64,000 bases of DNA. Origin: a bacterium (GTDB lineage Bacteria > Patescibacteriota > Minisyncoccia > UBA6257 > WO2-44-18). The stretch covers positions 86,666-150,665 of the forward strand of contig JAUYHP010000031.1 of assembly GCA_030689595.1 (NCBI GenBank), given 5' to 3'. Shown one piece after another: positions 1-64,000 of the stretch. The notes under the pieces were generated by a model, which did not search any database, had not been told where the DNA came from, and saw only the letters and a list, made by a program, of their open reading frames with translations. The position numbers were made by a program, and so were the translations under genes. How positions within the stretch are numbered: position 1 is the first letter of the stretch; each line of letters begins with the position of its first letter.

Positions 1-180
1 GAGGTCATCCCATATCTCGGCGCTCTACCGTTTAAGACCGTCGGCGTAGCGACTGTAGCTTGGATAGATAGCCATCCGACAAGTGCCATCGCTAAAACTG
101 CTCAGGTAGCTAGTATCAAAAAGCCGGTATCAAAACCAACAGCAGTGCCAAAAATTGATAGCGTTATTAAAAAAGCAGCA
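1..180 (+). CDS. C-terminal fragment of an unknown protein, cut by the window edge
   Basis: Frame 1 is open from position 1 to TAA at 178-180 (…IDSVIKKAA*). No family recognised. Confidence 0.3.
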
Positions 181-189
181 TAATATAAC

Positions 190-864
190 ATGACCTCACT
201 AATCAAAAAAATCGCTGGGAATAATATATACTGGATCGGCGCATTAGTAATGCTAACTACTGGCTACGCTATAACAGTTAATAGCCAAACAGCTCCGCAA
301 TTTATAACCAGCTGGAAAGCTAACAGCTATGTGCCCGCCGAATATATTGGCAAGGCCCTGCCAACGCGCGACACTGGAGTTGATGTGGCTTTTGATTTAA
401 TCCACAATAATCGCGCCGTTAATTTAACGCAAACAGAAGTACGCTGGTATTTAAATAACAAATTTCAAACATCCGGCCTTGGTCTAACTAATTTCGATTT
501 CGATGTCAGTAATATTACTCACAGCTCACAAACTATAAGAATCGTCGTTATGGACTACAATGGCGCCGACTTAACAAAGAGCGTAATAATACCAGTAGCC
601 GACCCGCAGGTGACTATGGTGAAGATTGCAAATAATGAATATAAAGCCCTGCCTTATTTCTTTAATATAGCGTCGTTGGGAGATCTGGATTTTCAATGGT
701 CAGCTAACGGCATAGTAGCTACTTCCGATGAAAGACCAGATACCTTAACTGTTAATATACAAGGCGGATCGTTGGGCGCTACAATAAATATATCTCTTTC
801 CGTAAAAAGTTTGATCGACTCTATCGAAAGAGCTGCTAAATCAATAATAGTTTCTATAAAATAA
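190..864 (+). CDS. Hypothetical membrane-anchored or secreted protein
   Basis: 224-aa ORF with an N-terminal hydrophobic anchor (IYWIGALVMLTTGYAI). Its stop overlaps the next start (ATGA), suggesting an operon. No homology recognised. Confidence 0.5.
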   Translation: MTSLIKKIAGNNIYWIGALVMLTTGYAITVNSQTAPQFITSWKANSYVPAEYIGKALPTRDTGVDVAFDLIHNNRAVNLTQTEVRWYLNNKFQTSGLGLTNFDFDVSNITHSSQTIRIVVMDYNGADLTKSVIIPVADPQVTMVKIANNEYKALPYFFNIASLGDLDFQWSANGIVATSDERPDTLTVNIQGGSLGATINISLSVKSLIDSIERAAKSIIVSIK

Positions 865-1235
865 TGAATATACTAAAAAAAATATCTGCACTTCTATACG
901 TTTCCCTAATAACCGGCATTGCTAGGGCAGACCAAGTAGATGTCCTACCCAACCCACCAACTGGCGAAAGCGCGGTGGCCGGAGGTTTAGTGGGGTACAT
1001 AGTCGATATATATAGATTCAGCCTTTACCTAGGCGGTTTTCTGGCGTTAGGGGCAATAGTTTGGGGCGCCATCGAATGGACAACTTCAGGCGGTAATCCA
1101 TCCAAATTGGCTGAAGCCAAGGATAGAATTATGAGTGCTATCTATGGCTTGATATTGCTATTGGCCGCTTACTTAATCCTATTTACCATCAATCCTGACC
1201 TAGCAACGCTTAAACCATTGATAACGCCTAAATAA
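864..1235 (+). CDS. TrbC/VirB2-like pilin (type IV secretion-type pilin family common in CPR)
   Basis: 123 aa. A signal peptide (…ITGIARA) is followed by two hydrophobic helices separated by a short polar loop (TTSGGNPSKLAEAKDRIMS). This is the VirB2/TrbC topology. There is no type IV pilin N-terminal G/FTLIE motif. Confidence 0.5.
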   Translation: MNILKKISALLYVSLITGIARADQVDVLPNPPTGESAVAGGLVGYIVDIYRFSLYLGGFLALGAIVWGAIEWTTSGGNPSKLAEAKDRIMSAIYGLILLLAAYLILFTINPDLATLKPLITPK

Positions 1236-1237
1236 TA

Positions 1238-2359
1238 ATGAAGGGTCTTAATAAAATCTGGTTAATCATCATTATCGCTTCCGTGATAATCATTGGTGTG
1301 GCGCTATATTTTAGCTGGCAATTTATATTCCCAACAGAAACTCCTACGCCAACCCCAACCAATAATACCGGCACGCTACCGAACGGTGATGATGCTGGGC
1401 TCACTCCACCCACCCAAGCCAACGACCAATCTACAGCGACTCGACAAAAATTGAGCATTATCTCTAAATCTCAAGCGTCTCACTACTGGGTTGAAAGAGA
1501 ATCAAATGAGGTTTTCTACTTCGACACCGATGGGTTCCTGCATAAGATAGGCCAGAATCAAGATATTAAATTAGATATGCAAGCTATAAATAATATCGCC
1601 TGGGTGAAGTCATCGGCCGATGGCAAAATGACGATTGTAAGCTTTGGATCGCCCAATGCCACTTTAGTTATATTCGACACAGAATCATCGACTTATAAAC
1701 AACTACCGAATAATACTACTAGCTCTGCTTGGGATCCTGAGTCTAATAATCGAGTGGCAATTTTAAGACAAAACAATTCAGATAGCATAATAAGCATATT
1801 TAATATAAGCACCGGCCGAATATCTAATATAGTTAGCTTGACCCAATACGATTTAGAAGTTGATTGGCCCTTGGCAAATAAAATCCATCTAGCATCTAAG
1901 CCGTCAGCTAATTACAACTCTTCATTGTGGTCAGTAGATACTAGCAATGGCCGCGTGCAAAATATTATCAGCGATCTATCAGGCCTAATGACTAAATGGT
2001 CACCAGATGGCCAGTCAGGATTAATGTTCGCCGCTAAATCATTCCAGTTAATAGATGCTAGCGGCAATAGTCTTATTAGATGGGGCTTCGTTACGCTTCC
2101 TAGTAAATGCACTATGGGCAATTCACGAGGTTATTGCGCTGTGCCAAAATCCGTATCCGGGGCCACCTTACCAGACGACTATCTACAAAAGAGCAAGGCC
2201 CTTGATGATAATATTTACGAGGTGGACTTCGCCACTGGCATAGCCACGATCGTGCTAGAGACAGAGCAAGTAATCGACGCCGATCTAGTTTCTTTCAACA
2301 AAAACAGCCTGTTCTTCATAAACAGACTGGATGGTTTTCTGTATAAACTGGCTCTTTAA
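1238..2359 (+). CDS. Secreted TolB-like PD40 beta-propeller repeat protein with a Pro/Thr-rich linker
   Basis: 373 aa with an N-terminal TM helix and a PTETPTPTPTNNTGT linker. Repeated segments end in SPDG/WDPE-type motifs (TKWSPDGQS), characteristic of PD40/TolB propellers. Confidence 0.55.
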   Translation: MKGLNKIWLIIIIASVIIIGVALYFSWQFIFPTETPTPTPTNNTGTLPNGDDAGLTPPTQANDQSTATRQKLSIISKSQASHYWVERESNEVFYFDTDGFLHKIGQNQDIKLDMQAINNIAWVKSSADGKMTIVSFGSPNATLVIFDTESSTYKQLPNNTTSSAWDPESNNRVAILRQNNSDSIISIFNISTGRISNIVSLTQYDLEVDWPLANKIHLASKPSANYNSSLWSVDTSNGRVQNIISDLSGLMTKWSPDGQSGLMFAAKSFQLIDASGNSLIRWGFVTLPSKCTMGNSRGYCAVPKSVSGATLPDDYLQKSKALDDNIYEVDFATGIATIVLETEQVIDADLVSFNKNSLFFINRLDGFLYKLAL

Positions 2360-2790
2360 AGTTCTAGAGGTTTTATTACCACATATCGCCCCGGACCTTC
2401 TCCGGCGCTTTCGGTTTTAATGTCAGGCCTGGCAGCTAATTCGACATGGACCAATCGTCGTTCATAAGAATTCATCGCCGGCAATTGCACCTCTTCCTTG
2501 TTAAGTAAAACCTTGCGCGCAGCTGCCTTAGCTAGTTCAACGATCAACTTCTCCCTCTCAACGCAATAATTATTAACATCAACAAAGATCCTATCCACAT
2601 TTTCTTTCTTGGCCATTAATTTGGCTAGATGATCAAAATTAGAAACCAGCTGAGGCACCCACTCTTTTATCCAATCGCCTTCATTAATGAAAATAGCTAC
2701 CTTATTATTATCCGAATCGTGATTGACGCTAAAATCAGCAAAACCAATCAGCTCAAGAGATTTTTTTATTTTCACCACTATTGTTTCCAT
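2356..2790 (-). CDS. khpB: Jag/KhpB-like R3H RNA-binding protein
   Basis: 144 aa with a C-terminal R3H-type motif (SYERRLVHVELA). Sits in the conserved rpmH-rnpA-yidC-jag cluster. Confidence 0.7.
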   Translation of the reverse strand: METIVVKIKKSLELIGFADFSVNHDSDNNKVAIFINEGDWIKEWVPQLVSNFDHLAKLMAKKENVDRIFVDVNNYCVEREKLIVELAKAAARKVLLNKEEVQLPAMNSYERRLVHVELAARPDIKTESAGEGPGRYVVIKPLEL

Positions 2791-3490
2791 AAACTTGTTT
2801 ATTTATATAATACTGCTGGCAGATCGAAAAAATTGACGTTGTTAGCCAATAAAGGCCGACGGCAGCTGGTAATCCGCGCAAAATGATAAAAGTAAGTAAT
2901 GGGCCTATAAAGACCATTTGCCGCCCCATACTGACAGCTATCGATTTGGGCTGATCCTTCTTGTTCTTATCAACCTTAGCTAAACTAATTTTACCTTGCC
3001 AATATTGGAATATGGCAGCTAAGACAACAATTAACATACTTGGCATAGCCAAGTCAATGCCGCCCAAAAATAGGGGATCGATGTGCATCGGAGCGACCAT
3101 AAAGCTATAAAGATCGCTTAAACTCTCATCGGAAAGCCCAGTGATAAATACCCGATAAAGGGCTATAAGGATAGGAAGTTGGATAAAGATCATCAAAAAG
3201 CCAGAGAACGGGTTAACTTTGTGCTCTTTATATAAAGCCATCAAGGCCTGTGCCTGCTTCTCTCTATTGTCCTTGTGATCATGCTGTATCTTCTGTATCT
3301 CTGGCTGTAATTTCTGCATTATAGTCTGGTTCTTAAAGCTCTTGTAAAATAGCGGCAGCAAAATAAAACGGATGATGACCGTCAATAAAATAATGGCTAA
3401 TCCTAGATCGGCTAAGGTAATGTGTTGATATAAAAATATCAATGCATTAAATAGCGGTCGGTATAATATTTCGTGAAATAGATTAGACAT
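2753..3490 (-). CDS. yidC: Membrane protein insertase YidC (short form)
   Basis: 245 aa polytopic membrane protein immediately downstream of rnpA. YidC-like conserved core. Confidence 0.85.
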   Translation of the reverse strand: MSNLFHEILYRPLFNALIFLYQHITLADLGLAIILLTVIIRFILLPLFYKSFKNQTIMQKLQPEIQKIQHDHKDNREKQAQALMALYKEHKVNPFSGFLMIFIQLPILIALYRVFITGLSDESLSDLYSFMVAPMHIDPLFLGGIDLAMPSMLIVVLAAIFQYWQGKISLAKVDKNKKDQPKSIAVSMGRQMVFIGPLLTFIILRGLPAAVGLYWLTTSIFSICQQYYINKQVYGNNSGENKKIS

Positions 3491-3821
3491 TGAGGCGTGG
3501 GTTTGTTTTAGTTTTTAAAGCGTACTCAAGTGCAGTAATTAAATCGTCTTTGGAGACTTTGGCAGAAACTGGCAGCAAAATTATCAAATAATCATTGACT
3601 ACCAAGCGCTGATAATTATCCCTAGCAAAATTAAAGATTAAACGCCTGAGACTATTACGGCCTGAGGCTTTGCTGGCTACTTTTTTACTAACCACAATAC
3701 CTAAGCGCGCGTAAGATTTTTCCGGCTTAAATATTTTGAGTGTAAAATATTTAGTGCGCGTGTTTTGACTAGATTTTCTATAAAATTCCTGGATGGGTAA
3801 TCGGAATTTTTTAGCCAACAT
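3483..3821 (-). CDS. rnpA: Ribonuclease P protein component
   Basis: 112-aa basic protein (…KKFRLP…SKKVASKASGRNSLRR…) between rpmH and yidC. Confidence 0.8.
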   Translation of the reverse strand: MLAKKFRLPIQEFYRKSSQNTRTKYFTLKIFKPEKSYARLGIVVSKKVASKASGRNSLRRLIFNFARDNYQRLVVNDYLIILLPVSAKVSKDDLITALEYALKTKTNPRLNV

Positions 3822-3833
3822 AAGTCGAATCCA

Positions 3834-3968
3834 CTAAGCGGTTAATTTGCTGCGCCCCTTGCGTCGCTTGGCTTTAATCACACGCTGTCCACCGTGGGTT
3901 CGATTGCGTTTTAAAAAACCGTGCGTCCGACGTCTTTTTCGTTTTTTGGGTTGATACGTTGTAGACAT
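3834..3968 (-). CDS. rpmH: 50S ribosomal protein L34
   Basis: Not in the ORF track (under 60 aa). Reverse-strand translation is [44 protein letters not shown], matching the L34 consensus (MKRTYQPS…RTHGFR…). ATG complement at 3966-3968, stop at 3834-3836. Confidence 0.85.
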
Positions 3969-4222
3969 AAACCTGGAGATTGATTATCGAACCTTTATAA
4001 TAATTATGGCCTATTACCAATTCTGAAGCCACCCAAAATTGAATGATGTGGTGGCTTTACTATAACAACAATGATAAGCTTATGTTGATATTTTGGCAAA
4101 TCCAAAAAGTCATAATAGTTTTCCACAGAAAGTGCACAGTTTATTCGATTTGGCCATTTGCCCTCCGACAACATAGTGCATTAAAATTAGTTTTACGACT
4201 TATTAATAGTTTTCAAATTCAA
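3969..4222. promoter_or_regulatory. rpmH/dnaA divergent intergenic region with DnaA-box-like sites
   Basis: Contains TTTTCCACA (one mismatch to the TTATCCACA DnaA box) upstream of the dnaA start. Probably holds the dnaA promoter and autoregulatory boxes. Confidence 0.3.
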
Positions 4223-5587
4223 ATGGACCTCAACGAATTTTGGCAAACCGCTTTAACAGATATAGAACTACAGATCTCAAGGCCTAATTTTATTACCTGG
4301 CTTAAAAACAGCCAATTAGTTGATAAAAAAGATGGCATGGCGTTAGTTTCTCTACCAAATAACTTTGCCAAGAATTGGGTCCAAAACAAATACCATAAAA
4401 TCATCTTAGGTACCTTAAGAAATTTGGACGACGCCACTAAAAATGTTGAATATATAGTACAAACCTCGGGTGGTGTTGAGGTCTTGAAGACAAAGTCCAA
4501 TAAAAAGGCGGTGATGTCGGATACGTCTGGCCAGCAGGCATTCCCAGAGATGAAAATAGATCCAGAAACCAATCTTAATCCTCGCTATACTATAAATTCT
4601 TTTGTAGTGGGTAAAAGCAACGAGCTTGCGTACGCAGCAGCTACATCTATAATAAAATCTGTTGGCAACAAATACAATCCGCTTTTTATCTATGGTGGAG
4701 TTGGTGTTGGAAAAACACATTTAATGCAATCTATAGGTAATGAAATAAAGAGTGTTTATCAAAATCGATTGCGCATAAAATATATCTCATCAGAAAAATT
4801 TACCAACGAGGTTATTTGGGGGATCAAAAATAAGCGCATGGAAACGGTTAAAGATAAATATCGACTGATAGACGTTTTGATCGTCGACGATATCCAATTC
4901 ATAGGCGGCAAGGAAAGGACGGAGGAAGAATTTTTCCATACCTTTAATGCTTTATATGAAGACAACAAGCAAATCATACTATCCTCCGATAAACCTCCGC
5001 GCTTCATACCGACTCTACACGAACGCCTAAAATCTAGATTTGAAGGTGGAATGGTTGTAGATATCGGTTATCCGGATTATGAGCTTAAGGTAGCGGTTTT
5101 AAGGAATAAATTAAGCGATAAAGGCGTGATCCTCAAGGATGACATTATTAACACTATCGCCACCCGAGTTAGCAAAAATCTAAGGATTATGGACGGCATA
5201 CTTAATAGAGTGCTCTTTTACCAACACGCCAAGAATCAAGAGATAACACACAAAATAGCCGAACAAATCATAGATGAGGTTATTCAGGAGCCATCGCGCA
5301 ACATAAGCCCTAATGAAGTGGTTAAGGCTGTAGCTGAAGCTTTTGACGTGTCTTCTACAGACTTAGTAAGTCGTTCCCGTAAAAAAGAGCTCGTTTTAGC
5401 CAGACAAGTGGCTATGTATCTATTAAGAGATTTGTTGGCGATGTCTTACCCATTTATTGGTGAGCGACTGGGTAAGAGAGATCATACCACTGCTATGTAT
5501 GCCCACCAGAAGATATCTAATGATATAAACAGAAATACATCTTTAATGCAGAAAATTATATCCATCAAAGATACTGTTAGTAAGTAG
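4223..5587 (+). CDS. dnaA: Chromosomal replication initiator DnaA
   Basis: Walker A GGVGVGKTHL, a AAA+ domain and a C-terminal DNA-binding helix region. The true start is probably MDLNEFWQ at 4223; the ORF-track start at 4043 adds an implausible 60-aa extension. Confidence 0.95.
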   Translation: MDLNEFWQTALTDIELQISRPNFITWLKNSQLVDKKDGMALVSLPNNFAKNWVQNKYHKIILGTLRNLDDATKNVEYIVQTSGGVEVLKTKSNKKAVMSDTSGQQAFPEMKIDPETNLNPRYTINSFVVGKSNELAYAAATSIIKSVGNKYNPLFIYGGVGVGKTHLMQSIGNEIKSVYQNRLRIKYISSEKFTNEVIWGIKNKRMETVKDKYRLIDVLIVDDIQFIGGKERTEEEFFHTFNALYEDNKQIILSSDKPPRFIPTLHERLKSRFEGGMVVDIGYPDYELKVAVLRNKLSDKGVILKDDIINTIATRVSKNLRIMDGILNRVLFYQHAKNQEITHKIAEQIIDEVIQEPSRNISPNEVVKAVAEAFDVSSTDLVSRSRKKELVLARQVAMYLLRDLLAMSYPFIGERLGKRDHTTAMYAHQKISNDINRNTSLMQKIISIKDTVSK

Positions 5588-5813
5588 TGCAATAAAGCAC
5601 GGATAACTTATTTATAATCGGTGATTAAAATATAATAACTTTAACAAAACATTAATAAATCATAAAAGTTATTATATTTAATTAATAGGTTTTCCACAAA
5701 AAGTTAACGATTTATAAAACAATTTAGCCAAGAAAGGCCAGTTAAACAGATGATTATTAGACTTATTAACAAAAAACGGGCTAGCTAACTATGACTACTA
5801 TTTCTATATATTA
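5588..5813. promoter_or_regulatory. Candidate oriC: AT-rich DNA-unwinding region with DnaA-box-like sites between dnaA and dnaN
   Basis: 226 bp that is extremely AT-rich. Contains TTTTCCACA and a TTATCCGTG-like box. This is the classic dnaA-dnaN origin position. Confidence 0.5.
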
Positions 5814-6929
5814 ATGAAACTAATAGTGTTGAAGACCAACTTAAAGGAGGGCCTATCGGCTGTGGAAAAAGCTATCGGAGACGGTAGCGCTAAATTGCCG
5901 ATTCTTAAAAATGTATTACTCAAGGCACAGGGCAATAAAATAAAACTAACCACAACCAATTTAGAATTAGGTATAGAGAAAATAGTTTCGGCTAAAATAA
6001 TCAAAGACGGGGGAATAACCATACCACTTAGCACTTTTCATAATTTAGTTAGTAACAGCGATAACGAAAAGATAAATTTAGAAGTAAAAGATGATAACCT
6101 TACTTTTAAGACCGATAATTATGAGGCCAAGATTCAAGGCATAAAAGAAGAGGAGTTTCCTATTATGCCAAAAATTGATAATAAGGATAGTTTTATAGAG
6201 ATAAAATCAGAAATATTTAAGGAATATTTAAATCGAGTTGTTAATGCAGCCCAGGTATCGGAAATAAGACCAGAAATAAGCGGTGTGTTGCTTGATTTTC
6301 AAATAACTTTATTAAAGTTGGCAGCTACAGATAGTTTTCGTTTAGCTGAGGCCACGATTATAGATAAATATTTCAAGTCTAATTTTAAACAAGGATTCAA
6401 GATAACTATTCCACTCAAAACCGTTCAGGAGGTTTTAAGAATCTTTCCAGATGACCAGTATATTAAAATAGGGATCGACCCCAATCAGATACTTTTTGCT
6501 AGCGACGGCTTAGAGCTTATTTCTAGATTAATAGATGGAAATTATCCTGACTATGATCAAATAATACCGCAAGATTTTGACACAGAACTTAATATTAAAA
6601 AAGATTCCTTAGTCGGAGCTATAAAGTTGGTTAGTAATTTTAGCGGCAAAATCAATGATATTAAATTGAGGTTTGCTGACGATAGTAAAAATTTAGAGAT
6701 TTATTCAGCTAACAGCCAACTAGGTGAAAATAATTATTTTATACCAGCCAAAATGACTGGCGTTGGTTTCGAAGACGTTTCCTTTAATTGGCGTTATTTG
6801 TTAGACGGACTAAAAACTACTAATTCGGAAAACGTAATATTTGGCTTGAACGGTGATAACCGGCCGGCAATAATAAAATCTACTAGTGACAATTCGTATT
6901 TTTATATATTAATGCCGATAAAGGTATAG
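5814..6929 (+). CDS. dnaN: DNA polymerase III beta sliding clamp
   Basis: 371 aa directly downstream of dnaA. Three-domain clamp-like periodicity. Confidence 0.9.
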   Translation: MKLIVLKTNLKEGLSAVEKAIGDGSAKLPILKNVLLKAQGNKIKLTTTNLELGIEKIVSAKIIKDGGITIPLSTFHNLVSNSDNEKINLEVKDDNLTFKTDNYEAKIQGIKEEEFPIMPKIDNKDSFIEIKSEIFKEYLNRVVNAAQVSEIRPEISGVLLDFQITLLKLAATDSFRLAEATIIDKYFKSNFKQGFKITIPLKTVQEVLRIFPDDQYIKIGIDPNQILFASDGLELISRLIDGNYPDYDQIIPQDFDTELNIKKDSLVGAIKLVSNFSGKINDIKLRFADDSKNLEIYSANSQLGENNYFIPAKMTGVGFEDVSFNWRYLLDGLKTTNSENVIFGLNGDNRPAIIKSTSDNSYFYILMPIKV

Positions 6930-6949
6930 TTTATTTTGAATAAACTATA
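6925..6949. terminator. AT-rich palindromic hairpin overlapping the convergent dnaN and PBP stop codons
   Basis: tatagtttatt-ttg-aataaactata, an 11-bp perfect stem, followed by a T-run. Confidence 0.3.
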
Positions 6950-9384
6950 ATTTCTTTTTCAGAAATATTATTTAAATTATCACTGGCGATAATTTTAAGT
7001 AGGTTTTGTTGTTTCGGGAGTAGATTGGAGAAAGTTAGCTTATAATTTTCATGTGTTGAGTTGCTGGTTGTGGATGTGTTTAGTAAATTTCCATTGAAAT
7101 GAACTTCTATCTTAGATAGTGGCTTAATGCTAGTTACTTGAAATTCTACGTCTAATTTATTATCAATAAAATCTCCAGCTAATGGCGATATTATTTGTAT
7201 ATAGGGTTTGTCGGTTCTAATGACTCCGGAATTATCTACAGAAGCTCCGCTGGGTACTATCTGATTATAACTATCGAAATTTATAATATTTCCCATAGCC
7301 CAATTAATAACCGGTTCCTCCCAATTATCAAACTGTGCTGAATTGCGATCTATGTAGTATAAGAGATTGTGTATTTGAGGATATATTTTACCACCAGCTA
7401 CATAGTTTATAATATGTTGCCCATTAAGCATTGGTCTTTGTTGTGCGGCTGGCTCTGGTGGAGTGAATGTTTCGGCTGGTCTAGTTTTTAGAGCTTCTAC
7501 TAGAAAGTTATGCCACATTGGTATAGCAGCCAGAATACTACCAGCTCGCCTTTGCATCGGCTCGTTATTGTTGTTACCAGCCCACACACCAACCACCAAT
7601 GATGGATTGTAGCCAATGGCCCAAGCGTCGCGATAATCGTTCGTCGTTCCGGTTTTTAAGGCTACCTGATATCCTGGGTATACAGTTAGGTTTAGGCTGC
7701 TAGAGAACAATGCCGATCGGGCTTCCACGTCGGATAATACATCGTTTATCAAGCGGGTGTATTGTGGCTCAATGACTTGGTTGACCTCATCTTTATAGGT
7801 TTCTCTGATTCTGTTTTTGCCATCTTTTATTTCCAAAATTAATGACTGCTTGTGTGCTTTGCCCTCTTGGGCGAAAACGGAATAGGCGCCAACTAATTCT
7901 ATTAACTTGATCTCACCACCACCTAGAACCAAAGAGAGTCCATACCTACTTCTCTCGGTTAGGGTCTTTATGCCAAAATCTTTGGCCAAGTTGAGGACGT
8001 TGTCTATGCCGGCTAAATATAAAGTTTTTACCGATGGTACGTTAATTGATTGGGCTAATGAGTTTCTAAGACTTACTGGTCCTCGGAAAAATTCATCAAA
8101 GTTATGTGGGTGGAAGCAACTATCTTCATTGTTAGAAAAGTCTACAGTTAGTGGGCATTTAGGATTACTGGCAGCGAATTCAGTTGGCACATCAAAAACT
8201 ATCGTTTCAGGTGAGTAACCTTTTTGAAAAGCAGCGACATAGGCTAGGGGTTTCATCGCTGATCCTGGTTGGCGCAAGCCTTGTGTCGCAACATTAAAAT
8301 TTCCCTCAAAGCGACAGTCTATACCTGGGCGACAATTTTCAGGCTCTGGTGGGGCAAAGTAGTCTTTAGATCCGACTAACGCCAAAACCTGTCCTGTGTT
8401 GGCGTCTTGAGCTACTAAAGCAGCATTGTGTCCTGAATATAGATTTTTATTTCTTTCAGCCCCCTCCCTGACGACGCGCTCAGCTAGTTGTTGCAATTCC
8501 CAATCAAGGGTGGTTATGACCTTGAACCCACTAGTGCGAACTACGTCTTCGCCGAATTGTTCGTTAAGATATTCCTGAATGGTTATAACAAAATGTGGGG
8601 CCCTTAATCCAACCGATTGTGGTGCAAACTCGAAGTTATATTTTTGAGCCGATAATTTCTCATTTTCTGTGATATAGCCGGCTTCATGCATCCTATCTAG
8701 AACTAAATCTTTTCTAGCCATCAAGTCGCTAATGTGTGAGCCGTATGGAGAATAATAAGATGGTGCTTGTGGCAGGCTAGCTAATAGGGCGGCTTCCGGT
8801 ATGGTGAGATCTTGGGCAGTTTTTTCGAAGAATGTTTGACTGGCCGCCTCGACGCCATAGGCATTAGATCCATAAGGTATTTGGTTAAGATAAAGATTCA
8901 GAATTTCATCTTTGGTGAACCTTTTTTCTAATCTGAAAGATAAAGCCAGTTCTTTTATCTTGCGAGTGATGGTTTTTTCTGGGGTGAGAAAAGCGTTTTT
9001 GGCTAGTTGTTGGGTTATGGTTGATCCACCTTGTGATCCCCAGCCGCGAGAAATATTTTTCAATACAGCTCTAAAAATTGATTTTAAATCAAAAGCTGGA
9101 TGTTCGTAAAAATTTACATCCTCGATAGCTATAGTGGCTTGTTTAATATAATCGGGTATTTCATCAAATGATATTACGGTTCGTCGTTCTTCGCCGTGTA
9201 TTTCGTATAACAACACCTCCCCAGTTCGATCATATACCTTAGTTGATTCGGCTACTTGTCTGTTTTCTAACAGTTCTGGGTTAGGTAAGTCTTTTATAAT
9301 AATTACAAAATATATAGCCCCAATAGCCAATAAGGCCAATAAAGCTGCCGATATTTTATAAGCTAGTTTTATAGTTCTCTTCAT
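6931..9384 (-). CDS. Class A penicillin-binding protein (PBP1A-type transglycosylase/transpeptidase)
   Basis: 817 aa. N-terminal TM helix, GT51 motifs (EDVNFYEHPAFD, GGSTITQQLAKN), a transpeptidase region and a C-terminal Ig-like extension. Confidence 0.85.
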   Translation of the reverse strand: MKRTIKLAYKISAALLALLAIGAIYFVIIIKDLPNPELLENRQVAESTKVYDRTGEVLLYEIHGEERRTVISFDEIPDYIKQATIAIEDVNFYEHPAFDLKSIFRAVLKNISRGWGSQGGSTITQQLAKNAFLTPEKTITRKIKELALSFRLEKRFTKDEILNLYLNQIPYGSNAYGVEAASQTFFEKTAQDLTIPEAALLASLPQAPSYYSPYGSHISDLMARKDLVLDRMHEAGYITENEKLSAQKYNFEFAPQSVGLRAPHFVITIQEYLNEQFGEDVVRTSGFKVITTLDWELQQLAERVVREGAERNKNLYSGHNAALVAQDANTGQVLALVGSKDYFAPPEPENCRPGIDCRFEGNFNVATQGLRQPGSAMKPLAYVAAFQKGYSPETIVFDVPTEFAASNPKCPLTVDFSNNEDSCFHPHNFDEFFRGPVSLRNSLAQSINVPSVKTLYLAGIDNVLNLAKDFGIKTLTERSRYGLSLVLGGGEIKLIELVGAYSVFAQEGKAHKQSLILEIKDGKNRIRETYKDEVNQVIEPQYTRLINDVLSDVEARSALFSSSLNLTVYPGYQVALKTGTTNDYRDAWAIGYNPSLVVGVWAGNNNNEPMQRRAGSILAAIPMWHNFLVEALKTRPAETFTPPEPAAQQRPMLNGQHIINYVAGGKIYPQIHNLLYYIDRNSAQFDNWEEPVINWAMGNIINFDSYNQIVPSGASVDNSGVIRTDKPYIQIISPLAGDFIDNKLDVEFQVTSIKPLSKIEVHFNGNLLNTSTTSNSTHENYKLTFSNLLPKQQNLLKIIASDNLNNISEKEIIVYSK

Positions 9385-9408
9385 ACCAGAATATGTTAAC
9401 CAAGTTTA

Positions 9409-9446
9409 ATAATAAATCAAAACCCCCTCGAACACACGCCAAGGGG
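9409..9446 (-). terminator. Intrinsic terminator downstream of the small acidic ORF
   Basis: ccccct-N13-aggggg hairpin followed, on the minus strand, by TTTTGATTTATT. Confidence 0.4.
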
Positions 9447-9454
9447 GCTATGAT

Positions 9455-9592
9455 TTAATAATTGTCTACTTCGCCCTCTAACAATTCGTTGTCGGCTTCT
9501 GGATCGTTTAGATCTATGGCTTCGCCCAATTCGTCTAGATCTTCATCTAGCACTTCTTTATCGTGGCTTAGCCCTTCAAGCGATGACCCCAT
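9455..9592 (-). CDS. Small, highly acidic hypothetical protein (45 aa)
   Basis: MGSSLEGLSHDKEVLDEDLDELGEAIDLNDPEADNELLEGEVDNY* on the minus strand. Below the ORF-track size cut-off. Followed by a terminator hairpin; no clear RBS. Confidence 0.25.
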   Translation of the reverse strand: MGSSLEGLSHDKEVLDEDLDELGEAIDLNDPEADNELLEGEVDNY

Positions 9593-9718
9593 ATTTTATG
9601 AACTTTGTGTTGTTCACGACCTTTATTTTGTTAAATACTAATAGGCTTAATAATAGTTCAGGCCATTGTATAATTAAATACTTCTGACTGTCAATACTTT
9701 GGTCTTGTCGGGTGTAGA

Positions 9719-10180
9719 TTAAAGTCTATTCATATTAGCGGCAGTGATAGCTATGGCTAAAGCATCGCTAGCATCGTCGTGGCCGCTAATCTCTTGGACA
9801 TTCAAGAGCTTAGTTACCATCTTAGCAACTGCTTTTTTATCTGCAAGACCATAACTGGTAACAGCCATTTTAACCTCTTGTGGACCATATTCTCTTATTG
9901 CGATTTTATGTTTTAGGAGGCAGTAGAGTATAACCCCCCTAGCTTGTGCCACATCAATGGCAGTTTTTCTATTTGTGGAAAAGAATATCTTTTCTACAGC
10001 GGCTAAATCTGGTTTAGCGTCCAGTATTAGCTTCTCCAAGCCGCTAGCTAATACTAGAAGCTTATCATTGCCTTTGTCGGTTATTTCTAAGACACCATAA
10101 TTTATTAACGTCAGTGGGCGATCGTTGACCAACCCATAGCCTATGCGTGACGTTCCCGGATCTATGCCTAGAATTTTCAT
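9719..10180 (-). CDS. ruvC: Holliday junction resolvase RuvC
   Basis: MKILGIDPGTSRIGYGLV… N-terminus typical of RuvC; 153 aa. Confidence 0.9.
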   Translation of the reverse strand: MKILGIDPGTSRIGYGLVNDRPLTLINYGVLEITDKGNDKLLVLASGLEKLILDAKPDLAAVEKIFFSTNRKTAIDVAQARGVILYCLLKHKIAIREYGPQEVKMAVTSYGLADKKAVAKMVTKLLNVQEISGHDDASDALAIAITAANMNRL

Positions 10181-10716
10181 GATTGCATATTGGTTATAAT
10201 TTTTTGCACATCATCGTGCTCGTCCAATTTTTCTATTAGAGAATTAATTTTGTTTTTAGCATCTTCGGAAACTGCTTGCTTAAACTTAGCCTGCCATTCA
10301 TTATTTTCGGTGTCAGTCTGTTTATCGAATGACCACAAGACACTACCCCTCTCCGCCATTTTAGCATCGTTTTTATCTAAAAGATGCCTTAGCTCGGCGA
10401 TGGTGCGATTTGTGTTGTCAGTTATGGCTTCGATAATTATGGCTACTTTCTCTGGACCATAGGCCTCCACTGTTATTTCTTCTAATTCTTTGTCATCACC
10501 CGCCTTGTTAATAGCTCGTTCAATATTGTCATTGGGTACATTATTTTCTTTAGCTTTGGTAATGGCTGCCCGCAGACGTGGGTTGAAGTCTGGGTTAGCT
10601 TCTCGGCGGGCTGCTATAGAGACGGCTTTTAGCAATTTTGAAAACATCGCCGATCTCTTTTTGTCAGTTGCCCCCTTTTTATGTTTTATTTGACTCCATT
10701 TTGAGTGACCGGACAT
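10177..10716 (-). CDS. yebC: YebC/PmpR-family transcriptional regulator
   Basis: MSGHSKWSQIKHKKG…, the canonical YebC N-terminus. The start is taken at this Met rather than the upstream Met at 10740. Confidence 0.85.
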   Translation of the reverse strand: MSGHSKWSQIKHKKGATDKKRSAMFSKLLKAVSIAARREANPDFNPRLRAAITKAKENNVPNDNIERAINKAGDDKELEEITVEAYGPEKVAIIIEAITDNTNRTIAELRHLLDKNDAKMAERGSVLWSFDKQTDTENNEWQAKFKQAVSEDAKNKINSLIEKLDEHDDVQKIITNMQS

Positions 10717-10847
10717 ATGCTTAGTATAATAAGTTGACAATCAACAACAAGCAAATGACTGTTATTAAATTAAAAAGGCCTCCGATACTAAATCGGAGGA
10801 GCCTGGCTTTTTTGCTAGATAAGAATCACCCACCGGCGATATTATAT

Positions 10848-10868
10848 TTGTCGTAATTAATAATTACG
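10848..10868. promoter_or_regulatory. 21-bp perfect palindrome gtcgtaatta-a-taattacgac upstream of yebC
   Basis: Read directly. Sits in the yebC promoter region between two hairpin terminators. Candidate operator. Confidence 0.3.
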
Positions 10869-10874
10869 ACAGCT

Positions 10875-10908
10875 AGTAAAAAAACCGCTAGAGAATCACT
10901 CTAGCGGT
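10875..10908 (-). terminator. Rho-independent terminator ending the tRNA array
   Basis: ccgctagag-aatcact-ctctagcgg hairpin followed by a T7 run on the minus strand. Confidence 0.55.
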
Positions 10909-10918
10909 TGGAATCTGT

Positions 10919-10994
10919 TGGTGCAGGCGGTGGGGATCGAACCCACGACCCACGGCTTAAAAGGCCGCTGCTCTACCAACTGAGCTACGCCTGC
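10919..10994 (-). tRNA. tRNA-Lys (anticodon UUU)
   Basis: The cloverleaf folds: acceptor gcaggcg/cgcctgc, anticodon loop cTTTTaa, T-loop gtgggttcgatcccac. The 3' tail is CCC, so CCA is not encoded. Confidence 0.85.
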
Positions 10995-11011
10995 ACATTT
11001 AGCTGCAAAGT

Positions 11012-11097
11012 TGGTAGTCGGGGAGGGATTCGAACCCTCATGATCTCGCGATCAATGGATTTTGAATCCATCGCGTCTGCCATTTCGCCACCCGACC
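11012..11097 (-). tRNA. tRNA-Leu (anticodon CAA), type II with long variable arm
   Basis: ggtcgggtggcgaaatggcagacgc…, anticodon loop ttCAAaa, long variable arm, encoded CCA. Confidence 0.85.
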
Positions 11098-11112
11098 GAA
11101 CAACAACTGGTT

Positions 11113-11197
11113 TGGTGTGCTCGGTGGGGGTCGAACCCACATAGCCGGAGCCATCGGGTCCTAAACCCGACGCGTCTGCCAGTTCCGCCACGAGCAC
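11113..11197 (-). tRNA. tRNA-Leu (anticodon UAG), type II
   Basis: gtgctcgtggcggaactggcagacgc…, anticodon loop ttTAGga, long variable arm, encoded CCA. Confidence 0.85.
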
Positions 11198-11207
11198 AAA
11201 ATAGGTG

Positions 11208-11249
11208 TCGCAGGTGGGTCTATAACCCACTCAAGTTAGCCTCTGCGAC
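11208..11249. other. Nested hairpin between tRNA genes; not a tRNA
   Basis: gtcgcag[gtgggt-ctataa-acccac]…ctgcgac. Too short for a tRNA. Possibly an RNase processing or spacer structure. Confidence 0.3.
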
Positions 11250-11272
11250 AACATGTTTAGCGAAGCATGAAA

Positions 11273-11359
11273 TGGTACCACGGGAGGGATTCGAACCCTC
11301 ACGGCCCAAGGGCCAGGGGATTTTAAGTCCCCAGCGTCTGCCAGTTCCGCCACCGCGGC
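11273..11359 (-). tRNA. tRNA-Leu (anticodon UAA), type II
   Basis: gccgcggtggcggaactggcagacgc…, anticodon loop ctTAAaa, long variable arm, encoded CCA. Confidence 0.85.
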
Positions 11360-11382
11360 ATTTCATGTCTTTATCATCGTCA

Positions 11383-11769
11383 TCATCGTCGCAGGTCTCG
11401 AGTTCGGATGACCCACGTTTCCGAATCGCGTCGATTGCCATTGACTCGGAACCTCCGAGTCGTGGTGCCGGTCATTCGGCCGTCGTGATGACCGACAACC
11501 GCTAGGCTGACCGTTGAGGTCTGACCCGACCAGTCCCTTAGATCGACGGAGTAGAAGTCGCCGGTTTGAATATTCTGCCCGACGACTCTTCCGTCCTGGA
11601 TTACGTCCAGAACCATTCCATCGGTTCCATTGACCACGGTGACCGTGGTCGAGTGGTAGGGGATGTTCCTTGTGAAAATCTGTGGCCTGGCGCTGGGGAT
11701 GCCATTGCATCCCATCAACAAGGACAGGGGCGCCAGTAACAGAATCAGAATTGCGATCGATTTTCTCAT
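11383..11769 (-). CDS. Small lipoprotein within the GC-rich islet
   Basis: Signal peptide with lipobox (MRKSIAILILLLAPLSLLMG|C). The DNA here is about 55% GC against about 40% for flanking genes. Confidence 0.5.
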   Translation of the reverse strand: MRKSIAILILLLAPLSLLMGCNGIPSARPQIFTRNIPYHSTTVTVVNGTDGMVLDVIQDGRVVGQNIQTGDFYSVDLRDWSGQTSTVSLAVVGHHDGRMTGTTTRRFRVNGNRRDSETWVIRTRDLRR

Positions 11770-11912
11770 CTGCTTCTCTCCTTCAAAAAAAGGGGGTGAA
11801 ATGGGTTTTTCAAGGTCTGATTAACTTTGTCTATTATAGCACAGATTAATGATGTCTGTCAACCCCCACACCATAACAGCGGTTTGATGTGGTGGTTGAG
11901 CGACGCAGCGTC

Positions 11913-11947
11913 AATAAAAAACCGGTCCGATGATAGTCGAACCGGTT
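11913..11947 (-). terminator. Intrinsic terminator after the small membrane ORF
   Basis: aaccggt-N14-accggtt hairpin followed by a T-run on the minus strand. Confidence 0.4.
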
Positions 11948-11955
11948 GCGTCGGT

Positions 11956-12141
11956 TTAAGCGAAGATATGCACAATTCCATAGACAGCTCCCAAGAGGAC
12001 CGCCAGGAAGAGCACAATGCAGCCTATCTGGGCTGTGAATTGCCGATTTTGATCGTTATTCAAAAAAAAGCTGAGCGCCAACGATAAGACGCCTCCAGCT
12101 GCGGAGCCGATCGCCCCACACAATAAAAACAACTGCAACAT
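11956..12141 (-). CDS. Small two-helix membrane protein (61 aa)
   Basis: Two hydrophobic helices. Elevated GC; part of the same islet. Confidence 0.35.
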   Translation of the reverse strand: MLQLFLLCGAIGSAAGGVLSLALSFFLNNDQNRQFTAQIGCIVLFLAVLLGAVYGIVHIFA

Positions 12142-12365
12142 GATCTGCCTCCGATTTGGGGTAGAGGAAAAAATATGTTTATCAAGGTGCTAAAGATTAA
12201 TCTATACTAATACATTATCAGGATTAATGCAAGTTTTATAAAATCTTCCACAGTTTTCCCTTGATCTCGTTATTGAAAGACGTTACGATGACACCATCAG
12301 GCTTGTTTGCTAGCGAGGCAAACCTATCTGCCGATGAAGCAGACTAAATAAAGGGTGATCATCTA

Positions 12366-14033
12366 ATGGCTCAGGACAAAATTCAAGAAAAATTGGCCAA
12401 GGCTAGCAGAGAAGCCGAGGAACGAGATGCGCAAAGGCGAGCTGAGAAACTTAAGCTTGGTTATATTTCCCTAAGCGATCTATCAGTCCAGGTTGATGCA
12501 CTTAATATAGTTCCGGAGAAAGAAGCGCGACGCCTAATGGTGGCGCCATTTTTATTTAGGGATCGTAAATTAGACATCGCTGTTTTTGATGCTGGAGACG
12601 CTGCTACAAAAGAATTCTTACAGAATCTAGCGAAAGAGAATTGGCAGATAACTGTATTTATTGCTTCTAAGAGCACCTTAGAGCATATTTGGAGCTTTTA
12701 TAAATATATAGTCTCTGACCGCCAAGAGATTGTGGGGCGCATCGATATCGAAAAAGAATTTTTCGAAAAATTATTATCGGAATTGACGGATTTAGAAAAA
12801 ATACAATCAGCCATTAACAATTTCGATTATCAGAAATTTCCCACCAAGAAATTATTGGAAGTAATCTTAGCGGGAGCCATTGCTAATGGAGCTTCGGATA
12901 TACACTTCGAGCCGGAGAAAGAATCGGTATTGCTGCGTTTTCGCATAGACGGCTTGCTGCATGATGTAGTTGAAAATATCGATCACAAAGTCTATGAGCC
13001 GCTATTGGGCCGCATCAAACTATTTTCCAATCTTAAATTGAATGTCCACGATGAGCCACAAGACGGCCGTTTCAGCATAACCTCAGAAAGTCGTGAGCTG
13101 GAAATGAGAGTCTCAACTGTGCCAGCTGAATATGGCGAGGTGGTGGTTATGAGAATTTTGGATCCATCAGCTGTTAGGCCGGAGCTAAATGGATTGGGCT
13201 TTAGAAAAGATGATTTAGATATAATCGAAAAACAATTGAGGGAACCCAATGGCATGTTATTGAATACTGGCCCAACTGGATCCGGCAAAACCACAACTTT
13301 ATATGCCTTTTTGGCTAAAAAATCTAAGGCGGAAATTAAGATCATTACCATCGAGGATCCAATCGAATATCATTTGGCCGGCATCGAGCAGACACAAGTT
13401 GATCCAGAAGGTGGTTATGATTTTGCCAATGGCTTGCAGGCGCTTATGAGACAGGACCCCGATGTGATATTGGTTGGTGAAATTCGCGATCCTAAGACGG
13501 CGGCGATTGCATTGCAGGCGGCCCTAACCGGACATTTAGTGTTTTCTACGGTGCACGCTAATTCGGCGGCTGGAGCCGTGCCAAGATTATTGGATCTAGA
13601 AGTTCGTCCAGCCAGCATAGGCCCAGCTTTGAATATGGTCATTGCTCAGCGCTTAATAAGAAAGTTGTGTGTAAAATGCAAAGTGCCAGCTGAAATAGAT
13701 AGTGCCACCCGGAAAAAAATAGAAGAATTTTTGGAAAAATTGCCTAAACGAGTTAACCGCAACGATTATAAAGAGATATTTATGTTTTCGCCTAAAGGCT
13801 GTTCGGAATGTAGCGGTCTGGGCTATAAAGGTCGTATAGCTATACTAGAGCTTTTGCCAGTAGATAATAATTTAGAGAAAGTCATCAAAAAAGATGTGAG
13901 CGAAGCTGATCTTCAAGATTTGGGAATTGAGCAGGGCATGGTTACGATGCAACAAGACGGCATATTAAAAACCATTACTGGCATAACTACTTTTGATGAA
14001 GTGGAAAAGCTTACTGGCTCTATGCGTTGGTGA
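12366..14033 (+). CDS. pilB: Type IV pilus / type II secretion assembly ATPase (GspE/PilB family)
   Basis: Walker A GPTGSGKTTTL, Asp and His boxes, and a C-terminal tetracysteine motif (CVKC…CSEC). Confidence 0.85.
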   Translation: MAQDKIQEKLAKASREAEERDAQRRAEKLKLGYISLSDLSVQVDALNIVPEKEARRLMVAPFLFRDRKLDIAVFDAGDAATKEFLQNLAKENWQITVFIASKSTLEHIWSFYKYIVSDRQEIVGRIDIEKEFFEKLLSELTDLEKIQSAINNFDYQKFPTKKLLEVILAGAIANGASDIHFEPEKESVLLRFRIDGLLHDVVENIDHKVYEPLLGRIKLFSNLKLNVHDEPQDGRFSITSESRELEMRVSTVPAEYGEVVVMRILDPSAVRPELNGLGFRKDDLDIIEKQLREPNGMLLNTGPTGSGKTTTLYAFLAKKSKAEIKIITIEDPIEYHLAGIEQTQVDPEGGYDFANGLQALMRQDPDVILVGEIRDPKTAAIALQAALTGHLVFSTVHANSAAGAVPRLLDLEVRPASIGPALNMVIAQRLIRKLCVKCKVPAEIDSATRKKIEEFLEKLPKRVNRNDYKEIFMFSPKGCSECSGLGYKGRIAILELLPVDNNLEKVIKKDVSEADLQDLGIEQGMVTMQQDGILKTITGITTFDEVEKLTGSMRW

Positions 14034-14046
14034 GACAAATAAAAAT

Positions 14047-14207
14047 GGAGATCATTGATCTGTGGGCTAGATGCTTTCGTTAAAAAGCAAGAGAGAAACT
14101 CTTTTAAAGGTTAAAAGAGATTAGAATTTTTTCGAGGAGTGACACAGCCTGAGCCAAGTCATCCAAATGTCTAAAAGAAATTCCTTGCCCACAGATCAAT
14201 AACCTCC
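14047..14207. repeat. Imperfect 21-bp inverted repeat flanking about 120 bp in the pilB-ruvB gap
   Basis: ggagatcattgatctgtgggc at 14047-14067 versus the complement of gcccacagatcaataacctcc at 14187-14207. 18 of 21 bases match, with a 14-bp perfect core. Confidence 0.4.
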
Positions 14208-14329
14208 ATTAATATAGATTCGTTCCACTATAGCATAGGTGATTATAAAAGTCAATCCCCTACCAAATTGATGTCGCAGTGCGGGGTTGGCCCCTCGACG
14301 TATGATATGCTAACAATACGAGAGAATTT

Positions 14330-15352
14330 ATGGACAATCAAAACGATAAAATCGTAAAAAATGACAAAAAATTACCAGAGGATCAAAGCATTGATTCTAT
14401 TTTGCGACCAACTAATTGGGATGATTATGTCGGTCAGGAAAAGGTTAAGCGTAATCTTAAAATAATCTTATCTGCCGCCAAAGAGCGTCAGGAGTCTTGT
14501 GATCATATATTATTTTATGGTCAGGCTGGCTTGGGCAAAACGACTTTAGCCCATTTAGTTGCTAAGGAGCTGGGCTGTAACGTTAAAGTCACTTCGGGGC
14601 CAGCTTTGGAGAAAATGGGCGACTTAGCAGCGGTGTTAAGTAATTTAGAAAAAAACGAAGTTTTGTTTATTGATGAAGCTCATAGACTTAATCGTATGAT
14701 CGAGGAGGTTATGTATCCGGCCATGGAGGCGAGAAAGCTCAATTTAATTATCGGCAAGGGTCCAGCGGCACGCACAGTTAGCCTAGATTTACCTCCGTTT
14801 ACGCTAATCGCCGCTACCACGAGAGCTAATTTACTTTCTGGTCCGTTGCGCTCTCGTTTCGGAGCGTCATTCAAGCTGGATTATTATGAAGTTGCTGACA
14901 TCGAAGCGATATTGAAAAGATCAGCTGACATCCTGGGATTAAAAATTGACTCAGATGCCACCAACATCATTGCTCGTGCTTCGCGTTTTACGCCTCGAGT
15001 AGCCAATAGAATTTTGCGTCGGGTGAGAGATTACGCCCAAGTTAATTCGGCTTTGGTCATTACCGCTGATGTCGCTCAAAAAACTTTGGATCTGTTAGAG
15101 ATCGATAAATTAGGCTTGGAGGCACAAGATCGACGCTTGTTAGAAATTGTGATAACTAAGTTCAATGGTGGCCCAGTGGGTGTTAGTAGCTTGTCGGCGG
15201 CACTTAACGAAGACAAGGGTAATGTTGAAGATATTTTTGAGCCTTATTTGATGAGTACTGGGCTATTGGTGCGCACTCCGGCTGGTAGAATAGCAACGCG
15301 CAAAGCTTATGAGCATTTGGGTTTATCTGTACCTGATGGGACATTGCTTTAA
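14330..15352 (+). CDS. ruvB: Holliday junction branch-migration helicase RuvB
   Basis: Walker A GQAGLGKTTLA, a AAA+ domain and a C-terminal winged helix. Confidence 0.9.
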   Translation: MDNQNDKIVKNDKKLPEDQSIDSILRPTNWDDYVGQEKVKRNLKIILSAAKERQESCDHILFYGQAGLGKTTLAHLVAKELGCNVKVTSGPALEKMGDLAAVLSNLEKNEVLFIDEAHRLNRMIEEVMYPAMEARKLNLIIGKGPAARTVSLDLPPFTLIAATTRANLLSGPLRSRFGASFKLDYYEVADIEAILKRSADILGLKIDSDATNIIARASRFTPRVANRILRRVRDYAQVNSALVITADVAQKTLDLLEIDKLGLEAQDRRLLEIVITKFNGGPVGVSSLSAALNEDKGNVEDIFEPYLMSTGLLVRTPAGRIATRKAYEHLGLSVPDGTLL

Positions 15353-15402
15353 GTAGGTAAAATATTGATATCATCGGTTAAATTATTTTTTAAGGCCACC
15401 TT

Positions 15403-15867
15403 ATGCCCAAGTTCTTATCTAACAGTGACAAAAAAACTAGACAGCTTGCTGCAAAATTAGCTGACGCAGCATTATCTACTAAACATCAACTGAAACACGC
15501 ACTTATTATCGGCCTGGTTGGTGGTCTTGGCGCTGGTAAAACTACATTTATTCAGGGGTTTGCTAAGGCTCTAGGGATAAAAAAGCATTTAGCTAGCCCG
15601 ACATTTATTATAATGCGTCGACATGGTTTGCCGGCTAAAAAGCTGTCCAAATATACCAATCTATATCACATTGACACTTATCGTTTACATAGCAGTAAGG
15701 ATTTGTTGGCTTTGGGCATCAAAGATGTTTTAAAAGATTCTAGTAATATAGTTTTAATCGAGTGGGCTGATAAGATTAAAAAAATATTACCCAAAGATAC
15801 TTTATGGCTAGTTTTTAAGCATGGGCGCAACGAGAAGGAGCGGACAATAAAGTTGTTAGGTAATTAA
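15403..15867 (+). CDS. tsaE: tRNA threonylcarbamoyladenosine biosynthesis ATPase TsaE
   Basis: P-loop LVGGLGAGKTTFIQGFAKALG; YjeE-family size. Confidence 0.75.
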   Translation: MPKFLSNSDKKTRQLAAKLADAALSTKHQLKHALIIGLVGGLGAGKTTFIQGFAKALGIKKHLASPTFIIMRRHGLPAKKLSKYTNLYHIDTYRLHSSKDLLALGIKDVLKDSSNIVLIEWADKIKKILPKDTLWLVFKHGRNEKERTIKLLGN

Positions 15868-15885
15868 GTTACCACGCAGTAAAAA

Positions 15886-15909
15886 CCCCACTATCCTAAG
15901 GATAGTGGG
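15886..15909. terminator. Bidirectional hairpin terminator between tsaE and the convergent orphan gene
   Basis: cccactatcc-taa-ggatagtggg, a 10-bp perfect stem with A/T runs on both sides. Confidence 0.5.
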
Positions 15910-15915
15910 TAAATT

Positions 15916-16407
15916 TTAATCACCAGTCCAGCGATTCAGTGTATGCCTTAGGTGCTTTTCACCCTCGGTATTGTGTACAATTTTCTTGAAGCGGCGAATT
16001 TGCCAACGAGAGGCACCCCTACGCCACAGATGGCTTTCCCAGCCGATAAGACGATTAGTAAATTCACTGGCACTATATAAAGTGCTTTTAAAGCCAGCCA
16101 CCGTCTTAGCAGCTTCAGTAACCTCTTGAGGAGTGGGCTTACTTGGCATTGTACCGTCATGATTGGGATGAATGGCTCGCTTGATCATGCGAGCGAATAT
16201 GCCGTGAAAATAACGTTTGTGAGTCAGTTCGTACAATTTCGTTCTGGCTTTTGCCAATCGTTCGCCGTACTCATCGCCAGTCCAAGGCTTGCCCCTCTTG
16301 GGGATAACGCTGCGAGCTAATCGCCTGACTTTGGCGATGATTAGTCCGGTGGCGTTGGTCTTGCGTTGATTGCGGCTATTCCTACCTTTGCTTCCGCCAC
16401 GTTTCAT
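15916..16407 (-). CDS. Hypothetical basic protein; orphan, antisense to its neighbours
   Basis: 163 aa. Lys/Arg-rich N-terminus. GC about 48%, above the local average. No family recognised. Confidence 0.5.
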   Translation of the reverse strand: MKRGGSKGRNSRNQRKTNATGLIIAKVRRLARSVIPKRGKPWTGDEYGERLAKARTKLYELTHKRYFHGIFARMIKRAIHPNHDGTMPSKPTPQEVTEAAKTVAGFKSTLYSASEFTNRLIGWESHLWRRGASRWQIRRFKKIVHNTEGEKHLRHTLNRWTGD

Positions 16408-16484
16408 GGCAAACTCCTTAAAGTGGGTGTTTGTGGACTATCAAATTACTGATGACATAATACCACATACCCACAAACAATGCA

Positions 16485-17360
16485 ATGGCTAACAAAACCC
16501 TACTTCTATTTGACGCTAACGCCCTGATTCATCGATTTTTTCATGCCCTGCCGCCATTAACTACACCTGATGGCAAAGCGGCTGGTGCTATTTATGGATT
16601 GTCTGGTGCGTTATTAAAAATTTTTAGAGATCAGAAACCAGAATATGTCGCCGCGGCTTTTGATCGTCCAGAGAAAACTTTCCGCGCTGTGGAATTCAAA
16701 GACTACAAAGCTCATCGTCCGCCAGCAGTTGATGAATTGGTTGAGCAGATTATCCAGATGCCGGATGTCTTTGACCTTTTTGGAGTGAAAAGATTTTCCC
16801 AAGCTGGCTATGAAGCCGATGACGTGATTGGTACGTTGGTTGAGAAATTTAAAGATAGTTTCGAATTGGATAAGATTATTATCGTTTCCGGAGATCTCGA
16901 TGTTTTGCAGTTAGTGGAAGACGATAAAGTTTTGGCACAAATTAGCAAAACCGGCATTAGCGAGGTGGTTTTATATAACAAAGCTGGCGTTATTGAGCGC
17001 TACGGACTAAGGCCGGATCAGCTGACTGATCTTAAGGGATTTTTGGGTGATACATCAGATAATATTCCGGGAGTTAAGGGCATTGGCCCAAAGACCATCA
17101 CTCCTCTACTACAAGAGTTTGGCAATATAGAAGAGCTTTTTGATAATATAGCCATTATCAACCCCAAAATAGTTAAGAAATTAGAAGGCCACAAAGATGA
17201 GGCATTGTTTTCGAAAAAATTAGCTACGATCAAACGCGATGTGCCGATGGAATGTTCATTAGATGATTTGAAAGCCCAACCATTAAACAAAGAAGAGCTC
17301 AAAAAATATTTTAATAAACTTGGGTTTAATAGCTTGGTAACTAGAGTAGATAATGCCTGA
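16485..17360 (+). CDS. 5'-3' exonuclease (Pol I N-terminal domain / FEN-like, stand-alone)
   Basis: LLLFDANALIHRFFHAL… and acidic-residue clusters typical of the 5'-3' exonuclease/FEN family. 291 aa with no polymerase domain. Confidence 0.8.
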   Translation: MANKTLLLFDANALIHRFFHALPPLTTPDGKAAGAIYGLSGALLKIFRDQKPEYVAAAFDRPEKTFRAVEFKDYKAHRPPAVDELVEQIIQMPDVFDLFGVKRFSQAGYEADDVIGTLVEKFKDSFELDKIIIVSGDLDVLQLVEDDKVLAQISKTGISEVVLYNKAGVIERYGLRPDQLTDLKGFLGDTSDNIPGVKGIGPKTITPLLQEFGNIEELFDNIAIINPKIVKKLEGHKDEALFSKKLATIKRDVPMECSLDDLKAQPLNKEELKKYFNKLGFNSLVTRVDNA

Positions 17361-18201
17361 GTTGCCCGAAGTGCAAACTATTATTAACGATTTAAATCGG
17401 TCCCTGGTGGGCCGAAAAATTTTAACTGCTTGGTGGGATTGGTCGAGAATGTTTAAGTTGCCCACTAAGTTGAGATCCCTAAAACGAGATATTAGAAGCA
17501 AAAGGATTGTTAAAGTGGAACGTCGGGCGAAATATATAAAGATATTTTTGACCGCCGATTATTTATTGGCGGTTCATCTCAAGATGACCGGTCGTTTTTA
17601 TTTGGTGCCACAAAACCTAGCCACGCCCAAGTGGCGAAAGGAGCATTATGTCCATGTTATGTTTTCTCTGGATAAGAAAATGGTTCTGGCGTTTTCGGAT
17701 GTGCGCAAATTTGGCACAATGCGCTTTGGTAAATCTGTTGATATTGAAAATCTACCCGAGTTCAAAGCCCTGGGTCCGGAGCCTTTGGCCAAAGGCCTAA
17801 CTTTGGATAAGTTTGCTCAACTGATTACTAAGCCAGCCCGCGCTATAAAACAGGTTTTGATGGACCCTAAGATTATCGTCGGTATCGGCAATATTTATTC
17901 TGATGAAGCATTGTGGTTGTCAAAGATTCACCCCTTGCGCAAAGCCAACGCTCTAAAATCGGGTGAAATTAAAAAACTATTCATCAACATCAAAAAAGTT
18001 TTGCGTAAATCCTTAAATTTGCGCGGCACCTCATCGAGAGATTATCGTGATTTATCTGGTCAGCGGGGCAATTATTATGATCAGCGCTTAGTCTATCACC
18101 GCGAAGGCGAACAATGCCGCCGCTGTAAAGCAAAAATCAAAAGACTACGTCTAGGCGGCCGCTCGGCCCATTTTTGTCCGAGATGCCAGAAAGCGGGTTG
18201 A
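17353..18201 (+). CDS. mutM: Formamidopyrimidine-DNA glycosylase (Fpg/MutM)
   Basis: N-terminal MPELPEVQT catalytic motif and a C-terminal zinc finger (CRRC…CPRC). Confidence 0.85.
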   Translation: MPELPEVQTIINDLNRSLVGRKILTAWWDWSRMFKLPTKLRSLKRDIRSKRIVKVERRAKYIKIFLTADYLLAVHLKMTGRFYLVPQNLATPKWRKEHYVHVMFSLDKKMVLAFSDVRKFGTMRFGKSVDIENLPEFKALGPEPLAKGLTLDKFAQLITKPARAIKQVLMDPKIIVGIGNIYSDEALWLSKIHPLRKANALKSGEIKKLFINIKKVLRKSLNLRGTSSRDYRDLSGQRGNYYDQRLVYHREGEQCRRCKAKIKRLRLGGRSAHFCPRCQKAG

Positions 18202-18234
18202 GTCAGTGGCTGAACCAAACTACAATTATCTCAT

Positions 18235-18987
18235 ATGCTCATCTATCTTTACGGCTCTGATTCATATCGGCGCCAGACCAAGTTACGTGAAATAGTTGGT
18301 GAATATAAGAAAAAACATGCCAAGGGTAGTGTTGATAAATTTTATTTACAGAAGGATGAAGAATACAATCGTTTAACCGATTTTATTAAAAGCCAATCGC
18401 TTTTTGATAAATCTAAGTTGGCTATCGTGGATATGGAGGACGGCAAATTTACGACCAAGACATTCGTGGCATTGTTAAAGAGCTTGGTGGAGGTTGAGGA
18501 TATTGTGTTGATGTTGATCTCTCCAAAGGCATTACCAAAAGAATTCAAATTTTTACTAAAGAAACCAATCACTAGTCAAGAGTTTAAGGAGCTCAAAGGA
18601 GCATCGCTCGATGGCTTTATCAGGAGGGCTGCTGCGGATCGCGGCTTGAAAGCCTCTAAAGAGATTAGTGGGGCCCTTATGGCTGTTAATGGTTCTAACG
18701 TCTGGGGCATTGTCAATGATTTAGATAAAATGGCCTTGGGCGGCAAACTAGAAGAGGGCATAGCTACGCATAATTTTTTTGTAGCCATCAATCGCTTGGT
18801 GCGTGGCGACATTGCTGCGCTGACCTGGTTGTTGGCAACTGATGATGCTGCCAAGATTTTTAATATTACATCCTCCTTCGCTAAAGATTCGGATGGCTTA
18901 CAAAAAATGGCCGACTATGACGTGGCCATTAAATCTGGGAAGTTCGGATATGATGAGGCATTGTTGGATTTAGTTCTGTCGCACTAG
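18235..18987 (+). CDS. holA: DNA polymerase III delta subunit (HolA)-like, minimal form
   Basis: MLIYLYGSDSY… N-terminus resembles HolA (YLLYGEE). 250 aa is short. Position among replication and repair genes fits. Confidence 0.5.
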   Translation: MLIYLYGSDSYRRQTKLREIVGEYKKKHAKGSVDKFYLQKDEEYNRLTDFIKSQSLFDKSKLAIVDMEDGKFTTKTFVALLKSLVEVEDIVLMLISPKALPKEFKFLLKKPITSQEFKELKGASLDGFIRRAAADRGLKASKEISGALMAVNGSNVWGIVNDLDKMALGGKLEEGIATHNFFVAINRLVRGDIAALTWLLATDDAAKIFNITSSFAKDSDGLQKMADYDVAIKSGKFGYDEALLDLVLSH

Positions 18988-19230
18988 GCGCGACAATCTA
19001 GACTTTAGCCTAGAAGCGGTATTCTTCTTAATCAAATTTACTTTAGCTGCTTTATCTAGTCTTTTATAAACTGTGGCTAGCTCTTTTCTGGCTTCGTCGG
19101 TTTTCTTATCCGCTACCAACTTCTTATAGGACTTGATAGTTCCCTTTAGGGTCTGTTTGCGCGAAATATTAACCAAGCGTCGCTGTGCGCTTTGGCGAAA
19201 AGACTTTTTAGCTGAAGCTGTATTTGGCAT
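18970..19230 (-). CDS. rpsT: 30S ribosomal protein S20
   Basis: MPNTASAKKSFRQSAQRR… basic 86-aa protein with the S20 pattern. Confidence 0.85.
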   Translation of the reverse strand: MPNTASAKKSFRQSAQRRLVNISRKQTLKGTIKSYKKLVADKKTDEARKELATVYKRLDKAAKVNLIKKNTASRLKSRLSRLVRQN

Positions 19231-19390
19231 TGAGGTTTAGTTTATGATCTAGCGTACATAAAGTCAAGTGCGTAGATATAAGTTTTTGTACCGAATTTGG
19301 ATTGACAAATTATATCACGTCTTTAATATTTGCCATAAATTTCTGCACCTTTAAATCCCACCAGTCATATTTACCTCAAGAAGTCACAAC

Positions 19391-19543
19391 GTGATCTTGG
19401 CATTTATCGGTGGTTTTATGATAGGAGCAGGATATAATAATCTGACTACCGGCTCGAGCTCTAAACTAAGCGCTTTTTTCTGGATGTTAGTAGGCGTTGC
19501 CCTTGTGATTGTTTCTATTGTCACCCCAAGTTGGGTGTTCTAA
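19391..19543 (+). CDS. Possible small membrane protein (50 aa, GTG start)
   Basis: VILAFIGGFMIGAGYN…MLVGVALVIVSIVTPSWVF*. Preceded by TTGACA-N16-TAATAT-like promoter hexamers at about 19301-19335. Weak call. Confidence 0.2.
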   Translation: MILAFIGGFMIGAGYNNLTTGSSSKLSAFFWMLVGVALVIVSIVTPSWVF

Positions 19544-19585
19544 GCGTGATTAGCTCTCACTTCATAAGACGGGGTGGGAGTTTTT

Positions 19586-21361
19586 TTATTTCTGCCCTAA
19601 GCCGCTTTCAGTTAGAGGCTTACTAATCGTAGTGGGCGTAACAGAAAATTTCTTGTTGAAGGCCTCTTGGATTTTGCGGCGTCGGCCGGTTTCTTTAATT
19701 ACCTGTGACATAGATTTAGTGATGCTGTCGCCATAAAGGATTACTTTACTGGTAGTGGATCGAGCGGCGCGGCCGGCCATTTGCATAATGCCTCGATAGT
19801 TACGCAAAAAGCCTTCACGATCAGCATCGAGTACAGCTACCAAGCTAACTTCCGGCAAATCTAAACCTTCGCGTAATAAGTTTATACCAACTAGAACATC
19901 TATCTCCCCGCGACGTAGGGCGGCTAATAGTTCTGGTCGGTCTAAGGTTTTAATATCAGAGTGAAGATATTTTGTTTTGATACCGGCTTGTAGGAGATAT
20001 TCAGTTAAATCTTCGGCGGATCTTTTGGTTAGTGTAAGTGCCAAAACTCGGCCACCATCTTTGGTGCATTTTTTAATTTCTTCGACCAGATCTTTTACCT
20101 GTTTCTCGGCTGAGCGGATAATGATTTGTGGATCTAAAATGCCAGTTGGTCTGACTACCTGTTCGGCTATTTGGTCTGACTTATTTAATTCATAGTCGCT
20201 AGGTGTGGCCGATACATGAATAGTTTGGCCAATGCGTACTTCAAACTCTCTAAAGTTTAATGGTCGGTTATCTAAAGCCGAAGGCAATCTAAAGCCGTGT
20301 TCAATCAAAGTAGATTTACGTTTTTTATCACCTGCCTCCATGGCTTGTATTTGAGGAATTGATATATGAGACTCATCAACAAACAACAAAAATGGCTTTG
20401 GGAAATAATCTATCAAGGTTAATGGTGGCTCGCCAGGATTGCGGAAACCTAAGTGGCGAGAATAATTTTCGATACCATTGATATAGCCCTTTTTAGCCAT
20501 CATTTCAATATCAAATAATGTTCTTTTTTCCAATCTCTCTGATTCTTCAAATTTGCCGATAGATTGCAATTCTTCAACGCGCTCCTCCATCTCTGTCTTG
20601 ATGTTCCGCAATACCAGCTTCATTCGATGTTGTGGAGTTATCCAAAACTTGGCCGGGTAGATCAATATTTTCTCTAGGTCACGAAGAGTCGGAAAAATTC
20701 TTTTGATGCTGTGTATTTTTCTTTTGGCTAAGATGATCTCTATTTTCTCATCGGTTACTAAATGCAAGATTATTTTATCTTTGTTTATAGAAAATTCGCC
20801 GAGTTTTGGTGATGCGTCGTTGCGTATGTATTGCAAATAATTTAAATGACGGAAAAGGTCTTGGCTGGATATCCTTTGCCCAAGTTTTAACTCTAGACGA
20901 GAGCGTTGGTATTCGCCTGGGTCACCCAATCCATAAATACATGAGACAGAGGCGATAACTAAGGTGTCTGGTCGGGACAAAACGCTTTGTATGGTGGCGT
21001 GGCGGAGTTTATCGATATCAGCATTTATGCGCGCATCTTTTTGAATATAGGTGCTGGTTTGTGGGATGAAGGCTTCGGGTTGATAGTAGTCGTAAAAAGA
21101 GACGAAGTAATGCACTGCATTGTTGGGGAAGAACTGTTTGAATTCCTGATAAAGCTGAGCTGCCAAAATCTTGTTTGGTGAAATAACCAGCGTTGGCAAA
21201 CCAATTTTCTCTATAACCGAAGCCATAGTATAGGTTTTGCCTGAGCCAGTTACTCCAAGGAGAACCTGATTTTTGTGACCGGCTTCAATACCACCGATTA
21301 ATTTATCGATGGCCTGTGGCTGATCGCCCTTGGGTCGAAAGTGAGAAATAAGTTGAAACAT
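19586..21361 (-). CDS. uvrB: Excinuclease ABC subunit B (UvrB), C-terminally short
   Basis: Walker A GVTGSGKTYTMA and helicase motifs. 591 aa, lacking the usual C-terminal UvrC-interaction coiled coil. Confidence 0.9.
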   Translation of the reverse strand: MFQLISHFRPKGDQPQAIDKLIGGIEAGHKNQVLLGVTGSGKTYTMASVIEKIGLPTLVISPNKILAAQLYQEFKQFFPNNAVHYFVSFYDYYQPEAFIPQTSTYIQKDARINADIDKLRHATIQSVLSRPDTLVIASVSCIYGLGDPGEYQRSRLELKLGQRISSQDLFRHLNYLQYIRNDASPKLGEFSINKDKIILHLVTDEKIEIILAKRKIHSIKRIFPTLRDLEKILIYPAKFWITPQHRMKLVLRNIKTEMEERVEELQSIGKFEESERLEKRTLFDIEMMAKKGYINGIENYSRHLGFRNPGEPPLTLIDYFPKPFLLFVDESHISIPQIQAMEAGDKKRKSTLIEHGFRLPSALDNRPLNFREFEVRIGQTIHVSATPSDYELNKSDQIAEQVVRPTGILDPQIIIRSAEKQVKDLVEEIKKCTKDGGRVLALTLTKRSAEDLTEYLLQAGIKTKYLHSDIKTLDRPELLAALRRGEIDVLVGINLLREGLDLPEVSLVAVLDADREGFLRNYRGIMQMAGRAARSTTSKVILYGDSITKSMSQVIKETGRRRKIQEAFNKKFSVTPTTISKPLTESGLGQK

Positions 21362-21379
21362 AGATTATACTTAAGATAT

Positions 21380-21964
21380 ATGATTTATTCACTAAGCGGA
21401 AAGCTTGTTGCTAAGCGTGACAACCAAGCAATAGTTGAAACGGGCGGTATTGGGTTTAAAGTTTTGCTGTCTCCGCGAACTGCGCAGAGTTTACCTAAAA
21501 ATGGCGAGCAGATCAAGCTGTTTTGCTCACTTTATAATCGGGAAAACGAGCCATTCGAATTGTTTGGATTTAAAGATGAAAACGAGCTTTACCTTTTCGA
21601 TAAGTTAAATACTGTTAGCGGCGTGGGGCCGAAAACTGCCCTAGGCATTTTAAGTATCGCACCAATCGATCAGTTATCAGCAGCTATTAATGAAGGTCGT
21701 GTTGAGCTTCTAACCAAAGCTTCTGGGATCGGCAAAAAATCGGCTGAAAGAATTATCGTTGACTTAAGGGGGAAGCTGGATTTGGATGCTGGAGCATCGG
21801 CCCAAACATTAACTTTGATGGAGTCGGATTTGGAATTGGAAGAAACTCTAGTTAGCTTGGGCTATACCAAACAGCAAGCCAAGGCGGCTATTGCTAAAAT
21901 TGATTCACAAGTTAAAGGCTTTAAAGATCGTTTGCGCGAAGCTTTAAAGAAATCTAAATCATGA
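21380..21964 (+). CDS. ruvA: Holliday junction DNA helicase RuvA
   Basis: MIYSLSGKLV… OB-fold N-terminus and a helix-hairpin-helix region (GVGPKTALGIL). Start taken at the internal Met at 21380. Confidence 0.85.
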   Translation: MIYSLSGKLVAKRDNQAIVETGGIGFKVLLSPRTAQSLPKNGEQIKLFCSLYNRENEPFELFGFKDENELYLFDKLNTVSGVGPKTALGILSIAPIDQLSAAINEGRVELLTKASGIGKKSAERIIVDLRGKLDLDAGASAQTLTLMESDLELEETLVSLGYTKQQAKAAIAKIDSQVKGFKDRLREALKKSKS

Positions 21965-23265
21965 CAGCTAGGCTAAAAAATATATATCAAAAACTAAAGA
22001 GTGCGTATCATTATTGTTTAGCCTGGCTGGGCAATGTTATTTATGGCTCGCCATCTAAAGATATTTTCGTCATCGGTGTTACTGGCACCAAGGGTAAATC
22101 TACAACCCTTGAATTGATCAATGCTATTTTGGAAATGGCTGACAAAAAAACAGCTTTAGTTTCTTCGCTACGTTTTAAAATAGCCAATAAGACTATCAAA
22201 AATACTACTGGCATGACCATGCCGGGGAGATTTTTTATTCAGAAGAAATTGCGCAAGGCGGTTAAGGCCGGATGCCAGTATTTTTTAATCGAGGTTACTT
22301 CTCAGGGAATATTGCAGCATCGCCATGAGTTCATTGATTTCGATGCGGCGATTTATACCAATGTGCGCCCCGAGCATGTTGAGGCACATGGTTCGTTTGA
22401 TAATTATCGAGGTGCCAAAGTCAGCTTTTTCAAATATGCCGCGGATAAATCTAGAAAAAGAGATAAATCATTTTTTATCAATGACGAAGATGATTCTAAG
22501 GGCCACTTTGTGAATGCCGTAGGCGATAACAAGGTAATCTATTTTAGTCGTGATAATTTTATCGATAAGAATTTAAACAAAGGCAAAATCTCTATTGGTG
22601 ATTGGTTATCCAACAATTTCAATTTAGAGAATGCCGCCGCGGCTACGGCGTTGGCTGAATCGCAGGGGATAGATTGGGATACAATTCATAGAGCCCTACA
22701 AGCTTTCAGCGGCATACCTGGTCGCTTGGAATATGCCCAGCGTAAACCATTCGCAGTGGTTATTGATTATGCACACACGCCGGATTCATTGACCAAGGTC
22801 TATCAGGCTTTGATTAGGGGTGGCGCCAAGGTGTCAGCTCGAAACTCTAGGGGATCGTCTAGGACAAAAACAAAAACGAAGACCAGCGTGTCGACTTCAA
22901 AATTGATTTGTGTTTTGGGTGCGGCTGGTGGGGGGAGAGACAAATGGAAGCGGCCAGTCATGGGCCAGATTGCAGCGCAGTATTGTCGTAATATTATTTT
23001 GACCAATGAAGATCCTTATGACGAAAAACCAGAGAAAATTCTAGAAGATATTAAAAACGGTATTTTGCAGACTAAATTTCCGGTTTCTAATATCGCTGAA
23101 ATATTAGATCGGCGGGCCGCTATCGCTAAGGCCATATCGTTGGCAAAACGAGGAGATACGGTGATTATCACCGGCAAGGGCAGTGAGGATTGGCTGCGCG
23201 TTGCTCAGGGAAATAAAATTCCTTGGAGCGAGCGCAAGGCGGTTGAGAAGGTATTGAAGGAATAA
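21961..23265 (+). CDS. murE: Mur ligase, MurE-like (UDP-MurNAc-tripeptide synthetase) with a reduced N-terminal domain
   Basis: P-loop GVTGTKGKSTT and IDYAHTPDSL, which matches the MurE C-terminal motif. Carries a low-complexity insert (SRGSSRTKTKTKTSVSTSK). NEDPYDE sits where DAP-type MurE has DNPR. Confidence 0.65.
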   Translation: MTARLKNIYQKLKSAYHYCLAWLGNVIYGSPSKDIFVIGVTGTKGKSTTLELINAILEMADKKTALVSSLRFKIANKTIKNTTGMTMPGRFFIQKKLRKAVKAGCQYFLIEVTSQGILQHRHEFIDFDAAIYTNVRPEHVEAHGSFDNYRGAKVSFFKYAADKSRKRDKSFFINDEDDSKGHFVNAVGDNKVIYFSRDNFIDKNLNKGKISIGDWLSNNFNLENAAAATALAESQGIDWDTIHRALQAFSGIPGRLEYAQRKPFAVVIDYAHTPDSLTKVYQALIRGGAKVSARNSRGSSRTKTKTKTSVSTSKLICVLGAAGGGRDKWKRPVMGQIAAQYCRNIILTNEDPYDEKPEKILEDIKNGILQTKFPVSNIAEILDRRAAIAKAISLAKRGDTVIITGKGSEDWLRVAQGNKIPWSERKAVEKVLKE

Positions 23266-23348
23266 TTAGCTAAAGTCGTCTTGACGTCGCATTGCTCAAG
23301 CAGCATACTTTTATATAGAAAATTGATAATCAGAAAGGAGACCATATC

Positions 23349-23798
23349 ATGTCTAGCCACTTGATCCGAGTTAACTATGGTCGCACAGTGGAAGACGCCA
23401 TCAAGGCCGGGGAATATGGATTGGTTAGCCCAGATATTCATCGCAGAAATTTCCCTAATGCTTCTGTAGTTAATTTTACGACCAACATCAAGATTTTCGG
23501 CTTTGACCGCAAAATATCCACTGATGATGTGAGACGGCACTTTGCTAGCAATAAATTGCTGCCGGGTGTCATGCCAGAATTGCTCGCTTTGGGCGAAGCT
23601 CATCCGGAAGTTTTTTCTGAAACACCAGTGATTGCTCTGGGGTCTGTCTGGATCGACAAGAATGAAAATAATCGGGTCATGATGTTGCATATGAATAGTC
23701 ATTTACGTTGCCTAACATTGGCTTGGGAAGGTATGTGGGATATTAATTGTCGGTTTATTGCTGTCGGTCTCGACACGCCACCGGTCACTAGAAGTTAA
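23349..23798 (+). CDS. Hypothetical protein
   Basis: 149-aa ORF with a strong SD (aaaggag, 7 nt upstream). Preferred over the overlapping minus-strand ORF 23205-23702. Confidence 0.45.
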   Translation: MSSHLIRVNYGRTVEDAIKAGEYGLVSPDIHRRNFPNASVVNFTTNIKIFGFDRKISTDDVRRHFASNKLLPGVMPELLALGEAHPEVFSETPVIALGSVWIDKNENNRVMMLHMNSHLRCLTLAWEGMWDINCRFIAVGLDTPPVTRS

Positions 23799-23960
23799 TT
23801 AATTTAATAGCGCTCTAATGTAAGAGCGCTTTTTATATACTCAATTTAAGATAGTTGTGGCACATAAACTCACCACGCACTTTCACGAAGTTAAGGTGCG
23901 GGATTGCCAATTTTAAAAAACGGTGTTATAATGCTGAAGAAAATCTGTTATACTAATAAT

Positions 23961-26609
23961 ATGAAATTCAATCGTTTTACAATCAAAGCCCAAGAGGCGC
24001 TACAGATGGCTCAAGAATTGGCTGCCAAGAGAAATCATGGCGAGTTTCGAGCTCTGCATTTATTGTCGGCTCTAATTGAAGATAGCCAATCTTTGATCCA
24101 GCCAATGTTGATGAAATCAGGCATCAACTTGGATGATTTGAATAATGACATCGAGGCCGAACTAAATAAGTTGCCGAAAATTTTTGGCACTTCTAATGTT
24201 GGTCAGCTTTATCTATCGCAAGAACTGATGTTGATTTTAGATAAGGCCGGTAAAATCGCTTTGTCGCAAAAAGATGAATATATCTCTTGCGAACATCTTT
24301 TATTGGCAATTTTGGATGTGCCTTCGGGTGCGCAAAAAGTTTTGCATAAGTTTAATGTTAAGCGCGATATGGTTTTTCGTGTTTTAGCTCAATTACGTGG
24401 CTCAACTCGAGTTACCGATGAAACGCCAGAAAGCAAATTCCAAGTTTTAGATAAATATGCGATTAATTTAACTGATCAGGCTCGTGAGGGTAAGTTGGAT
24501 CCAGTTATTGGCCGTGAAGAAGAATTGCGTCGTGTGATTCAGGTTTTGTCGCGCCGTACCAAAAACAACCCAGTTTTGATTGGTGAGCCGGGAGTTGGTA
24601 AAACGGCTATTGTCGAGGGCTTGGCTCAAAAAATAGTTGCTGGCGATGTGCCGGAGACTTTGAAGGATAAAGAAATCATCATGTTAGATTTAGGTTCATT
24701 GATTGCCGGTACTAAATTTCGTGGTGAATTTGAGGATAGGTTAAAAGCGTTTATAAAAGAAATAAACAACGCCGCTGGCCGACTATTATTATTTATAGAT
24801 GAGATTCATATGATTGTTGGTGCAGGTGCGGCTGAAGGCGCGGTGGATGCCTCTAATTTGCTTAAGCCTCCACTGGCTCGTGGTGAGTTGCATGCCATCG
24901 GCGCTACTACCATCAGAGAATATCAGCGCCACATTGAAAAAGATCCAGCCCTAGAGAGGCGCTTCCAGCCGATTGTAGTCGAAGAGCCAAATTTGGAAGA
25001 TTCGATTTCTATTTTGCGTGGTCTAAAAGAAAAATATGAGATTCACCATGGTTTGCGCATTAGCGATGAGGCTTTAGTTGAGGCGGTTAATCTATCGGCT
25101 CGCTATATTGCCGATCGATTTTTACCTGACAAAGCCATTGATTTAGTCGATGAGGCGGCGGCTTCGCGTAAGTTGGATAGCGAAAGCTTGCCTCAGGAAA
25201 TTGATAAAGTTAGACGAGACATCACTCGTCTAGAAATAGAGAAGTCGGCACTTACTAAAGAAAGCAGCACCAAAAGCAAGGATCGTCTGAAAGAGCTAGA
25301 AAAAGAACTTAAGGGCTTTAGTGATCGCAATGATGAATTATCGGCGGTTTGGCATGCTGAAAAAATTGCTTTTGATAATTTACACAACTTACGCAAGCGC
25401 ATTGATGATCTGCGTCGTCAGGCTGAACTTTCAGAGCGCGATGGTGATTTAGAAAAAGTATCACAAATTATTTACGGCGAATTGCCGCAGGCAGAAAAAG
25501 AATACAAAGCTTTTGAGAAAAAATATGTAGCCGAGAGACGTAAGGCTCAGGGCGATGCTATGAGCGGAGAGTTCATTAAGGAAATGGTTGATGCCGAAGA
25601 TATTGCTACAGTCGTATCTAAGTGGACTGGCATTCAAGTGACCAGAATCTTGGAGGGTGAAAGTGAAAAACTATCTCGCATTGAGCAAGAGTTAGGCCAG
25701 CGCGTCGTGGGTCAAAAAGAAGCCATTGAAGCGGTGGCTAATGCTTTGCGACGAGCTCGTGCAGGTTTAGCGGATGAGGACAAGCCATTGGGATCGTTTA
25801 TGTTTTTGGGGCCTACTGGCGTTGGTAAAACAGAGCTAGCCAGGACTTTGGCTGAATTTATGTTCAATGATGATAAGGCGTTGGTGCGCATTGATATGTC
25901 TGAATATATGGAACGCCATGCAGTATCTCGTCTGATAGGTTCACCGCCAGGTTACGTTGGTTTTGATGATGGTGGTCAGTTGACCGAAATAGTTAGGCAC
26001 CGGCCCTATAGCTTGATTCTGTTCGATGAAATCGAAAAAGCTCATCCGGAGGTGTTTAATATACTCTTGCAATTATTGGATGATGGCCGTTTGACTGATG
26101 GCAAGGGTAAAGCGGTTAATTTCAAAAATAGCATTATCATCATGACTTCAAATATTGGTAGTCAATATTTCAAAGAAATGTCTAATATTGGATTTGCTAG
26201 CTTGGCTGATGGCGATGGTAATGAATTTAAGGCCAGAGAGACCACTTTCAAGGAAAAAGTTTTGGAAGAAATAAAACAAAGCTTCAAACCAGAGTTTTTG
26301 AATCGCATAGACGAGACTATTATATTCAACGCCCTTAGCCCCAAAGAGATTGAGGCGATTGTTGATATTCAATTAGATAAAGTTAAAGACAAGCTGGCGG
26401 AGCGAGGCATTAAGTTAGCCATTGATAAGGCGGCTAAGAAATACATCGTTGATAATGGCTTTGATCCAGAATACGGCGCCCGTCCCATTAAGCGCCTGAT
26501 ACAGAAAGTGATTTTGGATAAATTGGCCGACAGGATTATCAAAGGCCAACTTCAAGAGGGTAGTAAGGTAAAAATTTCTTTTAAAGAATCGGCTCTTAGT
26601 ATAAACTGA
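23961..26609 (+). CDS. clpB: Chaperone disaggregase ClpB
   Basis: Two AAA+ modules ([20 protein letters not shown]) and a middle coiled coil. Start taken at MKFNRFT. Confidence 0.95.
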
Positions 26610-26614
26610 TAGGA

Positions 26615-27316
26615 ATGTCTTTATCATTGGTGGTCAGAGCTCTGATTTTTGGCGGCCTGTTATTATTAGCTAAATCAAGCGGTTTCGGTTTTTGGTTAAC
26701 GGCTTTATTCTTATTGGCATCTCTATTTTTATACGCTCAGCCGATTTTCAATACTTTCCCATTGCTGACTTCGTTTCTAGTCACGATCTATCTGTCTTTA
26801 TCCCTCGTAAGAATCGCTAACGTGTGGTGGGTATATTTAGCCGCGCTAATCGTTGCTTTAATGTTCTATGTGTTATTGCGACTGAAGCACCTGGCTTTTA
26901 TTGACCGGCAAAAATGGCATTATTTTTTGCAGCTAATCTTATTTTATCTACTATATATAGTAGCTTTCATATCCTATACGCCCGATAGCGGGATAATCTG
27001 GCCGCTTTGGGTATTTATAGTTGCTTTTCTATTATTAAGGGAGTTGTTTAGGGTCCAGATCAAGGAGGGGCGGCATAGACTATTGTTCTGTTGGTTAGTG
27101 GCCTTTATTATTAGCCAATTTATTTGGGTAGCTGGTTTATTACCGATCGGATTCATTAGTCTGGCCAATTTCCTAACCTTAACCACCTTTCTATTAATAG
27201 AGTTGACTATAGGGCATTGGCAAGGAATTGTGGATAAACCATGGTTATTGCGACGCTTGTTAATATTCGGATCACTAGCAGCAATTATATTTTTGACCTC
27301 AAGGTGGAGTATCTAG
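26615..27316 (+). CDS. Polytopic membrane protein, function unknown
   Basis: 233 aa with about 7 hydrophobic helices. Confidence 0.5.
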   Translation: MSLSLVVRALIFGGLLLLAKSSGFGFWLTALFLLASLFLYAQPIFNTFPLLTSFLVTIYLSLSLVRIANVWWVYLAALIVALMFYVLLRLKHLAFIDRQKWHYFLQLILFYLLYIVAFISYTPDSGIIWPLWVFIVAFLLLRELFRVQIKEGRHRLLFCWLVAFIISQFIWVAGLLPIGFISLANFLTLTTFLLIELTIGHWQGIVDKPWLLRRLLIFGSLAAIIFLTSRWSI

Positions 27317-27344
27317 ATAGCGCCGTGGAGCTATTAATAAAAAA

Positions 27345-27371
27345 AGACCGCCCCTTTAATGTGGGCGGTCT
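27345..27371. terminator. Bidirectional hairpin terminator between the membrane protein and the convergent glutamine synthetase
   Basis: agaccgccc-N9-gggcggtct with an upstream A7 run. Overlaps the glutamine synthetase stop codon. Confidence 0.5.
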
Positions 27372-28417
27372 TTGAATATGTTGGGATCAAAGCCATTGCC
27401 GCAAACTGTTTCCAAAATGGCTGTAAAGACCATATAAGGATCTAAGTTGGCAGCTGGTCGTCGATCTTCCAAATAGCCAAAGCCATCTCTGGCAGTAAAA
27501 ATCGGGATACGAATAGAAGCTCCGCGATCGCTGACGCCATAACGAAATTGTTTTATGCTACAAGTTTCGTGTTTGCCAGTCAGTCGTTTGTCGTTATTTT
27601 CTCCGTATACAGAGATATGTTCAGCATGAAGCTTGCCCAGCTTTTCGCAGGCTTCTTTAATAACATCTATACCGCCAGACTCTCTCATGGTCTTGGTGCT
27701 GAAATTGACGTGGCCACCGGCTCCATTCCAATCTCCTTCGATTGGCTTTGGGTGAAGGCTGGCAACAATGCTCCGATTTTCTCCTAGGCGGTATAGCAAC
27801 CATCTGGCTAGCCAAAGTTGATCGGCAGTTTCAATTGCGCCTTTTGGACCTATCTGAAATTCCCATTGGGCTGGCATGACTTCAGCGTTGATGCCACATA
27901 AATCTAAGTCAGCAGCTAAGCATGCTCGCAGATGTTCTTCGACTAAGGCTCGTCCAAATACTTTGTCGGCACCGACGCCGCAGTAGTATGGACCCTGCGG
28001 AGCAGGGAAGCCATCCATCGGCCAGCCTAGGGGTCGGTTAGTGTGTCGATCGAACAGAGTATATTCTTGCTCAACGCCGAAAATAGCTTCTTGATCAGTA
28101 TGTTTTTCTGCGGAACCAGACAGTATAGATCTAGTATTGCTGTCATGTGGTTCGCCTGATTCATTTAAAACTTCACACAACACTAGAATATGTGGTGTGC
28201 CTCGGATTGGATCATTACGAAAACAAATCGGTTTTAAAAAGCAGTCGCTATCATGTCCATCTGCCTGTTTGGTGCTAGAGCCATCGAAGCTCCATTCCGG
28301 GAGCGATTCTAGGCGTCCTTTAAAGCCCTCTAGTAATTTAGTCTTGGAACGAAGGCCTTGTGGCTGATAGCCGTCTAACCAAATATATTCAGCCAATACC
28401 TTTCTAGCGCTGCTCAT
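27356..28417 (-). CDS. glnII: Glutamine synthetase, type II (eukaryote-like, about 350 aa)
   Basis: EYIWLDG N-terminal motif and overall GSII length and pattern. Slightly elevated GC. Confidence 0.75.
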   Translation of the reverse strand: MSSARKVLAEYIWLDGYQPQGLRSKTKLLEGFKGRLESLPEWSFDGSSTKQADGHDSDCFLKPICFRNDPIRGTPHILVLCEVLNESGEPHDSNTRSILSGSAEKHTDQEAIFGVEQEYTLFDRHTNRPLGWPMDGFPAPQGPYYCGVGADKVFGRALVEEHLRACLAADLDLCGINAEVMPAQWEFQIGPKGAIETADQLWLARWLLYRLGENRSIVASLHPKPIEGDWNGAGGHVNFSTKTMRESGGIDVIKEACEKLGKLHAEHISVYGENNDKRLTGKHETCSIKQFRYGVSDRGASIRIPIFTARDGFGYLEDRRPAANLDPYMVFTAILETVCGNGFDPNIFKDRPH

Positions 28418-28462
28418 TTATATTTTCCTCCGAAAATGTGGTTGGCAAGGATCTGCTGTTAT

Positions 28463-28480
28463 CTTAGCTAAGTAGCTTAG
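28463..28480. promoter_or_regulatory. Palindrome cttagctaag(tagcttag) in the divergent glnII / regulator promoter region
   Basis: 10-bp perfect self-complementary core plus a partial repeat. Confidence 0.3.
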
Positions 28481-28517
28481 AAAATCAAGAGGCGAATAAA
28501 AATGTAACGTAGCGGGG

Positions 28518-28545
28518 TTGACTTACCGACTAGTATTTTTATAGA
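28518..28545 (+). promoter_or_regulatory. Sigma70-like promoter for the regulator gene
   Basis: TTGACT-N16-TATAGA, 10 bp upstream of the ATG at 28556. Confidence 0.4.
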
Positions 28546-28555
28546 CTTATCAACA

Positions 28556-29209
28556 ATGCTTACGAATCAAAATTCTTTCGTTGTACAAAAGTCGCAGCAA
28601 ATAAGTTTGGCGTTGATCAAGCTATCAGTGCAGACCCATCGTAAGGAGTTCCGCCAGAGGTTGGAAAGGTTAGCTTTTGATTTAGTGGAGACTATTAATA
28701 ACAACGACGCAGAATCAGCCGTTGCCGTTTTGTCCGCAACTACTGGCATGATTGGTTTTGGTAAGACTATTTATGAAATAGAGCCTATTAATGCCAAGGT
28801 TATGATTGAGCAAATAGACAATCTTTTAGGAGAGTTTAAAAATTCAGCAGTTTTCGCCGAAGTTGATAGTGATTTAAGTGATATATTCTCAATAAAGGAC
28901 GGCGCTAAAGATAACGATCAGGACGATAGCGTCAGCACTGATTATTCAAATTCTAAGATAAACGGCAATGGTCATACAAACGGCAATGGAAACGGCATTA
29001 GTGCCACTATTCGGCAATCGGCAATCATTGATGTTATCCGGCAATCCGGCAATATGGCCATGAGGGACCTAGTCGTAGCCTTTCCCGAGGTTAGTGAAAG
29101 GACGTTAAGGTATGATTTACAGAAATTATGTGATCAAAATGAGATAGAAAGAGTGGGAAATGGTGGTCCGGCTAGCTACTACACCATACGCAAAGCCATC
29201 TCAGTCTAA
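28556..29209 (+). CDS. Putative transcriptional regulator with a C-terminal DeoR-type HTH
   Basis: C-terminal segment RQSAIIDVIRQSGNMAMRDLVVAFPEVSERTLRYDLQKL matches the DeoR HTH signature. Preceded by an Asn/Gly-rich linker and an unknown N-terminal domain. Confidence 0.5.
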   Translation: MLTNQNSFVVQKSQQISLALIKLSVQTHRKEFRQRLERLAFDLVETINNNDAESAVAVLSATTGMIGFGKTIYEIEPINAKVMIEQIDNLLGEFKNSAVFAEVDSDLSDIFSIKDGAKDNDQDDSVSTDYSNSKINGNGHTNGNGNGISATIRQSAIIDVIRQSGNMAMRDLVVAFPEVSERTLRYDLQKLCDQNEIERVGNGGPASYYTIRKAISV

Positions 29210-29345
29210 GAGACGCTATGACCTTGGCTTCGTTCTAAAAGGTTTTGACCACCGCCGACGTTATTGATAGTATGGTCCTTCAGCCCAGCTTGTGTGAATG
29301 TGTAGTAATAAAATGATTGCCGATTCGTTATAATATGCAGTAGGG

Positions 29346-29354
29346 TTATCCACA
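29346..29354. promoter_or_regulatory. Perfect consensus DnaA box TTATCCACA
   Basis: Exact 9-mer in the leader region of the surface-protein gene. Confidence 0.35.
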
Positions 29355-29430
29355 AATATTTTGTCGAAATCCTGCCAATTCGTTTATAATTTAATATAGA
29401 ATATCTCGGTTCGGAGTGAGGCTGAACTTA

Positions 29431-29504
29431 GATTAACCACAAATGATGCTGATGGCTAAAACCTTCAGCGTTGCGCTAGCTTTCGGCGTTGTTTGTGGTT
29501 AATC
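29431..29504. repeat. 13-bp perfect inverted repeat (gattaaccacaaa / tttgtggttaatc) enclosing 48 bp
   Basis: Read directly. Each arm carries a DnaA-box-like TTAACCACA. Forms a long stem-loop. Confidence 0.45.
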
Positions 29505-29514
29505 TAGTCAAATA

Positions 29515-29540
29515 ACTCGCTCTAAACAGCGAGTTTTTTC
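29515..29540 (+). terminator. Rho-independent terminator within the 550-bp leader
   Basis: actcgct-ctaaac-agcgagt followed by TTTTTT. Confidence 0.55.
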
Positions 29541-29759
29541 TTAGAAACCGAAGTTATTATTTTAAGTAGTCCGTCATCTACCTGCTGCCCATTTTCTAAC
29601 CTCCTCACGGTTAAGGAAGTGCCTCGCTCTGCGAGGTTGCTAGGCGGCTAGGGGGTCGCCTCAGTTGGGCGGAAGTTAGACGGTGGGTCGATCTTAAGGT
29701 CAATAGCTTTTTCCAGAATAAATAGTTAAAAATATTAAGTCGAAAAAATAAATTAAAAA

Positions 29760-32700
29760 ATGAGTACTAAATTAACACAGAAATTAACTTCAGTTGTGCT
29801 TTCAGCTACAACTGTTGTTTGGTTATCTGGCGCGGCAGCGTTTTTGCCGGTAGCCCACGGGCAATCGGTTGCTGATTTGCAAGCGCAAATCAATACGTTG
29901 TTAGCTCAGATTACTGCGTTGCAAGCTCAATTATTAGTTACGACTAGTGTTCCCAGTGTTGCTGTGTCTTGTTCCTTTAGCCGCGACCTCACCGTTGGCT
30001 CACAGGGAGAAGATGTTAAATGTTTGCAACAATACTTAAATGGCGCTGGTTATCCAGTTGCTTCAAGCGGTTTTGGCTCGGCTGGTAGTGAAACCACTTA
30101 TTTTGGTTCATTAACCCGCGCAGCCGCGGCTGCTTGGCAAGCTGGTAACAATGTTGCTCCAGCTTTTGGATATTTTGGTCCGATTTCTCGAGCCAAATTC
30201 TCTTCATTGGCTGCTTCAACTCCAGCCCCAACTTCAGTCCCACCAGGGACAACTCCAACTCCAGTTCCAGCTGGTAGTGGCTTGACTGTCGCTTTGTCTT
30301 CTAGTCAGCCAGCCGAAGGCTTGTTTGGCGAGAGCTTTGCCAGCAGACCATTTACTAAATTGACTCTTACCGCTTCGTCTGATGGCGACGTCGTTGTGAA
30401 TGCTTTGAAGGTTCAAAGAACTGGAAATTCTCAAGACGCTGTATTTAGCGGCGTAGTAGCATTAGACGATAATGGTGTCCGATTGGGTTCGGCCAAAACG
30501 TTCGGATCCGATCACACTTTGCGTTTGACTGATAGCTTTACTGTTAAAGCCGGTCAGACTAGAACAATCACCTTAGCTGGCGATTCTGACTCAAGTCAGG
30601 ATGCTTATGCCGGCCAGTTGGTTAGCTTGAGCTTGATTGGTGTCGAGACTAGCGCTAATGTTAACGCTAGTTATCCATTAACTGGTTCTCAAATGACCGT
30701 TAACAGCACCTTAGCTGTCGGCACGTTAACTTTAGCTAGAGGATCGTTTGATCCGGGCAGTGGCCAAAGTAAAGAAATTGGCACACTCGGTTATACTTTC
30801 TCTGGTTTGAGATTGACAGCTGGTAGCAATGAGGATGTTTTGGTTAGATCAATACGTTGGAATCAATCCGGTTCAGCTGGTTCCGGTGATTTGGACAATG
30901 TGAAAGTAGTATTTGATGGTGTTACCTACGATACTACTACCAGCTCTGATGGTAAGTATTATACTGCTGCTTTTGGTAGTGGTATTACTATCAACAAGGG
31001 CTTTAACAAAGAAATGTATATCAAGGGCGATATCGTAGATGGTTCTAATAGAACTGTTGACTTTGATCTTTATCGCTTCGCTGATTTACAAGTAGAAGGA
31101 TTAACCTATGGCTTTGGTGTTTTGCCGACTGCCGCTACTACTAGCGCGGATAACGACGATGATGGTGAATTCCAAGATGCCCAACCAGTCTTTGATGCTT
31201 TCCAAGCAACCATTGGTACTGGTAGTATCCAGGTTACGACTTCTAACGCTGTTCCGGCTCAAAATATAGCCATTAATTTGGGTGATCAACCATTAGGTGC
31301 CTTCGATGTTATCGTCAAGGGTGAGCCTATCACGGTTGCCCAAATGGTCTTCAGATTAAGTCGTTGGGAAGGAACCAGTGCTAGCGCCAGTACGCAAGAT
31401 ATAACTAACGTTACTTTGAGCGATAATAATGGCGTCATTGTTGCTGGCCCAGTTGATATTGTATCTAGCGGCCCGACAGTAACTTTTAGCGATACAATCA
31501 CTTTTCCGGTGGGTACCAATACTTATACTTTGAAGGGTAAGATCGGCACCGATTTTGCTGATGATAATACGGTCGCCGCTTCGACGACTCCTAACTCTGA
31601 TTGGACTACCGTTCAAGGCACAGTTAGTAATGTTACCTTGACTCCGAGTCCAAGCTCCGATGTTACTGCCAATACTATGACAGTTAAGGCTGGTGCTTTG
31701 AGAGTTTCAAACTTGGCTTCGCCTGTCGCGCAGACCATTGTTGGTGGCGTGAATGCGTTTACCTTTGCTAATTTCTCATTTGACACCACATCTTCGGGAG
31801 AGGATCTTAGAGTCAATTCGATACAATCTGAGTTGAACATTGGACAAGTTAATTCCGCTGATGATCTAACTAATTGTCAGATTTGGGATGGCAATACTGC
31901 TCTTAATACAGGGTCTAACACTCAGAATCCTGGCAATAGCCATGCTAGCGGCACCGATCTTACTTTCACGTTTGATCAGAGCTTGATATTACCCAAAGGA
32001 GTCAACAAGACTTTGTCTTTGAAGTGTAATATCGCGGCTACTACTACCGCTAATACTGGCGAGGCCTATGTCTTTACTTGGGCTATCCCCGGTGATAATG
32101 ATGATGTTGTGCCAACAGGTTCGGTTTCGGGTCAAACCATTACCGAAACTTACGTAGCTACTAGCAGCAGTCCGAATATTACCGTATCCAATGCAGGTAG
32201 TTTGTCAGTGGCTTTAGATTCTGGCAGTCCGGCGATTTCTTTGGCTAGTGCCAACACCGCCGATAATGTTTTGTCTAAGTTCAGGTTTACAGCTACCAAT
32301 GAAGCCGTTAACGTTGCCCAAATTGGTTTGCAGTTGACTGGTACTGCCTCTAACACTCCACAAGATTTGACTAAAGTTACTTTGTGGGATGGCAGTGATA
32401 AAGTTGGTGAAGCTATCTTTACTAATGACAATGCTACTGCTACTGTTTCTGGTTTCGTAGTGCCTAAAGATGGCGACAAAATCTTGACCATTAAAGGTGA
32501 TATTTCCCCTATTGGCACATCTCAATTGGGGCGCCCAGGTCACTTGGTTATTGTTGACTATGATGGTGCGGCTAGTGATTCATCTGGTAATGCCACTCGT
32601 GGCTCCGGCCAATCTTCGGGTAGCACTATTTACGCGACTCCGGTTACCGATCTAACAACCGGATCCAATGGTGTTAGAATCTACAAGTCCGTTCCAGCGG

Positions 32701-33407
32701 TAGCTAAAGTAGCTATCCCGAGCTCAACTTTGATCAATGGTTCTGATAGAACTTTGTATAGGTTCTCGGTGACAGCTCCTTCTACCGGTGGCATTGGTTT
32801 GTACAAGTTTACCTTTGGCGTGGCTACTACTACTGATGGCGTGACTACTTTTGTGGTCAACGACTTTAGGGTATATGGCTACAGCGATTCTAGCTTCTCA
32901 CAATCGGCTTACGACAATAATGGTAGATTGAACAGCGCGACTGAAGCATTCACCAATCGCACTTTCGATAGTGCAATTGAGGTGTTCTTCGATCCAGTAG
33001 GTCAAGCCGGTACTAATGAAGCAATTCAAGTACCAGCTGGCTCGACTCGTTATTTTGAGTTGTTGGGCACTATCGCCAACTCAAGCGCGACGTCATCTAC
33101 GATTACCGTTAACTTGAGAGGTGATGATAGCCATCTAGCTGCTTCTAGCAGCGTGAGTGACGTTTACGCTGATACCTGGGTTGGTACTGGCGCTGGCCTT
33201 TATGCCTTTGCTACATCGGCTGCTAACGTGAATAACGGTTTGTATGGTGGTTATGATGCTGGAGCGGCCAATGGCATTCAAAATGACTTTATTTGGTCTG
33301 GTAACTCAACCACGACTTCAGGTGTAGGTCATTATGATTGGGTTAACGGCTTTTCGGTGAGTGGCTTGCCATCCACTAATCTGTCGTCAAATACCCTGAC
33401 TCCATAA
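29760..33407 (+). CDS. Giant Ser/Thr/Gly-rich cell-surface protein with a peptidoglycan-binding domain
   Basis: 1215 aa. Signal peptide, a coiled coil (ADLQAQINTLLAQITALQAQLL) and a PG_binding_1-like segment (DVKCLQQYLNGAGY…). Then about 1000 aa of T/S/G/A/V/N-rich beta-type repeats. Confidence 0.8.
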   Translation: MSTKLTQKLTSVVLSATTVVWLSGAAAFLPVAHGQSVADLQAQINTLLAQITALQAQLLVTTSVPSVAVSCSFSRDLTVGSQGEDVKCLQQYLNGAGYPVASSGFGSAGSETTYFGSLTRAAAAAWQAGNNVAPAFGYFGPISRAKFSSLAASTPAPTSVPPGTTPTPVPAGSGLTVALSSSQPAEGLFGESFASRPFTKLTLTASSDGDVVVNALKVQRTGNSQDAVFSGVVALDDNGVRLGSAKTFGSDHTLRLTDSFTVKAGQTRTITLAGDSDSSQDAYAGQLVSLSLIGVETSANVNASYPLTGSQMTVNSTLAVGTLTLARGSFDPGSGQSKEIGTLGYTFSGLRLTAGSNEDVLVRSIRWNQSGSAGSGDLDNVKVVFDGVTYDTTTSSDGKYYTAAFGSGITINKGFNKEMYIKGDIVDGSNRTVDFDLYRFADLQVEGLTYGFGVLPTAATTSADNDDDGEFQDAQPVFDAFQATIGTGSIQVTTSNAVPAQNIAINLGDQPLGAFDVIVKGEPITVAQMVFRLSRWEGTSASASTQDITNVTLSDNNGVIVAGPVDIVSSGPTVTFSDTITFPVGTNTYTLKGKIGTDFADDNTVAASTTPNSDWTTVQGTVSNVTLTPSPSSDVTANTMTVKAGALRVSNLASPVAQTIVGGVNAFTFANFSFDTTSSGEDLRVNSIQSELNIGQVNSADDLTNCQIWDGNTALNTGSNTQNPGNSHASGTDLTFTFDQSLILPKGVNKTLSLKCNIAATTTANTGEAYVFTWAIPGDNDDVVPTGSVSGQTITETYVATSSSPNITVSNAGSLSVALDSGSPAISLASANTADNVLSKFRFTATNEAVNVAQIGLQLTGTASNTPQDLTKVTLWDGSDKVGEAIFTNDNATATVSGFVVPKDGDKILTIKGDISPIGTSQLGRPGHLVIVDYDGAASDSSGNATRGSGQSSGSTIYATPVTDLTTGSNGVRIYKSVPAVAKVAIPSSTLINGSDRTLYRFSVTAPSTGGIGLYKFTFGVATTTDGVTTFVVNDFRVYGYSDSSFSQSAYDNNGRLNSATEAFTNRTFDSAIEVFFDPVGQAGTNEAIQVPAGSTRYFELLGTIANSSATSSTITVNLRGDDSHLAASSSVSDVYADTWVGTGAGLYAFATSAANVNNGLYGGYDAGAANGIQNDFIWSGNSTTTSGVGHYDWVNGFSVSGLPSTNLSSNTLTP

Positions 33408-33464
33408 TTCGGCTAGATTCCTATACGTCTACTGACGGAAGGACTTGAGATCTATTCGGATAAA

Positions 33465-33493
33465 GCTACCCCCTTACGGGGGTAGCTTTTTGT
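33465..33493 (+). terminator. Strong rho-independent terminator after the surface-protein gene
   Basis: agctaccccc-ttac-gggggtagct followed by TTTTT. Confidence 0.7.
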
Positions 33494-33572
33494 TAGAGAA
33501 GAATCTCGAAAAGGATGATCTTATTAGGCAAAGGGGGTTGATTTGCATTCCGATCTTCGCTAGAATATATTC

Positions 33573-34145
33573 ATGAAAAAAATATTATCATGGACATTTG
33601 TAGGGGTATTATTAGTTGGGGTTTATATATTAGTTACTCCTAGTTGGGATTATGATTTTCCTAGATATCGTGGCGAATCCATTACTAAAATAGGTGATGA
33701 TCCATTCATCCAACAAGTACCGCAGGACTATGCAGAGAGATATCAACAGGAATTGTCAGAATACAAAGAGTCTTTGGCTAACGATCCCAGCGATATTGAA
33801 GGCTGGTTGCGCGTTGGTGTTATAAAACATTTTTTTAACAATCATGATGGTGCCAAAGATGTTTGGGAGTATGCTAAATTAGTTAACCCCAAGCATTCTA
33901 CCGCTTATTATAATTTGGGCGGTCTTTATGCCTGGTATCTTAACGACTTGGAAGCGGCTGAAGAAAACTATCTTGAAGCTTTGGAGATAGATCCTACTTT
34001 GCCATACATCTATCTTGGGTTAGCAGAATTTTATAGCGTTTTCTACACGGATAAAAATGACCAAATTGAGGAGGTTATTTCGCGTGGTTTGAAGATTCTT
34101 CCTGATGATGAGAGCTTGTTGAAAGCCCTAGAAGATTATCGTTAA
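33573..34145 (+). CDS. Membrane-anchored TPR-repeat protein
   Basis: N-terminal TM helix and TPR-like repeats (AYYNLGGLYAW…, YIYLGLAEFY…). Confidence 0.6.
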   Translation: MKKILSWTFVGVLLVGVYILVTPSWDYDFPRYRGESITKIGDDPFIQQVPQDYAERYQQELSEYKESLANDPSDIEGWLRVGVIKHFFNNHDGAKDVWEYAKLVNPKHSTAYYNLGGLYAWYLNDLEAAEENYLEALEIDPTLPYIYLGLAEFYSVFYTDKNDQIEEVISRGLKILPDDESLLKALEDYR

Positions 34146-35341
34146 GTCTTTTTAATCAAATAGATATTTTCAGTAGCTTTTGTCATATTAGCTATGTTTA
34201 GCCAAGTTTTTATACCTTGTTTGGCATTAATTGCTAGTTTTTCACGCTCATTTTTATTGGTGATAAGGTGCTCTATAGCTCTGGCTAATTCGGTCGGTTC
34301 CTTGGGCATGACTATCAATCCGCGATGTTGGTTGGTTTTATGATTTTCTACTACTTCGGGCATGCCGCCGATGCGAGTGGTTATAATCGGTAAGCCGGCC
34401 GCCATAGCCTCCAAAAGCGTAAAAGGCAGACCTTCTTTGATAGACGACAAGACAAATGTATCATAGGCCTTAAGATAAGGAGCAGCGGGGAAGAGGTTGC
34501 TTACGATAAAAAATCGGTTAAGCAGTCCGAGTTTAATTATTAATGACTGAAGACTTTTCTTTTCTTGCCCATCGCCGACTATGAAAAACTTAATATCGGG
34601 GTTATTTATGAGGGCCGCCGCTTTTACGAAGGTTTCGTAGTTTTTTTCTTTTACCAGACGGCCGATTGAGCCGATCCAGGTTTGGTCAGTGAGCAGCGGA
34701 TATCTGGTATTGGGTAGTAATTTTAGTAGAGCTTTGCGGGCGGCGGTTTTATCCAGGAAATGTAGACGCTTTGTGTCCAGTCCATTATGAATAGTTGTCA
34801 ATTTTTCGGGTTGGCTGATTTTATATTTTAGTGCCAGCTTGTGGTCATATTGGGAAACATTGATTATATGGTCTTGGAAATGAGCGGCTAATCTATGCGT
34901 CCAAATATAAAATTGGCGTAACAATGGGTTGATGGCGTTGGTTGGATTGAAGACCCAGCCATGAGCGGTGAATATTACCTTGGGCGTTGGGCGTTGGGTT
35001 TTAGGTTTCAGAACTTTATACAGGGTGGCGGCGAAAGCGCCAATGATGCCGGCTTTGGAGCTGTTGAGGTGGATGATATCCGGCTGGTGTTTATTAAAGA
35101 TTCGCCATAGTTCTATGGTGGCTAGGACGTCATTAGCAAATAATAGATAGGGCCTAAAGGAATTTGAAAGCCAGCGGGATGTTAAATGGTGCGATAATGA
35201 TGTTCCGGCTTTTCCGGTTAATATTAGGGCTTCAAATTTATGGCTGTCTAGATTGCTAATGAGGTCGTTAATATATTTTTGGGCGCCACCTATATCTCCT
35301 TTGGTGACAACATAAAGAATTTTTAATTTTGACTGGGTCAT
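34142..35341 (-). CDS. Glycosyltransferase family 4 (GT-B fold)
   Basis: LKILYVVTKGDIGGAQ… N-terminus and a C-terminal EGLPFTLLEAMAAGLPIITTRIGG motif (the E-X7-E region). Confidence 0.75.
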   Translation of the reverse strand: MTQSKLKILYVVTKGDIGGAQKYINDLISNLDSHKFEALILTGKAGTSLSHHLTSRWLSNSFRPYLLFANDVLATIELWRIFNKHQPDIIHLNSSKAGIIGAFAATLYKVLKPKTQRPTPKVIFTAHGWVFNPTNAINPLLRQFYIWTHRLAAHFQDHIINVSQYDHKLALKYKISQPEKLTTIHNGLDTKRLHFLDKTAARKALLKLLPNTRYPLLTDQTWIGSIGRLVKEKNYETFVKAAALINNPDIKFFIVGDGQEKKSLQSLIIKLGLLNRFFIVSNLFPAAPYLKAYDTFVLSSIKEGLPFTLLEAMAAGLPIITTRIGGMPEVVENHKTNQHRGLIVMPKEPTELARAIEHLITNKNEREKLAINAKQGIKTWLNIANMTKATENIYLIKKT

Positions 35342-35364
35342 AGGTTTTATAATACGATCTATAT

Positions 35365-36606
35365 ATGAAGGATAGAGATTTAAGTAGTTTAATCAAGAAA
35401 GAGATGAAGAGGCAAGAGATGACGATTAATCTTATTGCTTCGGAAAATTATGTTTCTCCCGAAGTTTTAGAAGTTGTCGGTTCGCCATTGATGAATAAGT
35501 ATTCCGAGGGTTATCCTGGTAGGCGCTATTATCCCGGCAATGAATTTTATGATAATATCGAGGTCTTGGCTCAAAAGCGGGCTCTAGAGGTTTTCGGTTT
35601 GAAACCTGATGACTGGAGCGTGAATGTTCAGTCGTATTCTGGCTCACCGGCGAATTTAGCTATCCAGCTAGCGCTAATGAACTGGGGAGACGTGTTGATG
35701 GGTATGCAGCTTCCGTCTGGCGGCCATTTAACCCATGGCCATAAAGCTAGTTTTTCCGGTAAGGCTTATAAGGCCGTGCAGTATGGCACAGATGCCAAAA
35801 CCGGCTTGATTGATTTTAAAAAAGTTAAGGCACTAGCTAAAAAGTATAACCCCAAAGTAATTATTTCGGGTTTCACGGCCTATCCGCGCAAAATTGATTT
35901 CAAAAAATTTGGCGATATTGCCAAATCAGTTGGCGCCTATCATGTGGCTGATATTTCTCATGTTGCCGGTCTGATTCTCGCCGGTTTACATCCCAGTCCC
36001 TTTTCTAACGCTGACGTGGTTATGACTACGACCCATAAGACTTTACGAGGTCCAAGAGGGGCGGTTATTTTTGTAAATCGTAAATCGAAAATCGCGAAGC
36101 GTAATAAGATTGATTTACCTAAGGCGATTGATAAGGCTGTTTTCCCAGGGGTCCAGGGCGGTCCGCACAACAACATCACTGCTGCTAAGGCCCTTTCGTT
36201 TTCAGAGGCAAGTCGCCCTTCTTTTAAGAAATATCAACGACAAATAATTGCCAATGCTAAATTTTTAGCTAGCGAGCTCATAAAGCTTGGATTTAATCTA
36301 GCCACTAACGGAACCGATAATCATTTAATGTTAATAGATTTAAAAAGCTGCAATATGGATGGCGCTATTGCAGAAAGATTATTAGAGAAGAACGATATTA
36401 CCGCTAATCGCAATGCCATATTTGGCGATAAGTCTCCGCTAAAGCCGTCTGGTCTTAGGATAGGAACGCCAGCAGTTACTAGTAGAGGCATGAAGAAGTT
36501 GCAAATGAAGCAAATAGCTTCGTTAATATATCGTTGCTTGATAGGCCGAGAGGACATAAAGACGGAAGTGGCGGTGCTTTGCAAAAGGTTTCCATTACCT
36601 TATTAA
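35365..36606 (+). CDS. glyA: Serine hydroxymethyltransferase
   Basis: LIASENYVSPEVLEVVGSPLMNKYSEGYPGRRYY and the PLP-lysine region TTTTHKTLRGPRG. Confidence 0.95.
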   Translation: MKDRDLSSLIKKEMKRQEMTINLIASENYVSPEVLEVVGSPLMNKYSEGYPGRRYYPGNEFYDNIEVLAQKRALEVFGLKPDDWSVNVQSYSGSPANLAIQLALMNWGDVLMGMQLPSGGHLTHGHKASFSGKAYKAVQYGTDAKTGLIDFKKVKALAKKYNPKVIISGFTAYPRKIDFKKFGDIAKSVGAYHVADISHVAGLILAGLHPSPFSNADVVMTTTHKTLRGPRGAVIFVNRKSKIAKRNKIDLPKAIDKAVFPGVQGGPHNNITAAKALSFSEASRPSFKKYQRQIIANAKFLASELIKLGFNLATNGTDNHLMLIDLKSCNMDGAIAERLLEKNDITANRNAIFGDKSPLKPSGLRIGTPAVTSRGMKKLQMKQIASLIYRCLIGREDIKTEVAVLCKRFPLPY

Positions 36607-36614
36607 TATCGCCA

Positions 36615-38525
36615 ATGTTTATTGTAGACGGGAAAAAAATTTCTCAAGAAATTATAGATTCACTATTTGTATTGCCCAAGCCGCAAAATAGTTTGGCGGC
36701 TGTTTTAGTTGGTGATGATCCTGCCTCATTGAGTTTCTTAAAGCAGAAACAAAAAATTGCCGAGAAATTGAAAATAGATTTTCGGTTAAATACACTCCCC
36801 GATTCATTAACGGAAAACGAACTTAAAGAAAAAATCAGTGAATTGAGCTCAGATAAATCTATTGGTGGCATTATCATACAGCTACCATTACCGTCGAAAT
36901 ATGATCGGGGCAAGGTTTTAGAATCGTTGTCCTTAGAAAAAGACGTGGATGGCTTAAGTGGTGGTATTTTGCCGCCAGCGGTAGCTACTGTGGAAACTGT
37001 ATTGGACAACGCCAATTTTGACTTAAAAGATAGGACCGTGGCGGTAGTTGGTAGGGGGTTTTTAGTTGGTAGCCCGATAAGTAATTGGCTAAAAGATAAA
37101 TGTGACAAGCTGATTGTTCTAGACAGCCGAAGCGATATCAACCAGATCAAAGAAGCAGATTTAGTTATCAGCGGAGTAGGCAAGGCCGGCCTTATCAAGC
37201 CAGCAATGCTCAAGCTAGGAGCTGGAATCATAGATTTTGGCTATGACATCAAAGATGGAAGGATCTCTGGGGACTTTGACACCGATCGATTAGCCGATCT
37301 ACCCACGGATCAATACCCAGCTTTCTATACTCCCACCCCTGGAGGTACTGGCCCTATTCTAGTGGCCGAACTGTTTAGGAATTTTTATCGGCTGCAAGGA
37401 CTGATTAAAGCCAGGGTGGCTATTTTTAGCTTGGCTTATTTGCCGTTTGTTGGTGGTGCTGAATTAGCGGTTAAAGAAATTACTGATAGATTGCCGCAAT
37501 ATAATTTTACTTGTTTGACTCATAAATTTGAGTCGCAGTGGTCGGCAGAAGAAGCGATCGGCAATGTCAGGGTTATGCGTACCGGTCGTGGCCGAGGTTT
37601 TTGGTCCAAGATCTGCTATATCTTTCGAGTTTGGCGTCAAGCAGAGAAACTGCACAGGAAGCGACCTTTCCAGCTCATCTGGGCTGTCATGGCCGCTTAC
37701 GGTGGCTTAGCGGCCTTATTATTTAAACTAAGACATCCGAGTGTGCCGATGCTATTAACTTTGCAGGAGGGTGATTCTGAAAAACATATTCTAATGCGAG
37801 TTGGTATATTTTATCCTTTTTGGAAATTGATTTTCAAAAAAGCCAACTATGTTCAAGTTATCAGTAATTATCTTGCTGATTTTGCCCAGCGACACGGGGC
37901 TAAATGTTCGGTAGAAGTAGTGCCTAATGGAGTAGATTTAGAAAAATTTAGAATGGGCGCTCGACATGATGCTTCGAACACCAAAGTTATCATCACGACG
38001 TCGAGATTAGTGTATAAAAACGGAGTAGATATATTAATTCAGTCACTCAATGAGCTAGAAAAATTAGAAATTACTGATTATCGATTAAAAATATTAGGGA
38101 GCGGCCCTGATGAGAAAAAAATGAAAGATTTAGCCCAAGAGTTGGGCGTTGCTGACAAAGTAGAATTTTTGGGCCACATTGCGCCAGACGAAATCCCTAA
38201 ATATTTACAGCAAGCCGATATATTCGTGCGACCATCGCGCTCAGAAGGCCTTGGCAGCTCATTTCTTGAGGCTATGGCCGCTGAACTACCAATTATCGGT
38301 ACTGATGTTGGTGGTATAAAAGACTTTTTAGTCGATCAAGAGACTGGCCTAGTATGCAAAGTTGATGACCCAAGTGATTTAGCTAATAAATTGAAGTTGT
38401 TGTTTGATAATCAGCCACTAAGAGATAAGGTAGCCCAAAACGGTAAAAATCTAGTTATAACTAAATATAGCTGGGATATCATTACTGTGGATATGAAGAA
38501 TATATTAAACAAATTAGTTGCCTGA
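36615..38525 (+). CDS. folD: In-frame fusion of FolD (methylene-THF dehydrogenase/cyclohydrolase) and a GT4 glycosyltransferase
   Basis: Residues 1-275 are FolD-like (AAVLVGDDPAS, IIIQLPLP, VAVVGRGFLVGSPI, TPTPGGTGPILVAELF). They continue with no stop into a GT4 domain (RVAIFSLAYLPFVGGAELAV…SRSEGLGSSFLEAMAAELPIIGTDVGG). The start at 36615 lies 8 nt after the glyA stop. Confidence 0.7.
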   Translation: MFIVDGKKISQEIIDSLFVLPKPQNSLAAVLVGDDPASLSFLKQKQKIAEKLKIDFRLNTLPDSLTENELKEKISELSSDKSIGGIIIQLPLPSKYDRGKVLESLSLEKDVDGLSGGILPPAVATVETVLDNANFDLKDRTVAVVGRGFLVGSPISNWLKDKCDKLIVLDSRSDINQIKEADLVISGVGKAGLIKPAMLKLGAGIIDFGYDIKDGRISGDFDTDRLADLPTDQYPAFYTPTPGGTGPILVAELFRNFYRLQGLIKARVAIFSLAYLPFVGGAELAVKEITDRLPQYNFTCLTHKFESQWSAEEAIGNVRVMRTGRGRGFWSKICYIFRVWRQAEKLHRKRPFQLIWAVMAAYGGLAALLFKLRHPSVPMLLTLQEGDSEKHILMRVGIFYPFWKLIFKKANYVQVISNYLADFAQRHGAKCSVEVVPNGVDLEKFRMGARHDASNTKVIITTSRLVYKNGVDILIQSLNELEKLEITDYRLKILGSGPDEKKMKDLAQELGVADKVEFLGHIAPDEIPKYLQQADIFVRPSRSEGLGSSFLEAMAAELPIIGTDVGGIKDFLVDQETGLVCKVDDPSDLANKLKLLFDNQPLRDKVAQNGKNLVITKYSWDIITVDMKNILNKLVA

Positions 38526-38526
38526 T

Positions 38527-39576
38527 ATGAAAGTCGCTGTTATCGGTGCCGGTATTTTTGGCATAACTGTAGCCACCCGCTTGGCCAAAGAAGGCCACGA
38601 AATAGATCTATGGGAAAAGCAAGGCGATATTTTGACTGCGGCTTCTGGCATAAATCAATTCCGTCTTCATCGTGGCTATCACTATCCTCGATGTGATAGT
38701 ACGACTAGGTCGTCTTTAGAGACAGAAAAATTATTTAAACAAGAATATCCGGAGGCGATCATTAGTGATGGTGACCACTACTATTGCATTGCCAAAGAGC
38801 GCAGTCTAATTTCCGGGGAAACTTATGTTAATTTTTGTAAAAGCTTTAATTTAGAGTTTGCTCATCATAATTTGGACATAATAAATCCAGATTCAGTAGA
38901 TGTCTGCTTGAATGTTAAAGAAGATTTGATAGATGCGGATAAATTAAAAGAATTGTGTTTCGCTAAGATAAGGGAGTCGGGGGTGAATTTATTATTGGGT
39001 ATGGAGGCGACTAAAAAAGGTTTGGAAGATTATGACTTTGTTGTGATTTGCGCCTATGCCGCCACCAATAAACTCTTGGAAGATCGCCCAGGTTTACAGC
39101 GAGACTATCAATTTGAACTTTGTGAAAAGCCGGTATTGAGATTGCCGCCGATTTTCAATAACAAGAGCGTAGTGATTATGGACGGCCCTTTTACCTGCAT
39201 TGATCCCTATGGCAAGACTGGTTTATTTGTTATGGGTAATGTGGTTCATGCCATACATCAGACTAATGTTGGCAAATATCCGATTGTCGAAGACAAATTC
39301 AAGCCGCTTTTAAATAATGGTGTTATAAAAAATCCATCGATAACCAATATAAAATTATTTATTGAGGCGGCGTCATATTTTATGCCAGAGATAGTTAAAG
39401 CCGAGCATGTTGGCTCGATGTTTACTTTCAGGACTGTTTTGCCAAATCAAGACAAGACTGATTCGCGTCCAACCTTGGTAGATATGATCGATGACCGAAT
39501 TATCACTGTGTTTTCTGGTAAGATTAGTAATTGCATAGGGGCGGCTGAGAAAGTTTCTAGAATCATAAATTCCTGA
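38527..39576 (+). CDS. FAD/NAD(P)-binding Rossmann-fold oxidoreductase
   Basis: MKVAVIGAGIFGITVATRLAKEGHEIDLWE is a GxGxxG dinucleotide-binding N-terminus. Family not resolved; it does not look like Glf. Confidence 0.5.
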   Translation: MKVAVIGAGIFGITVATRLAKEGHEIDLWEKQGDILTAASGINQFRLHRGYHYPRCDSTTRSSLETEKLFKQEYPEAIISDGDHYYCIAKERSLISGETYVNFCKSFNLEFAHHNLDIINPDSVDVCLNVKEDLIDADKLKELCFAKIRESGVNLLLGMEATKKGLEDYDFVVICAYAATNKLLEDRPGLQRDYQFELCEKPVLRLPPIFNNKSVVIMDGPFTCIDPYGKTGLFVMGNVVHAIHQTNVGKYPIVEDKFKPLLNNGVIKNPSITNIKLFIEAASYFMPEIVKAEHVGSMFTFRTVLPNQDKTDSRPTLVDMIDDRIITVFSGKISNCIGAAEKVSRIINS

Positions 39577-39578
39577 CC

Positions 39579-40709
39579 ATGAAAATTATTTTAGCAGCTG
39601 GTGTATTTTACCCTGATGTGGGTGGGCCAGCTATACATGTTCGCAAAATTGCTGAAGCTTTTACCAAAAATGGTTGGAGCGTAAAAGTCATAACCTATGG
39701 ACATAATAAGGATGAGGATAATTTTCCCTTCGTTGTTAGTAGGGTTTCTAGGAGTTATCCTGGGTTTTTGCGCTGGCTGATATATTTTATTAAGATGTTT
39801 TTTAGTTCGTTTAATGCTGGAGCCATCTATGCTTTCGACCCCACCGCTGCTGGCTTACCAGCGGCTTTAGCGGCCAAGATTTTAAGAAAAAAATTTATTA
39901 TTAGATTGGGTGGCGATCCTATTTGGGAGCGTGTGGTAGAGCGTGGTGAGCGATTCTTATCTTTGGAGGACTATTATGAACAAAAGCTTCATCTACAAGA
40001 TAAGCCTAGGTTGTTCAAGTTGATAAGGTGGGTCATGAAATCGGCCGATAGAGTTGTTGTCTATTCACAATTTTTTAAAGATTTTTGTGTAAAATATTTA
40101 GGAGTGGAGCCGAATAGGATAGAGATAATAGCCAATCCCGTTACTAGGCGAGAAGACGCTTCAATGCCCAAGGAAATAGCCATATTGTTTGCTGGCCGAT
40201 TCGTGAAATACAAAAATCTGGAAATGCTGGTAGAGGTATTTGCTAAATTGAGATCAAAATTCCAGTATGGCAAGTTAATTTTGATAGGCCATGGGCCAGA
40301 AGAAGACGTGCTTCGGGATTTGGTTGAGAATATCGGGGCCAGCGATTATATCGAGATATTACCATCGCTTCCCCAAGAAGCATTATTTAATCAGATTCGT
40401 TCTGCTGCAGTTTGCATAGGCCCGGCTCTTAGCGAATTTAACCCTAATTTTATATTAGAGTGCTTATCGTTTGGCAAGCCGACTATTTTGAGCAAAGGGA
40501 ACGGCTTAACTGTGCAGTTGCCGGAAGACTGGCTGTTCGATCCTAAGAGCGCTAGTGATTTGGAAAACAAGTTGTCACAGTTTTTTGATAAGAATTTCTA
40601 TGAACAATCTTTGGCGCGAGTTAAGCAGTTACCGATGAGCCAGAGTTGGGAAAAAGTAGTTGGCGAACATATAGAAATAATAAAACAGATGACAAAGCGT
40701 AAAATTTAA
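39579..40709 (+). CDS. Glycosyltransferase family 4
   Basis: MKIILAAGVFYPDVGGPAIHV… GT-B N-terminal domain. 376 aa. Confidence 0.7.
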   Translation: MKIILAAGVFYPDVGGPAIHVRKIAEAFTKNGWSVKVITYGHNKDEDNFPFVVSRVSRSYPGFLRWLIYFIKMFFSSFNAGAIYAFDPTAAGLPAALAAKILRKKFIIRLGGDPIWERVVERGERFLSLEDYYEQKLHLQDKPRLFKLIRWVMKSADRVVVYSQFFKDFCVKYLGVEPNRIEIIANPVTRREDASMPKEIAILFAGRFVKYKNLEMLVEVFAKLRSKFQYGKLILIGHGPEEDVLRDLVENIGASDYIEILPSLPQEALFNQIRSAAVCIGPALSEFNPNFILECLSFGKPTILSKGNGLTVQLPEDWLFDPKSASDLENKLSQFFDKNFYEQSLARVKQLPMSQSWEKVVGEHIEIIKQMTKRKI

Positions 40710-40726
40710 ATGACAAAACTACGGAT

Positions 40727-41845
40727 ATGAAAGTTTTGATGTTATCGACAGACAAAAATATACTACAGAGCGGCACAGAAGTACATGAGAGGATGAAAGA
40801 ATATGCCAATTTGATTGAAGAACTGCACGTGGTTGTATATGGCAGACAGCGAATAGCCGAATCGCGGATAACGGCCAACTTTTTTATTTATTCAACCGTA
40901 AATAGCCATAAGATAGGTTATTTTAGGAGTGCTTATAATATCGGCCAAAAGATATTAGCAGATGGCGGTGAATGGATCATCACTGCCCAAGATCCTTTCG
41001 AGACCGGCCTAGTAGGTTATTGGCTTAAGAAAAGATTCAAGACGCCATTACAGCTGCAAATTCATACTGATTTTTTGAGTCCATATTTCTGGCAGGAATC
41101 TGTTAAAAATAAGATACGCGTTTTATTAGCCAAGTGGCTAGTAAAAAAGGCGGATTGTATTAGGGTAGTTTCGGAACGTATTAAAGGATCTTTAATTTCC
41201 CAATTTCCTAATTTTCCAATTTCGAGAATTATTGTTCTGCCTATCTTTATAGATGTAGACAAAATCCGAACAGCATCGGTTAAGACTGACTTGCGCAAAA
41301 AATATCCAGGCTACGATTTTATTATTCTGATGGCTTCTCGCTTGACTAAAGAAAAGAATATTAAGATGGCCATAGCATCGTTTGAAAATGCTAAGCATCA
41401 GATGTCGCCTGTCAAAAATCCATTGCTATTAATTGTCGGCGATGGTCCTAAAAAAAGAAGGCTAGATCCTCTAGTTGTGCGCTACTCGCTAGGCAACAAT
41501 GTAAAATTTGAGCCTTGGACTGATGATTTGGCGTCCTATTATAAAACTGCTGATTTATTTCTATTGACATCAAATTATGAAGGCTACGGCCGAACCATTA
41601 TAGAGGCCTTAGCCGCCGACTGTCCGGTTATATCTACAGATGTCGGTATAGCTAAGGAATTTATAGATGGCAATCATTTTGGTATAATAATTGCACCAAA
41701 TGATATGCGCGCCCTAGTAGGCGGCTTGCAAAAAATGGCTGGGCATAAAGAGCGATATCATGAGTTTAAAAATATCAGGTTGCCTGACAAAAACACTTAT
41801 TTGGATTTATTAAAAAGAACCTGGCTAAAATGTGATGGAAATTAA
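40727..41845 (+). CDS. Glycosyltransferase family 4
   Basis: MKVLMLSTDKNIL… and a C-terminal EGYGRTIIEALAADCPVISTDVG motif. Confidence 0.7.
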   Translation: MKVLMLSTDKNILQSGTEVHERMKEYANLIEELHVVVYGRQRIAESRITANFFIYSTVNSHKIGYFRSAYNIGQKILADGGEWIITAQDPFETGLVGYWLKKRFKTPLQLQIHTDFLSPYFWQESVKNKIRVLLAKWLVKKADCIRVVSERIKGSLISQFPNFPISRIIVLPIFIDVDKIRTASVKTDLRKKYPGYDFIILMASRLTKEKNIKMAIASFENAKHQMSPVKNPLLLIVGDGPKKRRLDPLVVRYSLGNNVKFEPWTDDLASYYKTADLFLLTSNYEGYGRTIIEALAADCPVISTDVGIAKEFIDGNHFGIIIAPNDMRALVGGLQKMAGHKERYHEFKNIRLPDKNTYLDLLKRTWLKCDGN

Positions 41846-42536
41846 AAAGATAACAATCATAATACCTGCTTATAACGAAAAAGAAACTATTCTTGAAATC
41901 ATAAGTAAGGTTAAGGCCGCTGATATCGGAGTTTTGAGTAAAGAAATTATTGTTGTCGATGATGGATCGACTGACGGTACGCGAGATATTCTCCGGGACA
42001 TACCTGGCATACAGGTTGTCTTACATAACAATAATTGTGGCAAAGGCGGCGCTGTCAAAACCGGATTTCATAACGCTACTGGTGATGTTTTGATCATTCA
42101 GGATGCTGATTTAGAATATGATCCGGCAGAATATTCCCTGTTATTAGAGCCAATATTGAAAAATAAAGCCGAAGTGGTTTATGGTTCGCGGTTTGTTTCC
42201 AGTAAGCCGAGACGTATTTTACTTTTCCATCATTATTTAGCGAATCGTTTTTTGACCTTCTTATCAAATTTGTTTACTAATCTTAATCTCAGCGATATGG
42301 AGACTTGTTATAAGGTTTTCTCCAATAATATCTATAAGCAATTGGAGCCAAAATTGGTGTCGCGGAGATTTGGCATAGAGCCGGAATTGACTGCTCGGGT
42401 TGCTAGGCTCAAGGCCAAAGTCTATGAAGTCGGCATCTCTTATCACGGCCGTAATTATGAAGAGGGCAAGAAGATTAATTGGCGTGATGGCATAGCGGCT
42501 ATTTGGCATATTATTCGATTTAACGTTTTCAACTAA
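41832..42536 (+). CDS. GT2 polyprenyl-phosphate sugar synthase (DPM1/GtrB-like)
   Basis: IIIPAYNE…VVDDGSTDGT…DADL (DXD) motifs; 234 aa. Immediately upstream of a GT-C gene. Confidence 0.75.
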   Translation: MMEIKKITIIIPAYNEKETILEIISKVKAADIGVLSKEIIVVDDGSTDGTRDILRDIPGIQVVLHNNNCGKGGAVKTGFHNATGDVLIIQDADLEYDPAEYSLLLEPILKNKAEVVYGSRFVSSKPRRILLFHHYLANRFLTFLSNLFTNLNLSDMETCYKVFSNNIYKQLEPKLVSRRFGIEPELTARVARLKAKVYEVGISYHGRNYEEGKKINWRDGIAAIWHIIRFNVFN

Positions 42537-42538
42537 TT

Positions 42539-44218
42539 ATGACGAAGTGGATACTGGGCCTGATATTGATAGTTTCTTTTATTGTTAGAATTATCGGCTT
42601 GGATTACGGTTTGCCGCAACAATTTGTGGCAGATGAGTTTTTGATGGTGGCGGTTAGTTTAAAAATGTTTGATGAGGGTTCATTGCGACCGTATTTCCCG
42701 GATATATTCTATCATCAACCTCTTACTGCCTATATATCATCTTTGGGCATAGGCGTTTATCTGGCCTGGGATATGTTGACGGGTAAATTTGCCGATTTGG
42801 AGTCATTGAAGAATTATTACGCGATACATTCTTCGGAGCTATTGATAGTAGTGAGATTTTTATCCGTTTTGTTCGGAGTGGCTACTGTGTTGTTATTGTA
42901 TTTCATTGGGAGAGATTTGTTCAATAAAAGAGTTGGCTTATTAGCGGCATTTTTTGGCGCTTTTGAATTATTGCTGGTTCAGTTTAATCATACCGGGCGA
43001 GTATGGGGCATATTGCCATTTTTTATCGCTTTAGCTTTGTGGGCTAATGTAAAACTATGGCGCAATGATGATGTAAAAAATTATATCAAAGCCGCGCTGG
43101 CATCAGTGGCAGCTCTGTTAACATTGTTGCCGGGGATTCTTACCTTTATACAAACAATCGTTGTCAAGTTTTCTTGGAAAAACAAAAAATTATGGTTAGC
43201 AGTGGGTGTAGTATTTTTGGGATTGGTGGTTGGACTCTATTTAAATCCGCGTGGTTTAGGCGTACTACTGCTTCGATTCAATATTGAGATACCAGAACTA
43301 TCACAAACTATTTTTAATGCACCTACTAACCCTATAGATCACAGCGCTACAGACACTATTTGGCAGCGTATTTTTGATCCATTCTTGACGATGTTCGGCT
43401 ACATTCCTATTTATTTGATATTATTTTTCATTGGCTTGGTTGTGTTGTGGCGAAAAGATAGAAAAATATTTTGGCTACTAACATCATTCCCGCTAGTCTA
43501 TTATTTGTTCATCGGCCCATTCTTCGCCTATGGCTGGGTAGCTAGGACAATGCTTCCGCTGGTTATCTATTGTTTGGTTGTGGCGGCTTTTGTGGTGGAT
43601 AGATGGCTGGATGGCCAATGGCTAAAAGCCAATCGTGTGGCGGCGGTGTTTTTAGTTTTAGTCGTGAGCTTGCCATCAATCATTATGACGATTTCTTTTG
43701 ATGCCAAAATCGTTAAAGCCGATACTAGGACTCAAGCCGTCGAATGGATTTATGAAAATCTACTAGAAAATTCCCGAATTATAGCGTACTCGGTCTCCAA
43801 TGAAGTCATTAATCAAAATCGTGAGGTTTTAAAGACGATGTCGCTGGTGGCTTCAGGAGATATGAATACTAGACAGCGTACATTGTTGGTAGCTGATGAT
43901 GAGTTATTCCCGCGACCATACTATTTTGCCTGGGATTTAAGAAAAACATCGGTTGATAAATTGCCAGACAATTTTTTTAGAGATAATGGTTTTAAATATT
44001 ATTATAATGTTCGTTGGGATAATATTGGCGATGGTCATCTGCATGAGATAGAAAATCTATTTTCCAACAAAAAACTAATAGCCCAATTTAAGCCCTTTGA
44101 GGGCGATAGGGAGTTTGATAATAATTTTGCTAATAATATCCGCAATCCTTTGAGGGTATTATTGTCAGTGGAGCGATTTGGGCCGATAGTTGAGATCTAT
44201 GAAGTCTCTTTTAGATAG
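42539..44218 (+). CDS. GT-C fold membrane glycosyltransferase (ArnT/PMT-like)
   Basis: About 11 TM helices. A first-loop acidic motif FVADEF and a C-terminal soluble domain. Confidence 0.6.
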   Translation: MTKWILGLILIVSFIVRIIGLDYGLPQQFVADEFLMVAVSLKMFDEGSLRPYFPDIFYHQPLTAYISSLGIGVYLAWDMLTGKFADLESLKNYYAIHSSELLIVVRFLSVLFGVATVLLLYFIGRDLFNKRVGLLAAFFGAFELLLVQFNHTGRVWGILPFFIALALWANVKLWRNDDVKNYIKAALASVAALLTLLPGILTFIQTIVVKFSWKNKKLWLAVGVVFLGLVVGLYLNPRGLGVLLLRFNIEIPELSQTIFNAPTNPIDHSATDTIWQRIFDPFLTMFGYIPIYLILFFIGLVVLWRKDRKIFWLLTSFPLVYYLFIGPFFAYGWVARTMLPLVIYCLVVAAFVVDRWLDGQWLKANRVAAVFLVLVVSLPSIIMTISFDAKIVKADTRTQAVEWIYENLLENSRIIAYSVSNEVINQNREVLKTMSLVASGDMNTRQRTLLVADDELFPRPYYFAWDLRKTSVDKLPDNFFRDNGFKYYYNVRWDNIGDGHLHEIENLFSNKKLIAQFKPFEGDREFDNNFANNIRNPLRVLLSVERFGPIVEIYEVSFR

Positions 44219-44255
44219 GGTTACCGGTAGCGGCCGCATAGTGTTATAGGTATAA

Positions 44256-45425
44256 ATGGTTGATGGGGTGAGAAAATTTAGAATTTCCGTGATTGTAGGA
44301 GCCAGACCTAATTTTATGAAAGCAGCTCCTATTTTGCGTGCGTTCAAAAAATATCCACAGTTTGATGTTCGGTTAATTCACACAGGACAACATTATGATT
44401 CGTTAATGTCCGATGTATTTTTTAGAGATTTAGGACTACCCAAGCCGCATATTTCTTTAGGGGTCGGATCTGGCTCCCATGCTAAACAGACTGCACGTAT
44501 TATGTTGGCGTCCGAAGATGCGTTTTACGGTGACGGTAAGCCGCTGGTTGATATGGTTATGGTAGTTGGCGACGTTAACTCAACTTTGGCAACTGCTCTT
44601 ACTGCCAAAAAACTAAATATACCAGTCGTTCATGTTGAGGCCGGCCTAAGGAGTGGCGATGAGACCATGCCCGAGGAAATAAATCGACGATTAACAGACC
44701 ATATTTCGGATCTATTGTTTACGACCGAAAAGTCAGGTAATAACAATCTGGCTGCTGAGGGCATAAGCCCATCCAAGGTTCATTTAGTTGGAAACGTCAT
44801 GATTGATTCTCTGGTGCATGTTATGCCGGTCGTGGATAAATCGACCATCTTAGACAATCTTAGTTTAGATAAGGGTCATTATGCTGTTTTGACACTGCAT
44901 CGTCCTTCAAATGTGGATAGTAAGGAGAGTGTTTATAAGATACTTAATGAGATTTATGCTGCTCAAGTGAGCATGCGCCGTCAACGATCGACTGATGAGC
45001 CTCGTATGCCGATTATTTTTCCTACCCACCCTCGTACTAAAGAAAGATTACATGAATTTGGACTGTTGAATCATAGTTTGGGTGAACGACTTGCGGATGT
45101 TAAAATTATAGAACCATTAGGATATGTAGATTTCGTAAGATTGGTTAAGGATTCAGCTTTTGTGATGACTGATTCGGGTGGCATACAAGAAGAAACTACA
45201 TATTTAGGCGTGCCTTGTATGACCTTGCGCAATAGTACCGAGCGGCCGTCAACCCTAAATGGCACCAATAGATTAGTGTCCAATCTGGATTTTATACATA
45301 ATGAGGTTGCCAAGATACTATCTGGTGGTGGCGATAAGGGTGTGGTGCCGGAGTTTTGGGATGGCAAGGCCGCCGAGAGAATAGTCGATATAGTTTTTAA
45401 TAAATATGGCTCACAGCTTGCCTAA
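44256..45425 (+). CDS. wecB: UDP-N-acetylglucosamine 2-epimerase (non-hydrolysing)
   Basis: GARPNFMKAAPI…HTGQHYD…GDVNSTLA…HVEAGLRS, the conserved WecB/MnaA motifs. Confidence 0.85.
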   Translation: MVDGVRKFRISVIVGARPNFMKAAPILRAFKKYPQFDVRLIHTGQHYDSLMSDVFFRDLGLPKPHISLGVGSGSHAKQTARIMLASEDAFYGDGKPLVDMVMVVGDVNSTLATALTAKKLNIPVVHVEAGLRSGDETMPEEINRRLTDHISDLLFTTEKSGNNNLAAEGISPSKVHLVGNVMIDSLVHVMPVVDKSTILDNLSLDKGHYAVLTLHRPSNVDSKESVYKILNEIYAAQVSMRRQRSTDEPRMPIIFPTHPRTKERLHEFGLLNHSLGERLADVKIIEPLGYVDFVRLVKDSAFVMTDSGGIQEETTYLGVPCMTLRNSTERPSTLNGTNRLVSNLDFIHNEVAKILSGGGDKGVVPEFWDGKAAERIVDIVFNKYGSQLA

Positions 45426-46398
45426 ATTATCAGTTGTTATACCGATTTATAACGAAGAATTGGCCATTCGGGAGAATGTGACTATTCTGGTTGGCGCCCT
45501 TAATGACATACAACGTGGTGGCAAAAATGGCGTAGTCATTAGGGAGTGGGAGTTGGTGTTGGTAAATGACGGTAGTACTGACAAGACTTTAGACATAATT
45601 CAAGAAGAGGCGCAGAAGGAGTCTCGCATTAAAATAGCTTCGTATAAAACTAATCGCGGTCGTGGACATGCTTTGAAAACCGGTTTTAAAACAGCTACCG
45701 GAGATTATATTGTGGTTACTGAATCTGACCTAAATTGGGGTAGCGAAATCATTGGTCAGTTTGTAGTAGCTCTAGAAGGTGAGGATGTCGATATCGTTAT
45801 TGCCTCGCCTCATATGAAGGGTGGCGGCATGGAAAACGTGCCATTTTTCAGATGGGCCTTGAGCCATTTTGGCAATAAAGTTTTTTCAATCGCTTTGCCA
45901 GGAAAATTTACAATGGTTACCGGCATGACGCGTGCTTATAGACGTGAAGTTCTAGAGTCGTTAGATTTGGAATCAGAGGACAAAGAATTGCATGTAGAAA
46001 TAATATATAAATCATTGGATTTAGGCTTTAGAATAATCGAAATCCCAGCTATGTTGCGGTGGAAAAAGCCGGTACCCGGTGTAGAAATCAGAAAGTCTCA
46101 TTTTAAACCAACCCAAATCGTAAAACATTTAGCTATGAGCTTTTTCATAAGGCCATTTATGTTATTTGGTACAGTAGGGCTTACATTGCTGGGGCTGGGC
46201 ATTGCTATGGGTGTTTATTTGTTGATACTTTCGTCCTCTGGCACGCCAGTTGTAGGGAGGCCCATGCTGTTTGCCGCAGTGCTATTTATAATTATTGGCT
46301 TCCAAGTTCTGTTATTTGGTTTTCTTGCCAATCAGAATCGTAATCTAAAACGTCAACTTTCTAGAGTGCAGCGGGATATCAACCGCCGTCGTAGTTGA
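45406..46398 (+). CDS. GT2 polyprenyl-phosphate sugar synthase with a C-terminal membrane anchor
   Basis: LSVVIPIYNEE…LVNDGSTDKT…TESDL motifs, plus two C-terminal TM helices. Confidence 0.75.
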   Translation: MAHSLPKLSVVIPIYNEELAIRENVTILVGALNDIQRGGKNGVVIREWELVLVNDGSTDKTLDIIQEEAQKESRIKIASYKTNRGRGHALKTGFKTATGDYIVVTESDLNWGSEIIGQFVVALEGEDVDIVIASPHMKGGGMENVPFFRWALSHFGNKVFSIALPGKFTMVTGMTRAYRREVLESLDLESEDKELHVEIIYKSLDLGFRIIEIPAMLRWKKPVPGVEIRKSHFKPTQIVKHLAMSFFIRPFMLFGTVGLTLLGLGIAMGVYLLILSSSGTPVVGRPMLFAAVLFIIIGFQVLLFGFLANQNRNLKRQLSRVQRDINRRRS

Positions 46399-46408
46399 TC
46401 GATAATTA

Positions 46409-47395
46409 ATGAAAAGATTTAGTGCTTTTTATCTATTTAAAATAGCAGTTACTGCTGGTTTGGTTTGGCTTCTTTTTAGTCGCGTAGATTTTGGTGGATT
46501 TATCGCTGTCTTTAGTGGAATAAGTATTGACTACTTCCTCTTGGCGGTGTTGGCCCTAACTGTTGGTTGGTGGTTGAACACTCTAAGATGGAAAACTTTG
46601 TTGGGTATATTTAAAATGCGCCTGAAGACGTGGCGCTTGTTCTTGTATAATCTAATCAGTATTTTTTATAATTTGGTTTTGCCTGGTGGCAAGGTTATGG
46701 GTGATGTGGTTCGTGGCTATCAAGTGGCTCGCGATCATGATGGCGAGCCGGTGGAGAAGCATAGGTTGTTTTTAATTACATTTATAGATCGAGGATTGGG
46801 ATTATTAGGTCTATTAATTTTGACCAGTTTTTATTTTATTTTTGGACATGAGGCGATAACCTATCTGGGCTCCAGTGCTCAAATCGTTGGTGTGGCGGCG
46901 ATAATCATAAGCGCATCGGGCTTGATAGTTGTGTTCTCTAGCATTTTTGATTGGATCTTTATTCCACTGCGAAAAATACCATTAAGATTCACCCAGAAGA
47001 TTTTTACGACTATAACTGATTCGTTGGAGATATGTCGTTCTGGCCGCAAACAATTAGCTGGATCATTAGTAATCACCATGTTGGCAGCCATAGCTGCTGG
47101 CCTATCGGTAGCCTTCTTGGCCATAGGGCTGGGTATTGATATGAGATTTTTGAACATACTTTTCTTTAATACTTTGGCGGTGGTTCTGATAGTTATACCT
47201 ATTACTATTGCTGGCATCGGCCTGCGTGAGAGCGGTCTCGTTTATTTGTTTGTAGCCGCGGGCATTATGCCAGAGTCAGCCCTGGCACTTTCCATCCTAA
47301 ATTTATTGGTCATGGTGGTATTGGCTTTAATGGGTGGCTTAATCGAATTTTATAACCACTTTTTAAAAGATGGATTTTCTCATCAGAAATCATAA
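46409..47395 (+). CDS. Flippase-like membrane protein (LPG-synthase-TM / UPF0104 family)
   Basis: 8 TM helices and a LPGGKVMGDVVRGYQVARD motif typical of this family. Sits between a GT2 and a GT-C. Confidence 0.5.
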   Translation: MKRFSAFYLFKIAVTAGLVWLLFSRVDFGGFIAVFSGISIDYFLLAVLALTVGWWLNTLRWKTLLGIFKMRLKTWRLFLYNLISIFYNLVLPGGKVMGDVVRGYQVARDHDGEPVEKHRLFLITFIDRGLGLLGLLILTSFYFIFGHEAITYLGSSAQIVGVAAIIISASGLIVVFSSIFDWIFIPLRKIPLRFTQKIFTTITDSLEICRSGRKQLAGSLVITMLAAIAAGLSVAFLAIGLGIDMRFLNILFFNTLAVVLIVIPITIAGIGLRESGLVYLFVAAGIMPESALALSILNLLVMVVLALMGGLIEFYNHFLKDGFSHQKS

Positions 47396-48713
47396 AAGAA
47401 TAATTTGGCTTATTGTTCTAGCGGCTTTCATCGTGGCCGTTAGTTATGCTTTTTACTTTCGCATTCAGCCGATAGTAGATGCTAAGTCTTATGACGAAAT
47501 GGCTTGGAATTTAGTGCAGGGCGGTGAGTATAGTGTTAGCGATATCTACCGTCCCGGCCCTGGCTACTCCTTTTTCTTAGCGGCCATATATTTCATCTTC
47601 GGTCATAGCTATGAAGCAGTTTGGATAATACAGTCATTATTATTTGCGTTGATGGCCTTATTCGCCTTTTTGATATCTAGACTAATCTTTGATGATGACC
47701 GAGCGATAATCGTTGGGTTCGTTGCCTCAATCCTGCTGGCCATTTCACCTGATTTGATAACTGTTAATGCAATGCTGATGACCGAGACTTTTACGATATT
47801 TATGTCGATGGTGGCCACATATTTTCTTATGAAATATATAAAAGATGGCAGTTGGCCATGGTTAATATTGACATCAGTGTTCGTGTCTTTAGCGGCTTTG
47901 GGCCGTGCCAATGTGGTGCTGTTGGTTATACCATTAATGTTGCTGTTTGTTATCAGAAAAAACTGGCGTCATGGTTTTATTGGTCTAGCGATCATCTTTC
48001 TGATGTTGACACCTTGGACGGTTAGAAATTATCTAGCCTATGGCATTTTTAAGCCATTTAATTCGGCTGGCGGTGGCTTATTAGCAGTCGGTAACCACCC
48101 TGGGGCCAGCGGTGAATTGGAGGAGGTGAAATGGCCGGATGAATATAATAAGATGTCTCAAATAGACTTTGATAAAGCTGCTAGAGGTGACGCGATAGAT
48201 TTTATTAAACATCACCCGTTTGAATTTGCACAGATAACTCTTAAGCGCGTTTCGGTGTATTTGAGTCTGTCTAGGCCAACTGGTTTTTGGTTCCACCTAG
48301 ATGGCTTGGCGCAACAATTGACGCTAGCTACTTCTGCGCTCCATACCGCCACTTTATTTATATTGGGACTGTTGGGTGCTGTTTTGATCGTCAAGCGTTA
48401 TCTGCGCAAAAATCTCGGTCAGACTTTCAAGAAAAGATGGGCTGAATTCACCATGGCCCCGGCTTTCTATCTCTTGTTGATAGCCATTATGATGCCATTG
48501 AGTATTTTATTGATAGTAGTAGAAACACGCTATAGATATCCGCTTTATCCATTTTTGGCAATTTTGGGAGGATATGGATTCGTGGAGCTAGTAACTAATT
48601 TTAGACAGAATTGGCGATCATTACTTGGCGTAAGTGGGTTGTTGATAGTAAATACTATCATAGATGTTGTTAGAAACTGGTCTAAAATTTTTGGTAGACT
48701 TATCAATCTATGA
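47370..48713 (+). CDS. GT-C fold membrane glycosyltransferase (PMT/ArnT-like)
   Basis: About 11 TM helices and a first-loop YDEMAW acidic motif. Confidence 0.6.
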   Translation: MDFLIRNHKRIIWLIVLAAFIVAVSYAFYFRIQPIVDAKSYDEMAWNLVQGGEYSVSDIYRPGPGYSFFLAAIYFIFGHSYEAVWIIQSLLFALMALFAFLISRLIFDDDRAIIVGFVASILLAISPDLITVNAMLMTETFTIFMSMVATYFLMKYIKDGSWPWLILTSVFVSLAALGRANVVLLVIPLMLLFVIRKNWRHGFIGLAIIFLMLTPWTVRNYLAYGIFKPFNSAGGGLLAVGNHPGASGELEEVKWPDEYNKMSQIDFDKAARGDAIDFIKHHPFEFAQITLKRVSVYLSLSRPTGFWFHLDGLAQQLTLATSALHTATLFILGLLGAVLIVKRYLRKNLGQTFKKRWAEFTMAPAFYLLLIAIMMPLSILLIVVETRYRYPLYPFLAILGGYGFVELVTNFRQNWRSLLGVSGLLIVNTIIDVVRNWSKIFGRLINL

Positions 48714-49798
48714 AATTATGTTATGTTTTGCCGGAGTATGACCAATCGGCAAATACGCACTTTGCGTATTTAACTGATTTCATCAAGCTTATTGCAAAAA
48801 GCGAAGACGTTTTTTTGATAATTGAGAAAGGCCAGAAACCTAAAGAAGATTGGGGCTGCAAGAATGTGCAAAAATTGTGGTTTAGTTTTTTGCCATTTCG
48901 CTGGTGCGAAATGCAGTGGCGATTATTGTATGCGCGCTTTAATGGTTGCAGCATATTTTACATTCATTACTCATTTCTAGCCGCTATGGCTGCGAGTTTG
49001 ACCACCTTATTTTATGGAGGGCGAATTTATTATTGGAATGCTGGTTTGCCGTGGAAATATAAGAAATCCTTTTGGCGTGAGTGGTTCGAGAACAGCACCT
49101 ATCGTTGGATAGATTTTTTAGTTACTGGCACAGAGGGTCTCAAAAGAGAATATGCGAAACATTATGATTTGCCATTAGATAAAATCAAAGTAATGCCAAA
49201 TTGGATAAATTTAGATGGACTCAAAGATAAATATAGGATTGGCGACAGCGAAGAGCTAAAGCAGCGTTTGAATATTATGCCAGAACAGAAAGTGGTGCTT
49301 TTTATTCACAGACTATCCAAAAGGAAGGGAGCTCATTATTTGCCGGAAATTTTAAAAGGATTACAAGATGATAATGTGGTTATGGTAATTGTTGGTGATG
49401 GGCCAGAGGGCAAAGCGATCAAGTCACAAATTACAAGCTATAACCTACAAGACATGGTTCGTTTTGTTGGCTTGGTGCCTAATGCTGAAATTATGCAGTA
49501 TTTTGCCATGGCCGACGTCTTTATTATGCCTTCGGAGGAGGAGGGGTTCCCTCATGTATTGTTGGAATCCATGGCTATGGGCATTCCCTTTGTAGCCTTC
49601 GATGTGGGCGGAGTAAAGGAAATGACCCCGCCAGAATTCAAGGAATATATTTTATCGCCGGGAGATGTAGATGGATTTATCGATAAATCGCGCGCTTTAT
49701 TAATCCACGCAGGTGAGAAAGATGTCGGTATGCGCTGGGTGCAAAGATTTGATATTAATAATGTGGTCGAGCTTTTCAATGGGATGGTAAAAGATTAA
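48710..49798 (+). CDS. Glycosyltransferase family 4
   Basis: C-terminal EGFPHVLLESMAMGIPFVAFDVGG motif. Confidence 0.7.
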   Translation: MKLCYVLPEYDQSANTHFAYLTDFIKLIAKSEDVFLIIEKGQKPKEDWGCKNVQKLWFSFLPFRWCEMQWRLLYARFNGCSIFYIHYSFLAAMAASLTTLFYGGRIYYWNAGLPWKYKKSFWREWFENSTYRWIDFLVTGTEGLKREYAKHYDLPLDKIKVMPNWINLDGLKDKYRIGDSEELKQRLNIMPEQKVVLFIHRLSKRKGAHYLPEILKGLQDDNVVMVIVGDGPEGKAIKSQITSYNLQDMVRFVGLVPNAEIMQYFAMADVFIMPSEEEGFPHVLLESMAMGIPFVAFDVGGVKEMTPPEFKEYILSPGDVDGFIDKSRALLIHAGEKDVGMRWVQRFDINNVVELFNGMVKD

Positions 49799-49802
49799 GA
49801 TA

Positions 49803-50639
49803 ATGACTATGAGCTTTATCACCTTATTGCGCCCACTGCATTGGGTTAAAAATCTATTGGTCTTTGTGCCCATCTTTTTTGCTAGAGAAATATTTATGGC
49901 AGATAGAATGATGGCGGCTTTTTATGCCTTTTTGGCGTTTTCTCTTACTGCTAGTGCCGTTTATATAATCAATGACATAGTTGATCGCCAGCATGACGCC
50001 CAGCACCCAATCAAAAGGCTACGACCAATTGCCTCGGGCGCCGTGTCGATTACACAGGCGGTGATGTTGTTGGTTATTTTGTTAGCCGGTGGAGCAATTT
50101 TGGTTTATTTTTTATCCCCTCAATTAGCAGTGATCATTGGAGCTTATTTATTGCTAAATCTTCTATACTCATTTTATTTAAAGCATTGGCCAATATTTGA
50201 TATTGTTCTGATTTCTTCATTATATCTATTGCGCGTTGTCGGTGGTGGCGTGGCTAGCCAAACGCACATATCAACCTGGTTGATTCTATGTACAGTATTT
50301 ATTAGTCTGTTTCTGATAGTTGGCAAGAGAAGGGTAGAATTTTCACAACTTCACCGTCGTAAAGTATTAGGTCTTTATAGTGGAGAGTTGCTTGATCATC
50401 TTTTTGGTATAGCGGCAGGTCTTACGATCATATCTTACGGTTTGTATACAATTTTGGGAGTTAATTCAGAGTTGGCTGTTTATTCGATATTTTTGGTCTT
50501 GATCGGTATATTTCGATATCTGCTGATAACTTATAGGTCGGCTGTAGCAGAATATCCGGAGAGAGTATTGTGGTCAGACAAAATTATTAGTGGTAGTGTG
50601 TTGGCTTGGTTAATTTTCATGTATTTTATCTTTTATTGA
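49803..50639 (+). CDS. UbiA-family polyprenyl-phosphate 5-phosphoribosyltransferase (DPPR synthase, Rv3806c-like)
   Basis: Segment-by-segment similarity to Rv3806c: RPLHWVKNLLVF, ASAVYIINDIVDRQHDAQHPIKRLRPIASG, LKHWPIFDIVLISSLYLLRVVGGGVAS, VGKRRVEF. 7-8 TM helices. Confidence 0.75.
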   Translation: MTMSFITLLRPLHWVKNLLVFVPIFFAREIFMADRMMAAFYAFLAFSLTASAVYIINDIVDRQHDAQHPIKRLRPIASGAVSITQAVMLLVILLAGGAILVYFLSPQLAVIIGAYLLLNLLYSFYLKHWPIFDIVLISSLYLLRVVGGGVASQTHISTWLILCTVFISLFLIVGKRRVEFSQLHRRKVLGLYSGELLDHLFGIAAGLTIISYGLYTILGVNSELAVYSIFLVLIGIFRYLLITYRSAVAEYPERVLWSDKIISGSVLAWLIFMYFIFY

Positions 50640-50645
50640 TTACTT

Positions 50646-51683
50646 ATGAGACATTATTTAGTAACTGGTGGCTCCGGGTTTTTGGGCATAAATATTATCA
50701 GGCACTTATTAGCCAGAGGCGAAAAGGTGCGATCTTTGGATCGGGTTGATTTTGATTATCCAGAGAAAGACAAGATAGAGATAGTGACTGGCGATATCAG
50801 GGATGTAGACATTGTCGATCGGGCAATGCGCGATATTGATATAGTGGTTCATTGCGCCGCTGCCTTGCCGTTGTATTCTAAAAAAGAGATTTTAACTACT
50901 GACATAGACGGCGCACGTAATATTTTAGCAGCTGCCAAGAAGCATGGCGCTGAAAGGATGATCCACATTTCATCCACGGCTGTATATGGCATACCCGACC
51001 ACCATCCATTATTTGAGAACGATAAATTAGACGGAGTGGGTCCTTATGGTAAGGCAAAAATAATGGCCGAAGAGATGTGTTTAGAATATCGGAAACAAGG
51101 TTTTTGCGTCCCCATATTGCGGCCGAAAAGTTTTGTAGGCCCAGAAAGATTGGGGGTCTTTGCTTTGTTCTATGATTGGGCTAAAGATGGTAAAAACTTC
51201 CCCATGATTGGTTTTGGGAATAATAGATATCAATTGTTGGACGTAGAAGATTTATGTGATGCGATTTATTTATGCGCTACCAAAGACAAGGCCATAGTTA
51301 ATGATACTTTCAATATTGGTGCTAAGGAATTTAAAACCATGAAAGAAGATTATCAAGTTGTGTTGGATAAGGCCGGCTTCGGCAAAAAGATACTTGGTTT
51401 TCCCGCTTGGCCGATGATTTTAACGTTGCGTCTTTTGGAATTCTTACATATCTCACCTTTGTATAAATGGGTTTATGAAACAGCATCTAAAGACTCTTTC
51501 GTATCTATCGATAAGGCGGAAAGGATTTTGGGCTTTACGCCACGATACTCTAACCAAGAGGCTTTGCTGCGAAATTATCAGTGGTATCTAGACAATCTAG
51601 ATAAATTTAGTGGCCAGTCTGGAGTGACACATAGAGTCCCCTGGAAACAGGGCATACTAAAGTTTTTTAAGATATTCTTTTAG
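50646..51683 (+). CDS. NAD-dependent epimerase/dehydratase (extended SDR)
   Basis: VTGGSGFLGINIIRHL Rossmann motif and the YGKAK catalytic dyad region. Confidence 0.75.
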   Translation: MRHYLVTGGSGFLGINIIRHLLARGEKVRSLDRVDFDYPEKDKIEIVTGDIRDVDIVDRAMRDIDIVVHCAAALPLYSKKEILTTDIDGARNILAAAKKHGAERMIHISSTAVYGIPDHHPLFENDKLDGVGPYGKAKIMAEEMCLEYRKQGFCVPILRPKSFVGPERLGVFALFYDWAKDGKNFPMIGFGNNRYQLLDVEDLCDAIYLCATKDKAIVNDTFNIGAKEFKTMKEDYQVVLDKAGFGKKILGFPAWPMILTLRLLEFLHISPLYKWVYETASKDSFVSIDKAERILGFTPRYSNQEALLRNYQWYLDNLDKFSGQSGVTHRVPWKQGILKFFKIFF

Positions 51684-51686
51684 AGA

Positions 51687-52160
51687 ATGCATTTGCCATT
51701 TTCAAAACTCGATTTCGGAGGCGTTAAAAATGCAATAATCTTGCTTGATATTGATGGGACTCTTGTGCCAGACGGTGGCGACGTCCCAGTCAAAGAGATC
51801 GTAGAAAAATGCCATGAGCTGGTTGAGCATAACAAAGTTTATCTACTTTCTAATAAGAAAAATCATGATCGCAATGAGGCGATCGCTGGATTATTGCACG
51901 CTACTTATATAAACACACCACGCAAAAAGCCAAGCCGGAAAGTGTTGGGTTCTTTGGACATGCAGGGGAAGTCTCTGATAGTGGTGGGCGATAAATTTTT
52001 AACTGATGGCATATTGGCCAAGAGAATCGGGGCCAGATTTATAAAAGCCAAAAGGATTGTCGATGTGAGAGATGGCTACATCAATAAGACTATGTATGCC
52101 CTAGATGATCTAATTTATCAGTTGTTCAAGTCGGTAGTATGGCGCGGGCGAAGTTCGTAG
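51687..52160 (+). CDS. HAD-superfamily phosphatase (YqeG-like, subfamily IIIA)
   Basis: ILLDIDGTLV (DxDGT motif I), LLSNK and VVGDKFLTDG motifs. Confidence 0.6.
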   Translation: MHLPFSKLDFGGVKNAIILLDIDGTLVPDGGDVPVKEIVEKCHELVEHNKVYLLSNKKNHDRNEAIAGLLHATYINTPRKKPSRKVLGSLDMQGKSLIVVGDKFLTDGILAKRIGARFIKAKRIVDVRDGYINKTMYALDDLIYQLFKSVVWRGRSS

Positions 52161-53773
52161 GGATCATAGTATTCTATCTTGTAGACGTGATTGAGCGCTC
52201 GGCCTTGTGGATTGTAAAAAACTTGCGCTTTTGACAGGTGTTGCAAGGGATTTTTTATCCCCAGCCATATTACTCGCGCATCAGTAACTACTGCTTCGGA
52301 GTCGGCTATGTATTCTATGTTTTGTTCTTGGAAAAATTTCCAGAGATTCTTTTCTTTCATGGCTTCATAGGCGGCGTTGTTAACTAGGCCATCAGAGTTC
52401 ATTACAAAACTGTGGGAGTAATAGCCTAGCACTCCGCTGTTGAAAGAGGCGATGCGAGCATCCTCTGGTAGGTTATCATTAATCCACTGAGACATCTGAT
52501 ATTTTAGAGTCTCTTTTGGTTCGTCGCGAAAGACATTCCTATAGAAGTTTGAGTCTTTGCCATCATAATAGATAGCATTGATGCCTAATATGATGATTGT
52601 GATCGCTATTAGGGTAGATATTGTTTTTCTGGGCCATTCGGTAATTTTGCACAATTTTTCTAACGAGAGCGCTAGAGCCACAGTGGCTAAGAACGGTATG
52701 CTGATAAAATACCAGGGTCGAGTAGCCCAGCGTACGCCGCCGTGGACTAGGACGAACAGGAAAAGGCCAGCCAATATTATGAATAGTGTTTTGCCGACAC
52801 TGCTCTGTCTTATCTCTAGCCATTCCTGCCGCCGAAAACGTCTTATAGCCAACCAAAGAGCAGCTAAAATACCGACTATGATAGTTATTTCCAATAATGC
52901 AAATAGTGGCGTGACATTGCTGGGGATTGGTAGGCCGACATAGGCTAGCATTCTAAATACGTTTAGTGAAAATTGATAGCCGGACCAAAGGATGATCTCT
53001 ATTATGTTGCGCGGCACTGATAAAAACCAATCGTGATTAATTAGAGTATAGGCAAGTCCGCTACCCTGAACTATGGCGCCAAATTTAAGCCAATTATATA
53101 GCAGCCAAGGCGATACTAATATCGTTGCTGGTACGCCTAGTAAGAATATCTTTTTAATCCGCTGGTCATTTTGCTTAATCGCTAAGTAGATGAATGCCAC
53201 TGCGGCGAAGAGGCCGTAATCTGTTCTAGCTAAAGTCATTAGGCCGGCTATAGCTCCTAAAGAAAAGTATAAATTCAATCGTCCCGGTTGTTCCAGCGCT
53301 TTTATGAGCAGGAGCATGAAAAGCGACAGCAGAAAGAGGGCCAGACTGCTCTCGAGACCATCAGTAATATAGCGCCAGTTGTAAAGATTAAGGGCATAAA
53401 AAAGCAACAGGCCGATGGTAAGCCATTTTTTATCCGTTATCTTCTGTAATATTTTCCAGAGTATGACAGTGCTGGCTAAGAAAAAAAGCACTTCTAGAAA
53501 GCGTAGGATGATTATTGGTAATACGGGATCGTTGGGTACCAGGTAATAAGTAGCCACAGTAATACCCATCCAGAGGGGATGGTAGCCATTAGTGGGGTTT
53601 TCACCATCGAAGGTTGATCCTAGGCCTTGAGCGATGTTCCGCCCGATCTCATAGTAGTAGTAAGAGTCATCTGGCAATCTGACAAAATTTTCGGTAGTGC
53701 TATGGTAGATATTGTAGCCTTGCCAGGCTAGTGCCAGGAAAAGGATGACGATTAGATAGCGATATTTTCTCAT
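52118..53773 (-). CDS. Large polytopic membrane protein, GT-C-like
   Basis: About 13 TM helices, a first-loop DDSYYYYEIG acidic/aromatic motif and a C-terminal soluble domain. Convergent with the UbiA-SDR-HAD genes. Confidence 0.45.
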   Translation of the reverse strand: MRKYRYLIVILFLALAWQGYNIYHSTTENFVRLPDDSYYYYEIGRNIAQGLGSTFDGENPTNGYHPLWMGITVATYYLVPNDPVLPIIILRFLEVLFFLASTVILWKILQKITDKKWLTIGLLLFYALNLYNWRYITDGLESSLALFLLSLFMLLLIKALEQPGRLNLYFSLGAIAGLMTLARTDYGLFAAVAFIYLAIKQNDQRIKKIFLLGVPATILVSPWLLYNWLKFGAIVQGSGLAYTLINHDWFLSVPRNIIEIILWSGYQFSLNVFRMLAYVGLPIPSNVTPLFALLEITIIVGILAALWLAIRRFRRQEWLEIRQSSVGKTLFIILAGLFLFVLVHGGVRWATRPWYFISIPFLATVALALSLEKLCKITEWPRKTISTLIAITIIILGINAIYYDGKDSNFYRNVFRDEPKETLKYQMSQWINDNLPEDARIASFNSGVLGYYSHSFVMNSDGLVNNAAYEAMKEKNLWKFFQEQNIEYIADSEAVVTDARVIWLGIKNPLQHLSKAQVFYNPQGRALNHVYKIEYYDPYELRPRHTTDLNN

Positions 53774-53808
53774 AAATTATTATTAAAACATAGCCGATTT
53801 TTTCTAGG

Positions 53809-54924
53809 ATGTCGAACGCTAAAAAAATAGTCTTTGCCATCAATGATCTATCATTTGGTGGTGGCCAAAAAACTGTAGTAGAAGAAACCAACGGTTTATT
53901 CAAAGGTGGCCATGAGGTTTTTGTGCTAACTTTATTGCCCAGATTAGGTGAGAAGGATATGGCTTCCGAGTTGAAAATTCCACCTGATCATATTGTTAAC
54001 ATACCATTTCAATCGTTGTGGGATTTCGCCGCTTTTATAAAGTTAGTAAAATGGTTACGCCGAACTAAGCCAGATATAATTTTTAGCAATCTTTTTTTCA
54101 CAAATACCGCGGTTCGATTGGCGAGGATATTTAGATTTCGAACCAGAGTCTTTGTGCGTGAAGGCAATCTGCCTGTGGAAAAAAGCCTAGCCGTAAAAAT
54201 AGTGGATTCTTGCTTAATGTTTTTGACGGAGAAGATAATTGTTAACGCCGCAGCTATCAAGGACGGCTTCAAGAAATTATGGATATCACAGAAAAAAATT
54301 ATTGTAATTTACAATGGCATAAATGAAAGATTTTTTGAAAATCCTACGGCACAGGATCGATCTCAGCTTCGGCAATCTCTAGGCATCGGCGATGACGAGG
54401 TGGTCCTGATATGTATCGCTAGCTTAAATAACAAAAAAGGTTATCAATATTTGCTAGAGGCCTTTCGTGATATAGGCCTCTATTATAAAAAGGGTGTGGC
54501 TTTGTTAATAGTCGGCGATGGCCCAGAACGGACAAAACTTGAGGTGCAGGTAATGCGTTATAAATTAGATGACAGAGTAAGATTTTTGGGCAACAGAGGC
54601 GATGTCAGAGAACTATTGACCGCCGCCGATGTTTTTATACTAACCTCTTTATGGGAGGGCATGCCCAATGCTATGTTGGAGGCGATGGCTACTGGGCTGC
54701 CAGTTATAGCTACAGCTGTTGGCGGCATTGTTGAAATAGTGGATAATGGAAAAAATGGTTTGTTGGTTAATCCCAGAAATTCTATGGAGATTTCTAAAGC
54801 TATGGCGGAATTGATAGCCGCACCAGGAAAAAGGAGAGCCATGGGTGAATCGGCTCGAAGCAGTGTAAGTTCTTTGACTTGGGATAATCATATTAGAAAT
54901 CTTATAAAGTTAATAAATTCATAG
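53809..54924 (+). CDS. Glycosyltransferase family 4
   Basis: KIVFAINDLSFGGGQK… and EGMPNAMLEAMATGLPVIATAVGG. Confidence 0.75.
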   Translation: MSNAKKIVFAINDLSFGGGQKTVVEETNGLFKGGHEVFVLTLLPRLGEKDMASELKIPPDHIVNIPFQSLWDFAAFIKLVKWLRRTKPDIIFSNLFFTNTAVRLARIFRFRTRVFVREGNLPVEKSLAVKIVDSCLMFLTEKIIVNAAAIKDGFKKLWISQKKIIVIYNGINERFFENPTAQDRSQLRQSLGIGDDEVVLICIASLNNKKGYQYLLEAFRDIGLYYKKGVALLIVGDGPERTKLEVQVMRYKLDDRVRFLGNRGDVRELLTAADVFILTSLWEGMPNAMLEAMATGLPVIATAVGGIVEIVDNGKNGLLVNPRNSMEISKAMAELIAAPGKRRAMGESARSSVSSLTWDNHIRNLIKLINS

Positions 54925-54927
54925 AAT

Positions 54928-55863
54928 ATGAAAATTAAGCTATTAAAATTATTGGTTTGCCCAGAAGATTCTGGCGATTTGAAGTTGGTTGGCGCAAAGC
55001 AGAGTGGGGACGAGATAGAATTTGGCGATTTAGTCTGCGAGAAATGTGGCCATAATTATCCTATCGTTAGATATGTTCCTAGATTTGTTGCCTCTGACGA
55101 ATACGTCGGTAATTTCTCGTTGGAGTGGATTAAGCATATTACTACGCAATTAGATTCAGCAAATAAAACTAATCAGAGTTATAGTACTTTCACTCGCAGA
55201 ACTGGTTTTAATAAAGATGATTTTGCGGGCAAAATGGTTCTGGACGTTGGTTGTGGAACGGGTCGTTTTATGGAAGTTGCCAGAAATCTCGGGGCTGAAG
55301 TAGTCGGTATAGATTTGTCCTATGCGGTGGAGTCAGCGCAGAGAAATTTTGCTAAAGACCAACTCGTACATATAATTCAAGCTAATGTTTTCAAGTTGCC
55401 ATTTAGGAAGCAATCTTTTAACCATGTATATTCCATAGGGGTTTTGCATCACACTCCGAATACTCGCTTGGCTTTTGAAAAATCTTTGGAATATCTAAGA
55501 CCAAATGGCAAGATAGCTATTTGGGTTTATAACAATTGGGGCATTTATAATAAGGCCTCAGATTTTTATAGAATTTTCACTACGCGCCTCCCTGAAAAAC
55601 TGCTTTACAAAATCTGCCAACGACTTACGCCAGTAATCTATTTTTTTCATAAACGCGGAAAGGCTTGGAGGTATATAATTCCTATACCCATAAGTTATAA
55701 TTCTGATCCTGATTGGCGCATCTTAGATACGTTCGATTGGTATTCGCCGAAATATCAATGGAAGCACACAATGCCCGAAGTTACTAAGTGGTTTAAAGAA
55801 GCGGGGCTAGAAGATGTAGCGACTCACGAGGTGCCGGTTTCAGTTTCGGGAAGAAAAATTTAG
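54928..55863 (+). CDS. Class I SAM-dependent methyltransferase with an N-terminal Trm112-like zinc ribbon
   Basis: LLVCPEDSGDL…CEKCGHNYP and SAM motif I LDVGCGTGRF. Confidence 0.7.
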   Translation: MKIKLLKLLVCPEDSGDLKLVGAKQSGDEIEFGDLVCEKCGHNYPIVRYVPRFVASDEYVGNFSLEWIKHITTQLDSANKTNQSYSTFTRRTGFNKDDFAGKMVLDVGCGTGRFMEVARNLGAEVVGIDLSYAVESAQRNFAKDQLVHIIQANVFKLPFRKQSFNHVYSIGVLHHTPNTRLAFEKSLEYLRPNGKIAIWVYNNWGIYNKASDFYRIFTTRLPEKLLYKICQRLTPVIYFFHKRGKAWRYIIPIPISYNSDPDWRILDTFDWYSPKYQWKHTMPEVTKWFKEAGLEDVATHEVPVSVSGRKI

Positions 55864-56039
55864 ATTGATTATGTGACCCCTCACATAAATTTATGAAAAT
55901 CATTGTTGGCCAAAAACCGATTTATACTCAATAACTGTTTTATAAAATGGGCCACCTGATTAAATTTATAAGCGGGGTGCTCAATTTTGCAGCCAGTCGA
56001 GCTGCATTTAAATAACTTGCCCTTCTGGGCAAAATTGGC

Positions 56040-57863
56040 ATGTGCGGCATTGCTGGTTTTAATTTTAAAGATGAGTCTTTGATGCAATCCATGATTGGCT
56101 CTATCGATCACCGCGGTCCTGATGACCATGGGGTATTTAGTGATGATAAAGTGACCCTTGGTCATAAACGATTGTCCATCATTGACCTATCTAGCGCTGG
56201 GCATCAGCCTATGTTCAATGATGATCGTAGCTTGGCGATCGTATATAATGGCGAAGTCTATAATTTTCAGAATCTTCGCCAAGAGTTGATAAATAAAGGC
56301 CATAAGTTCCGTAGTCGCACTGACACGGAAGTGATCCTAAGGGGCTATGACGCTTATGGCGAAGATGTATTTAATAAATTGCGAGGCATGTGGGCGTTAG
56401 CTATTTATGACAGGCGACACAATAGGATTGTATTGTCGCGAGACTTTTTTGGCATTAAGCCGCTGTATTATTATCACGACGCAGATAGCCTAGTGTTTGC
56501 CTCAGAGAGCAAGGCAATAATTACATTTCTTAAGAAAAGAAATATCAAACTTCACAATTCACCAGAGGGCCTAGCTAGTTATTTTGTTCTTGGTTATACC
56601 CCGCAACCCCTAACGATGTCGCAGGAGATAAAGAAGGTGGCCCCTGGAGAAATAATAGAATTTGATTTGGCGAGCAGGCGGATTGTGTCTAAGTCATTGC
56701 TTTGGCCACAAAGCATTGGAGTTAGTGATCCCAAAGATTTTGAAATGGTAATGTTGGAAAGTGTAGAGCGCCACTTGATATCTGATGTTCCGGTCGGGGT
56801 ATTTTTGTCAGGTGGAGCAGACTCGACGCTTATCGCTCTTTTGTTAAAAAAATTAAACCAGAAGTTGAAGGCCTTTACGGTGAGGATTCCCGGTAAAAAA
56901 GATGCTGACTTTGCTGGCAAAATTGCTAAATTTGCCAACTTAGATCATGAAGAAATAGTATTTGATGATGATAAGTTCGAAGAGATGTATCAGAAATTGT
57001 GGCTCATGCTTGACCAGCCCGTAGCTGACACATCTTTGTTGCCCAGCCTGCTAGTGTCTCAAGTAGCTTCTAAATCGGTTAAAGTGGTTATGGCGGGCGA
57101 GGGCGGGGATGAGCTTTTTTGGGGCTACGATCGCCACCAGTCATTAATGGGCGCGAACAATATTTTGGAGCCTAGTAAATTTGTCGAATGGCTAAATAAT
57201 AGGCGCCAGCCCACTAGTGATTTGTATCTAAGGTATTTAAGGCCTATTTTGAGGCGCTTGCGTCATAGTGGCCTGAAACGACGTGGAGATTTTTTGGGTT
57301 TATATTTAGAGCTGACCAATCTTAGTAATGATTTTGTTAGTCGTATAGAGCTGCATAGATATTTTGAACGACGGCTCAATGGTGTTAAGCCAGAAGTTGG
57401 CTCCTTTGATAGAATGTTCTACTTGCCGGATGACCTTTTGTATAAAAACGATTTTGCTACTATGGCGAATACAATAGAGGGCAGAGTGCCGATATTAGAC
57501 AAAGAAGTTTATGCGTTCACTAATGGATTAGCCACTGAATACAAGTTGAGTAATGGGGTTAGCAAAAAGATAGTTAAGGACTACCTAGCCGCTAGCTTGC
57601 CGCCAGAATTGATTCTGCGGTCGAAAGAGGGGTTCAGCATACCTATAGAGCCATTTATATTGAAACACCACAAGAAGGACATAGAAGAGGGCATAGCTTA
57701 TTTACTGGATTGTCATATTGAATATATTGATCGTCGAGTGTTGAGTAAATTACTCTCTGACGAAAATTATTTTGTTCTAATAAGCAAAAAATTTCCATCA
57801 TTGTTATTTATGATATTAGTCTTTTATAAAACCACTTCAAAATATCAATGGGCCGATCTATAA
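56040..57863 (+). CDS. asnB: Asparagine synthase (glutamine-hydrolysing)-family amidotransferase
   Basis: N-terminal MCGIAGF nucleophile and the SGGADS PP-loop. Confidence 0.85.
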   Translation: MCGIAGFNFKDESLMQSMIGSIDHRGPDDHGVFSDDKVTLGHKRLSIIDLSSAGHQPMFNDDRSLAIVYNGEVYNFQNLRQELINKGHKFRSRTDTEVILRGYDAYGEDVFNKLRGMWALAIYDRRHNRIVLSRDFFGIKPLYYYHDADSLVFASESKAIITFLKKRNIKLHNSPEGLASYFVLGYTPQPLTMSQEIKKVAPGEIIEFDLASRRIVSKSLLWPQSIGVSDPKDFEMVMLESVERHLISDVPVGVFLSGGADSTLIALLLKKLNQKLKAFTVRIPGKKDADFAGKIAKFANLDHEEIVFDDDKFEEMYQKLWLMLDQPVADTSLLPSLLVSQVASKSVKVVMAGEGGDELFWGYDRHQSLMGANNILEPSKFVEWLNNRRQPTSDLYLRYLRPILRRLRHSGLKRRGDFLGLYLELTNLSNDFVSRIELHRYFERRLNGVKPEVGSFDRMFYLPDDLLYKNDFATMANTIEGRVPILDKEVYAFTNGLATEYKLSNGVSKKIVKDYLAASLPPELILRSKEGFSIPIEPFILKHHKKDIEEGIAYLLDCHIEYIDRRVLSKLLSDENYFVLISKKFPSLLFMILVFYKTTSKYQWADL

Positions 57864-57870
57864 CAAATAT

Positions 57871-58563
57871 ATGTCTGATAACAAAATTACAAAAGAAGAG
57901 ATAGCGCGTGGTTATGATGAATTGGCCGATCATATGGCCGATGGTGGTTTGGCCTACAGTTTTTATAATAAAGTAGCTACCTTCAGCCGCCCCTATCGTG
58001 GCCATATTTTGGATGTGGGTTGCGGTTCTGGGATTCTGCTGCAACGAGCTGGGCGCTTAGCCGATGCCGGAACAAAGTTTTACGGATTGGATATTTCTCC
58101 CAAGTTGTGTGATTTAACCAGAGCTAATAATCCCGAGGCCGAGGTGTCTTGCGGCGATGCTGAAGATATGTCCTATGACGACAATAAGTTTGACATGGTG
58201 CTGATGACTGAAGCGTTGGAGCATATGCTTGATTACAACAAATCTCTTTCAGAAGTGCGTCGTGTTTTAAAACCCGGAGGTAAATTTATTGTTACTGTGC
58301 CTAATAGGGATTGGTTGAGATATGACTTTTATGACAAGATTCGCAATAAAGAATTGCAGCCGGTTGATGACCACTATTTTAGATTTGAGGAAATCAAATC
58401 GTATTTAGAAAATAACTCTTTTGGGATAGAAAAAATTCGCGGCTTGGATAATCTGTATTATTATGGCTGGAAGCACAATATCGAAGAAGCGGCGGCATTT
58501 TTCTTGCCATTTTTGCACAAGAAGATGAAAAGATTGTTATTCAGATGTATTAATCAAAAATAA
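57871..58563 (+). CDS. Class I SAM-dependent methyltransferase
   Basis: ILDVGCGSGILL (motif I) and LKPGGKFIVTVPN. Confidence 0.7.
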   Translation: MSDNKITKEEIARGYDELADHMADGGLAYSFYNKVATFSRPYRGHILDVGCGSGILLQRAGRLADAGTKFYGLDISPKLCDLTRANNPEAEVSCGDAEDMSYDDNKFDMVLMTEALEHMLDYNKSLSEVRRVLKPGGKFIVTVPNRDWLRYDFYDKIRNKELQPVDDHYFRFEEIKSYLENNSFGIEKIRGLDNLYYYGWKHNIEEAAAFFLPFLHKKMKRLLFRCINQK

Positions 58564-58567
58564 CGGA

Positions 58568-59701
58568 ATGAGGATCGCTATATTCAGTTATATAATGGAT
58601 CGTAAAGCTATGGGAACGGCTTTGCATACTCGTGAGATAGTGGATAATCTGCTAAAGATAAAGCGCCCCGAAGACGAAATATATCTTGTCCATCGAAAGA
58701 AGTATGACCACCCGTTGTATAATCATCCCGAGATTAATGAAATCGTAATGCCCAAAGTGCCGACGCCGCGTTTAGCCAATGTGATATCGGAGGCCATTTT
58801 TTTATGGAAGACTCGCAATGATTTCGATGTTATCCATTATACACAAGAGGCCATTTACCCATTATTTTGGTTATCTAATGCTAAAATTGTAGTTACCATA
58901 CACAGCGCGGCTGAGGGTTGGCGTGACTATGCCATGAGGATCAGGTGGTGGTTAGTCTATTTAACTTTCAAAATTTTTAAGAGGAGACTCGATGCTATTA
59001 TTTCGGTTTCTGAAACCACCAGAAAAAGCTTTCAGAGTTATTTCAATATTCCAAGAGAAAAGATACATGTGATTCGCGAAGGAGTGATTGAGGCTTTTCG
59101 TGATCGGCATGATAGGCTGGCTTCCGAACGGCTGGCTTCAGAGAAATATAATATCAGATTGCCATATATCTTTAACGGTAGTCGTGTGGATCCACAAAAA
59201 AATATACCAGGATTGATTAAGGCCTTCGCTAAATTAAAGAAAGATCATAACATTCCACATCAATTAGTCGTTGGGCCAAAGCATTGGCCAAAAAAAGAGG
59301 TGAAACGAGTTGATGGTCTTATAGAAAACCTCAAACTCGAAGAAGATGTTGTATTTATTAAGTACGTCGAAGAAGAAGATATGCCCAGCTTATATTTTGG
59401 CTCTGACCTTTTTGTCTATCCATCTCTTCACGAAGGCTTTGGCTTGCCGTTGTTGGAGGCTATGGCCGCTGGAGTGCCGATAGTAACTGGCAATACTTTC
59501 TCAATGCCAGAGATTGCTGGTGATGCGGCCTTATTGGCTGATCCTTACGATCCATCAGACATAGCTTCAGCCATGTGGAAGGTATTGGATGATGCAAAGC
59601 TTAAGCGTGAATTGGTTAGACGTGGGAATGCTAGGGTCAAGAATTTTGGTTGGAATAAAATGACCGGAGAAATATTTGAGCTGTATAAGCAATTAGTCTA
59701 A
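58568..59701 (+). CDS. Glycosyltransferase family 4
   Basis: EGFGLPLLEAMAAGVPIVTGN motif. Confidence 0.75.
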   Translation: MRIAIFSYIMDRKAMGTALHTREIVDNLLKIKRPEDEIYLVHRKKYDHPLYNHPEINEIVMPKVPTPRLANVISEAIFLWKTRNDFDVIHYTQEAIYPLFWLSNAKIVVTIHSAAEGWRDYAMRIRWWLVYLTFKIFKRRLDAIISVSETTRKSFQSYFNIPREKIHVIREGVIEAFRDRHDRLASERLASEKYNIRLPYIFNGSRVDPQKNIPGLIKAFAKLKKDHNIPHQLVVGPKHWPKKEVKRVDGLIENLKLEEDVVFIKYVEEEDMPSLYFGSDLFVYPSLHEGFGLPLLEAMAAGVPIVTGNTFSMPEIAGDAALLADPYDPSDIASAMWKVLDDAKLKRELVRRGNARVKNFGWNKMTGEIFELYKQLV

Positions 59702-59720
59702 ATAATTTATATCCAAAACT

Positions 59721-60152
59721 ATGGAAATGCCACTATCAGAAATAATAGACCGTTATACTATCTTGAAATTAAAGATGGAGCGGCTTTCTGATGCACAAAA
59801 AAACGCAGAGGCCCTGCTAGCTCACGAGTTTGCGACATACAGCCGTGCTTTAGAAGAGTTTAAGTCTGGGGGGGTCAGTATAAAATCTGAATGGCTTGAC
59901 GATTTATACAAAATTAATGGCCGCTGCTGGGACCTTGAGGCTGATATACGCCAAGGCAAAGAGGGTGATTTGGGCTTAGAGGAAGTCGGGCGACGAGCTA
60001 TAATGATTAGAGATATTAATCAGAAAAGGGTTGCGGTAAAAAATATTATAGCTCGCGAGACAGGACTAGGTTTCCAAGAGGTAAAGATCAATCACGCTTC
60101 TGCGGACACCGGTTCTTATGATGTTGATAGGCCCAACCCGACCTTAAGCTAA
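59721..60152 (+). CDS. Hypothetical soluble protein inside the glycan locus
   Basis: 143 aa with no TM helices. No family recognised. Confidence 0.4.
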   Translation: MEMPLSEIIDRYTILKLKMERLSDAQKNAEALLAHEFATYSRALEEFKSGGVSIKSEWLDDLYKINGRCWDLEADIRQGKEGDLGLEEVGRRAIMIRDINQKRVAVKNIIARETGLGFQEVKINHASADTGSYDVDRPNPTLS

Positions 60153-60153
60153 T

Positions 60154-62553
60154 TTGTTTAATAGAATAGAAAATTTTGGCGAACGATGGTATGGGGTTAC
60201 TGTTCTGCTAGCCCTATTGTTTATTTTAGCATTTGCGCCATTGCTGTTGGGTGGGCAGTTAGTTTTTGACGATGATTTACTTGGAACCTTCTATCCTTAT
60301 TATCATTTTTATTCTCAATCGATCGATAGTGGCGATAGCTTTCTCTGGAATCCAAATTCATCATCTGGCTATCCACCATTCGTAGGCATAGTGAATTCAT
60401 TATTATCGCCAGTTACTTATTTGTTGTCTGTTTTGCTACCGCCCTTGGCTAATTATCATTGGACGCTGTGGTTCTATATAGTTTTGGCGATATTTTTCTG
60501 TGATCTTTTTTTGCGTGATGTGGGCATCAAATTTTGGGGACGACTGATCGGTGCGCTAGTCTTTGTCAGCGGGCCGATATTTTTGAATCTGGATATTTCT
60601 ACTATAGCGCCGATGTATGCTCTGCCATTAATGTTGTTTTGTTTATGGCGCATTAAGCACAGTCAGAGATTGTGGGCCTATGTCATTTTGGGTGGTATTG
60701 GCCTGACGGTTTCTTGGCTGGCTAGTTTTCAAGGGTTCTTATTGCAGGTTTTTATATTTGCTGGTGCGTTCGTGTTGGTTCTAGGTTGGAAAGATCGAGT
60801 TGTTTTGCGTCGGTTGATTGCGGCTTTGATTTTAATAGTGCTGATTGCAGCAGCTTTAAGCTCCTTTTATCTGTATTGGGGGTCAACACTTGCTAGCTTA
60901 TCAGAGCGTGCTGGAGGGTTGAGTTATGAGCAATCGGCTGTAAAAGCTACTACGCTTTGGGATTTATCTAGATTCTGGCTGCCTAGTTTTAAGGTTAATT
61001 ATTTTGCCATTAGTCAGGCCACGCTTTATTTAGGATTTTTGCCATTATTTTTCTTTGTCTTAGCATTTTTTAAACGCCAGACTAACAGGCTTTATTATTT
61101 TTTCTTGCTAGCTTATGCAGTGGCGTTTCTTATTAGCATTAAATATTCGCCACTTTTTTGGATTTTGCAAAAATTACCCATTCTAAATTTATTTAAGGTG
61201 CCGAGTAGGTGGATGTTCACCAGTTCATTTGCGGCGGCCTTTTTAATAGCTACCAATGTAAATATAATTTTTGATTCAACGGAAAAAATTGGCAAAAAGA
61301 TTTATAGCTGGTTTGCTCGGGTGAATTGTACAATAGCCGCCATCATAGCGGTGGCGTCGTCATTATTTATATTTGGCTATGATAGGATATTAGCTTTTTT
61401 AAAAAGTCTTTTCTTAGCGAATTTTTATGCAGGCACATCGCAAGCCATACCATTAGATTCTTATTACCGACTTATAGAAACTTGGTTGGGCAATTTCAGA
61501 AGGGTTTTTGACTTATCAGTAGCCACAGTTTTTTGGCCATTTATATTTATGGTTTTGGGTTTGGCCCTGCTGTGGATTTTTTATAGCAAACAGATTTTAG
61601 ATAATAAATCATTCATTCGTTGGGCTGGCGTTCTGACAGTCTTTAATTTTCTATTTGTTCTCTACAGTTTTTACCCCACTTTCAGCCAAAAAATAGTTGA
61701 GGATAAATCACCAACTATAGAATTTTTACAGCAACATCCGGGCAAGTTTTTATCTTTTTTGCCTAATAGGCCTCATCATGAATACGCCGTCTCACCTCAC
61801 GATCTTACGATTGAGACTCAAGTCGCCCCTTGGCTATTGGGGTTGAATTCTGACATTCATCTATTATATGGCTTGGATGGCGCTGGCAACTCCGATTCCT
61901 TGTTGAATCGTCGTATGGGGAGATTGTTGGCGGCAGTGGGTGAGGGCTCAATTTTGGGTGAATCTGAAGAGGTTAATTTGATAGATCAATTGGTTACACC
62001 CGAAGAGAAAATTAAAACTTTGGAAAGTCGCCGCAACTTGTTAGATTGGCTTGGCATTCGTTATATTATCACTGCCTACGAGCTTGGAGAGCCTTTTAAA
62101 AAAGTTTTGACTACTCGTAATCAGCTACCATATGACTACGAAGTTTTTATTTATGAGAATCCAAGTTATCATTCGTCGGCTTATTTATCGGAGAACGTTG
62201 AGATTATGAAGCAAGACGAGCATATTTCTTTTCGGCGAATGTTTAATGCCGCTAGTGCCGATGTAGATATCTTAGAATGTATTACTGAAGCTTGTTTGGG
62301 TTTGGCCAACGGGTCGTTGGCAGACAACGATGGAGTGCATATAGTAGAGCGGCATAACGATTCTATAATTTTGACTGCTGAAACTGATCGGAGTAGGTTG
62401 CTGGTGTTGCTACAAAATAATTTACCGGGTTGGCTGGCTACTATTGATGGCCAACCGGCGGAAATATTGATGGTCAATGGTACATTTATTGCCACAATAG
62501 TGCCTACGGGCGACCACAAAATAGAATTCAAATATAAGCCATGGAAAATTTAA
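60154..62553 (+). CDS. Large YfhO-like / GT-C-type membrane protein
   Basis: 799 aa with 12 or more TM helices. N-terminal loop has LVFDDDLLGTFYPYYHF, as in YfhO-family glycosyltransferases. Followed by a sugar nucleotidyltransferase and a GT2. Confidence 0.45.
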   Translation: MFNRIENFGERWYGVTVLLALLFILAFAPLLLGGQLVFDDDLLGTFYPYYHFYSQSIDSGDSFLWNPNSSSGYPPFVGIVNSLLSPVTYLLSVLLPPLANYHWTLWFYIVLAIFFCDLFLRDVGIKFWGRLIGALVFVSGPIFLNLDISTIAPMYALPLMLFCLWRIKHSQRLWAYVILGGIGLTVSWLASFQGFLLQVFIFAGAFVLVLGWKDRVVLRRLIAALILIVLIAAALSSFYLYWGSTLASLSERAGGLSYEQSAVKATTLWDLSRFWLPSFKVNYFAISQATLYLGFLPLFFFVLAFFKRQTNRLYYFFLLAYAVAFLISIKYSPLFWILQKLPILNLFKVPSRWMFTSSFAAAFLIATNVNIIFDSTEKIGKKIYSWFARVNCTIAAIIAVASSLFIFGYDRILAFLKSLFLANFYAGTSQAIPLDSYYRLIETWLGNFRRVFDLSVATVFWPFIFMVLGLALLWIFYSKQILDNKSFIRWAGVLTVFNFLFVLYSFYPTFSQKIVEDKSPTIEFLQQHPGKFLSFLPNRPHHEYAVSPHDLTIETQVAPWLLGLNSDIHLLYGLDGAGNSDSLLNRRMGRLLAAVGEGSILGESEEVNLIDQLVTPEEKIKTLESRRNLLDWLGIRYIITAYELGEPFKKVLTTRNQLPYDYEVFIYENPSYHSSAYLSENVEIMKQDEHISFRRMFNAASADVDILECITEACLGLANGSLADNDGVHIVERHNDSIILTAETDRSRLLVLLQNNLPGWLATIDGQPAEILMVNGTFIATIVPTGDHKIEFKYKPWKI

Positions 62554-63236
62554 ACCCAATAACTAAAGCAATTATACTAGCAGCCGGGCGTGGTACGCGC
62601 ATGCGTCACTTAACCGAAGATGTGCCCAAGCCGCTTTTAAAAGTTGGTGGCAAACCTTTTTTGGATATTATTTTTGACGCTTTACCAGAAAGCATTCGTG
62701 AAGTGATCGTAGTAATTGGCTACAGAAAAGATTTGATAAGAAATCACTTGGGCACCAACTACAAAGGCAAAAAAATAGATTATGTTGTTCAAGAAAAACT
62801 TACTGGCACTGGTCATGCGGTTTTATTAACTAAGGATTTGTTTGATGATGGCGAGAGGTTTCTAGTTTTTTATGGCGACGAGTTGATAGCCAAGAATGAT
62901 GTTGATGCCGTGCTTGAGCATGATCTTGGTTGGTTGTGTTGGGAGGTGGTTAATCCCAAGGCCTCGGGCATCGTAACTGTAACGGTGGAGGGGTTGATAA
63001 CTGAAATCGTTGAAAAGCCCAAAAAGCCTAAGTCTAAACTAGGCGTCGGAGGTCTAATATCGCTCAACGCCGATATCTTTAATTATGTACCCGATCAGCA
63101 CGAAACTGGTGAATATTATTTAACCGATATGATGAATCAATTTCTTAAAGATCATAAGGTACATGTAGTTATTGGTAAAAATCGCCCGTCTTTTAGTTCG
63201 CCAGAGGATATTTCTGCCGTTCATGAGACTGATTGA
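62541..63236 (+). CDS. Sugar-phosphate nucleotidyltransferase
   Basis: AIILAAGRGTRMRHLTEDVPKPLLKVGGKP is the G-x-G-T-R nucleotidyltransferase signature. 231 aa. Confidence 0.7.
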   Translation: MENLNPITKAIILAAGRGTRMRHLTEDVPKPLLKVGGKPFLDIIFDALPESIREVIVVIGYRKDLIRNHLGTNYKGKKIDYVVQEKLTGTGHAVLLTKDLFDDGERFLVFYGDELIAKNDVDAVLEHDLGWLCWEVVNPKASGIVTVTVEGLITEIVEKPKKPKSKLGVGGLISLNADIFNYVPDQHETGEYYLTDMMNQFLKDHKVHVVIGKNRPSFSSPEDISAVHETD

Positions 63237-63267
63237 AAATAAGCCATTTTTCGCCTAAGCTATAAGC

Positions 63268-64000
63268 ATGATTAAACTTTCGATTGTGGCGCCGGTTTAT
63301 AACGAGGAGGCATCAGTCAAGGAATTACACCGGGAAATCGTAGCGGCGATTAATCCTCTAGGATATAGCTATGAGATTATTTTTGTTGACGACGGCTCTA
63401 GTGACGACACTGTCAAAAATGCTATTGAATTAAAACCATTAAAATTGGTATCTTTGCAGCGAAACTATGGTCAGACACCAGCTATTGATGTAGGCATCAA
63501 CCAGGCGCATGGTGAGATTATAGTTTTGTTGGACGCCGATCTACAAAATGATCCAGCTGATATACCGAAATTGTTGACTAAGATGGAGGAGGGCTATGAC
63601 GTGGTTATCGGTCAGCGTCAGGGTAGAAAAGAAAAATTGGGCCGAGTTATTTTTTCAAAAATAGCTAATTCAGTCGCGCGCGGCTTGTTGGGTGTGAAGA
63701 TACACGATTTTGGTTGCGGCCTCAAAGCTTATCGCAGTCGTCTAATCAAAGATTTTCGTTTATGGGGTGAGTCGCAAGTATTCTTGCCAGCAGTTGCCAA
63801 GAGTCGCGGCGCCAAAATAGGCGAAGTGTTTGTTACTTATCACCCACGTCAATTTGGTAGCGCTAAGGTAAAAATATCTAAAATGGTGCGCGGCGTTTTG
63901 GATTTATTTAGTATTGTGTTCTTCGTAAAATATTTTTCTAAACCTCTTAGATTTTTTGGTGGTTGGGGTCTGGTGTCTTTATTTTTGTCGGTTATAGCCT
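63268..64000 (+). CDS. GT2 polyprenyl-phosphate sugar synthase (GtrB/ArnC/DPM1-like), 3' end cut by the window edge
   Basis: LSIVAPVYNEE…IFVDDGSSDDT…LDADLQND and a downstream membrane anchor beginning FFGGWGLVSLFL. Confidence 0.75.
   Translation, partial: MIKLSIVAPVYNEEASVKELHREIVAAINPLGYSYEIIFVDDGSSDDTVKNAIELKPLKLVSLQRNYGQTPAIDVGINQAHGEIIVLLDADLQNDPADIPKLLTKMEEGYDVVIGQRQGRKEKLGRVIFSKIANSVARGLLGVKIHDFGCGLKAYRSRLIKDFRLWGESQVFLPAVAKSRGAKIGEVFVTYHPRQFGSAKVKISKMVRGVLDLFSIVFFVKYFSKPLRFFGGWGLVSLFLSVIA

Follow-up and report, generated by a model that had tools for sequence, protein, structure and literature searches.

The DNA analysed here, a window of 64,000 nucleotides from an uncultured bacterium, contains a large cell-surface glycan cluster in which every kind of component is known from elsewhere. 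A near-unbroken run of glycan-assembly genes occupies positions 34142-64000 and extends at least 8.5 kb beyond base 64000. Most likely the run constitutes a single large cell-envelope glycan-assembly island acting on both faces of the membrane of a probable Patescibacteria/CPR bacterium. The best homologues are of CPR type, from which the host would probably be a member of this group and may have a reduced genome. Family assignments between 34142 and 64000 give seven GT4, three GT2, one UbiA-type, four GT-C and one UPF0104 protein, together with WecB, AsnB, two methyltransferases and a sugar-1-phosphate nucleotidyltransferase. The sequence-only reading had proposed a glycan locus of about 30 kb, and each gene that it named is found in its place and, by Pfam, in its family; the seven GT4 enzymes, WecB, AsnB and the two methyltransferases, which it set around several modules of lipid-sugar synthase and GT-C transferase, are likewise recognized by Pfam. 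Intergenic spacing is 37 bp or less, or the genes overlap, save for a single gap of 176 bp. The genes to the left of the GT4 at 34142..35341 (- strand; Glycos_transf_1 131 bits, Glyco_transf_4 73 bits) are housekeeping genes, and this GT4 forms the left edge of the island. An independent Logan assembly (SRR13727534, L082) is identical to window positions 50154-64000, without a mismatch in 13,847 bp.

The observations, namely the families and folds of the parts, the catalytic motifs, the order of the genes and pairings conserved among relatives, suggest the following scheme. On the cytoplasmic face, the seven GT4 enzymes would, judging from their families, build a glycan from nucleotide sugars, with WecB, the sugar-1-phosphate nucleotidyltransferase, the AsnB amidotransferase and the two methyltransferases in support. 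Four enzymes would each load polyprenyl phosphate with one sugar, namely three GT2s of the GtrB/DPM1/ArnC type and one UbiA-type enzyme using PRPP. The lipid-linked sugars, whose identities we infer together with the role of the flippase and the acceptor, would then be flipped, the candidate flippase being the UPF0104/MprF-like protein, possibly common to several modules. On the outer face, the four GT-Cs would transfer sugars from the flipped donors to an acceptor, be it a glycan, a lipid or a protein.

The three GT2s, all on the + strand, are GT2_1 of module 1 (41832..42536, 234 aa), GT2_2 of module 2 (45406..46398, 330 aa) and GT2_3 of module 4 (63268..64000), with Pfam scores of 121, 92 and 105 bits, respectively. 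They belong to the DPM1/GtrB/ArnC clade. All three lack the QxxRW motif of processive synthases, their top NCBIfam matches are AglJ, PpgS, ArnC and PgfS, and the closest solved structures for GT2_1 and GT2_2, the two that were searched, are DPMS (5MLZ), ArnC and GtrB, in keeping with the earlier assignment as polyprenyl-phosphate sugar synthases. GT2_1 has a DAD motif, and the C-terminal pair of TM helices typical of GtrB is present in GT2_2 and GT2_3. GT2_2, whose helices lie at about residues 250-311, aligns over its full length with the ArnC and GtrB structures and with PgfS, its best NCBIfam match. The window stops within GT2_3; L082 has the complete gene, which encodes a 310-aa protein that carries two C-terminal TM helices and lacks QxxRW.

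Each of the four GT-C candidates has a K/R-rich N-terminus, a first TM helix and an acidic motif right after it. The motif is VADEF in GTC_1 of module 1 (42539..44218, + strand, 559 aa) and D37...Y41-D42-E43 in GTC_2 of module 2 (47370..48713, + strand, 447 aa). In GTC_3 of module 3 (52118..53773, - strand, 551 aa) it is D35-D36, both invariant in 25 homologues, and in the YfhO-like protein of module 4 (60154..62553, + strand, 799 aa) it is FDDD (D38-D39-D40), with Asp in the D40 column of most of 17 homologues. With topology judged from hydropathy and the positive-inside rule, the acidic first-loop motif that had been anticipated for these proteins follows an N-in first helix in each of the four. 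GTC_1, GTC_2 and GTC_3 exceed the PMT_2 cut-off of 26.1 bits (35.6, 52.3 and 30.1 bits). The AlphaFold models of GTC_3 (pLDDT 89.6) and the 799-aa protein (pLDDT 87.6) match ArnT, AftD, AftA/B, STT3/AglB/PglB and DPY19 with a Foldseek probability of 1.0, and as modelled both adopt the GT-C fold. The YfhO label of the latter is backed by homologues that carry PF09586, but its own Pfam match to YfhO covers the last 70 residues only and falls just short of the cut-off (27.2 versus 28.5 bits).

In module 2, the UPF0104/MprF-flippase-like membrane protein (LPG_synthase_TM; 46409..47395, + strand), above the cut-off for both PF03706 (130.5 bits) and TIGR00374 (55.8 bits), is the sole flippase candidate for the four modules; GtrA, SMR and MATE genes are absent from the island. 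The three-component logic of GT2, flippase and GT-C proposed earlier is literal for this module only. Next to it lies WecB, a UDP-GlcNAc 2-epimerase (44256..45425, + strand; Pfam 326 bits; TIGR00236 309 bits versus a cut-off of 210). WecB, GT2_2 and GTC_2 have adjoining orthologues in L083, the closest syntenic relative, within a synteny of about eight genes. In module 4, the sugar-1-phosphate nucleotidyltransferase (62541..63236, + strand; NTP_transferase 94.9 bits) is paired with the YfhO-like gene, and this pair recurs in a Sungbacteria locus (L089). In L090 and L091, YfhO is accompanied by GT2, and by UPF0104; L091 further couples YfhO and GT2 to an SDR, a DegT aminotransferase and a formyltransferase.

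Module 3 corresponds to the pentofuranose system based on PRPP that was described in 2024, with a UbiA synthase, a probable HAD 5-phosphatase, a probable extended-SDR epimerase and a GT-C. The predicted pairing of a lipid-sugar synthase with a GT-C stands here, with a PRPP-based UbiA enzyme and not a GT2 as donor synthase. This polyprenyl-phosphate 5-phosphoribosyltransferase (49803..50639, + strand) matches M. tuberculosis DPPRS (8J8J) over its full length (E = 4.6e-39) and lies just below two NCBIfam equivalog cut-offs (213.6 versus 234 for NF008977; 200.8 versus 207). N57, D58, D61, D65, R176 and E179, the residues of the NDxxDxxxD and RxxE motifs that have been shown to matter (PMC11127046), are invariant. 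The extended SDR (50646..51683, + strand, 345 aa), with TGGSGFLG and YGKAK motifs, is a probable lipid-linked pentofuranose epimerase. In eight other loci it is found no more than 4 kb from UbiA, in six of them immediately beside it, and its identity there is 50-77% versus just 36-54% for UbiA; SDR and UbiA are clustered on a haloarchaeal plasmid and on pNGR234a as well. The HAD-IIIA protein (51687..52160, + strand; DIDGT motif), a probable phosphoribose 5-phosphatase, shares 41% identity with the N-terminal domain of HAD-UbiA fusions, and in L004 a GTC_3 homologue adjoins HAD::UbiA-SDR. The HAD phosphatase would dephosphorylate the UbiA product, as HAD-UbiA gene fusions in relatives support, and the adjacent, highly conserved SDR would then probably epimerise it, giving a predicted polyprenyl-P-xylofuranose, -arabinofuranose or related pentofuranose. 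In relatives, the groups WecB-GT2-GT-C, UbiA-SDR(-HAD) and YfhO-GT2 are preserved.

The remaining GT4s, all seven being called from Glycos_transf_1 plus Glyco_transf_4 domains, lie on the + strand at 39579..40709, 40727..41845, 48710..49798 (with a syntenic L083 orthologue, 384 bits), 53809..54924 and 58568..59701, and in the C-terminal half of a 636-aa FolD::GT4 protein (36615..38525, + strand). The latter belongs to ORF 36534, whose true start is the ATG at 36615; the THF_DHG_CYH domains precede the GT4 domains in one ORF, the junction (...RLQGLIK/ARVAIFSLAY) is in frame without a stop codon, and no second FolD-GT4 fusion is found among the top 150 representatives. Serine hydroxymethyltransferase (35365..36606, + strand; SHMT 527.6 bits) and FolD are housekeeping genes inside the island. 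The other genes, also on the + strand, encode an FAD-dependent oxidoreductase (38518..39576; DAO 41.7 bits, a good match in the N-terminal Rossmann part only), a SAM methyltransferase whose N-terminus bears a Trm112-like zinc ribbon (54928..55863; Methyltransf_11, Trm112p), the AsnB-type glutamine amidotransferase (56040..57863; TIGR01536 417 bits versus a cut-off of 267), a second SAM methyltransferase (57871..58563) and a 143-aa soluble protein (59721..60152) with sub-threshold Pfam matches to DUF6165 and DUF4254 only and no NCBIfam match.

Two alternatives concern individual modules. It is rather unlikely that module 1 is no module, with GT2_1 elongating the cytoplasmic glycan as an ordinary Leloir GT2 and GTC_1 drawing its donor from elsewhere. 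GT2_1 is soluble, without a TM helix; its phmmer alignment to the DPMS and ArnC structures, DPMS 5MLZ being the best, spans residues 5-128, the N-terminal half only, and all of its NCBIfam matches (AglJ, then PpgS and ArnC) are far under their cut-offs. Adjacency is the one ground for pairing it with GTC_1, the same pair is not seen in another genome, and in L086 it is a GT4 rather than a GT2 that precedes a GTC_1-like protein. However, the best matches of GT2_1, AglJ (113.9 bits over nearly the full length), PpgS (226 aa) and a haloarchaeal Dol-P-hexose transferase (213 aa), are themselves short, TM-less polyprenyl-phosphate sugar synthases. Similar GT2s of 235-239 aa adjoin GT-C genes in L083-L085, and GTC_1 begins 2 bp after GT2_1. 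That UPF0104 and a neighbouring glycosyltransferase make and flip a glycosylated membrane lipid, as with MprF or GpgSDF, instead of UPF0104 flipping a polyprenyl-P-sugar, or that UPF0104 serves the UbiA module rather than GT2_2 and GTC_2, appears unlikely. The domain has been characterised in, or proposed for, the translocation of phospholipids or glycolipids (MprF; GpgF, PMC12713373), L083 has WecB-GT2-GT-C with neither UPF0104 nor the UbiA cassette, and the haloarchaeal SDR-UbiA locus (Natronococcus), which also encodes a PHP phosphatase, places UPF0104 between a GT-C and PHP-UbiA. Yet 10 bp separate the gene from GT2_2 and 26 bp of it are shared with the start of GTC_2, archaea have a conserved neighbourhood of the same families (PMC5898192), the order in L090 is YfhO-YfhO-UPF0104-GT2, and neither a lipid-headgroup deacetylase nor an aminoacyl-PG synthase domain occurs.

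Two further alternatives concern the acceptor and the unity of the locus. The GT-Cs could be protein O-glycosyltransferases (PMT/Ppm1-like or streptococcal PgfS-PgfM-like) that target Ser/Thr-rich surface proteins and not a polysaccharide or teichoic-acid-like polymer, a conceivable but doubtful reading that concerns the acceptor and keeps the same donor logic. It is favoured by the PMT_2 matches of three GT-Cs, by the NCBI name of GTC_3 ('glycosyltransferase family 39') and by PgfS as the top match of GT2_2, the PgfS system glycosylating Ser/Thr-rich regions (PMC12041528). Directly upstream (29760-33407) lies a signal-anchored PG_binding_1 protein of 1215 aa with 24% Ser+Thr, and neither a priming phosphoglycosyltransferase, nor Wzx/Wzy, nor an ABC exporter is encoded in the window or the following 8.5 kb. 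On the other hand, a complex glycan is what the seven GT4s, the sugar-modifying enzymes and AsnB suggest, ArnT-like enzymes with lipids and glycans as substrates fall within PMT_2 too, ArnT and the Aft enzymes stand beside STT3 among the structural neighbours, and the 1215-aa protein is tied to the island by adjacency only. The locus could also be a collinear mosaic of separate pathways, for example for a peptidoglycan-linked polymer, a glycolipid and a glycoprotein. The embedded SHMT and FolD genes fit this, as do the different neighbours of each module's relatives and the exchange, between relatives, of the UbiA-SDR-HAD cassette for a GT2-SDR'-FAD enzyme cassette beside the same GT-C family. 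Over about 28 kb, however, the genes lie close together or overlap on one strand, with just two genes opposite, and this, with the synteny of about eight genes in L083, makes a mosaic fairly unlikely and argues for one coordinated system.

The trio at 45406-48713 shares all three families and a similarly tight arrangement with the archaeal AglD-like GT2/UPF0104/PMT-STT3-like neighbourhood, a trio whose function is predicted (Makarova et al. 2015, PMC5898192), but its host is bacterial and a WecB gene is attached, conserved with the pair in L083. The three-component systems GtrB/GtrA/GtrC and CsbB/GtcA/YfhO glycosylate O antigens and teichoic acids (PMC8035078, PMC5836110, PMC7389260). The island resembles them in its GtrB/ArnC-type GT2s with two C-terminal TM helices (GT2_2, GT2_3) beside a GT-C and, for the CsbB system, in the YfhO-like GT-C; it differs in its probable CPR host, in lacking a small GtrA/GtcA-type flippase and in the strong divergence of the YfhO-like protein. 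As for the ArnC/ArnT aminoarabinose system, ArnC is the best family match of GT2_3 (159.7 bits, all ArnC-model scores being far below the equivalog cut-off of 529) and both GT-C models have ArnT among their best structural matches, but equivalents of ArnA, ArnB and ArnD are absent beside GT2_3 within the window. The mycobacterial decaprenyl-P-arabinose pathway (Rv3806c, Rv3807c, DprE1/DprE2, Emb/Aft) shares with module 3 a homologous first enzyme and a lipid-linked pentofuranose donor, in the island a predicted one, for GT-Cs outside the membrane. Unlike mycobacteria, the island has a single 345-aa extended SDR in place of a DprE1-type FAD oxidase and a DprE2-type classical SDR, a HAD instead of a PAP2 phosphatase and, compared with the Emb proteins, a GT-C of about 550 aa whose C-terminal domain is small. 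In Citrobacter youngae O1/O2 (Kelly et al. 2024, PMC11127046), the three-component pentofuranose system consists of a PPPRS-PRP (ORF15), an SDR epimerase (ORF13), a MATE flippase (ORF14) and a GT-C (ORF12, GT136). The island HAD is a separate gene, its sole flippase candidate is UPF0104, 2.4 kb upstream, in place of MATE, and GTC_3 is of a DDxxYY/PMT_2-type family. Common to both systems are a UbiA-family phosphoribosyltransferase with identical residues in the NDxxDxxxD and RxxE motifs, a 5-phosphatase of HAD type, which in ORF15 and in many CPR homologues forms a fusion with UbiA, an extended SDR (TGxxGxxG, YxxxK) adjoining the synthase and a GT-C with an Asp motif after the first TM helix.

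The surface-glycan island comprises 26 genes between 34142 and the end of the window by ORF listing, and all but two of them (34142-35341 and 52118-53773) lie on the plus strand. Neighbouring genes overlap or lie within 37 bp of each other, with a 176-bp gap at 55863-56040 as the sole exception. Pfam identifies seven GT4-domain genes (34142 on the minus strand, 36615, 39579, 40727, 48710, 53809 and 58568), three GT2 genes (41832, 45406 and 63268), three PMT_2 genes above the gathering score (42539, 47370 and, on the minus strand, 52118), one UPF0104/LPG_synthase_TM protein (46409) and one UbiA protein (49803). The ORF listing and the Pfam and NCBIfam scans recover every gene named in the sequence-only reading where it had been placed, and WecB, AsnB, two methyltransferases and a sugar-1-phosphate nucleotidyltransferase are as described there. 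The methyltransferase at 54928-55863 is a fusion of an N-terminal Trm112-like zinc ribbon with a class I SAM methyltransferase domain (Pfam Trm112p, 32.7 bits; NF038101, 46.9 bits). The FAD enzyme at 38518 was considered as a UDP-galactopyranose mutase and gave no GLF domain match.

The genes upstream of 34 kb are housekeeping genes (PilB-type ATPase, RuvB, Fpg, UvrB, Mur ligase and ClpB), so the left boundary of the island is real. The minus strand carries four clustered tRNA genes at 10919-11359 (Lys-TTT, Leu-CAA, Leu-TAG and Leu-TAA). The right boundary is outside the window. An independent Logan assembly (L082, SRR13727534) is identical to window positions 50154-64000 over 13,847 bp and carries the island at least 8.5 kb further (L082 13115-22400), with genes, in this order, for the full 310-aa GT2, a 670-aa GFO/IDH/MocA-DAO fusion, a GHMP kinase, a SIS_2 isomerase, a transaldolase/FSA-like protein, a HAD-like protein, a second GFO/IDH/MocA protein, a second AsnB (622 aa) and another SDR. 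Taken with the NTP transferase at 62541, the kinase, the isomerase and the phosphatase are reminiscent of a GDP-heptose-type pathway. The top homologues of the UbiA protein, the YfhO-like protein and the GT-C at 52118 belong to Parcubacteria-type lineages (Sung-, Magasanik-, Giovannoni-, Harrison- and Kaiserbacteria, Paceibacterota and 'Patescibacteria group'), which makes CPR membership likely. The genome is presumably a reduced one, as had been proposed.

At 36615-38525 a GT4 is joined in frame to FolD (methylene-THF dehydrogenase/cyclohydrolase) with no stop codon between them, the junction being RLQGLIK|ARVAIFSLAY. The GTG at this junction, which encodes the valine of ARVAIF, could serve as an internal start. 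A conserved FolD-GT4 architecture was rejected, as the top 150 representatives contained no second example and the nearest GT4 carries a different, unrelated extension at its N-terminus. The fusion may reflect a recent loss of a stop codon or an assembly error, this stretch lying outside the independent Logan contig.

The three GT2 enzymes at 41832 (GT2_1), 45406 (GT2_2) and 63268 (GT2_3, cut by the window end) have the characterised polyprenyl-phosphate-sugar synthases AglJ, PpgS, ArnC and PgfS as their top NCBIfam matches. All of these scores are far below the equivalog cut-offs and so do not point to a specific sugar. Among solved structures, GT2_1 and GT2_2 match best to DPMS of P. furiosus (5MLZ), ArnC and GtrB (5EKP). 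The alignment of GT2_2 with ArnC and GtrB extends over the full protein and takes in the two C-terminal TM helices (~250-311), and full-length GT2_3 has the same architecture with TM helices at ~235-284, while GT2_1 is a soluble protein of 234 aa with no TM helix, comparable to PpgS and the haloarchaeal Dol-P-hexose transferase. The GT-A motifs are DAD, ESD and DAD, respectively. Relatives, motif and TM architecture place all three in the DPM1/GtrB/ArnC/CsbB clade. Matches to PgaC and NodC are weaker and confined to the N-terminus. The competing reading, that they are processive synthases of the BcsA/PgaC/NodC/HAS type, was rejected on size, on best matches and on inspection of the three proteins for the QxxRW motif, which is absent from all of them, full-length GT2_3 included. 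This supports the assignment as putative polyprenyl-phosphate-sugar synthases made from the sequence alone.

The proposed partners of the donor synthases are GT-C enzymes. Three of them exceed the PMT_2 cut-off of 26.1 bits, namely GTC_1 at 42539 (35.6 bits), GTC_2 at 47370 (52.3 bits) and GTC_3 at 52118 on the minus strand (30.1 bits), and the fourth is the 799-aa YfhO-like protein at 60154. Each begins with a K/R-rich N-terminus followed by TM1 and, directly after it, an acidic motif (ADEF, Y-D-E, D-D and D-D-D), and the first loops after TM1 are net negative. In an alignment of 25 GTC_3 homologues D35, D36, H65, P66, W68, E141 and D185 are invariant, and the column of D40 in the 799-aa protein is mostly Asp across 17 YfhO-like proteins. 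The conserved first-loop acidic motif expected of GT-C enzymes is thus present after TM1 in four out of four, and the positive-inside rule and analogy with solved GT-C structures put it on the extracytoplasmic side. Searches of PDB sequences with the GT-Cs, as single sequences and as profiles, gave no match, so that fold comparison was needed. The AlphaFold models of GTC_3 (pLDDT 89.6, pTM 0.90) and the 799-aa protein (pLDDT 87.6, pTM 0.88) have significant E-values with GT-C enzymes only, the structures matched being AftD, ArnT, AftA, AftB, STT3/AglB/PglB, DPY19 and ALG9/12. GTC_3 gives TM-scores of 0.53-0.56 with ArnT and E ~1e-7 with STT3/AglB, and the 799-aa protein gives E = 1e-6 with AftD and TMt 0.54-0.58 with ArnT. 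A GT-C fold, with its multi-TM core and first extracytoplasmic loop, is accordingly predicted by the models of both proteins. The idea that GTC_1 is an oligosaccharyltransferase was rejected, its sole support being a partial 20-bit STT3 match. The name YfhO stood in part. The 799-aa protein scores 27.2 bits with Pfam YfhO (PF09586, cut-off 28.5) over residues 729-797 only, but homologues with 23-52% identity carry precomputed PF09586 matches, and YfhO-like is retained. Directly upstream of its gene, at 59721-60152, is a gene for a 143-aa soluble protein, for which the family searches returned only sub-threshold matches to DUF6165 and DUF4254.

Comparison with related loci shows which of these genes travel together. 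The closest long relative (L083), whose GTC_3 is 42% identical, is syntenic for a GTC_1-like protein, WecB (444 bits), GT2_2 (472), GTC_2 (320), a methyltransferase, two GT4s and GTC_3 (454). WecB-GT2-GT-C is thus a conserved unit, a hint that its sugar may be ManNAc. In the place of the UbiA (49803), SDR (50646) and HAD (51687) genes the same locus has a different SDR, a 235-aa GT2 and a FAD amine-oxidase-like protein. GTC_3 homologues that are 36-42% identical (L083 4004-8707, and 7001-11679 and 7001-11433 in two further relatives, L084 and L085) have a 235-239-aa GT2 and a different SDR beside them, and the third cassette gene encodes either a FAD amine-oxidase/PRK07233-like or an RGP-type (UDP-arabinopyranose-mutase-like) protein. 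The donor cassette beside this one GT-C family is thus exchangeable, since these loci replace UbiA-SDR-HAD with GT2-SDR cassettes, and the presence of mutase-like genes gives a hint that either cassette yields a furanose donor. In a Sungbacteria locus (L089) a YfhO-like homologue is followed by the same NTP transferase as in the fourth module. Tandem or duplicated YfhO genes occur in two other relatives, one with the order GT2, radical SAM, YfhO, YfhO, UPF0104, GT2 and AsnB (L090, 3560-12739) and one with an Arn-like set of GT2, SDR, DegT aminotransferase and formyltransferase (L091, 1-14295), which suggests formamido-sugar donors in some CPR genomes. The pairing of GT2_1 with GTC_1 was not seen in the relatives' loci examined.

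The third module is the most informative one and appears to be the pentofuranose three-component system described in Citrobacter youngae O1/O2 by Kelly et al. 2024 (PMC11127046). The UbiA protein aligns over its full length with the decaprenyl-phosphate phosphoribosyltransferase of M. tuberculosis (8J8J, E = 4.6e-39), scores 213.6 bits on NF008977 (cut-off 234) and retains N57, D58, D61, D65, R176 and E179 of the NDxxDxxxD and RxxE motifs, which correspond to positions changed by mutation in Citrobacter ORF15 by Kelly et al. (PMC11127046). The HAD protein has 157 aa and a DIDGT nucleophile motif, and is 41% identical to the N-terminal domain of many 410-441-aa HAD-UbiA fusions among the homologues. 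These fusions point to it, by Rosetta-stone evidence, as the probable phosphoribose 5-phosphatase. The HAD gene is also close to UbiA in two other loci, two genes downstream in L001 and directly adjoining in L007. Its 3' end overlaps that of the convergent GTC_3 gene by 43 bp (51687-52160 and 52118-53773), and in a Saccharibacteria MAG (L004) a GTC_3 homologue is directly upstream of HAD::UbiA-SDR.

The SDR is a 345-aa protein of the extended type with TGGSGFLG and YGKAK motifs. In eight other loci its gene is no more than 4 kb from UbiA, in six of them directly adjoining it, and across these eight the SDR is 50-77% identical compared with only 36-54% for UbiA. Among CPR-type and spirochaete loci, of which there are six, its identity is 68-77%; it falls to ~50% in haloarchaea and to 34% in rhizobial symbiosis plasmids. 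In the Citrobacter system the SDR ORF13 converts Und-P-Ribf to Und-P-Xylf, and DprE1/E2 homologues give Araf (PMC11127046). Epimerisation of the DprE1/DprE2 type was rejected for the island, as Pfam and NCBIfam scans of it found neither the FAD_binding_4 oxidase domain of DprE1 nor the classical SDR domain of DprE2. Since these domains are absent, epimerisation by the single SDR is the likely route.

The sequence-only reading gave its modules a three-component logic that includes a flippase. This holds by position for the second module, where the UPF0104 gene begins 10 bp downstream of GT2_2 and shares 26 bp with GTC_2, but UPF0104 is the sole candidate in the whole island; the ORF listing and Pfam reveal no MATE, SMR or GtrA gene within 34-64 kb. 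Elsewhere, L001 has a 122-aa EamA-like gene and pNGR234a an SMR gene. Position and the archaeal GT2/UPF0104/PMT-like neighbourhood described by Makarova et al. (PMC5898192) favour assignment of UPF0104 to the second module. The protein is absent from the syntenic L083, which is also without UbiA, yet it is found with UbiA in haloarchaea (L088) and with YfhO and GT2 in L090, and for this reason it may be a general or shared polyprenyl-phosphate-sugar flippase. These co-variations were judged from other loci, as no relatives of the UPF0104 protein turned up in a metagenome scan. A role in lipid modification instead retains some probability; the experimentally supported UPF0104 relatives flip phospholipids or glycolipids.

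Genes for a priming phosphoglycosyltransferase, Wzx/Wzy, an ABC exporter or a ligase are absent from the window and the next 8.5 kb, and glycopolymer, lipid and protein are all conceivable as the acceptor. The gene that immediately precedes the island, at 29760-33407, encodes a 1215-aa protein in which an N-terminal signal/anchor is combined with a PG_binding_1 domain; the protein is 24% Ser+Thr and apparently rich in beta strands. It might serve as a surface glycoprotein acceptor, and because this protein adjoins the island, protein O-glycosylation is a live option.

CPR bacteria (Patescibacteria) live attached to other cells, and to our knowledge almost nothing is known of their surface chemistry. 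Pentofuranoses are familiar chiefly from the mycobacterial cell wall and certain O antigens. The island suggests that one such organism devotes 30-40 kb to a glycan to which four different lipid-linked sugars, among them a PRPP-derived pentofuranose, are added outside the membrane. We entertain, as a tentative and on the whole rather improbable joint reading, that the UbiA-linked extended SDR is a single-enzyme polyprenyl-phosphate-ribofuranose epimerase replacing DprE1/DprE2, that the DDxxYY GT-C family takes its donors from interchangeable cassettes and that one UPF0104 serves several polyprenyl-phosphate-sugars. If the SDR part were true, many ultra-small bacteria and haloarchaea would display surface arabino- or xylofuranose. 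The pairings of UbiA with HAD and SDR, WecB with GT2 and GT-C, and the YfhO-like protein with GT2 are concrete and testable by expression.

Each module type has been described before, as GtrB/ArnC-type GT2 with GT-C, the AglD-like/UPF0104/PMT-like trio, UbiA/HAD/SDR/GT-C and CsbB/YfhO. Our literature searches turned up no account of such systems in CPR. New are the concentration of four modules in one island of a probable CPR genome, the exchangeable donor cassette, the recurrence of UPF0104 in place of GtrA, SMR or MATE flippases, and the extension of the 2024 pentofuranose three-component concept, with a strongly conserved SDR, to CPR bacteria and haloarchaea; no new mechanism is revealed. 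A haloarchaeal megaplasmid (L088, Natronococcus sp. CG52, NZ_CP099392.1, 202422-209645) encodes in order SDR, GT-C, UPF0104, PHP phosphatase, UbiA and GT39, with an SDR 51% identical to that of the window. It is an archaeal pentofuranose module in which PHP replaces the HAD phosphatase and UPF0104 is the flippase candidate. On pNGR234a of Sinorhizobium fredii NGR234 (L087, 299625-307690) the genes are SDR, SMR transporter, GMC oxidoreductase, a 658-aa hypothetical protein, a second SDR and a 490-aa UbiA. The SDR (34% identical) is followed by the SMR gene, with UbiA ~5 kb away in the same cluster, possibly a noeC-type cluster for a lipid-linked pentofuranose in rhizobia.

The island shares with the Citrobacter system (PMC11127046) the UbiA-family phosphoribosyltransferase with NDxxDxxxD and RxxE motifs and the HAD-type phosphoribose phosphatase tied to the synthase. 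The GT-C of that system belongs to CAZy GT136; for GTC_3 the likeness is one of GT-C fold and Asp motif. At the level of class, the island SDR agrees with ORF13 (MH325884.1), both being extended SDRs with TGxxGxxG and YxxxK motifs that adjoin the synthase. The Citrobacter system differs in having a dedicated MATE (or SMR) flippase, which the island lacks. In contrast to the mycobacterial DPA pathway with its DprE1/DprE2 pair, the island has neither protein, its sole FAD enzyme being of the DAO type and 10 kb away, and whereas mycobacterial DprE2 is a classical SDR, the island SDR is a 345-aa protein of the extended type.

Follow-up and report, generated by a model that had tools for sequence, protein, structure and literature searches.

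At positions 36615-38525 of the window (the whole stretch of 64,000 nucleotides analysed here, from an uncultured Parcubacteria-like genome), a reading frame for a predicted FolD continues without a stop into a GT4 glycosyltransferase, next to glyA. The locus thus raises the question whether one polypeptide connects one-carbon metabolism with the synthesis of envelope glycans, whether the boundary between two genes was erased by an error in the sequence, or whether the two genes have merged in this lineage. A sequence-only reading had left the choice between a real bifunctional protein and a lost stop codon or assembly error.

Organisation of the fused reading frame

35365-36606, + strand: glyA (serine hydroxymethyltransferase; Pfam SHMT 527.6 bits; GenBank MDP2696256.1), directly upstream of the fusion
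36615-38525, + strand: fused FolD-GT4 ORF (GenBank MDP2696257.1), ATG start, TGA stop
36615-37394, + strand: predicted FolD domain, methylene-tetrahydrofolate (THF) dehydrogenase / methenyl-THF cyclohydrolase (aa 1-260; PF00763 and PF02882)
37395-37409, + strand: connector QGLIK (aa 261-265), 5 residues, modelled by AlphaFold as a coil that separates helix 245-260 from strand 266-271
37410-38522, + strand: GT_A, GT4 glycosyltransferase (GT-B fold, retaining-type; aa 266-636; PF13439 and PF00534)

A single open frame covers the fusion (36534-38525, + strand). The fused ORF comprises 636 aa, crosses the junction without an in-frame stop and terminates with TGA at 38523-38525; the ATG at 36615 (MFIVDGKK...) was taken as its start, with homology as support. 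All four expected Pfam domains were found in it, each above the gathering score, which confirms the earlier description of a FolD running stop-free into a complete GT4 beside glyA.

In the FolD half, THF_DHG_CYH (PF00763, catalytic) was matched at aa 5-112 with 88.5 bits (cutoff 32.8) and THF_DHG_CYH_C (PF02882, NAD(P)-binding) at aa 117-259 with 85.7 bits (cutoff 27); the domain closes with the helix 245-260 (...LVAELFRNFYRL). It is complete, as had been proposed, with a length of about 260-265 aa rather than 275 aa. Alignment to PDB entries 6ape and 3l07 and to 118 homologues located the catalytic Lys, the Gln of QLPLP, the Asp of KDVDG and the PGGTGP loop; the assertion that all hallmark motifs are present holds for the Lys, Gln and Asp but not for the Tyr of YxxxK, which is a Phe here and likewise in the consensus of the Parcubacteria FolD family (SFLKQK). 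Sequence matches to FolD chains in the PDB reached an E-value of 2.6e-36, Foldseek against solved FolD structures gave target-normalised TM-scores of 0.75-0.85, and the pLDDT of the model is ~92-97 across aa 1-260. By its domains, catalytic residues and fold, this half is therefore a predicted FolD. The NCBIfam FolD equivalog cut-off was not reached (best match NF010787, 150 bits vs 423, scored for the fused copy and not for its homologues); as the fused FolD retains 65 of 69 family-conserved columns, a number that falls inside the spread of its homologues, the low score would reflect how far the Parcubacteria FolD family as a whole has diverged rather than a defect of this copy.

In the glycosyltransferase half, Glyco_transf_4 (PF13439) was matched at aa 279-444 with 43.3 bits (cutoff 28.5) and Glycos_transf_1 (PF00534) at aa 454-612 with 151.1 bits (cutoff 26.4). 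GT_A carries the N-terminal motif RVAIFSLAYLPFVGGAE, with the Gly-rich loop after strand beta-1 reading PFVGGAE, and the E-x7-E motif (EGLGSSFLE), and retains 105 of 109 family-conserved columns, again within the homologue range. Its similarity to proteins of solved structure is weak, by sequence to PimB' and a bacillosamine-PP-undecaprenol GalNAc transferase and by fold to MshA (Foldseek). No second GT4 domain follows C-terminally in the same polypeptide, as the ORF ends at aa 636.

For structure modelling of the whole fusion, a small, balanced alignment (A3; 25 FolD and 8 GT sequences) was used as input in preference to two larger MAFFT combined alignments (A1, A2), which had set one half onto the other. 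The resulting AlphaFold model has a mean pLDDT of 86.9 and a pTM of 0.75. A decaying locus, in which one partner was inactivated by the fusion and the ORF is turning into a pseudogene, is highly improbable: a singleton event with a short connector would fit such decay, but both halves keep their conserved residues at the rate of their homologues, both domains are modelled confidently, and the ORF is free of internal stops and frameshifts.

The domain junction

37402-37404 (TGA, +1 frame) and 37406-37408 (TAA, +2 frame), + strand: off-frame stops at the domain boundary
37416-37418, + strand: in-frame GTG (V268), the only codon close to the N-terminus of the glycosyltransferase that could conventionally serve as an alternative start

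The two domains meet at 37395-37412 (aa 261-266) and not at about 37440, and the in-frame GTG, previously placed at 37424, lies at 37416-37418. FolD proteins of 39 relatives end 2-10 aa past the motif NFY, and the closest GT relatives start with a Met of their own 2-40 residues ahead of A[IV]FSLAY; the connector sits at the site where both of these boundaries fall. Between M198 and M321 of the fusion, no in-frame ATG was found.

The two off-frame stops are weak evidence of a former folD end, of which they may be relics. By chance, stops occur in both off-frames in 24% of 8-codon windows (loose definition); the tight pattern seen here occurs at 0.7% of codons, and the chance estimate for the tight definition is about 5%. 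Being weakly unusual, the stops were rejected as proof of a frameshift origin.

The sequence-only reading had suggested an analysis of an internal GTG start and its ribosome-binding site. Initiation at this GTG (or at ATT 37404), by which the glycosyltransferase would be made also or mainly on its own, next to some read-through fusion, is rather improbable. The GTG stands one residue ahead of AIFSLAY, with an AAGGA 15 nt upstream; this distance exceeds the spacing that a Shine-Dalgarno site allows. Against internal initiation, all 43 window genes checked are annotated with an ATG start and only ~5 of the 43 carry a Shine-Dalgarno-like motif, the product would have an N-terminus one residue shorter than that of any full-length homologue, and RNA folding of 37370-37470 was no better than that of shuffled sequence (z = -0.03). 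With Shine-Dalgarno sites hardly used in this genome, arguments from a ribosome-binding site weigh little, and the GTG is unlikely to be a start codon.

A programmed frameshift or a regulatory RNA at the junction was likewise rejected, based on this z value and on the lack of a canonical slippery heptamer on reading the junction sequence. A small hairpin (AGCCAGGGTGGCT) with a trailing ATTTTT is no more than expected by chance, and its T-run stems from conserved Ile-Phe codons. An alternative genetic code is irrelevant, as the ORF is not interrupted by any of the three stop codons; the neighbouring genes terminate with TAA, TGA and TAG alike.

Authenticity of the sequence

A contig of the independent Logan assembly of run SRR13727534 (L001) is 100% identical to the window over 8,869 bp (33257-42125) and contains the same fused ORF. 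Since it carries the fusion base for base, an assembler-specific artefact, as had been considered before, is ruled out; the two assemblies may derive from one and the same set of reads.

It is unlikely, too, that folD and GT_A are separate in the organism and that a one-base indel or substitution in the consensus, or a minority variant chosen by the assemblers, erased their boundary in the sequence. Such an error would account for the singleton status of the fusion and for the TGA and TAA exactly at the boundary in the two other frames, and a single indel would be enough for it, given that the two genes overlap out of frame in the one syntenic locus (L007, below). It is opposed by the agreement of the two assemblies over 8.9 kb, by a junction site without any homopolymer longer than AAA, and by ~50 neighbouring genes without evident breakage. 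Moreover, a single base-calling error would leave the glycosyltransferase's own start codon visible; the absence of an ATG argues against such an error, and even with an indel undone the GT would lack an ATG, the start codon assigned to all the genes checked.

Neighbourhood and comparison with relatives

38527-39576, + strand: FAD-dependent oxidoreductase-like gene (Pfam DAO; MDP2696258.1), between GT_A and GT_B
39579-40709, + strand: GT_B, a second GT4 (tblastn with the C-terminal halves of P0002-P0075)
40727-41845, + strand: GT_C, third GT4 of the syntenic block (Pfam)

GlyA produces 5,10-methylene-THF, the substrate of FolD, and the glyA-folD pair was found in all relatives examined. Envelope-glycan clusters contain or flank it in the window, in at least 8 related loci and in nearly all relatives examined.

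The only relative with the same gene order is a Logan contig of 13,137 bp (SRR22388314; L007), which shares glyA-folD-GT_A-GT_B-GT_C in order and orientation, with identities of 52% for FolD, 58% for GT_A, 46% for GT_B and 53% for GT_C. Unlike in the window, folD and GT_A are separate there and share 10 nt, each read in another frame (folD stop TAG at 2213-2215; GT start ATG at 2206), and the oxidoreductase gene is missing between GT_A and GT_B, which adjoin. The comparison of orthologous loci, as proposed earlier, thus returned separate genes and no fused counterpart in relatives. At the 3' end of folD, the spacer to the next gene is 0 nt or less in 7 of 9 relatives (TAATG in four, and ATGA, the 10-nt overlap and TAAATG in one each), so that one small mutation suffices for a fusion.

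Stand-alone FolD proteins of Parcubacteria/Patescibacteria (e.g. P0121, P0122 and, from Candidatus Jorgensenbacteria, P0129; 255-275 aa) are 51-59% identical to the fusion over aa 1-262, share the motifs SFLKQK, QLPLP, KDVD and YTPTPGGTGPILVAELFxNFY, and are likewise encoded directly after glyA; whereas they end shortly past NFY, the fused frame runs on into the glycosyltransferase. The best 120 FolD relatives measure 255-311 aa, except for one unrelated FolD fusion of 420 aa, and none of these 120 is a FolD-GT fusion. In another search, query coverage above 59% was reached by no protein other than the fusion among the best 120 of 2,362 matches. The stand-alone state of the close FolD homologues, together with the separate genes of L007, speaks against a conserved bifunctional enzyme.

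Members of the Parcubacteria GT4 family with the N-terminus M..A[IV]FSLAYxPFVGGAE (e.g. P0012, P0017, P0003, P0010) are 55-66% identical over aa 266-636 and occur as stand-alone proteins of ~380 aa or as GT4-GT4 tandems of ~750 aa, in which the orthologue of GT_B is the C-terminal fusion partner of GT_A. Like GT_A, they have the same N-terminal and E-x7-E motifs and a GT_B partner encoded nearby; unlike it, they have a Met start of their own. The family accepts fusions other than the present one, with a GT4 at the C-terminus, as in the tandems, or an LPG_synthase_TM domain at the N-terminus (P0029, to whose N-terminal extension that of P0008 is homologous), but never with FolD.

No junction-spanning protein was found among the 150 best representatives of 1.84 billion proteins searched, where 50% clusters can hide members. 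When a 135-aa junction fragment was searched against a set of 5.8 billion proteins, no match covered more than 54% of it (138 mostly short candidates scored; the query itself was not recovered). A scan of GTDB species representatives with the FolD part returned only a 44%-identical folD from Saccharibacteria and no close relative, and a JGI metagenome scan with the whole fusion gave four loci, all GT-only and none fused, in which the upstream gene encodes another GT4 or a TPR protein. The serine hydroxymethyltransferase of the same genome forms a 90% cluster of size 1. As no FolD-GT fusion was found in PDB chains, representative proteins or the literature, the architecture seems to be undescribed, in line with the sequence-only reading.

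Origin and function of the fusion

The fusion is probably a genuine but lineage-specific translational gene fusion. The ancestor would have resembled L007, with an operon glyA - folD - GT_A - GT_B - GT_C in which the end of folD touched or overlapped the start of GT_A. There, a small mutation would have brought folD into the frame of GT_A without a stop in between, either by an indel that shifted the last codons of folD or by loss of an in-frame stop, e.g. TAA to CAA or AAA, or TGA to GGA. The outcome would be one polypeptide of ~70 kDa (estimated from 636 aa) with two domains connected by the 5-residue coil. Its FolD domain would convert 5,10-methylene-THF from the upstream-encoded GlyA to 10-formyl-THF, while the GT4 domain would join the GT4, GT2 and GT-C enzymes encoded downstream in building envelope glycans. 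We infer that both activities persist in the fusion; they are probably chemically independent, so that fusion would give only 1:1 co-expression and probably be neutral.

C-terminal fusions of a FolD-type fold are tolerated, as in the eukaryotic C1-tetrahydrofolate synthase (MTHFD1), whose FolD-type D/C domain carries a C-terminal enzyme; the D/C domains of human MTHFD1 match the FolD half with a target-normalised TM-score of ~0.8. However, MTHFD1 is a conserved fusion with formyl-THF synthetase, which acts next in the same pathway, whereas the present fusion is a singleton that joins FolD to an unrelated glycosyltransferase; an FTHFS (formate-tetrahydrofolate ligase) domain was not matched by Pfam in the fused ORF.

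That selection favoured a bifunctional enzyme, in which one-carbon metabolism and the synthesis of envelope glycans are physically linked by the fusion, is quite unlikely. Such an enzyme might supply units derived from 10-formyl- or methylene-THF with which glycans are decorated, or couple GT activity to the folate or NADP status. The placement of glyA-folD in or next to envelope glycopolymer clusters would suit it, as would two intact domains, a glycosyltransferase without a start codon of its own, and a pTM that is fairly high for two independent enzymes fused. Yet the fusion is conserved in no relative, the gene that follows folD differs among relatives (GT, methyltransferase or sigma factor), and the connector, with its mere five residues, resembles leftover gene-end sequence. 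In addition, neither a sugar formyltransferase nor another folate-using glycan enzyme was found among the scanned window proteins (larger ORFs outside 60154-63236), and with no formyltransferase domain in this set, a link through N-formyl sugars was rejected. It is very unlikely that the fusion is fixed and selected as a 'Rosetta stone' for a functional link at which the operon structure hints as well, with one-carbon units from GlyA/FolD or NADPH from FolD feeding the synthesis or decoration of envelope glycopolymers and FolD tethered to membrane-proximal GT machinery.

The lineage-specific gene fusion is therefore best read as a two-enzyme polypeptide without evident chemical coupling. Of the earlier suggestion that it serves to co-express C1 metabolism with envelope synthesis, what stands is the level of the operon, glyA-folD being found in the glycan clusters of many relatives, and not a designed link by fusion; most likely, no such link exists, and the gene boundary was lost in this lineage.

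In GenBank, MDP2696257.1 is named just 'glycosyltransferase', which conceals the only visible folD of the genome; with the name hiding it, FolD could wrongly be scored as missing in metabolic reconstructions of this reduced genome. Were the fusion selected, which the present evidence does not support, it would point to an unexpected connection of folate metabolism with the synthesis of envelope glycans in these episymbiotic bacteria. As it stands, the fusion appears to be an accident of tight gene packing that is specific to this lineage rather than a new kind of enzyme. It illustrates cleanly how genes that overlap or abut in the compact operons of these reduced genomes can merge into multidomain proteins, in a glycosyltransferase family that shows at least two other types of fusion.

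The fused gene and its product

On the + strand, a single frame is open from 36534 to 38525 in the six-frame list of open reading frames. Its homology-backed start is the ATG at 36615, where the protein begins MFIVDGKKISQEI, and with a TGA stop at 38523-38525 the product comprises 636 aa. The serine hydroxymethyltransferase (SHMT) gene glyA (35365-36606) ends in TAA, and 8 nt separate it from this ATG. Pfam domains were assigned to the product as follows, each well above the gathering score:

aa 5-112, FolD catalytic domain
aa 117-259, FolD NAD(P)-binding domain
aa 279-444, Glyco_transf_4
aa 454-612, Glycos_transf_1

The in-frame fusion of FolD to a GT4 glycosyltransferase described in the sequence-only reading is correct, as all four domains lie in one frame and codon-by-codon reading found no in-frame stop across 37365-37467. 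The boundary, placed there at about 37440, is located at approximately 37395-37412, and the in-frame GTG expected at about 37424 is at 37416. The exact protein is deposited in GenBank as MDP2696257.1 ('MAG: glycosyltransferase [bacterium]'), on a contig of 191,615 bp.

Judged by residue conservation and a predicted model, both halves of the fused protein are intact. Of the columns conserved in 90% or more of the homologues, the FolD part matched 65/69 and the GT part 105/109, the homologues' own average misses being 2.0 and 2.8 columns, respectively. The FolD catalytic Lys, QLPLP Gln, KDVDG Asp and PGGTGP loop are all present, and the Tyr of the YxxxK motif is replaced by Phe, as in the whole Parcubacteria FolD family; the Gly-rich loop and an E-x7-E motif (EGLGSSFLE) are seen in the GT part. 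An AlphaFold2 model, computed from a verified alignment of homologues (25 FolD, 8 GT; model mean pLDDT 86.9, pTM 0.75), shows the last FolD helix at 245-260, a 5-residue coil at 261-265 and the first GT strand at 266-271. Foldseek matched the N-terminal part to experimentally determined FolD structures, at target-normalised TM-scores of 0.75-0.85, and the C-terminal one to the retaining GT4 MshA. Decay towards a pseudogene is considered highly improbable.

Eukaryotic MTHFD1 carries an enzyme on the C-terminus of a FolD-type domain, and in the family of the fused glycosyltransferase (GT_A) N-terminal LPG_synthase_TM domains and C-terminal GT4 domains occur; extensions are thus tolerated at both termini joined here. 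The GT_A family readily forms fusions: roughly half of the closest homologues (P0002-P0120) are ~750-aa GT4-GT4 tandems, with a second half orthologous to window 39579-40709 (GT_B). In P0029 an LPG_synthase_TM domain precedes the GT, and P0008 is extended at its N-terminus by homologous sequence. In the window, an FAD-dependent oxidoreductase gene (38527-39576) parts GT_A (37410-38522) from GT_B (39579-40709).

Reliability of the sequence

An independent Logan assembly (run SRR13727534) contains an 8,869-bp contig that corresponds to window 33257-42125, is identical at every base and encodes the same 636-aa gene. Of the assembly error suspected at the junction, a single-assembler or scaffolding artefact is therefore dismissed, which leaves a consensus error common to both assemblies, with loss of the folD/GT boundary. 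We regard the latter as unlikely: the junction has no long homopolymer, and a stop put back there would leave a glycosyltransferase without a start codon, with no in-frame ATG between M198 and M321. The fused frame genuinely exists in the sequence as deposited, and very probably in the organism too.

Starts were ATG as annotated in all 43 window genes checked, and a Shine-Dalgarno-like motif (any AGGA/GGAG-like match) was found in about five of the 43, at the typical distance in only three. The sequence around these ATGs is A/T-rich, and adjacent genes overlap or abut in many cases. Internal initiation, which would keep two proteins, is improbable.

Searches for the fusion in other genomes

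With the whole protein as query, no listed match besides the fused protein itself exceeded 59% query coverage, and the others were GT-only. The best 120 matches to the FolD part (up to 59% identity; Parcubacteria such as Jorgensenbacteria and Colwellbacteria) measured 255-311 aa, except for one unrelated 420-aa fusion, and all 39 C-termini inspected ended 2-10 residues past the conserved NFY. GT relatives (up to 66% identity) have their own Met 2-40 residues ahead of A[IV]FSLAYxPFVGGAE. A junction-centred fragment of 135 aa was searched with HMMER against 1.84 billion representative proteins; the best 150 of the 595 matches covered query positions 1 to ~66 or ~70 to 135, none both. All conclusions refer to matches listed, and 50% clusters can conceal members. 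No PDB chain covering both parts and no mention of the architecture in the literature was found. The view that this is not a known architecture thus held, and it is apparently undescribed. The adjoining SHMT is a conserved protein, yet its 90%-identity cluster has one member; the lineage is known from a single sampling. Now and then, singleton FolD fusions or extensions turn up in metagenome protein sets: P0178 (420 aa) combines FolD with a GxxExxY domain, and in P0260 (424 aa) FolD forms the C-terminal part.

On contigs encoding FolD homologues, glyA-folD is a conserved pair, followed by a GT4, methyltransferase or sigma factor gene. One contig, L007 (Logan SRR22388314, 13,137 bp), has the exact order of the window, i.e. 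glyA, folD, GT_A, GT_B, GT_C, the GT4 products being 58% identical to aa 267-634 of the fused protein (GT_A), 46% to window 39579-40709 (GT_B) and 53% to window 40727-41845 (GT_C). Its folD ends in ...SFYELCE-TAG (stop at 2213-2215), and GT_A starts in another frame at ATG 2206 (MRIGIFSLAY...; start clipped in the gene caller's prediction) with a 10-nt overlap; the orthologous locus, proposed as a check, thus has separate genes. In nine relatives, the folD 3' boundary was TAATG (1-nt overlap) in four, ATGA, a 10-nt overlap and TAAATG in one each, and a spacer of ~44 nt in two. With boundaries so tight, one small mutation can merge both frames.

Among the relatives and matches listed, the fusion is a one-off. 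The most economical account would be loss of the folD-GT_A boundary in a tightly packed operon, which we consider the probable origin of a polypeptide with two unrelated predicted enzymes, both probably still active. A coupled FolD-GT enzyme favoured by selection has an outside chance; the window proteins scanned yielded neither a formyltransferase nor another folate-dependent sugar enzyme.

Origin of the junction

The connector reads CGG CTG CAA GGA CTG ATT AAA GCC AGG GTG (R L Q G L I K A R V), in which a single substitution would turn any of three codons into a stop (CAA or AAA into TAA, GGA into TGA). The two other frames have stops exactly at the connector (TGA 37402-37404, TAA 37406-37408), which would fit a frameshift upstream of a former folD stop. 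These are only a hint of such an origin, since stops in both off-frames are common by chance (24% of random 8-codon windows taken from genes of this genome; for the tight pattern 0.7% of codons, or ~5% for a connector-sized stretch). The GT part lacks any start ATG of its own, which suggests that its old start has since mutated or was GTG 37416; in the former case, ATT 37404, one change from ATG, would as ATG give MKARVAIFSLAY, the N-terminus typical of the GT family. Exactly at the domain boundary (37409-37431) lies a small hairpin, AGCCA-GGG-TGGCT, then ATTTTT; hairpin and T-run sites in the region equal the shuffle expectation in number, and this T-run derives from conserved Ile-Phe codons.

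Genomic context

The window genome (41% GC) is Parcubacteria-like (Patescibacteria), with housekeeping genes including dnaA, dnaN, a class A PBP gene and ruvABC. A large envelope-glycan cluster extends from 34142 to at least 59701 and contains:

seven further GT4 genes besides GT_A
two GT2 genes
three PMT_2-type GT-C proteins
a UDP-GlcNAc 2-epimerase
an LPG_synthase_TM protein
a UbiA-family prenyltransferase
an epimerase/dehydratase
SAM-dependent methyltransferases
an asparagine synthase

Elsewhere in the window, three DnaA-box-like sites, one of them a perfect TTATCCACA and the others with a single mismatch each, lie within 160 nt (29346-29502, intergenic 29210-29759), 25 kb from dnaA (4043-5587); the whole window has 37 boxes with at most one mismatch versus 17.6 expected. 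Four tRNAs (Lys-UUU, Leu-CAA, Leu-UAG, Leu-UAA) are clustered at 10919-11359 on the - strand, and Rfam at gathering threshold found no RNA family besides tRNAs in the whole window. A YebC/TACO1-like frame (10177-10740, - strand; only 187 aa, first possible start TTG), with second and third domains only partly covered by Pfam, could be a truncated variant or have a wrongly assigned start.

In one relative (L004 3664-5011, L005 1124-2059), glyA and folD are separated by a bAvd gene and an RVT_1 reverse transcriptase gene, the end of the latter overlapping the folD start; this insert looks like a diversity-generating retroelement. In the loci L002 and L015, a 2-hydroxyacid dehydrogenase gene, possibly serA-like, stands ahead of glyA.

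The glyA-folD pair (window 35365-37394) is embedded in, or immediately adjoins, envelope glycopolymer clusters, both here and in at least eight Parcubacteria loci (L002, L004, L007, L008, L009, L014, L015, L016). Members of these clusters include GT4, Glyphos_transf, CTP_transf_3 and SAM methyltransferases. That two adjacent genes are fused, as a singleton, in a metagenome-assembled genome would not surprise a specialist, and the operon link between glyA-folD and envelope clusters may hold more interest than the fusion.
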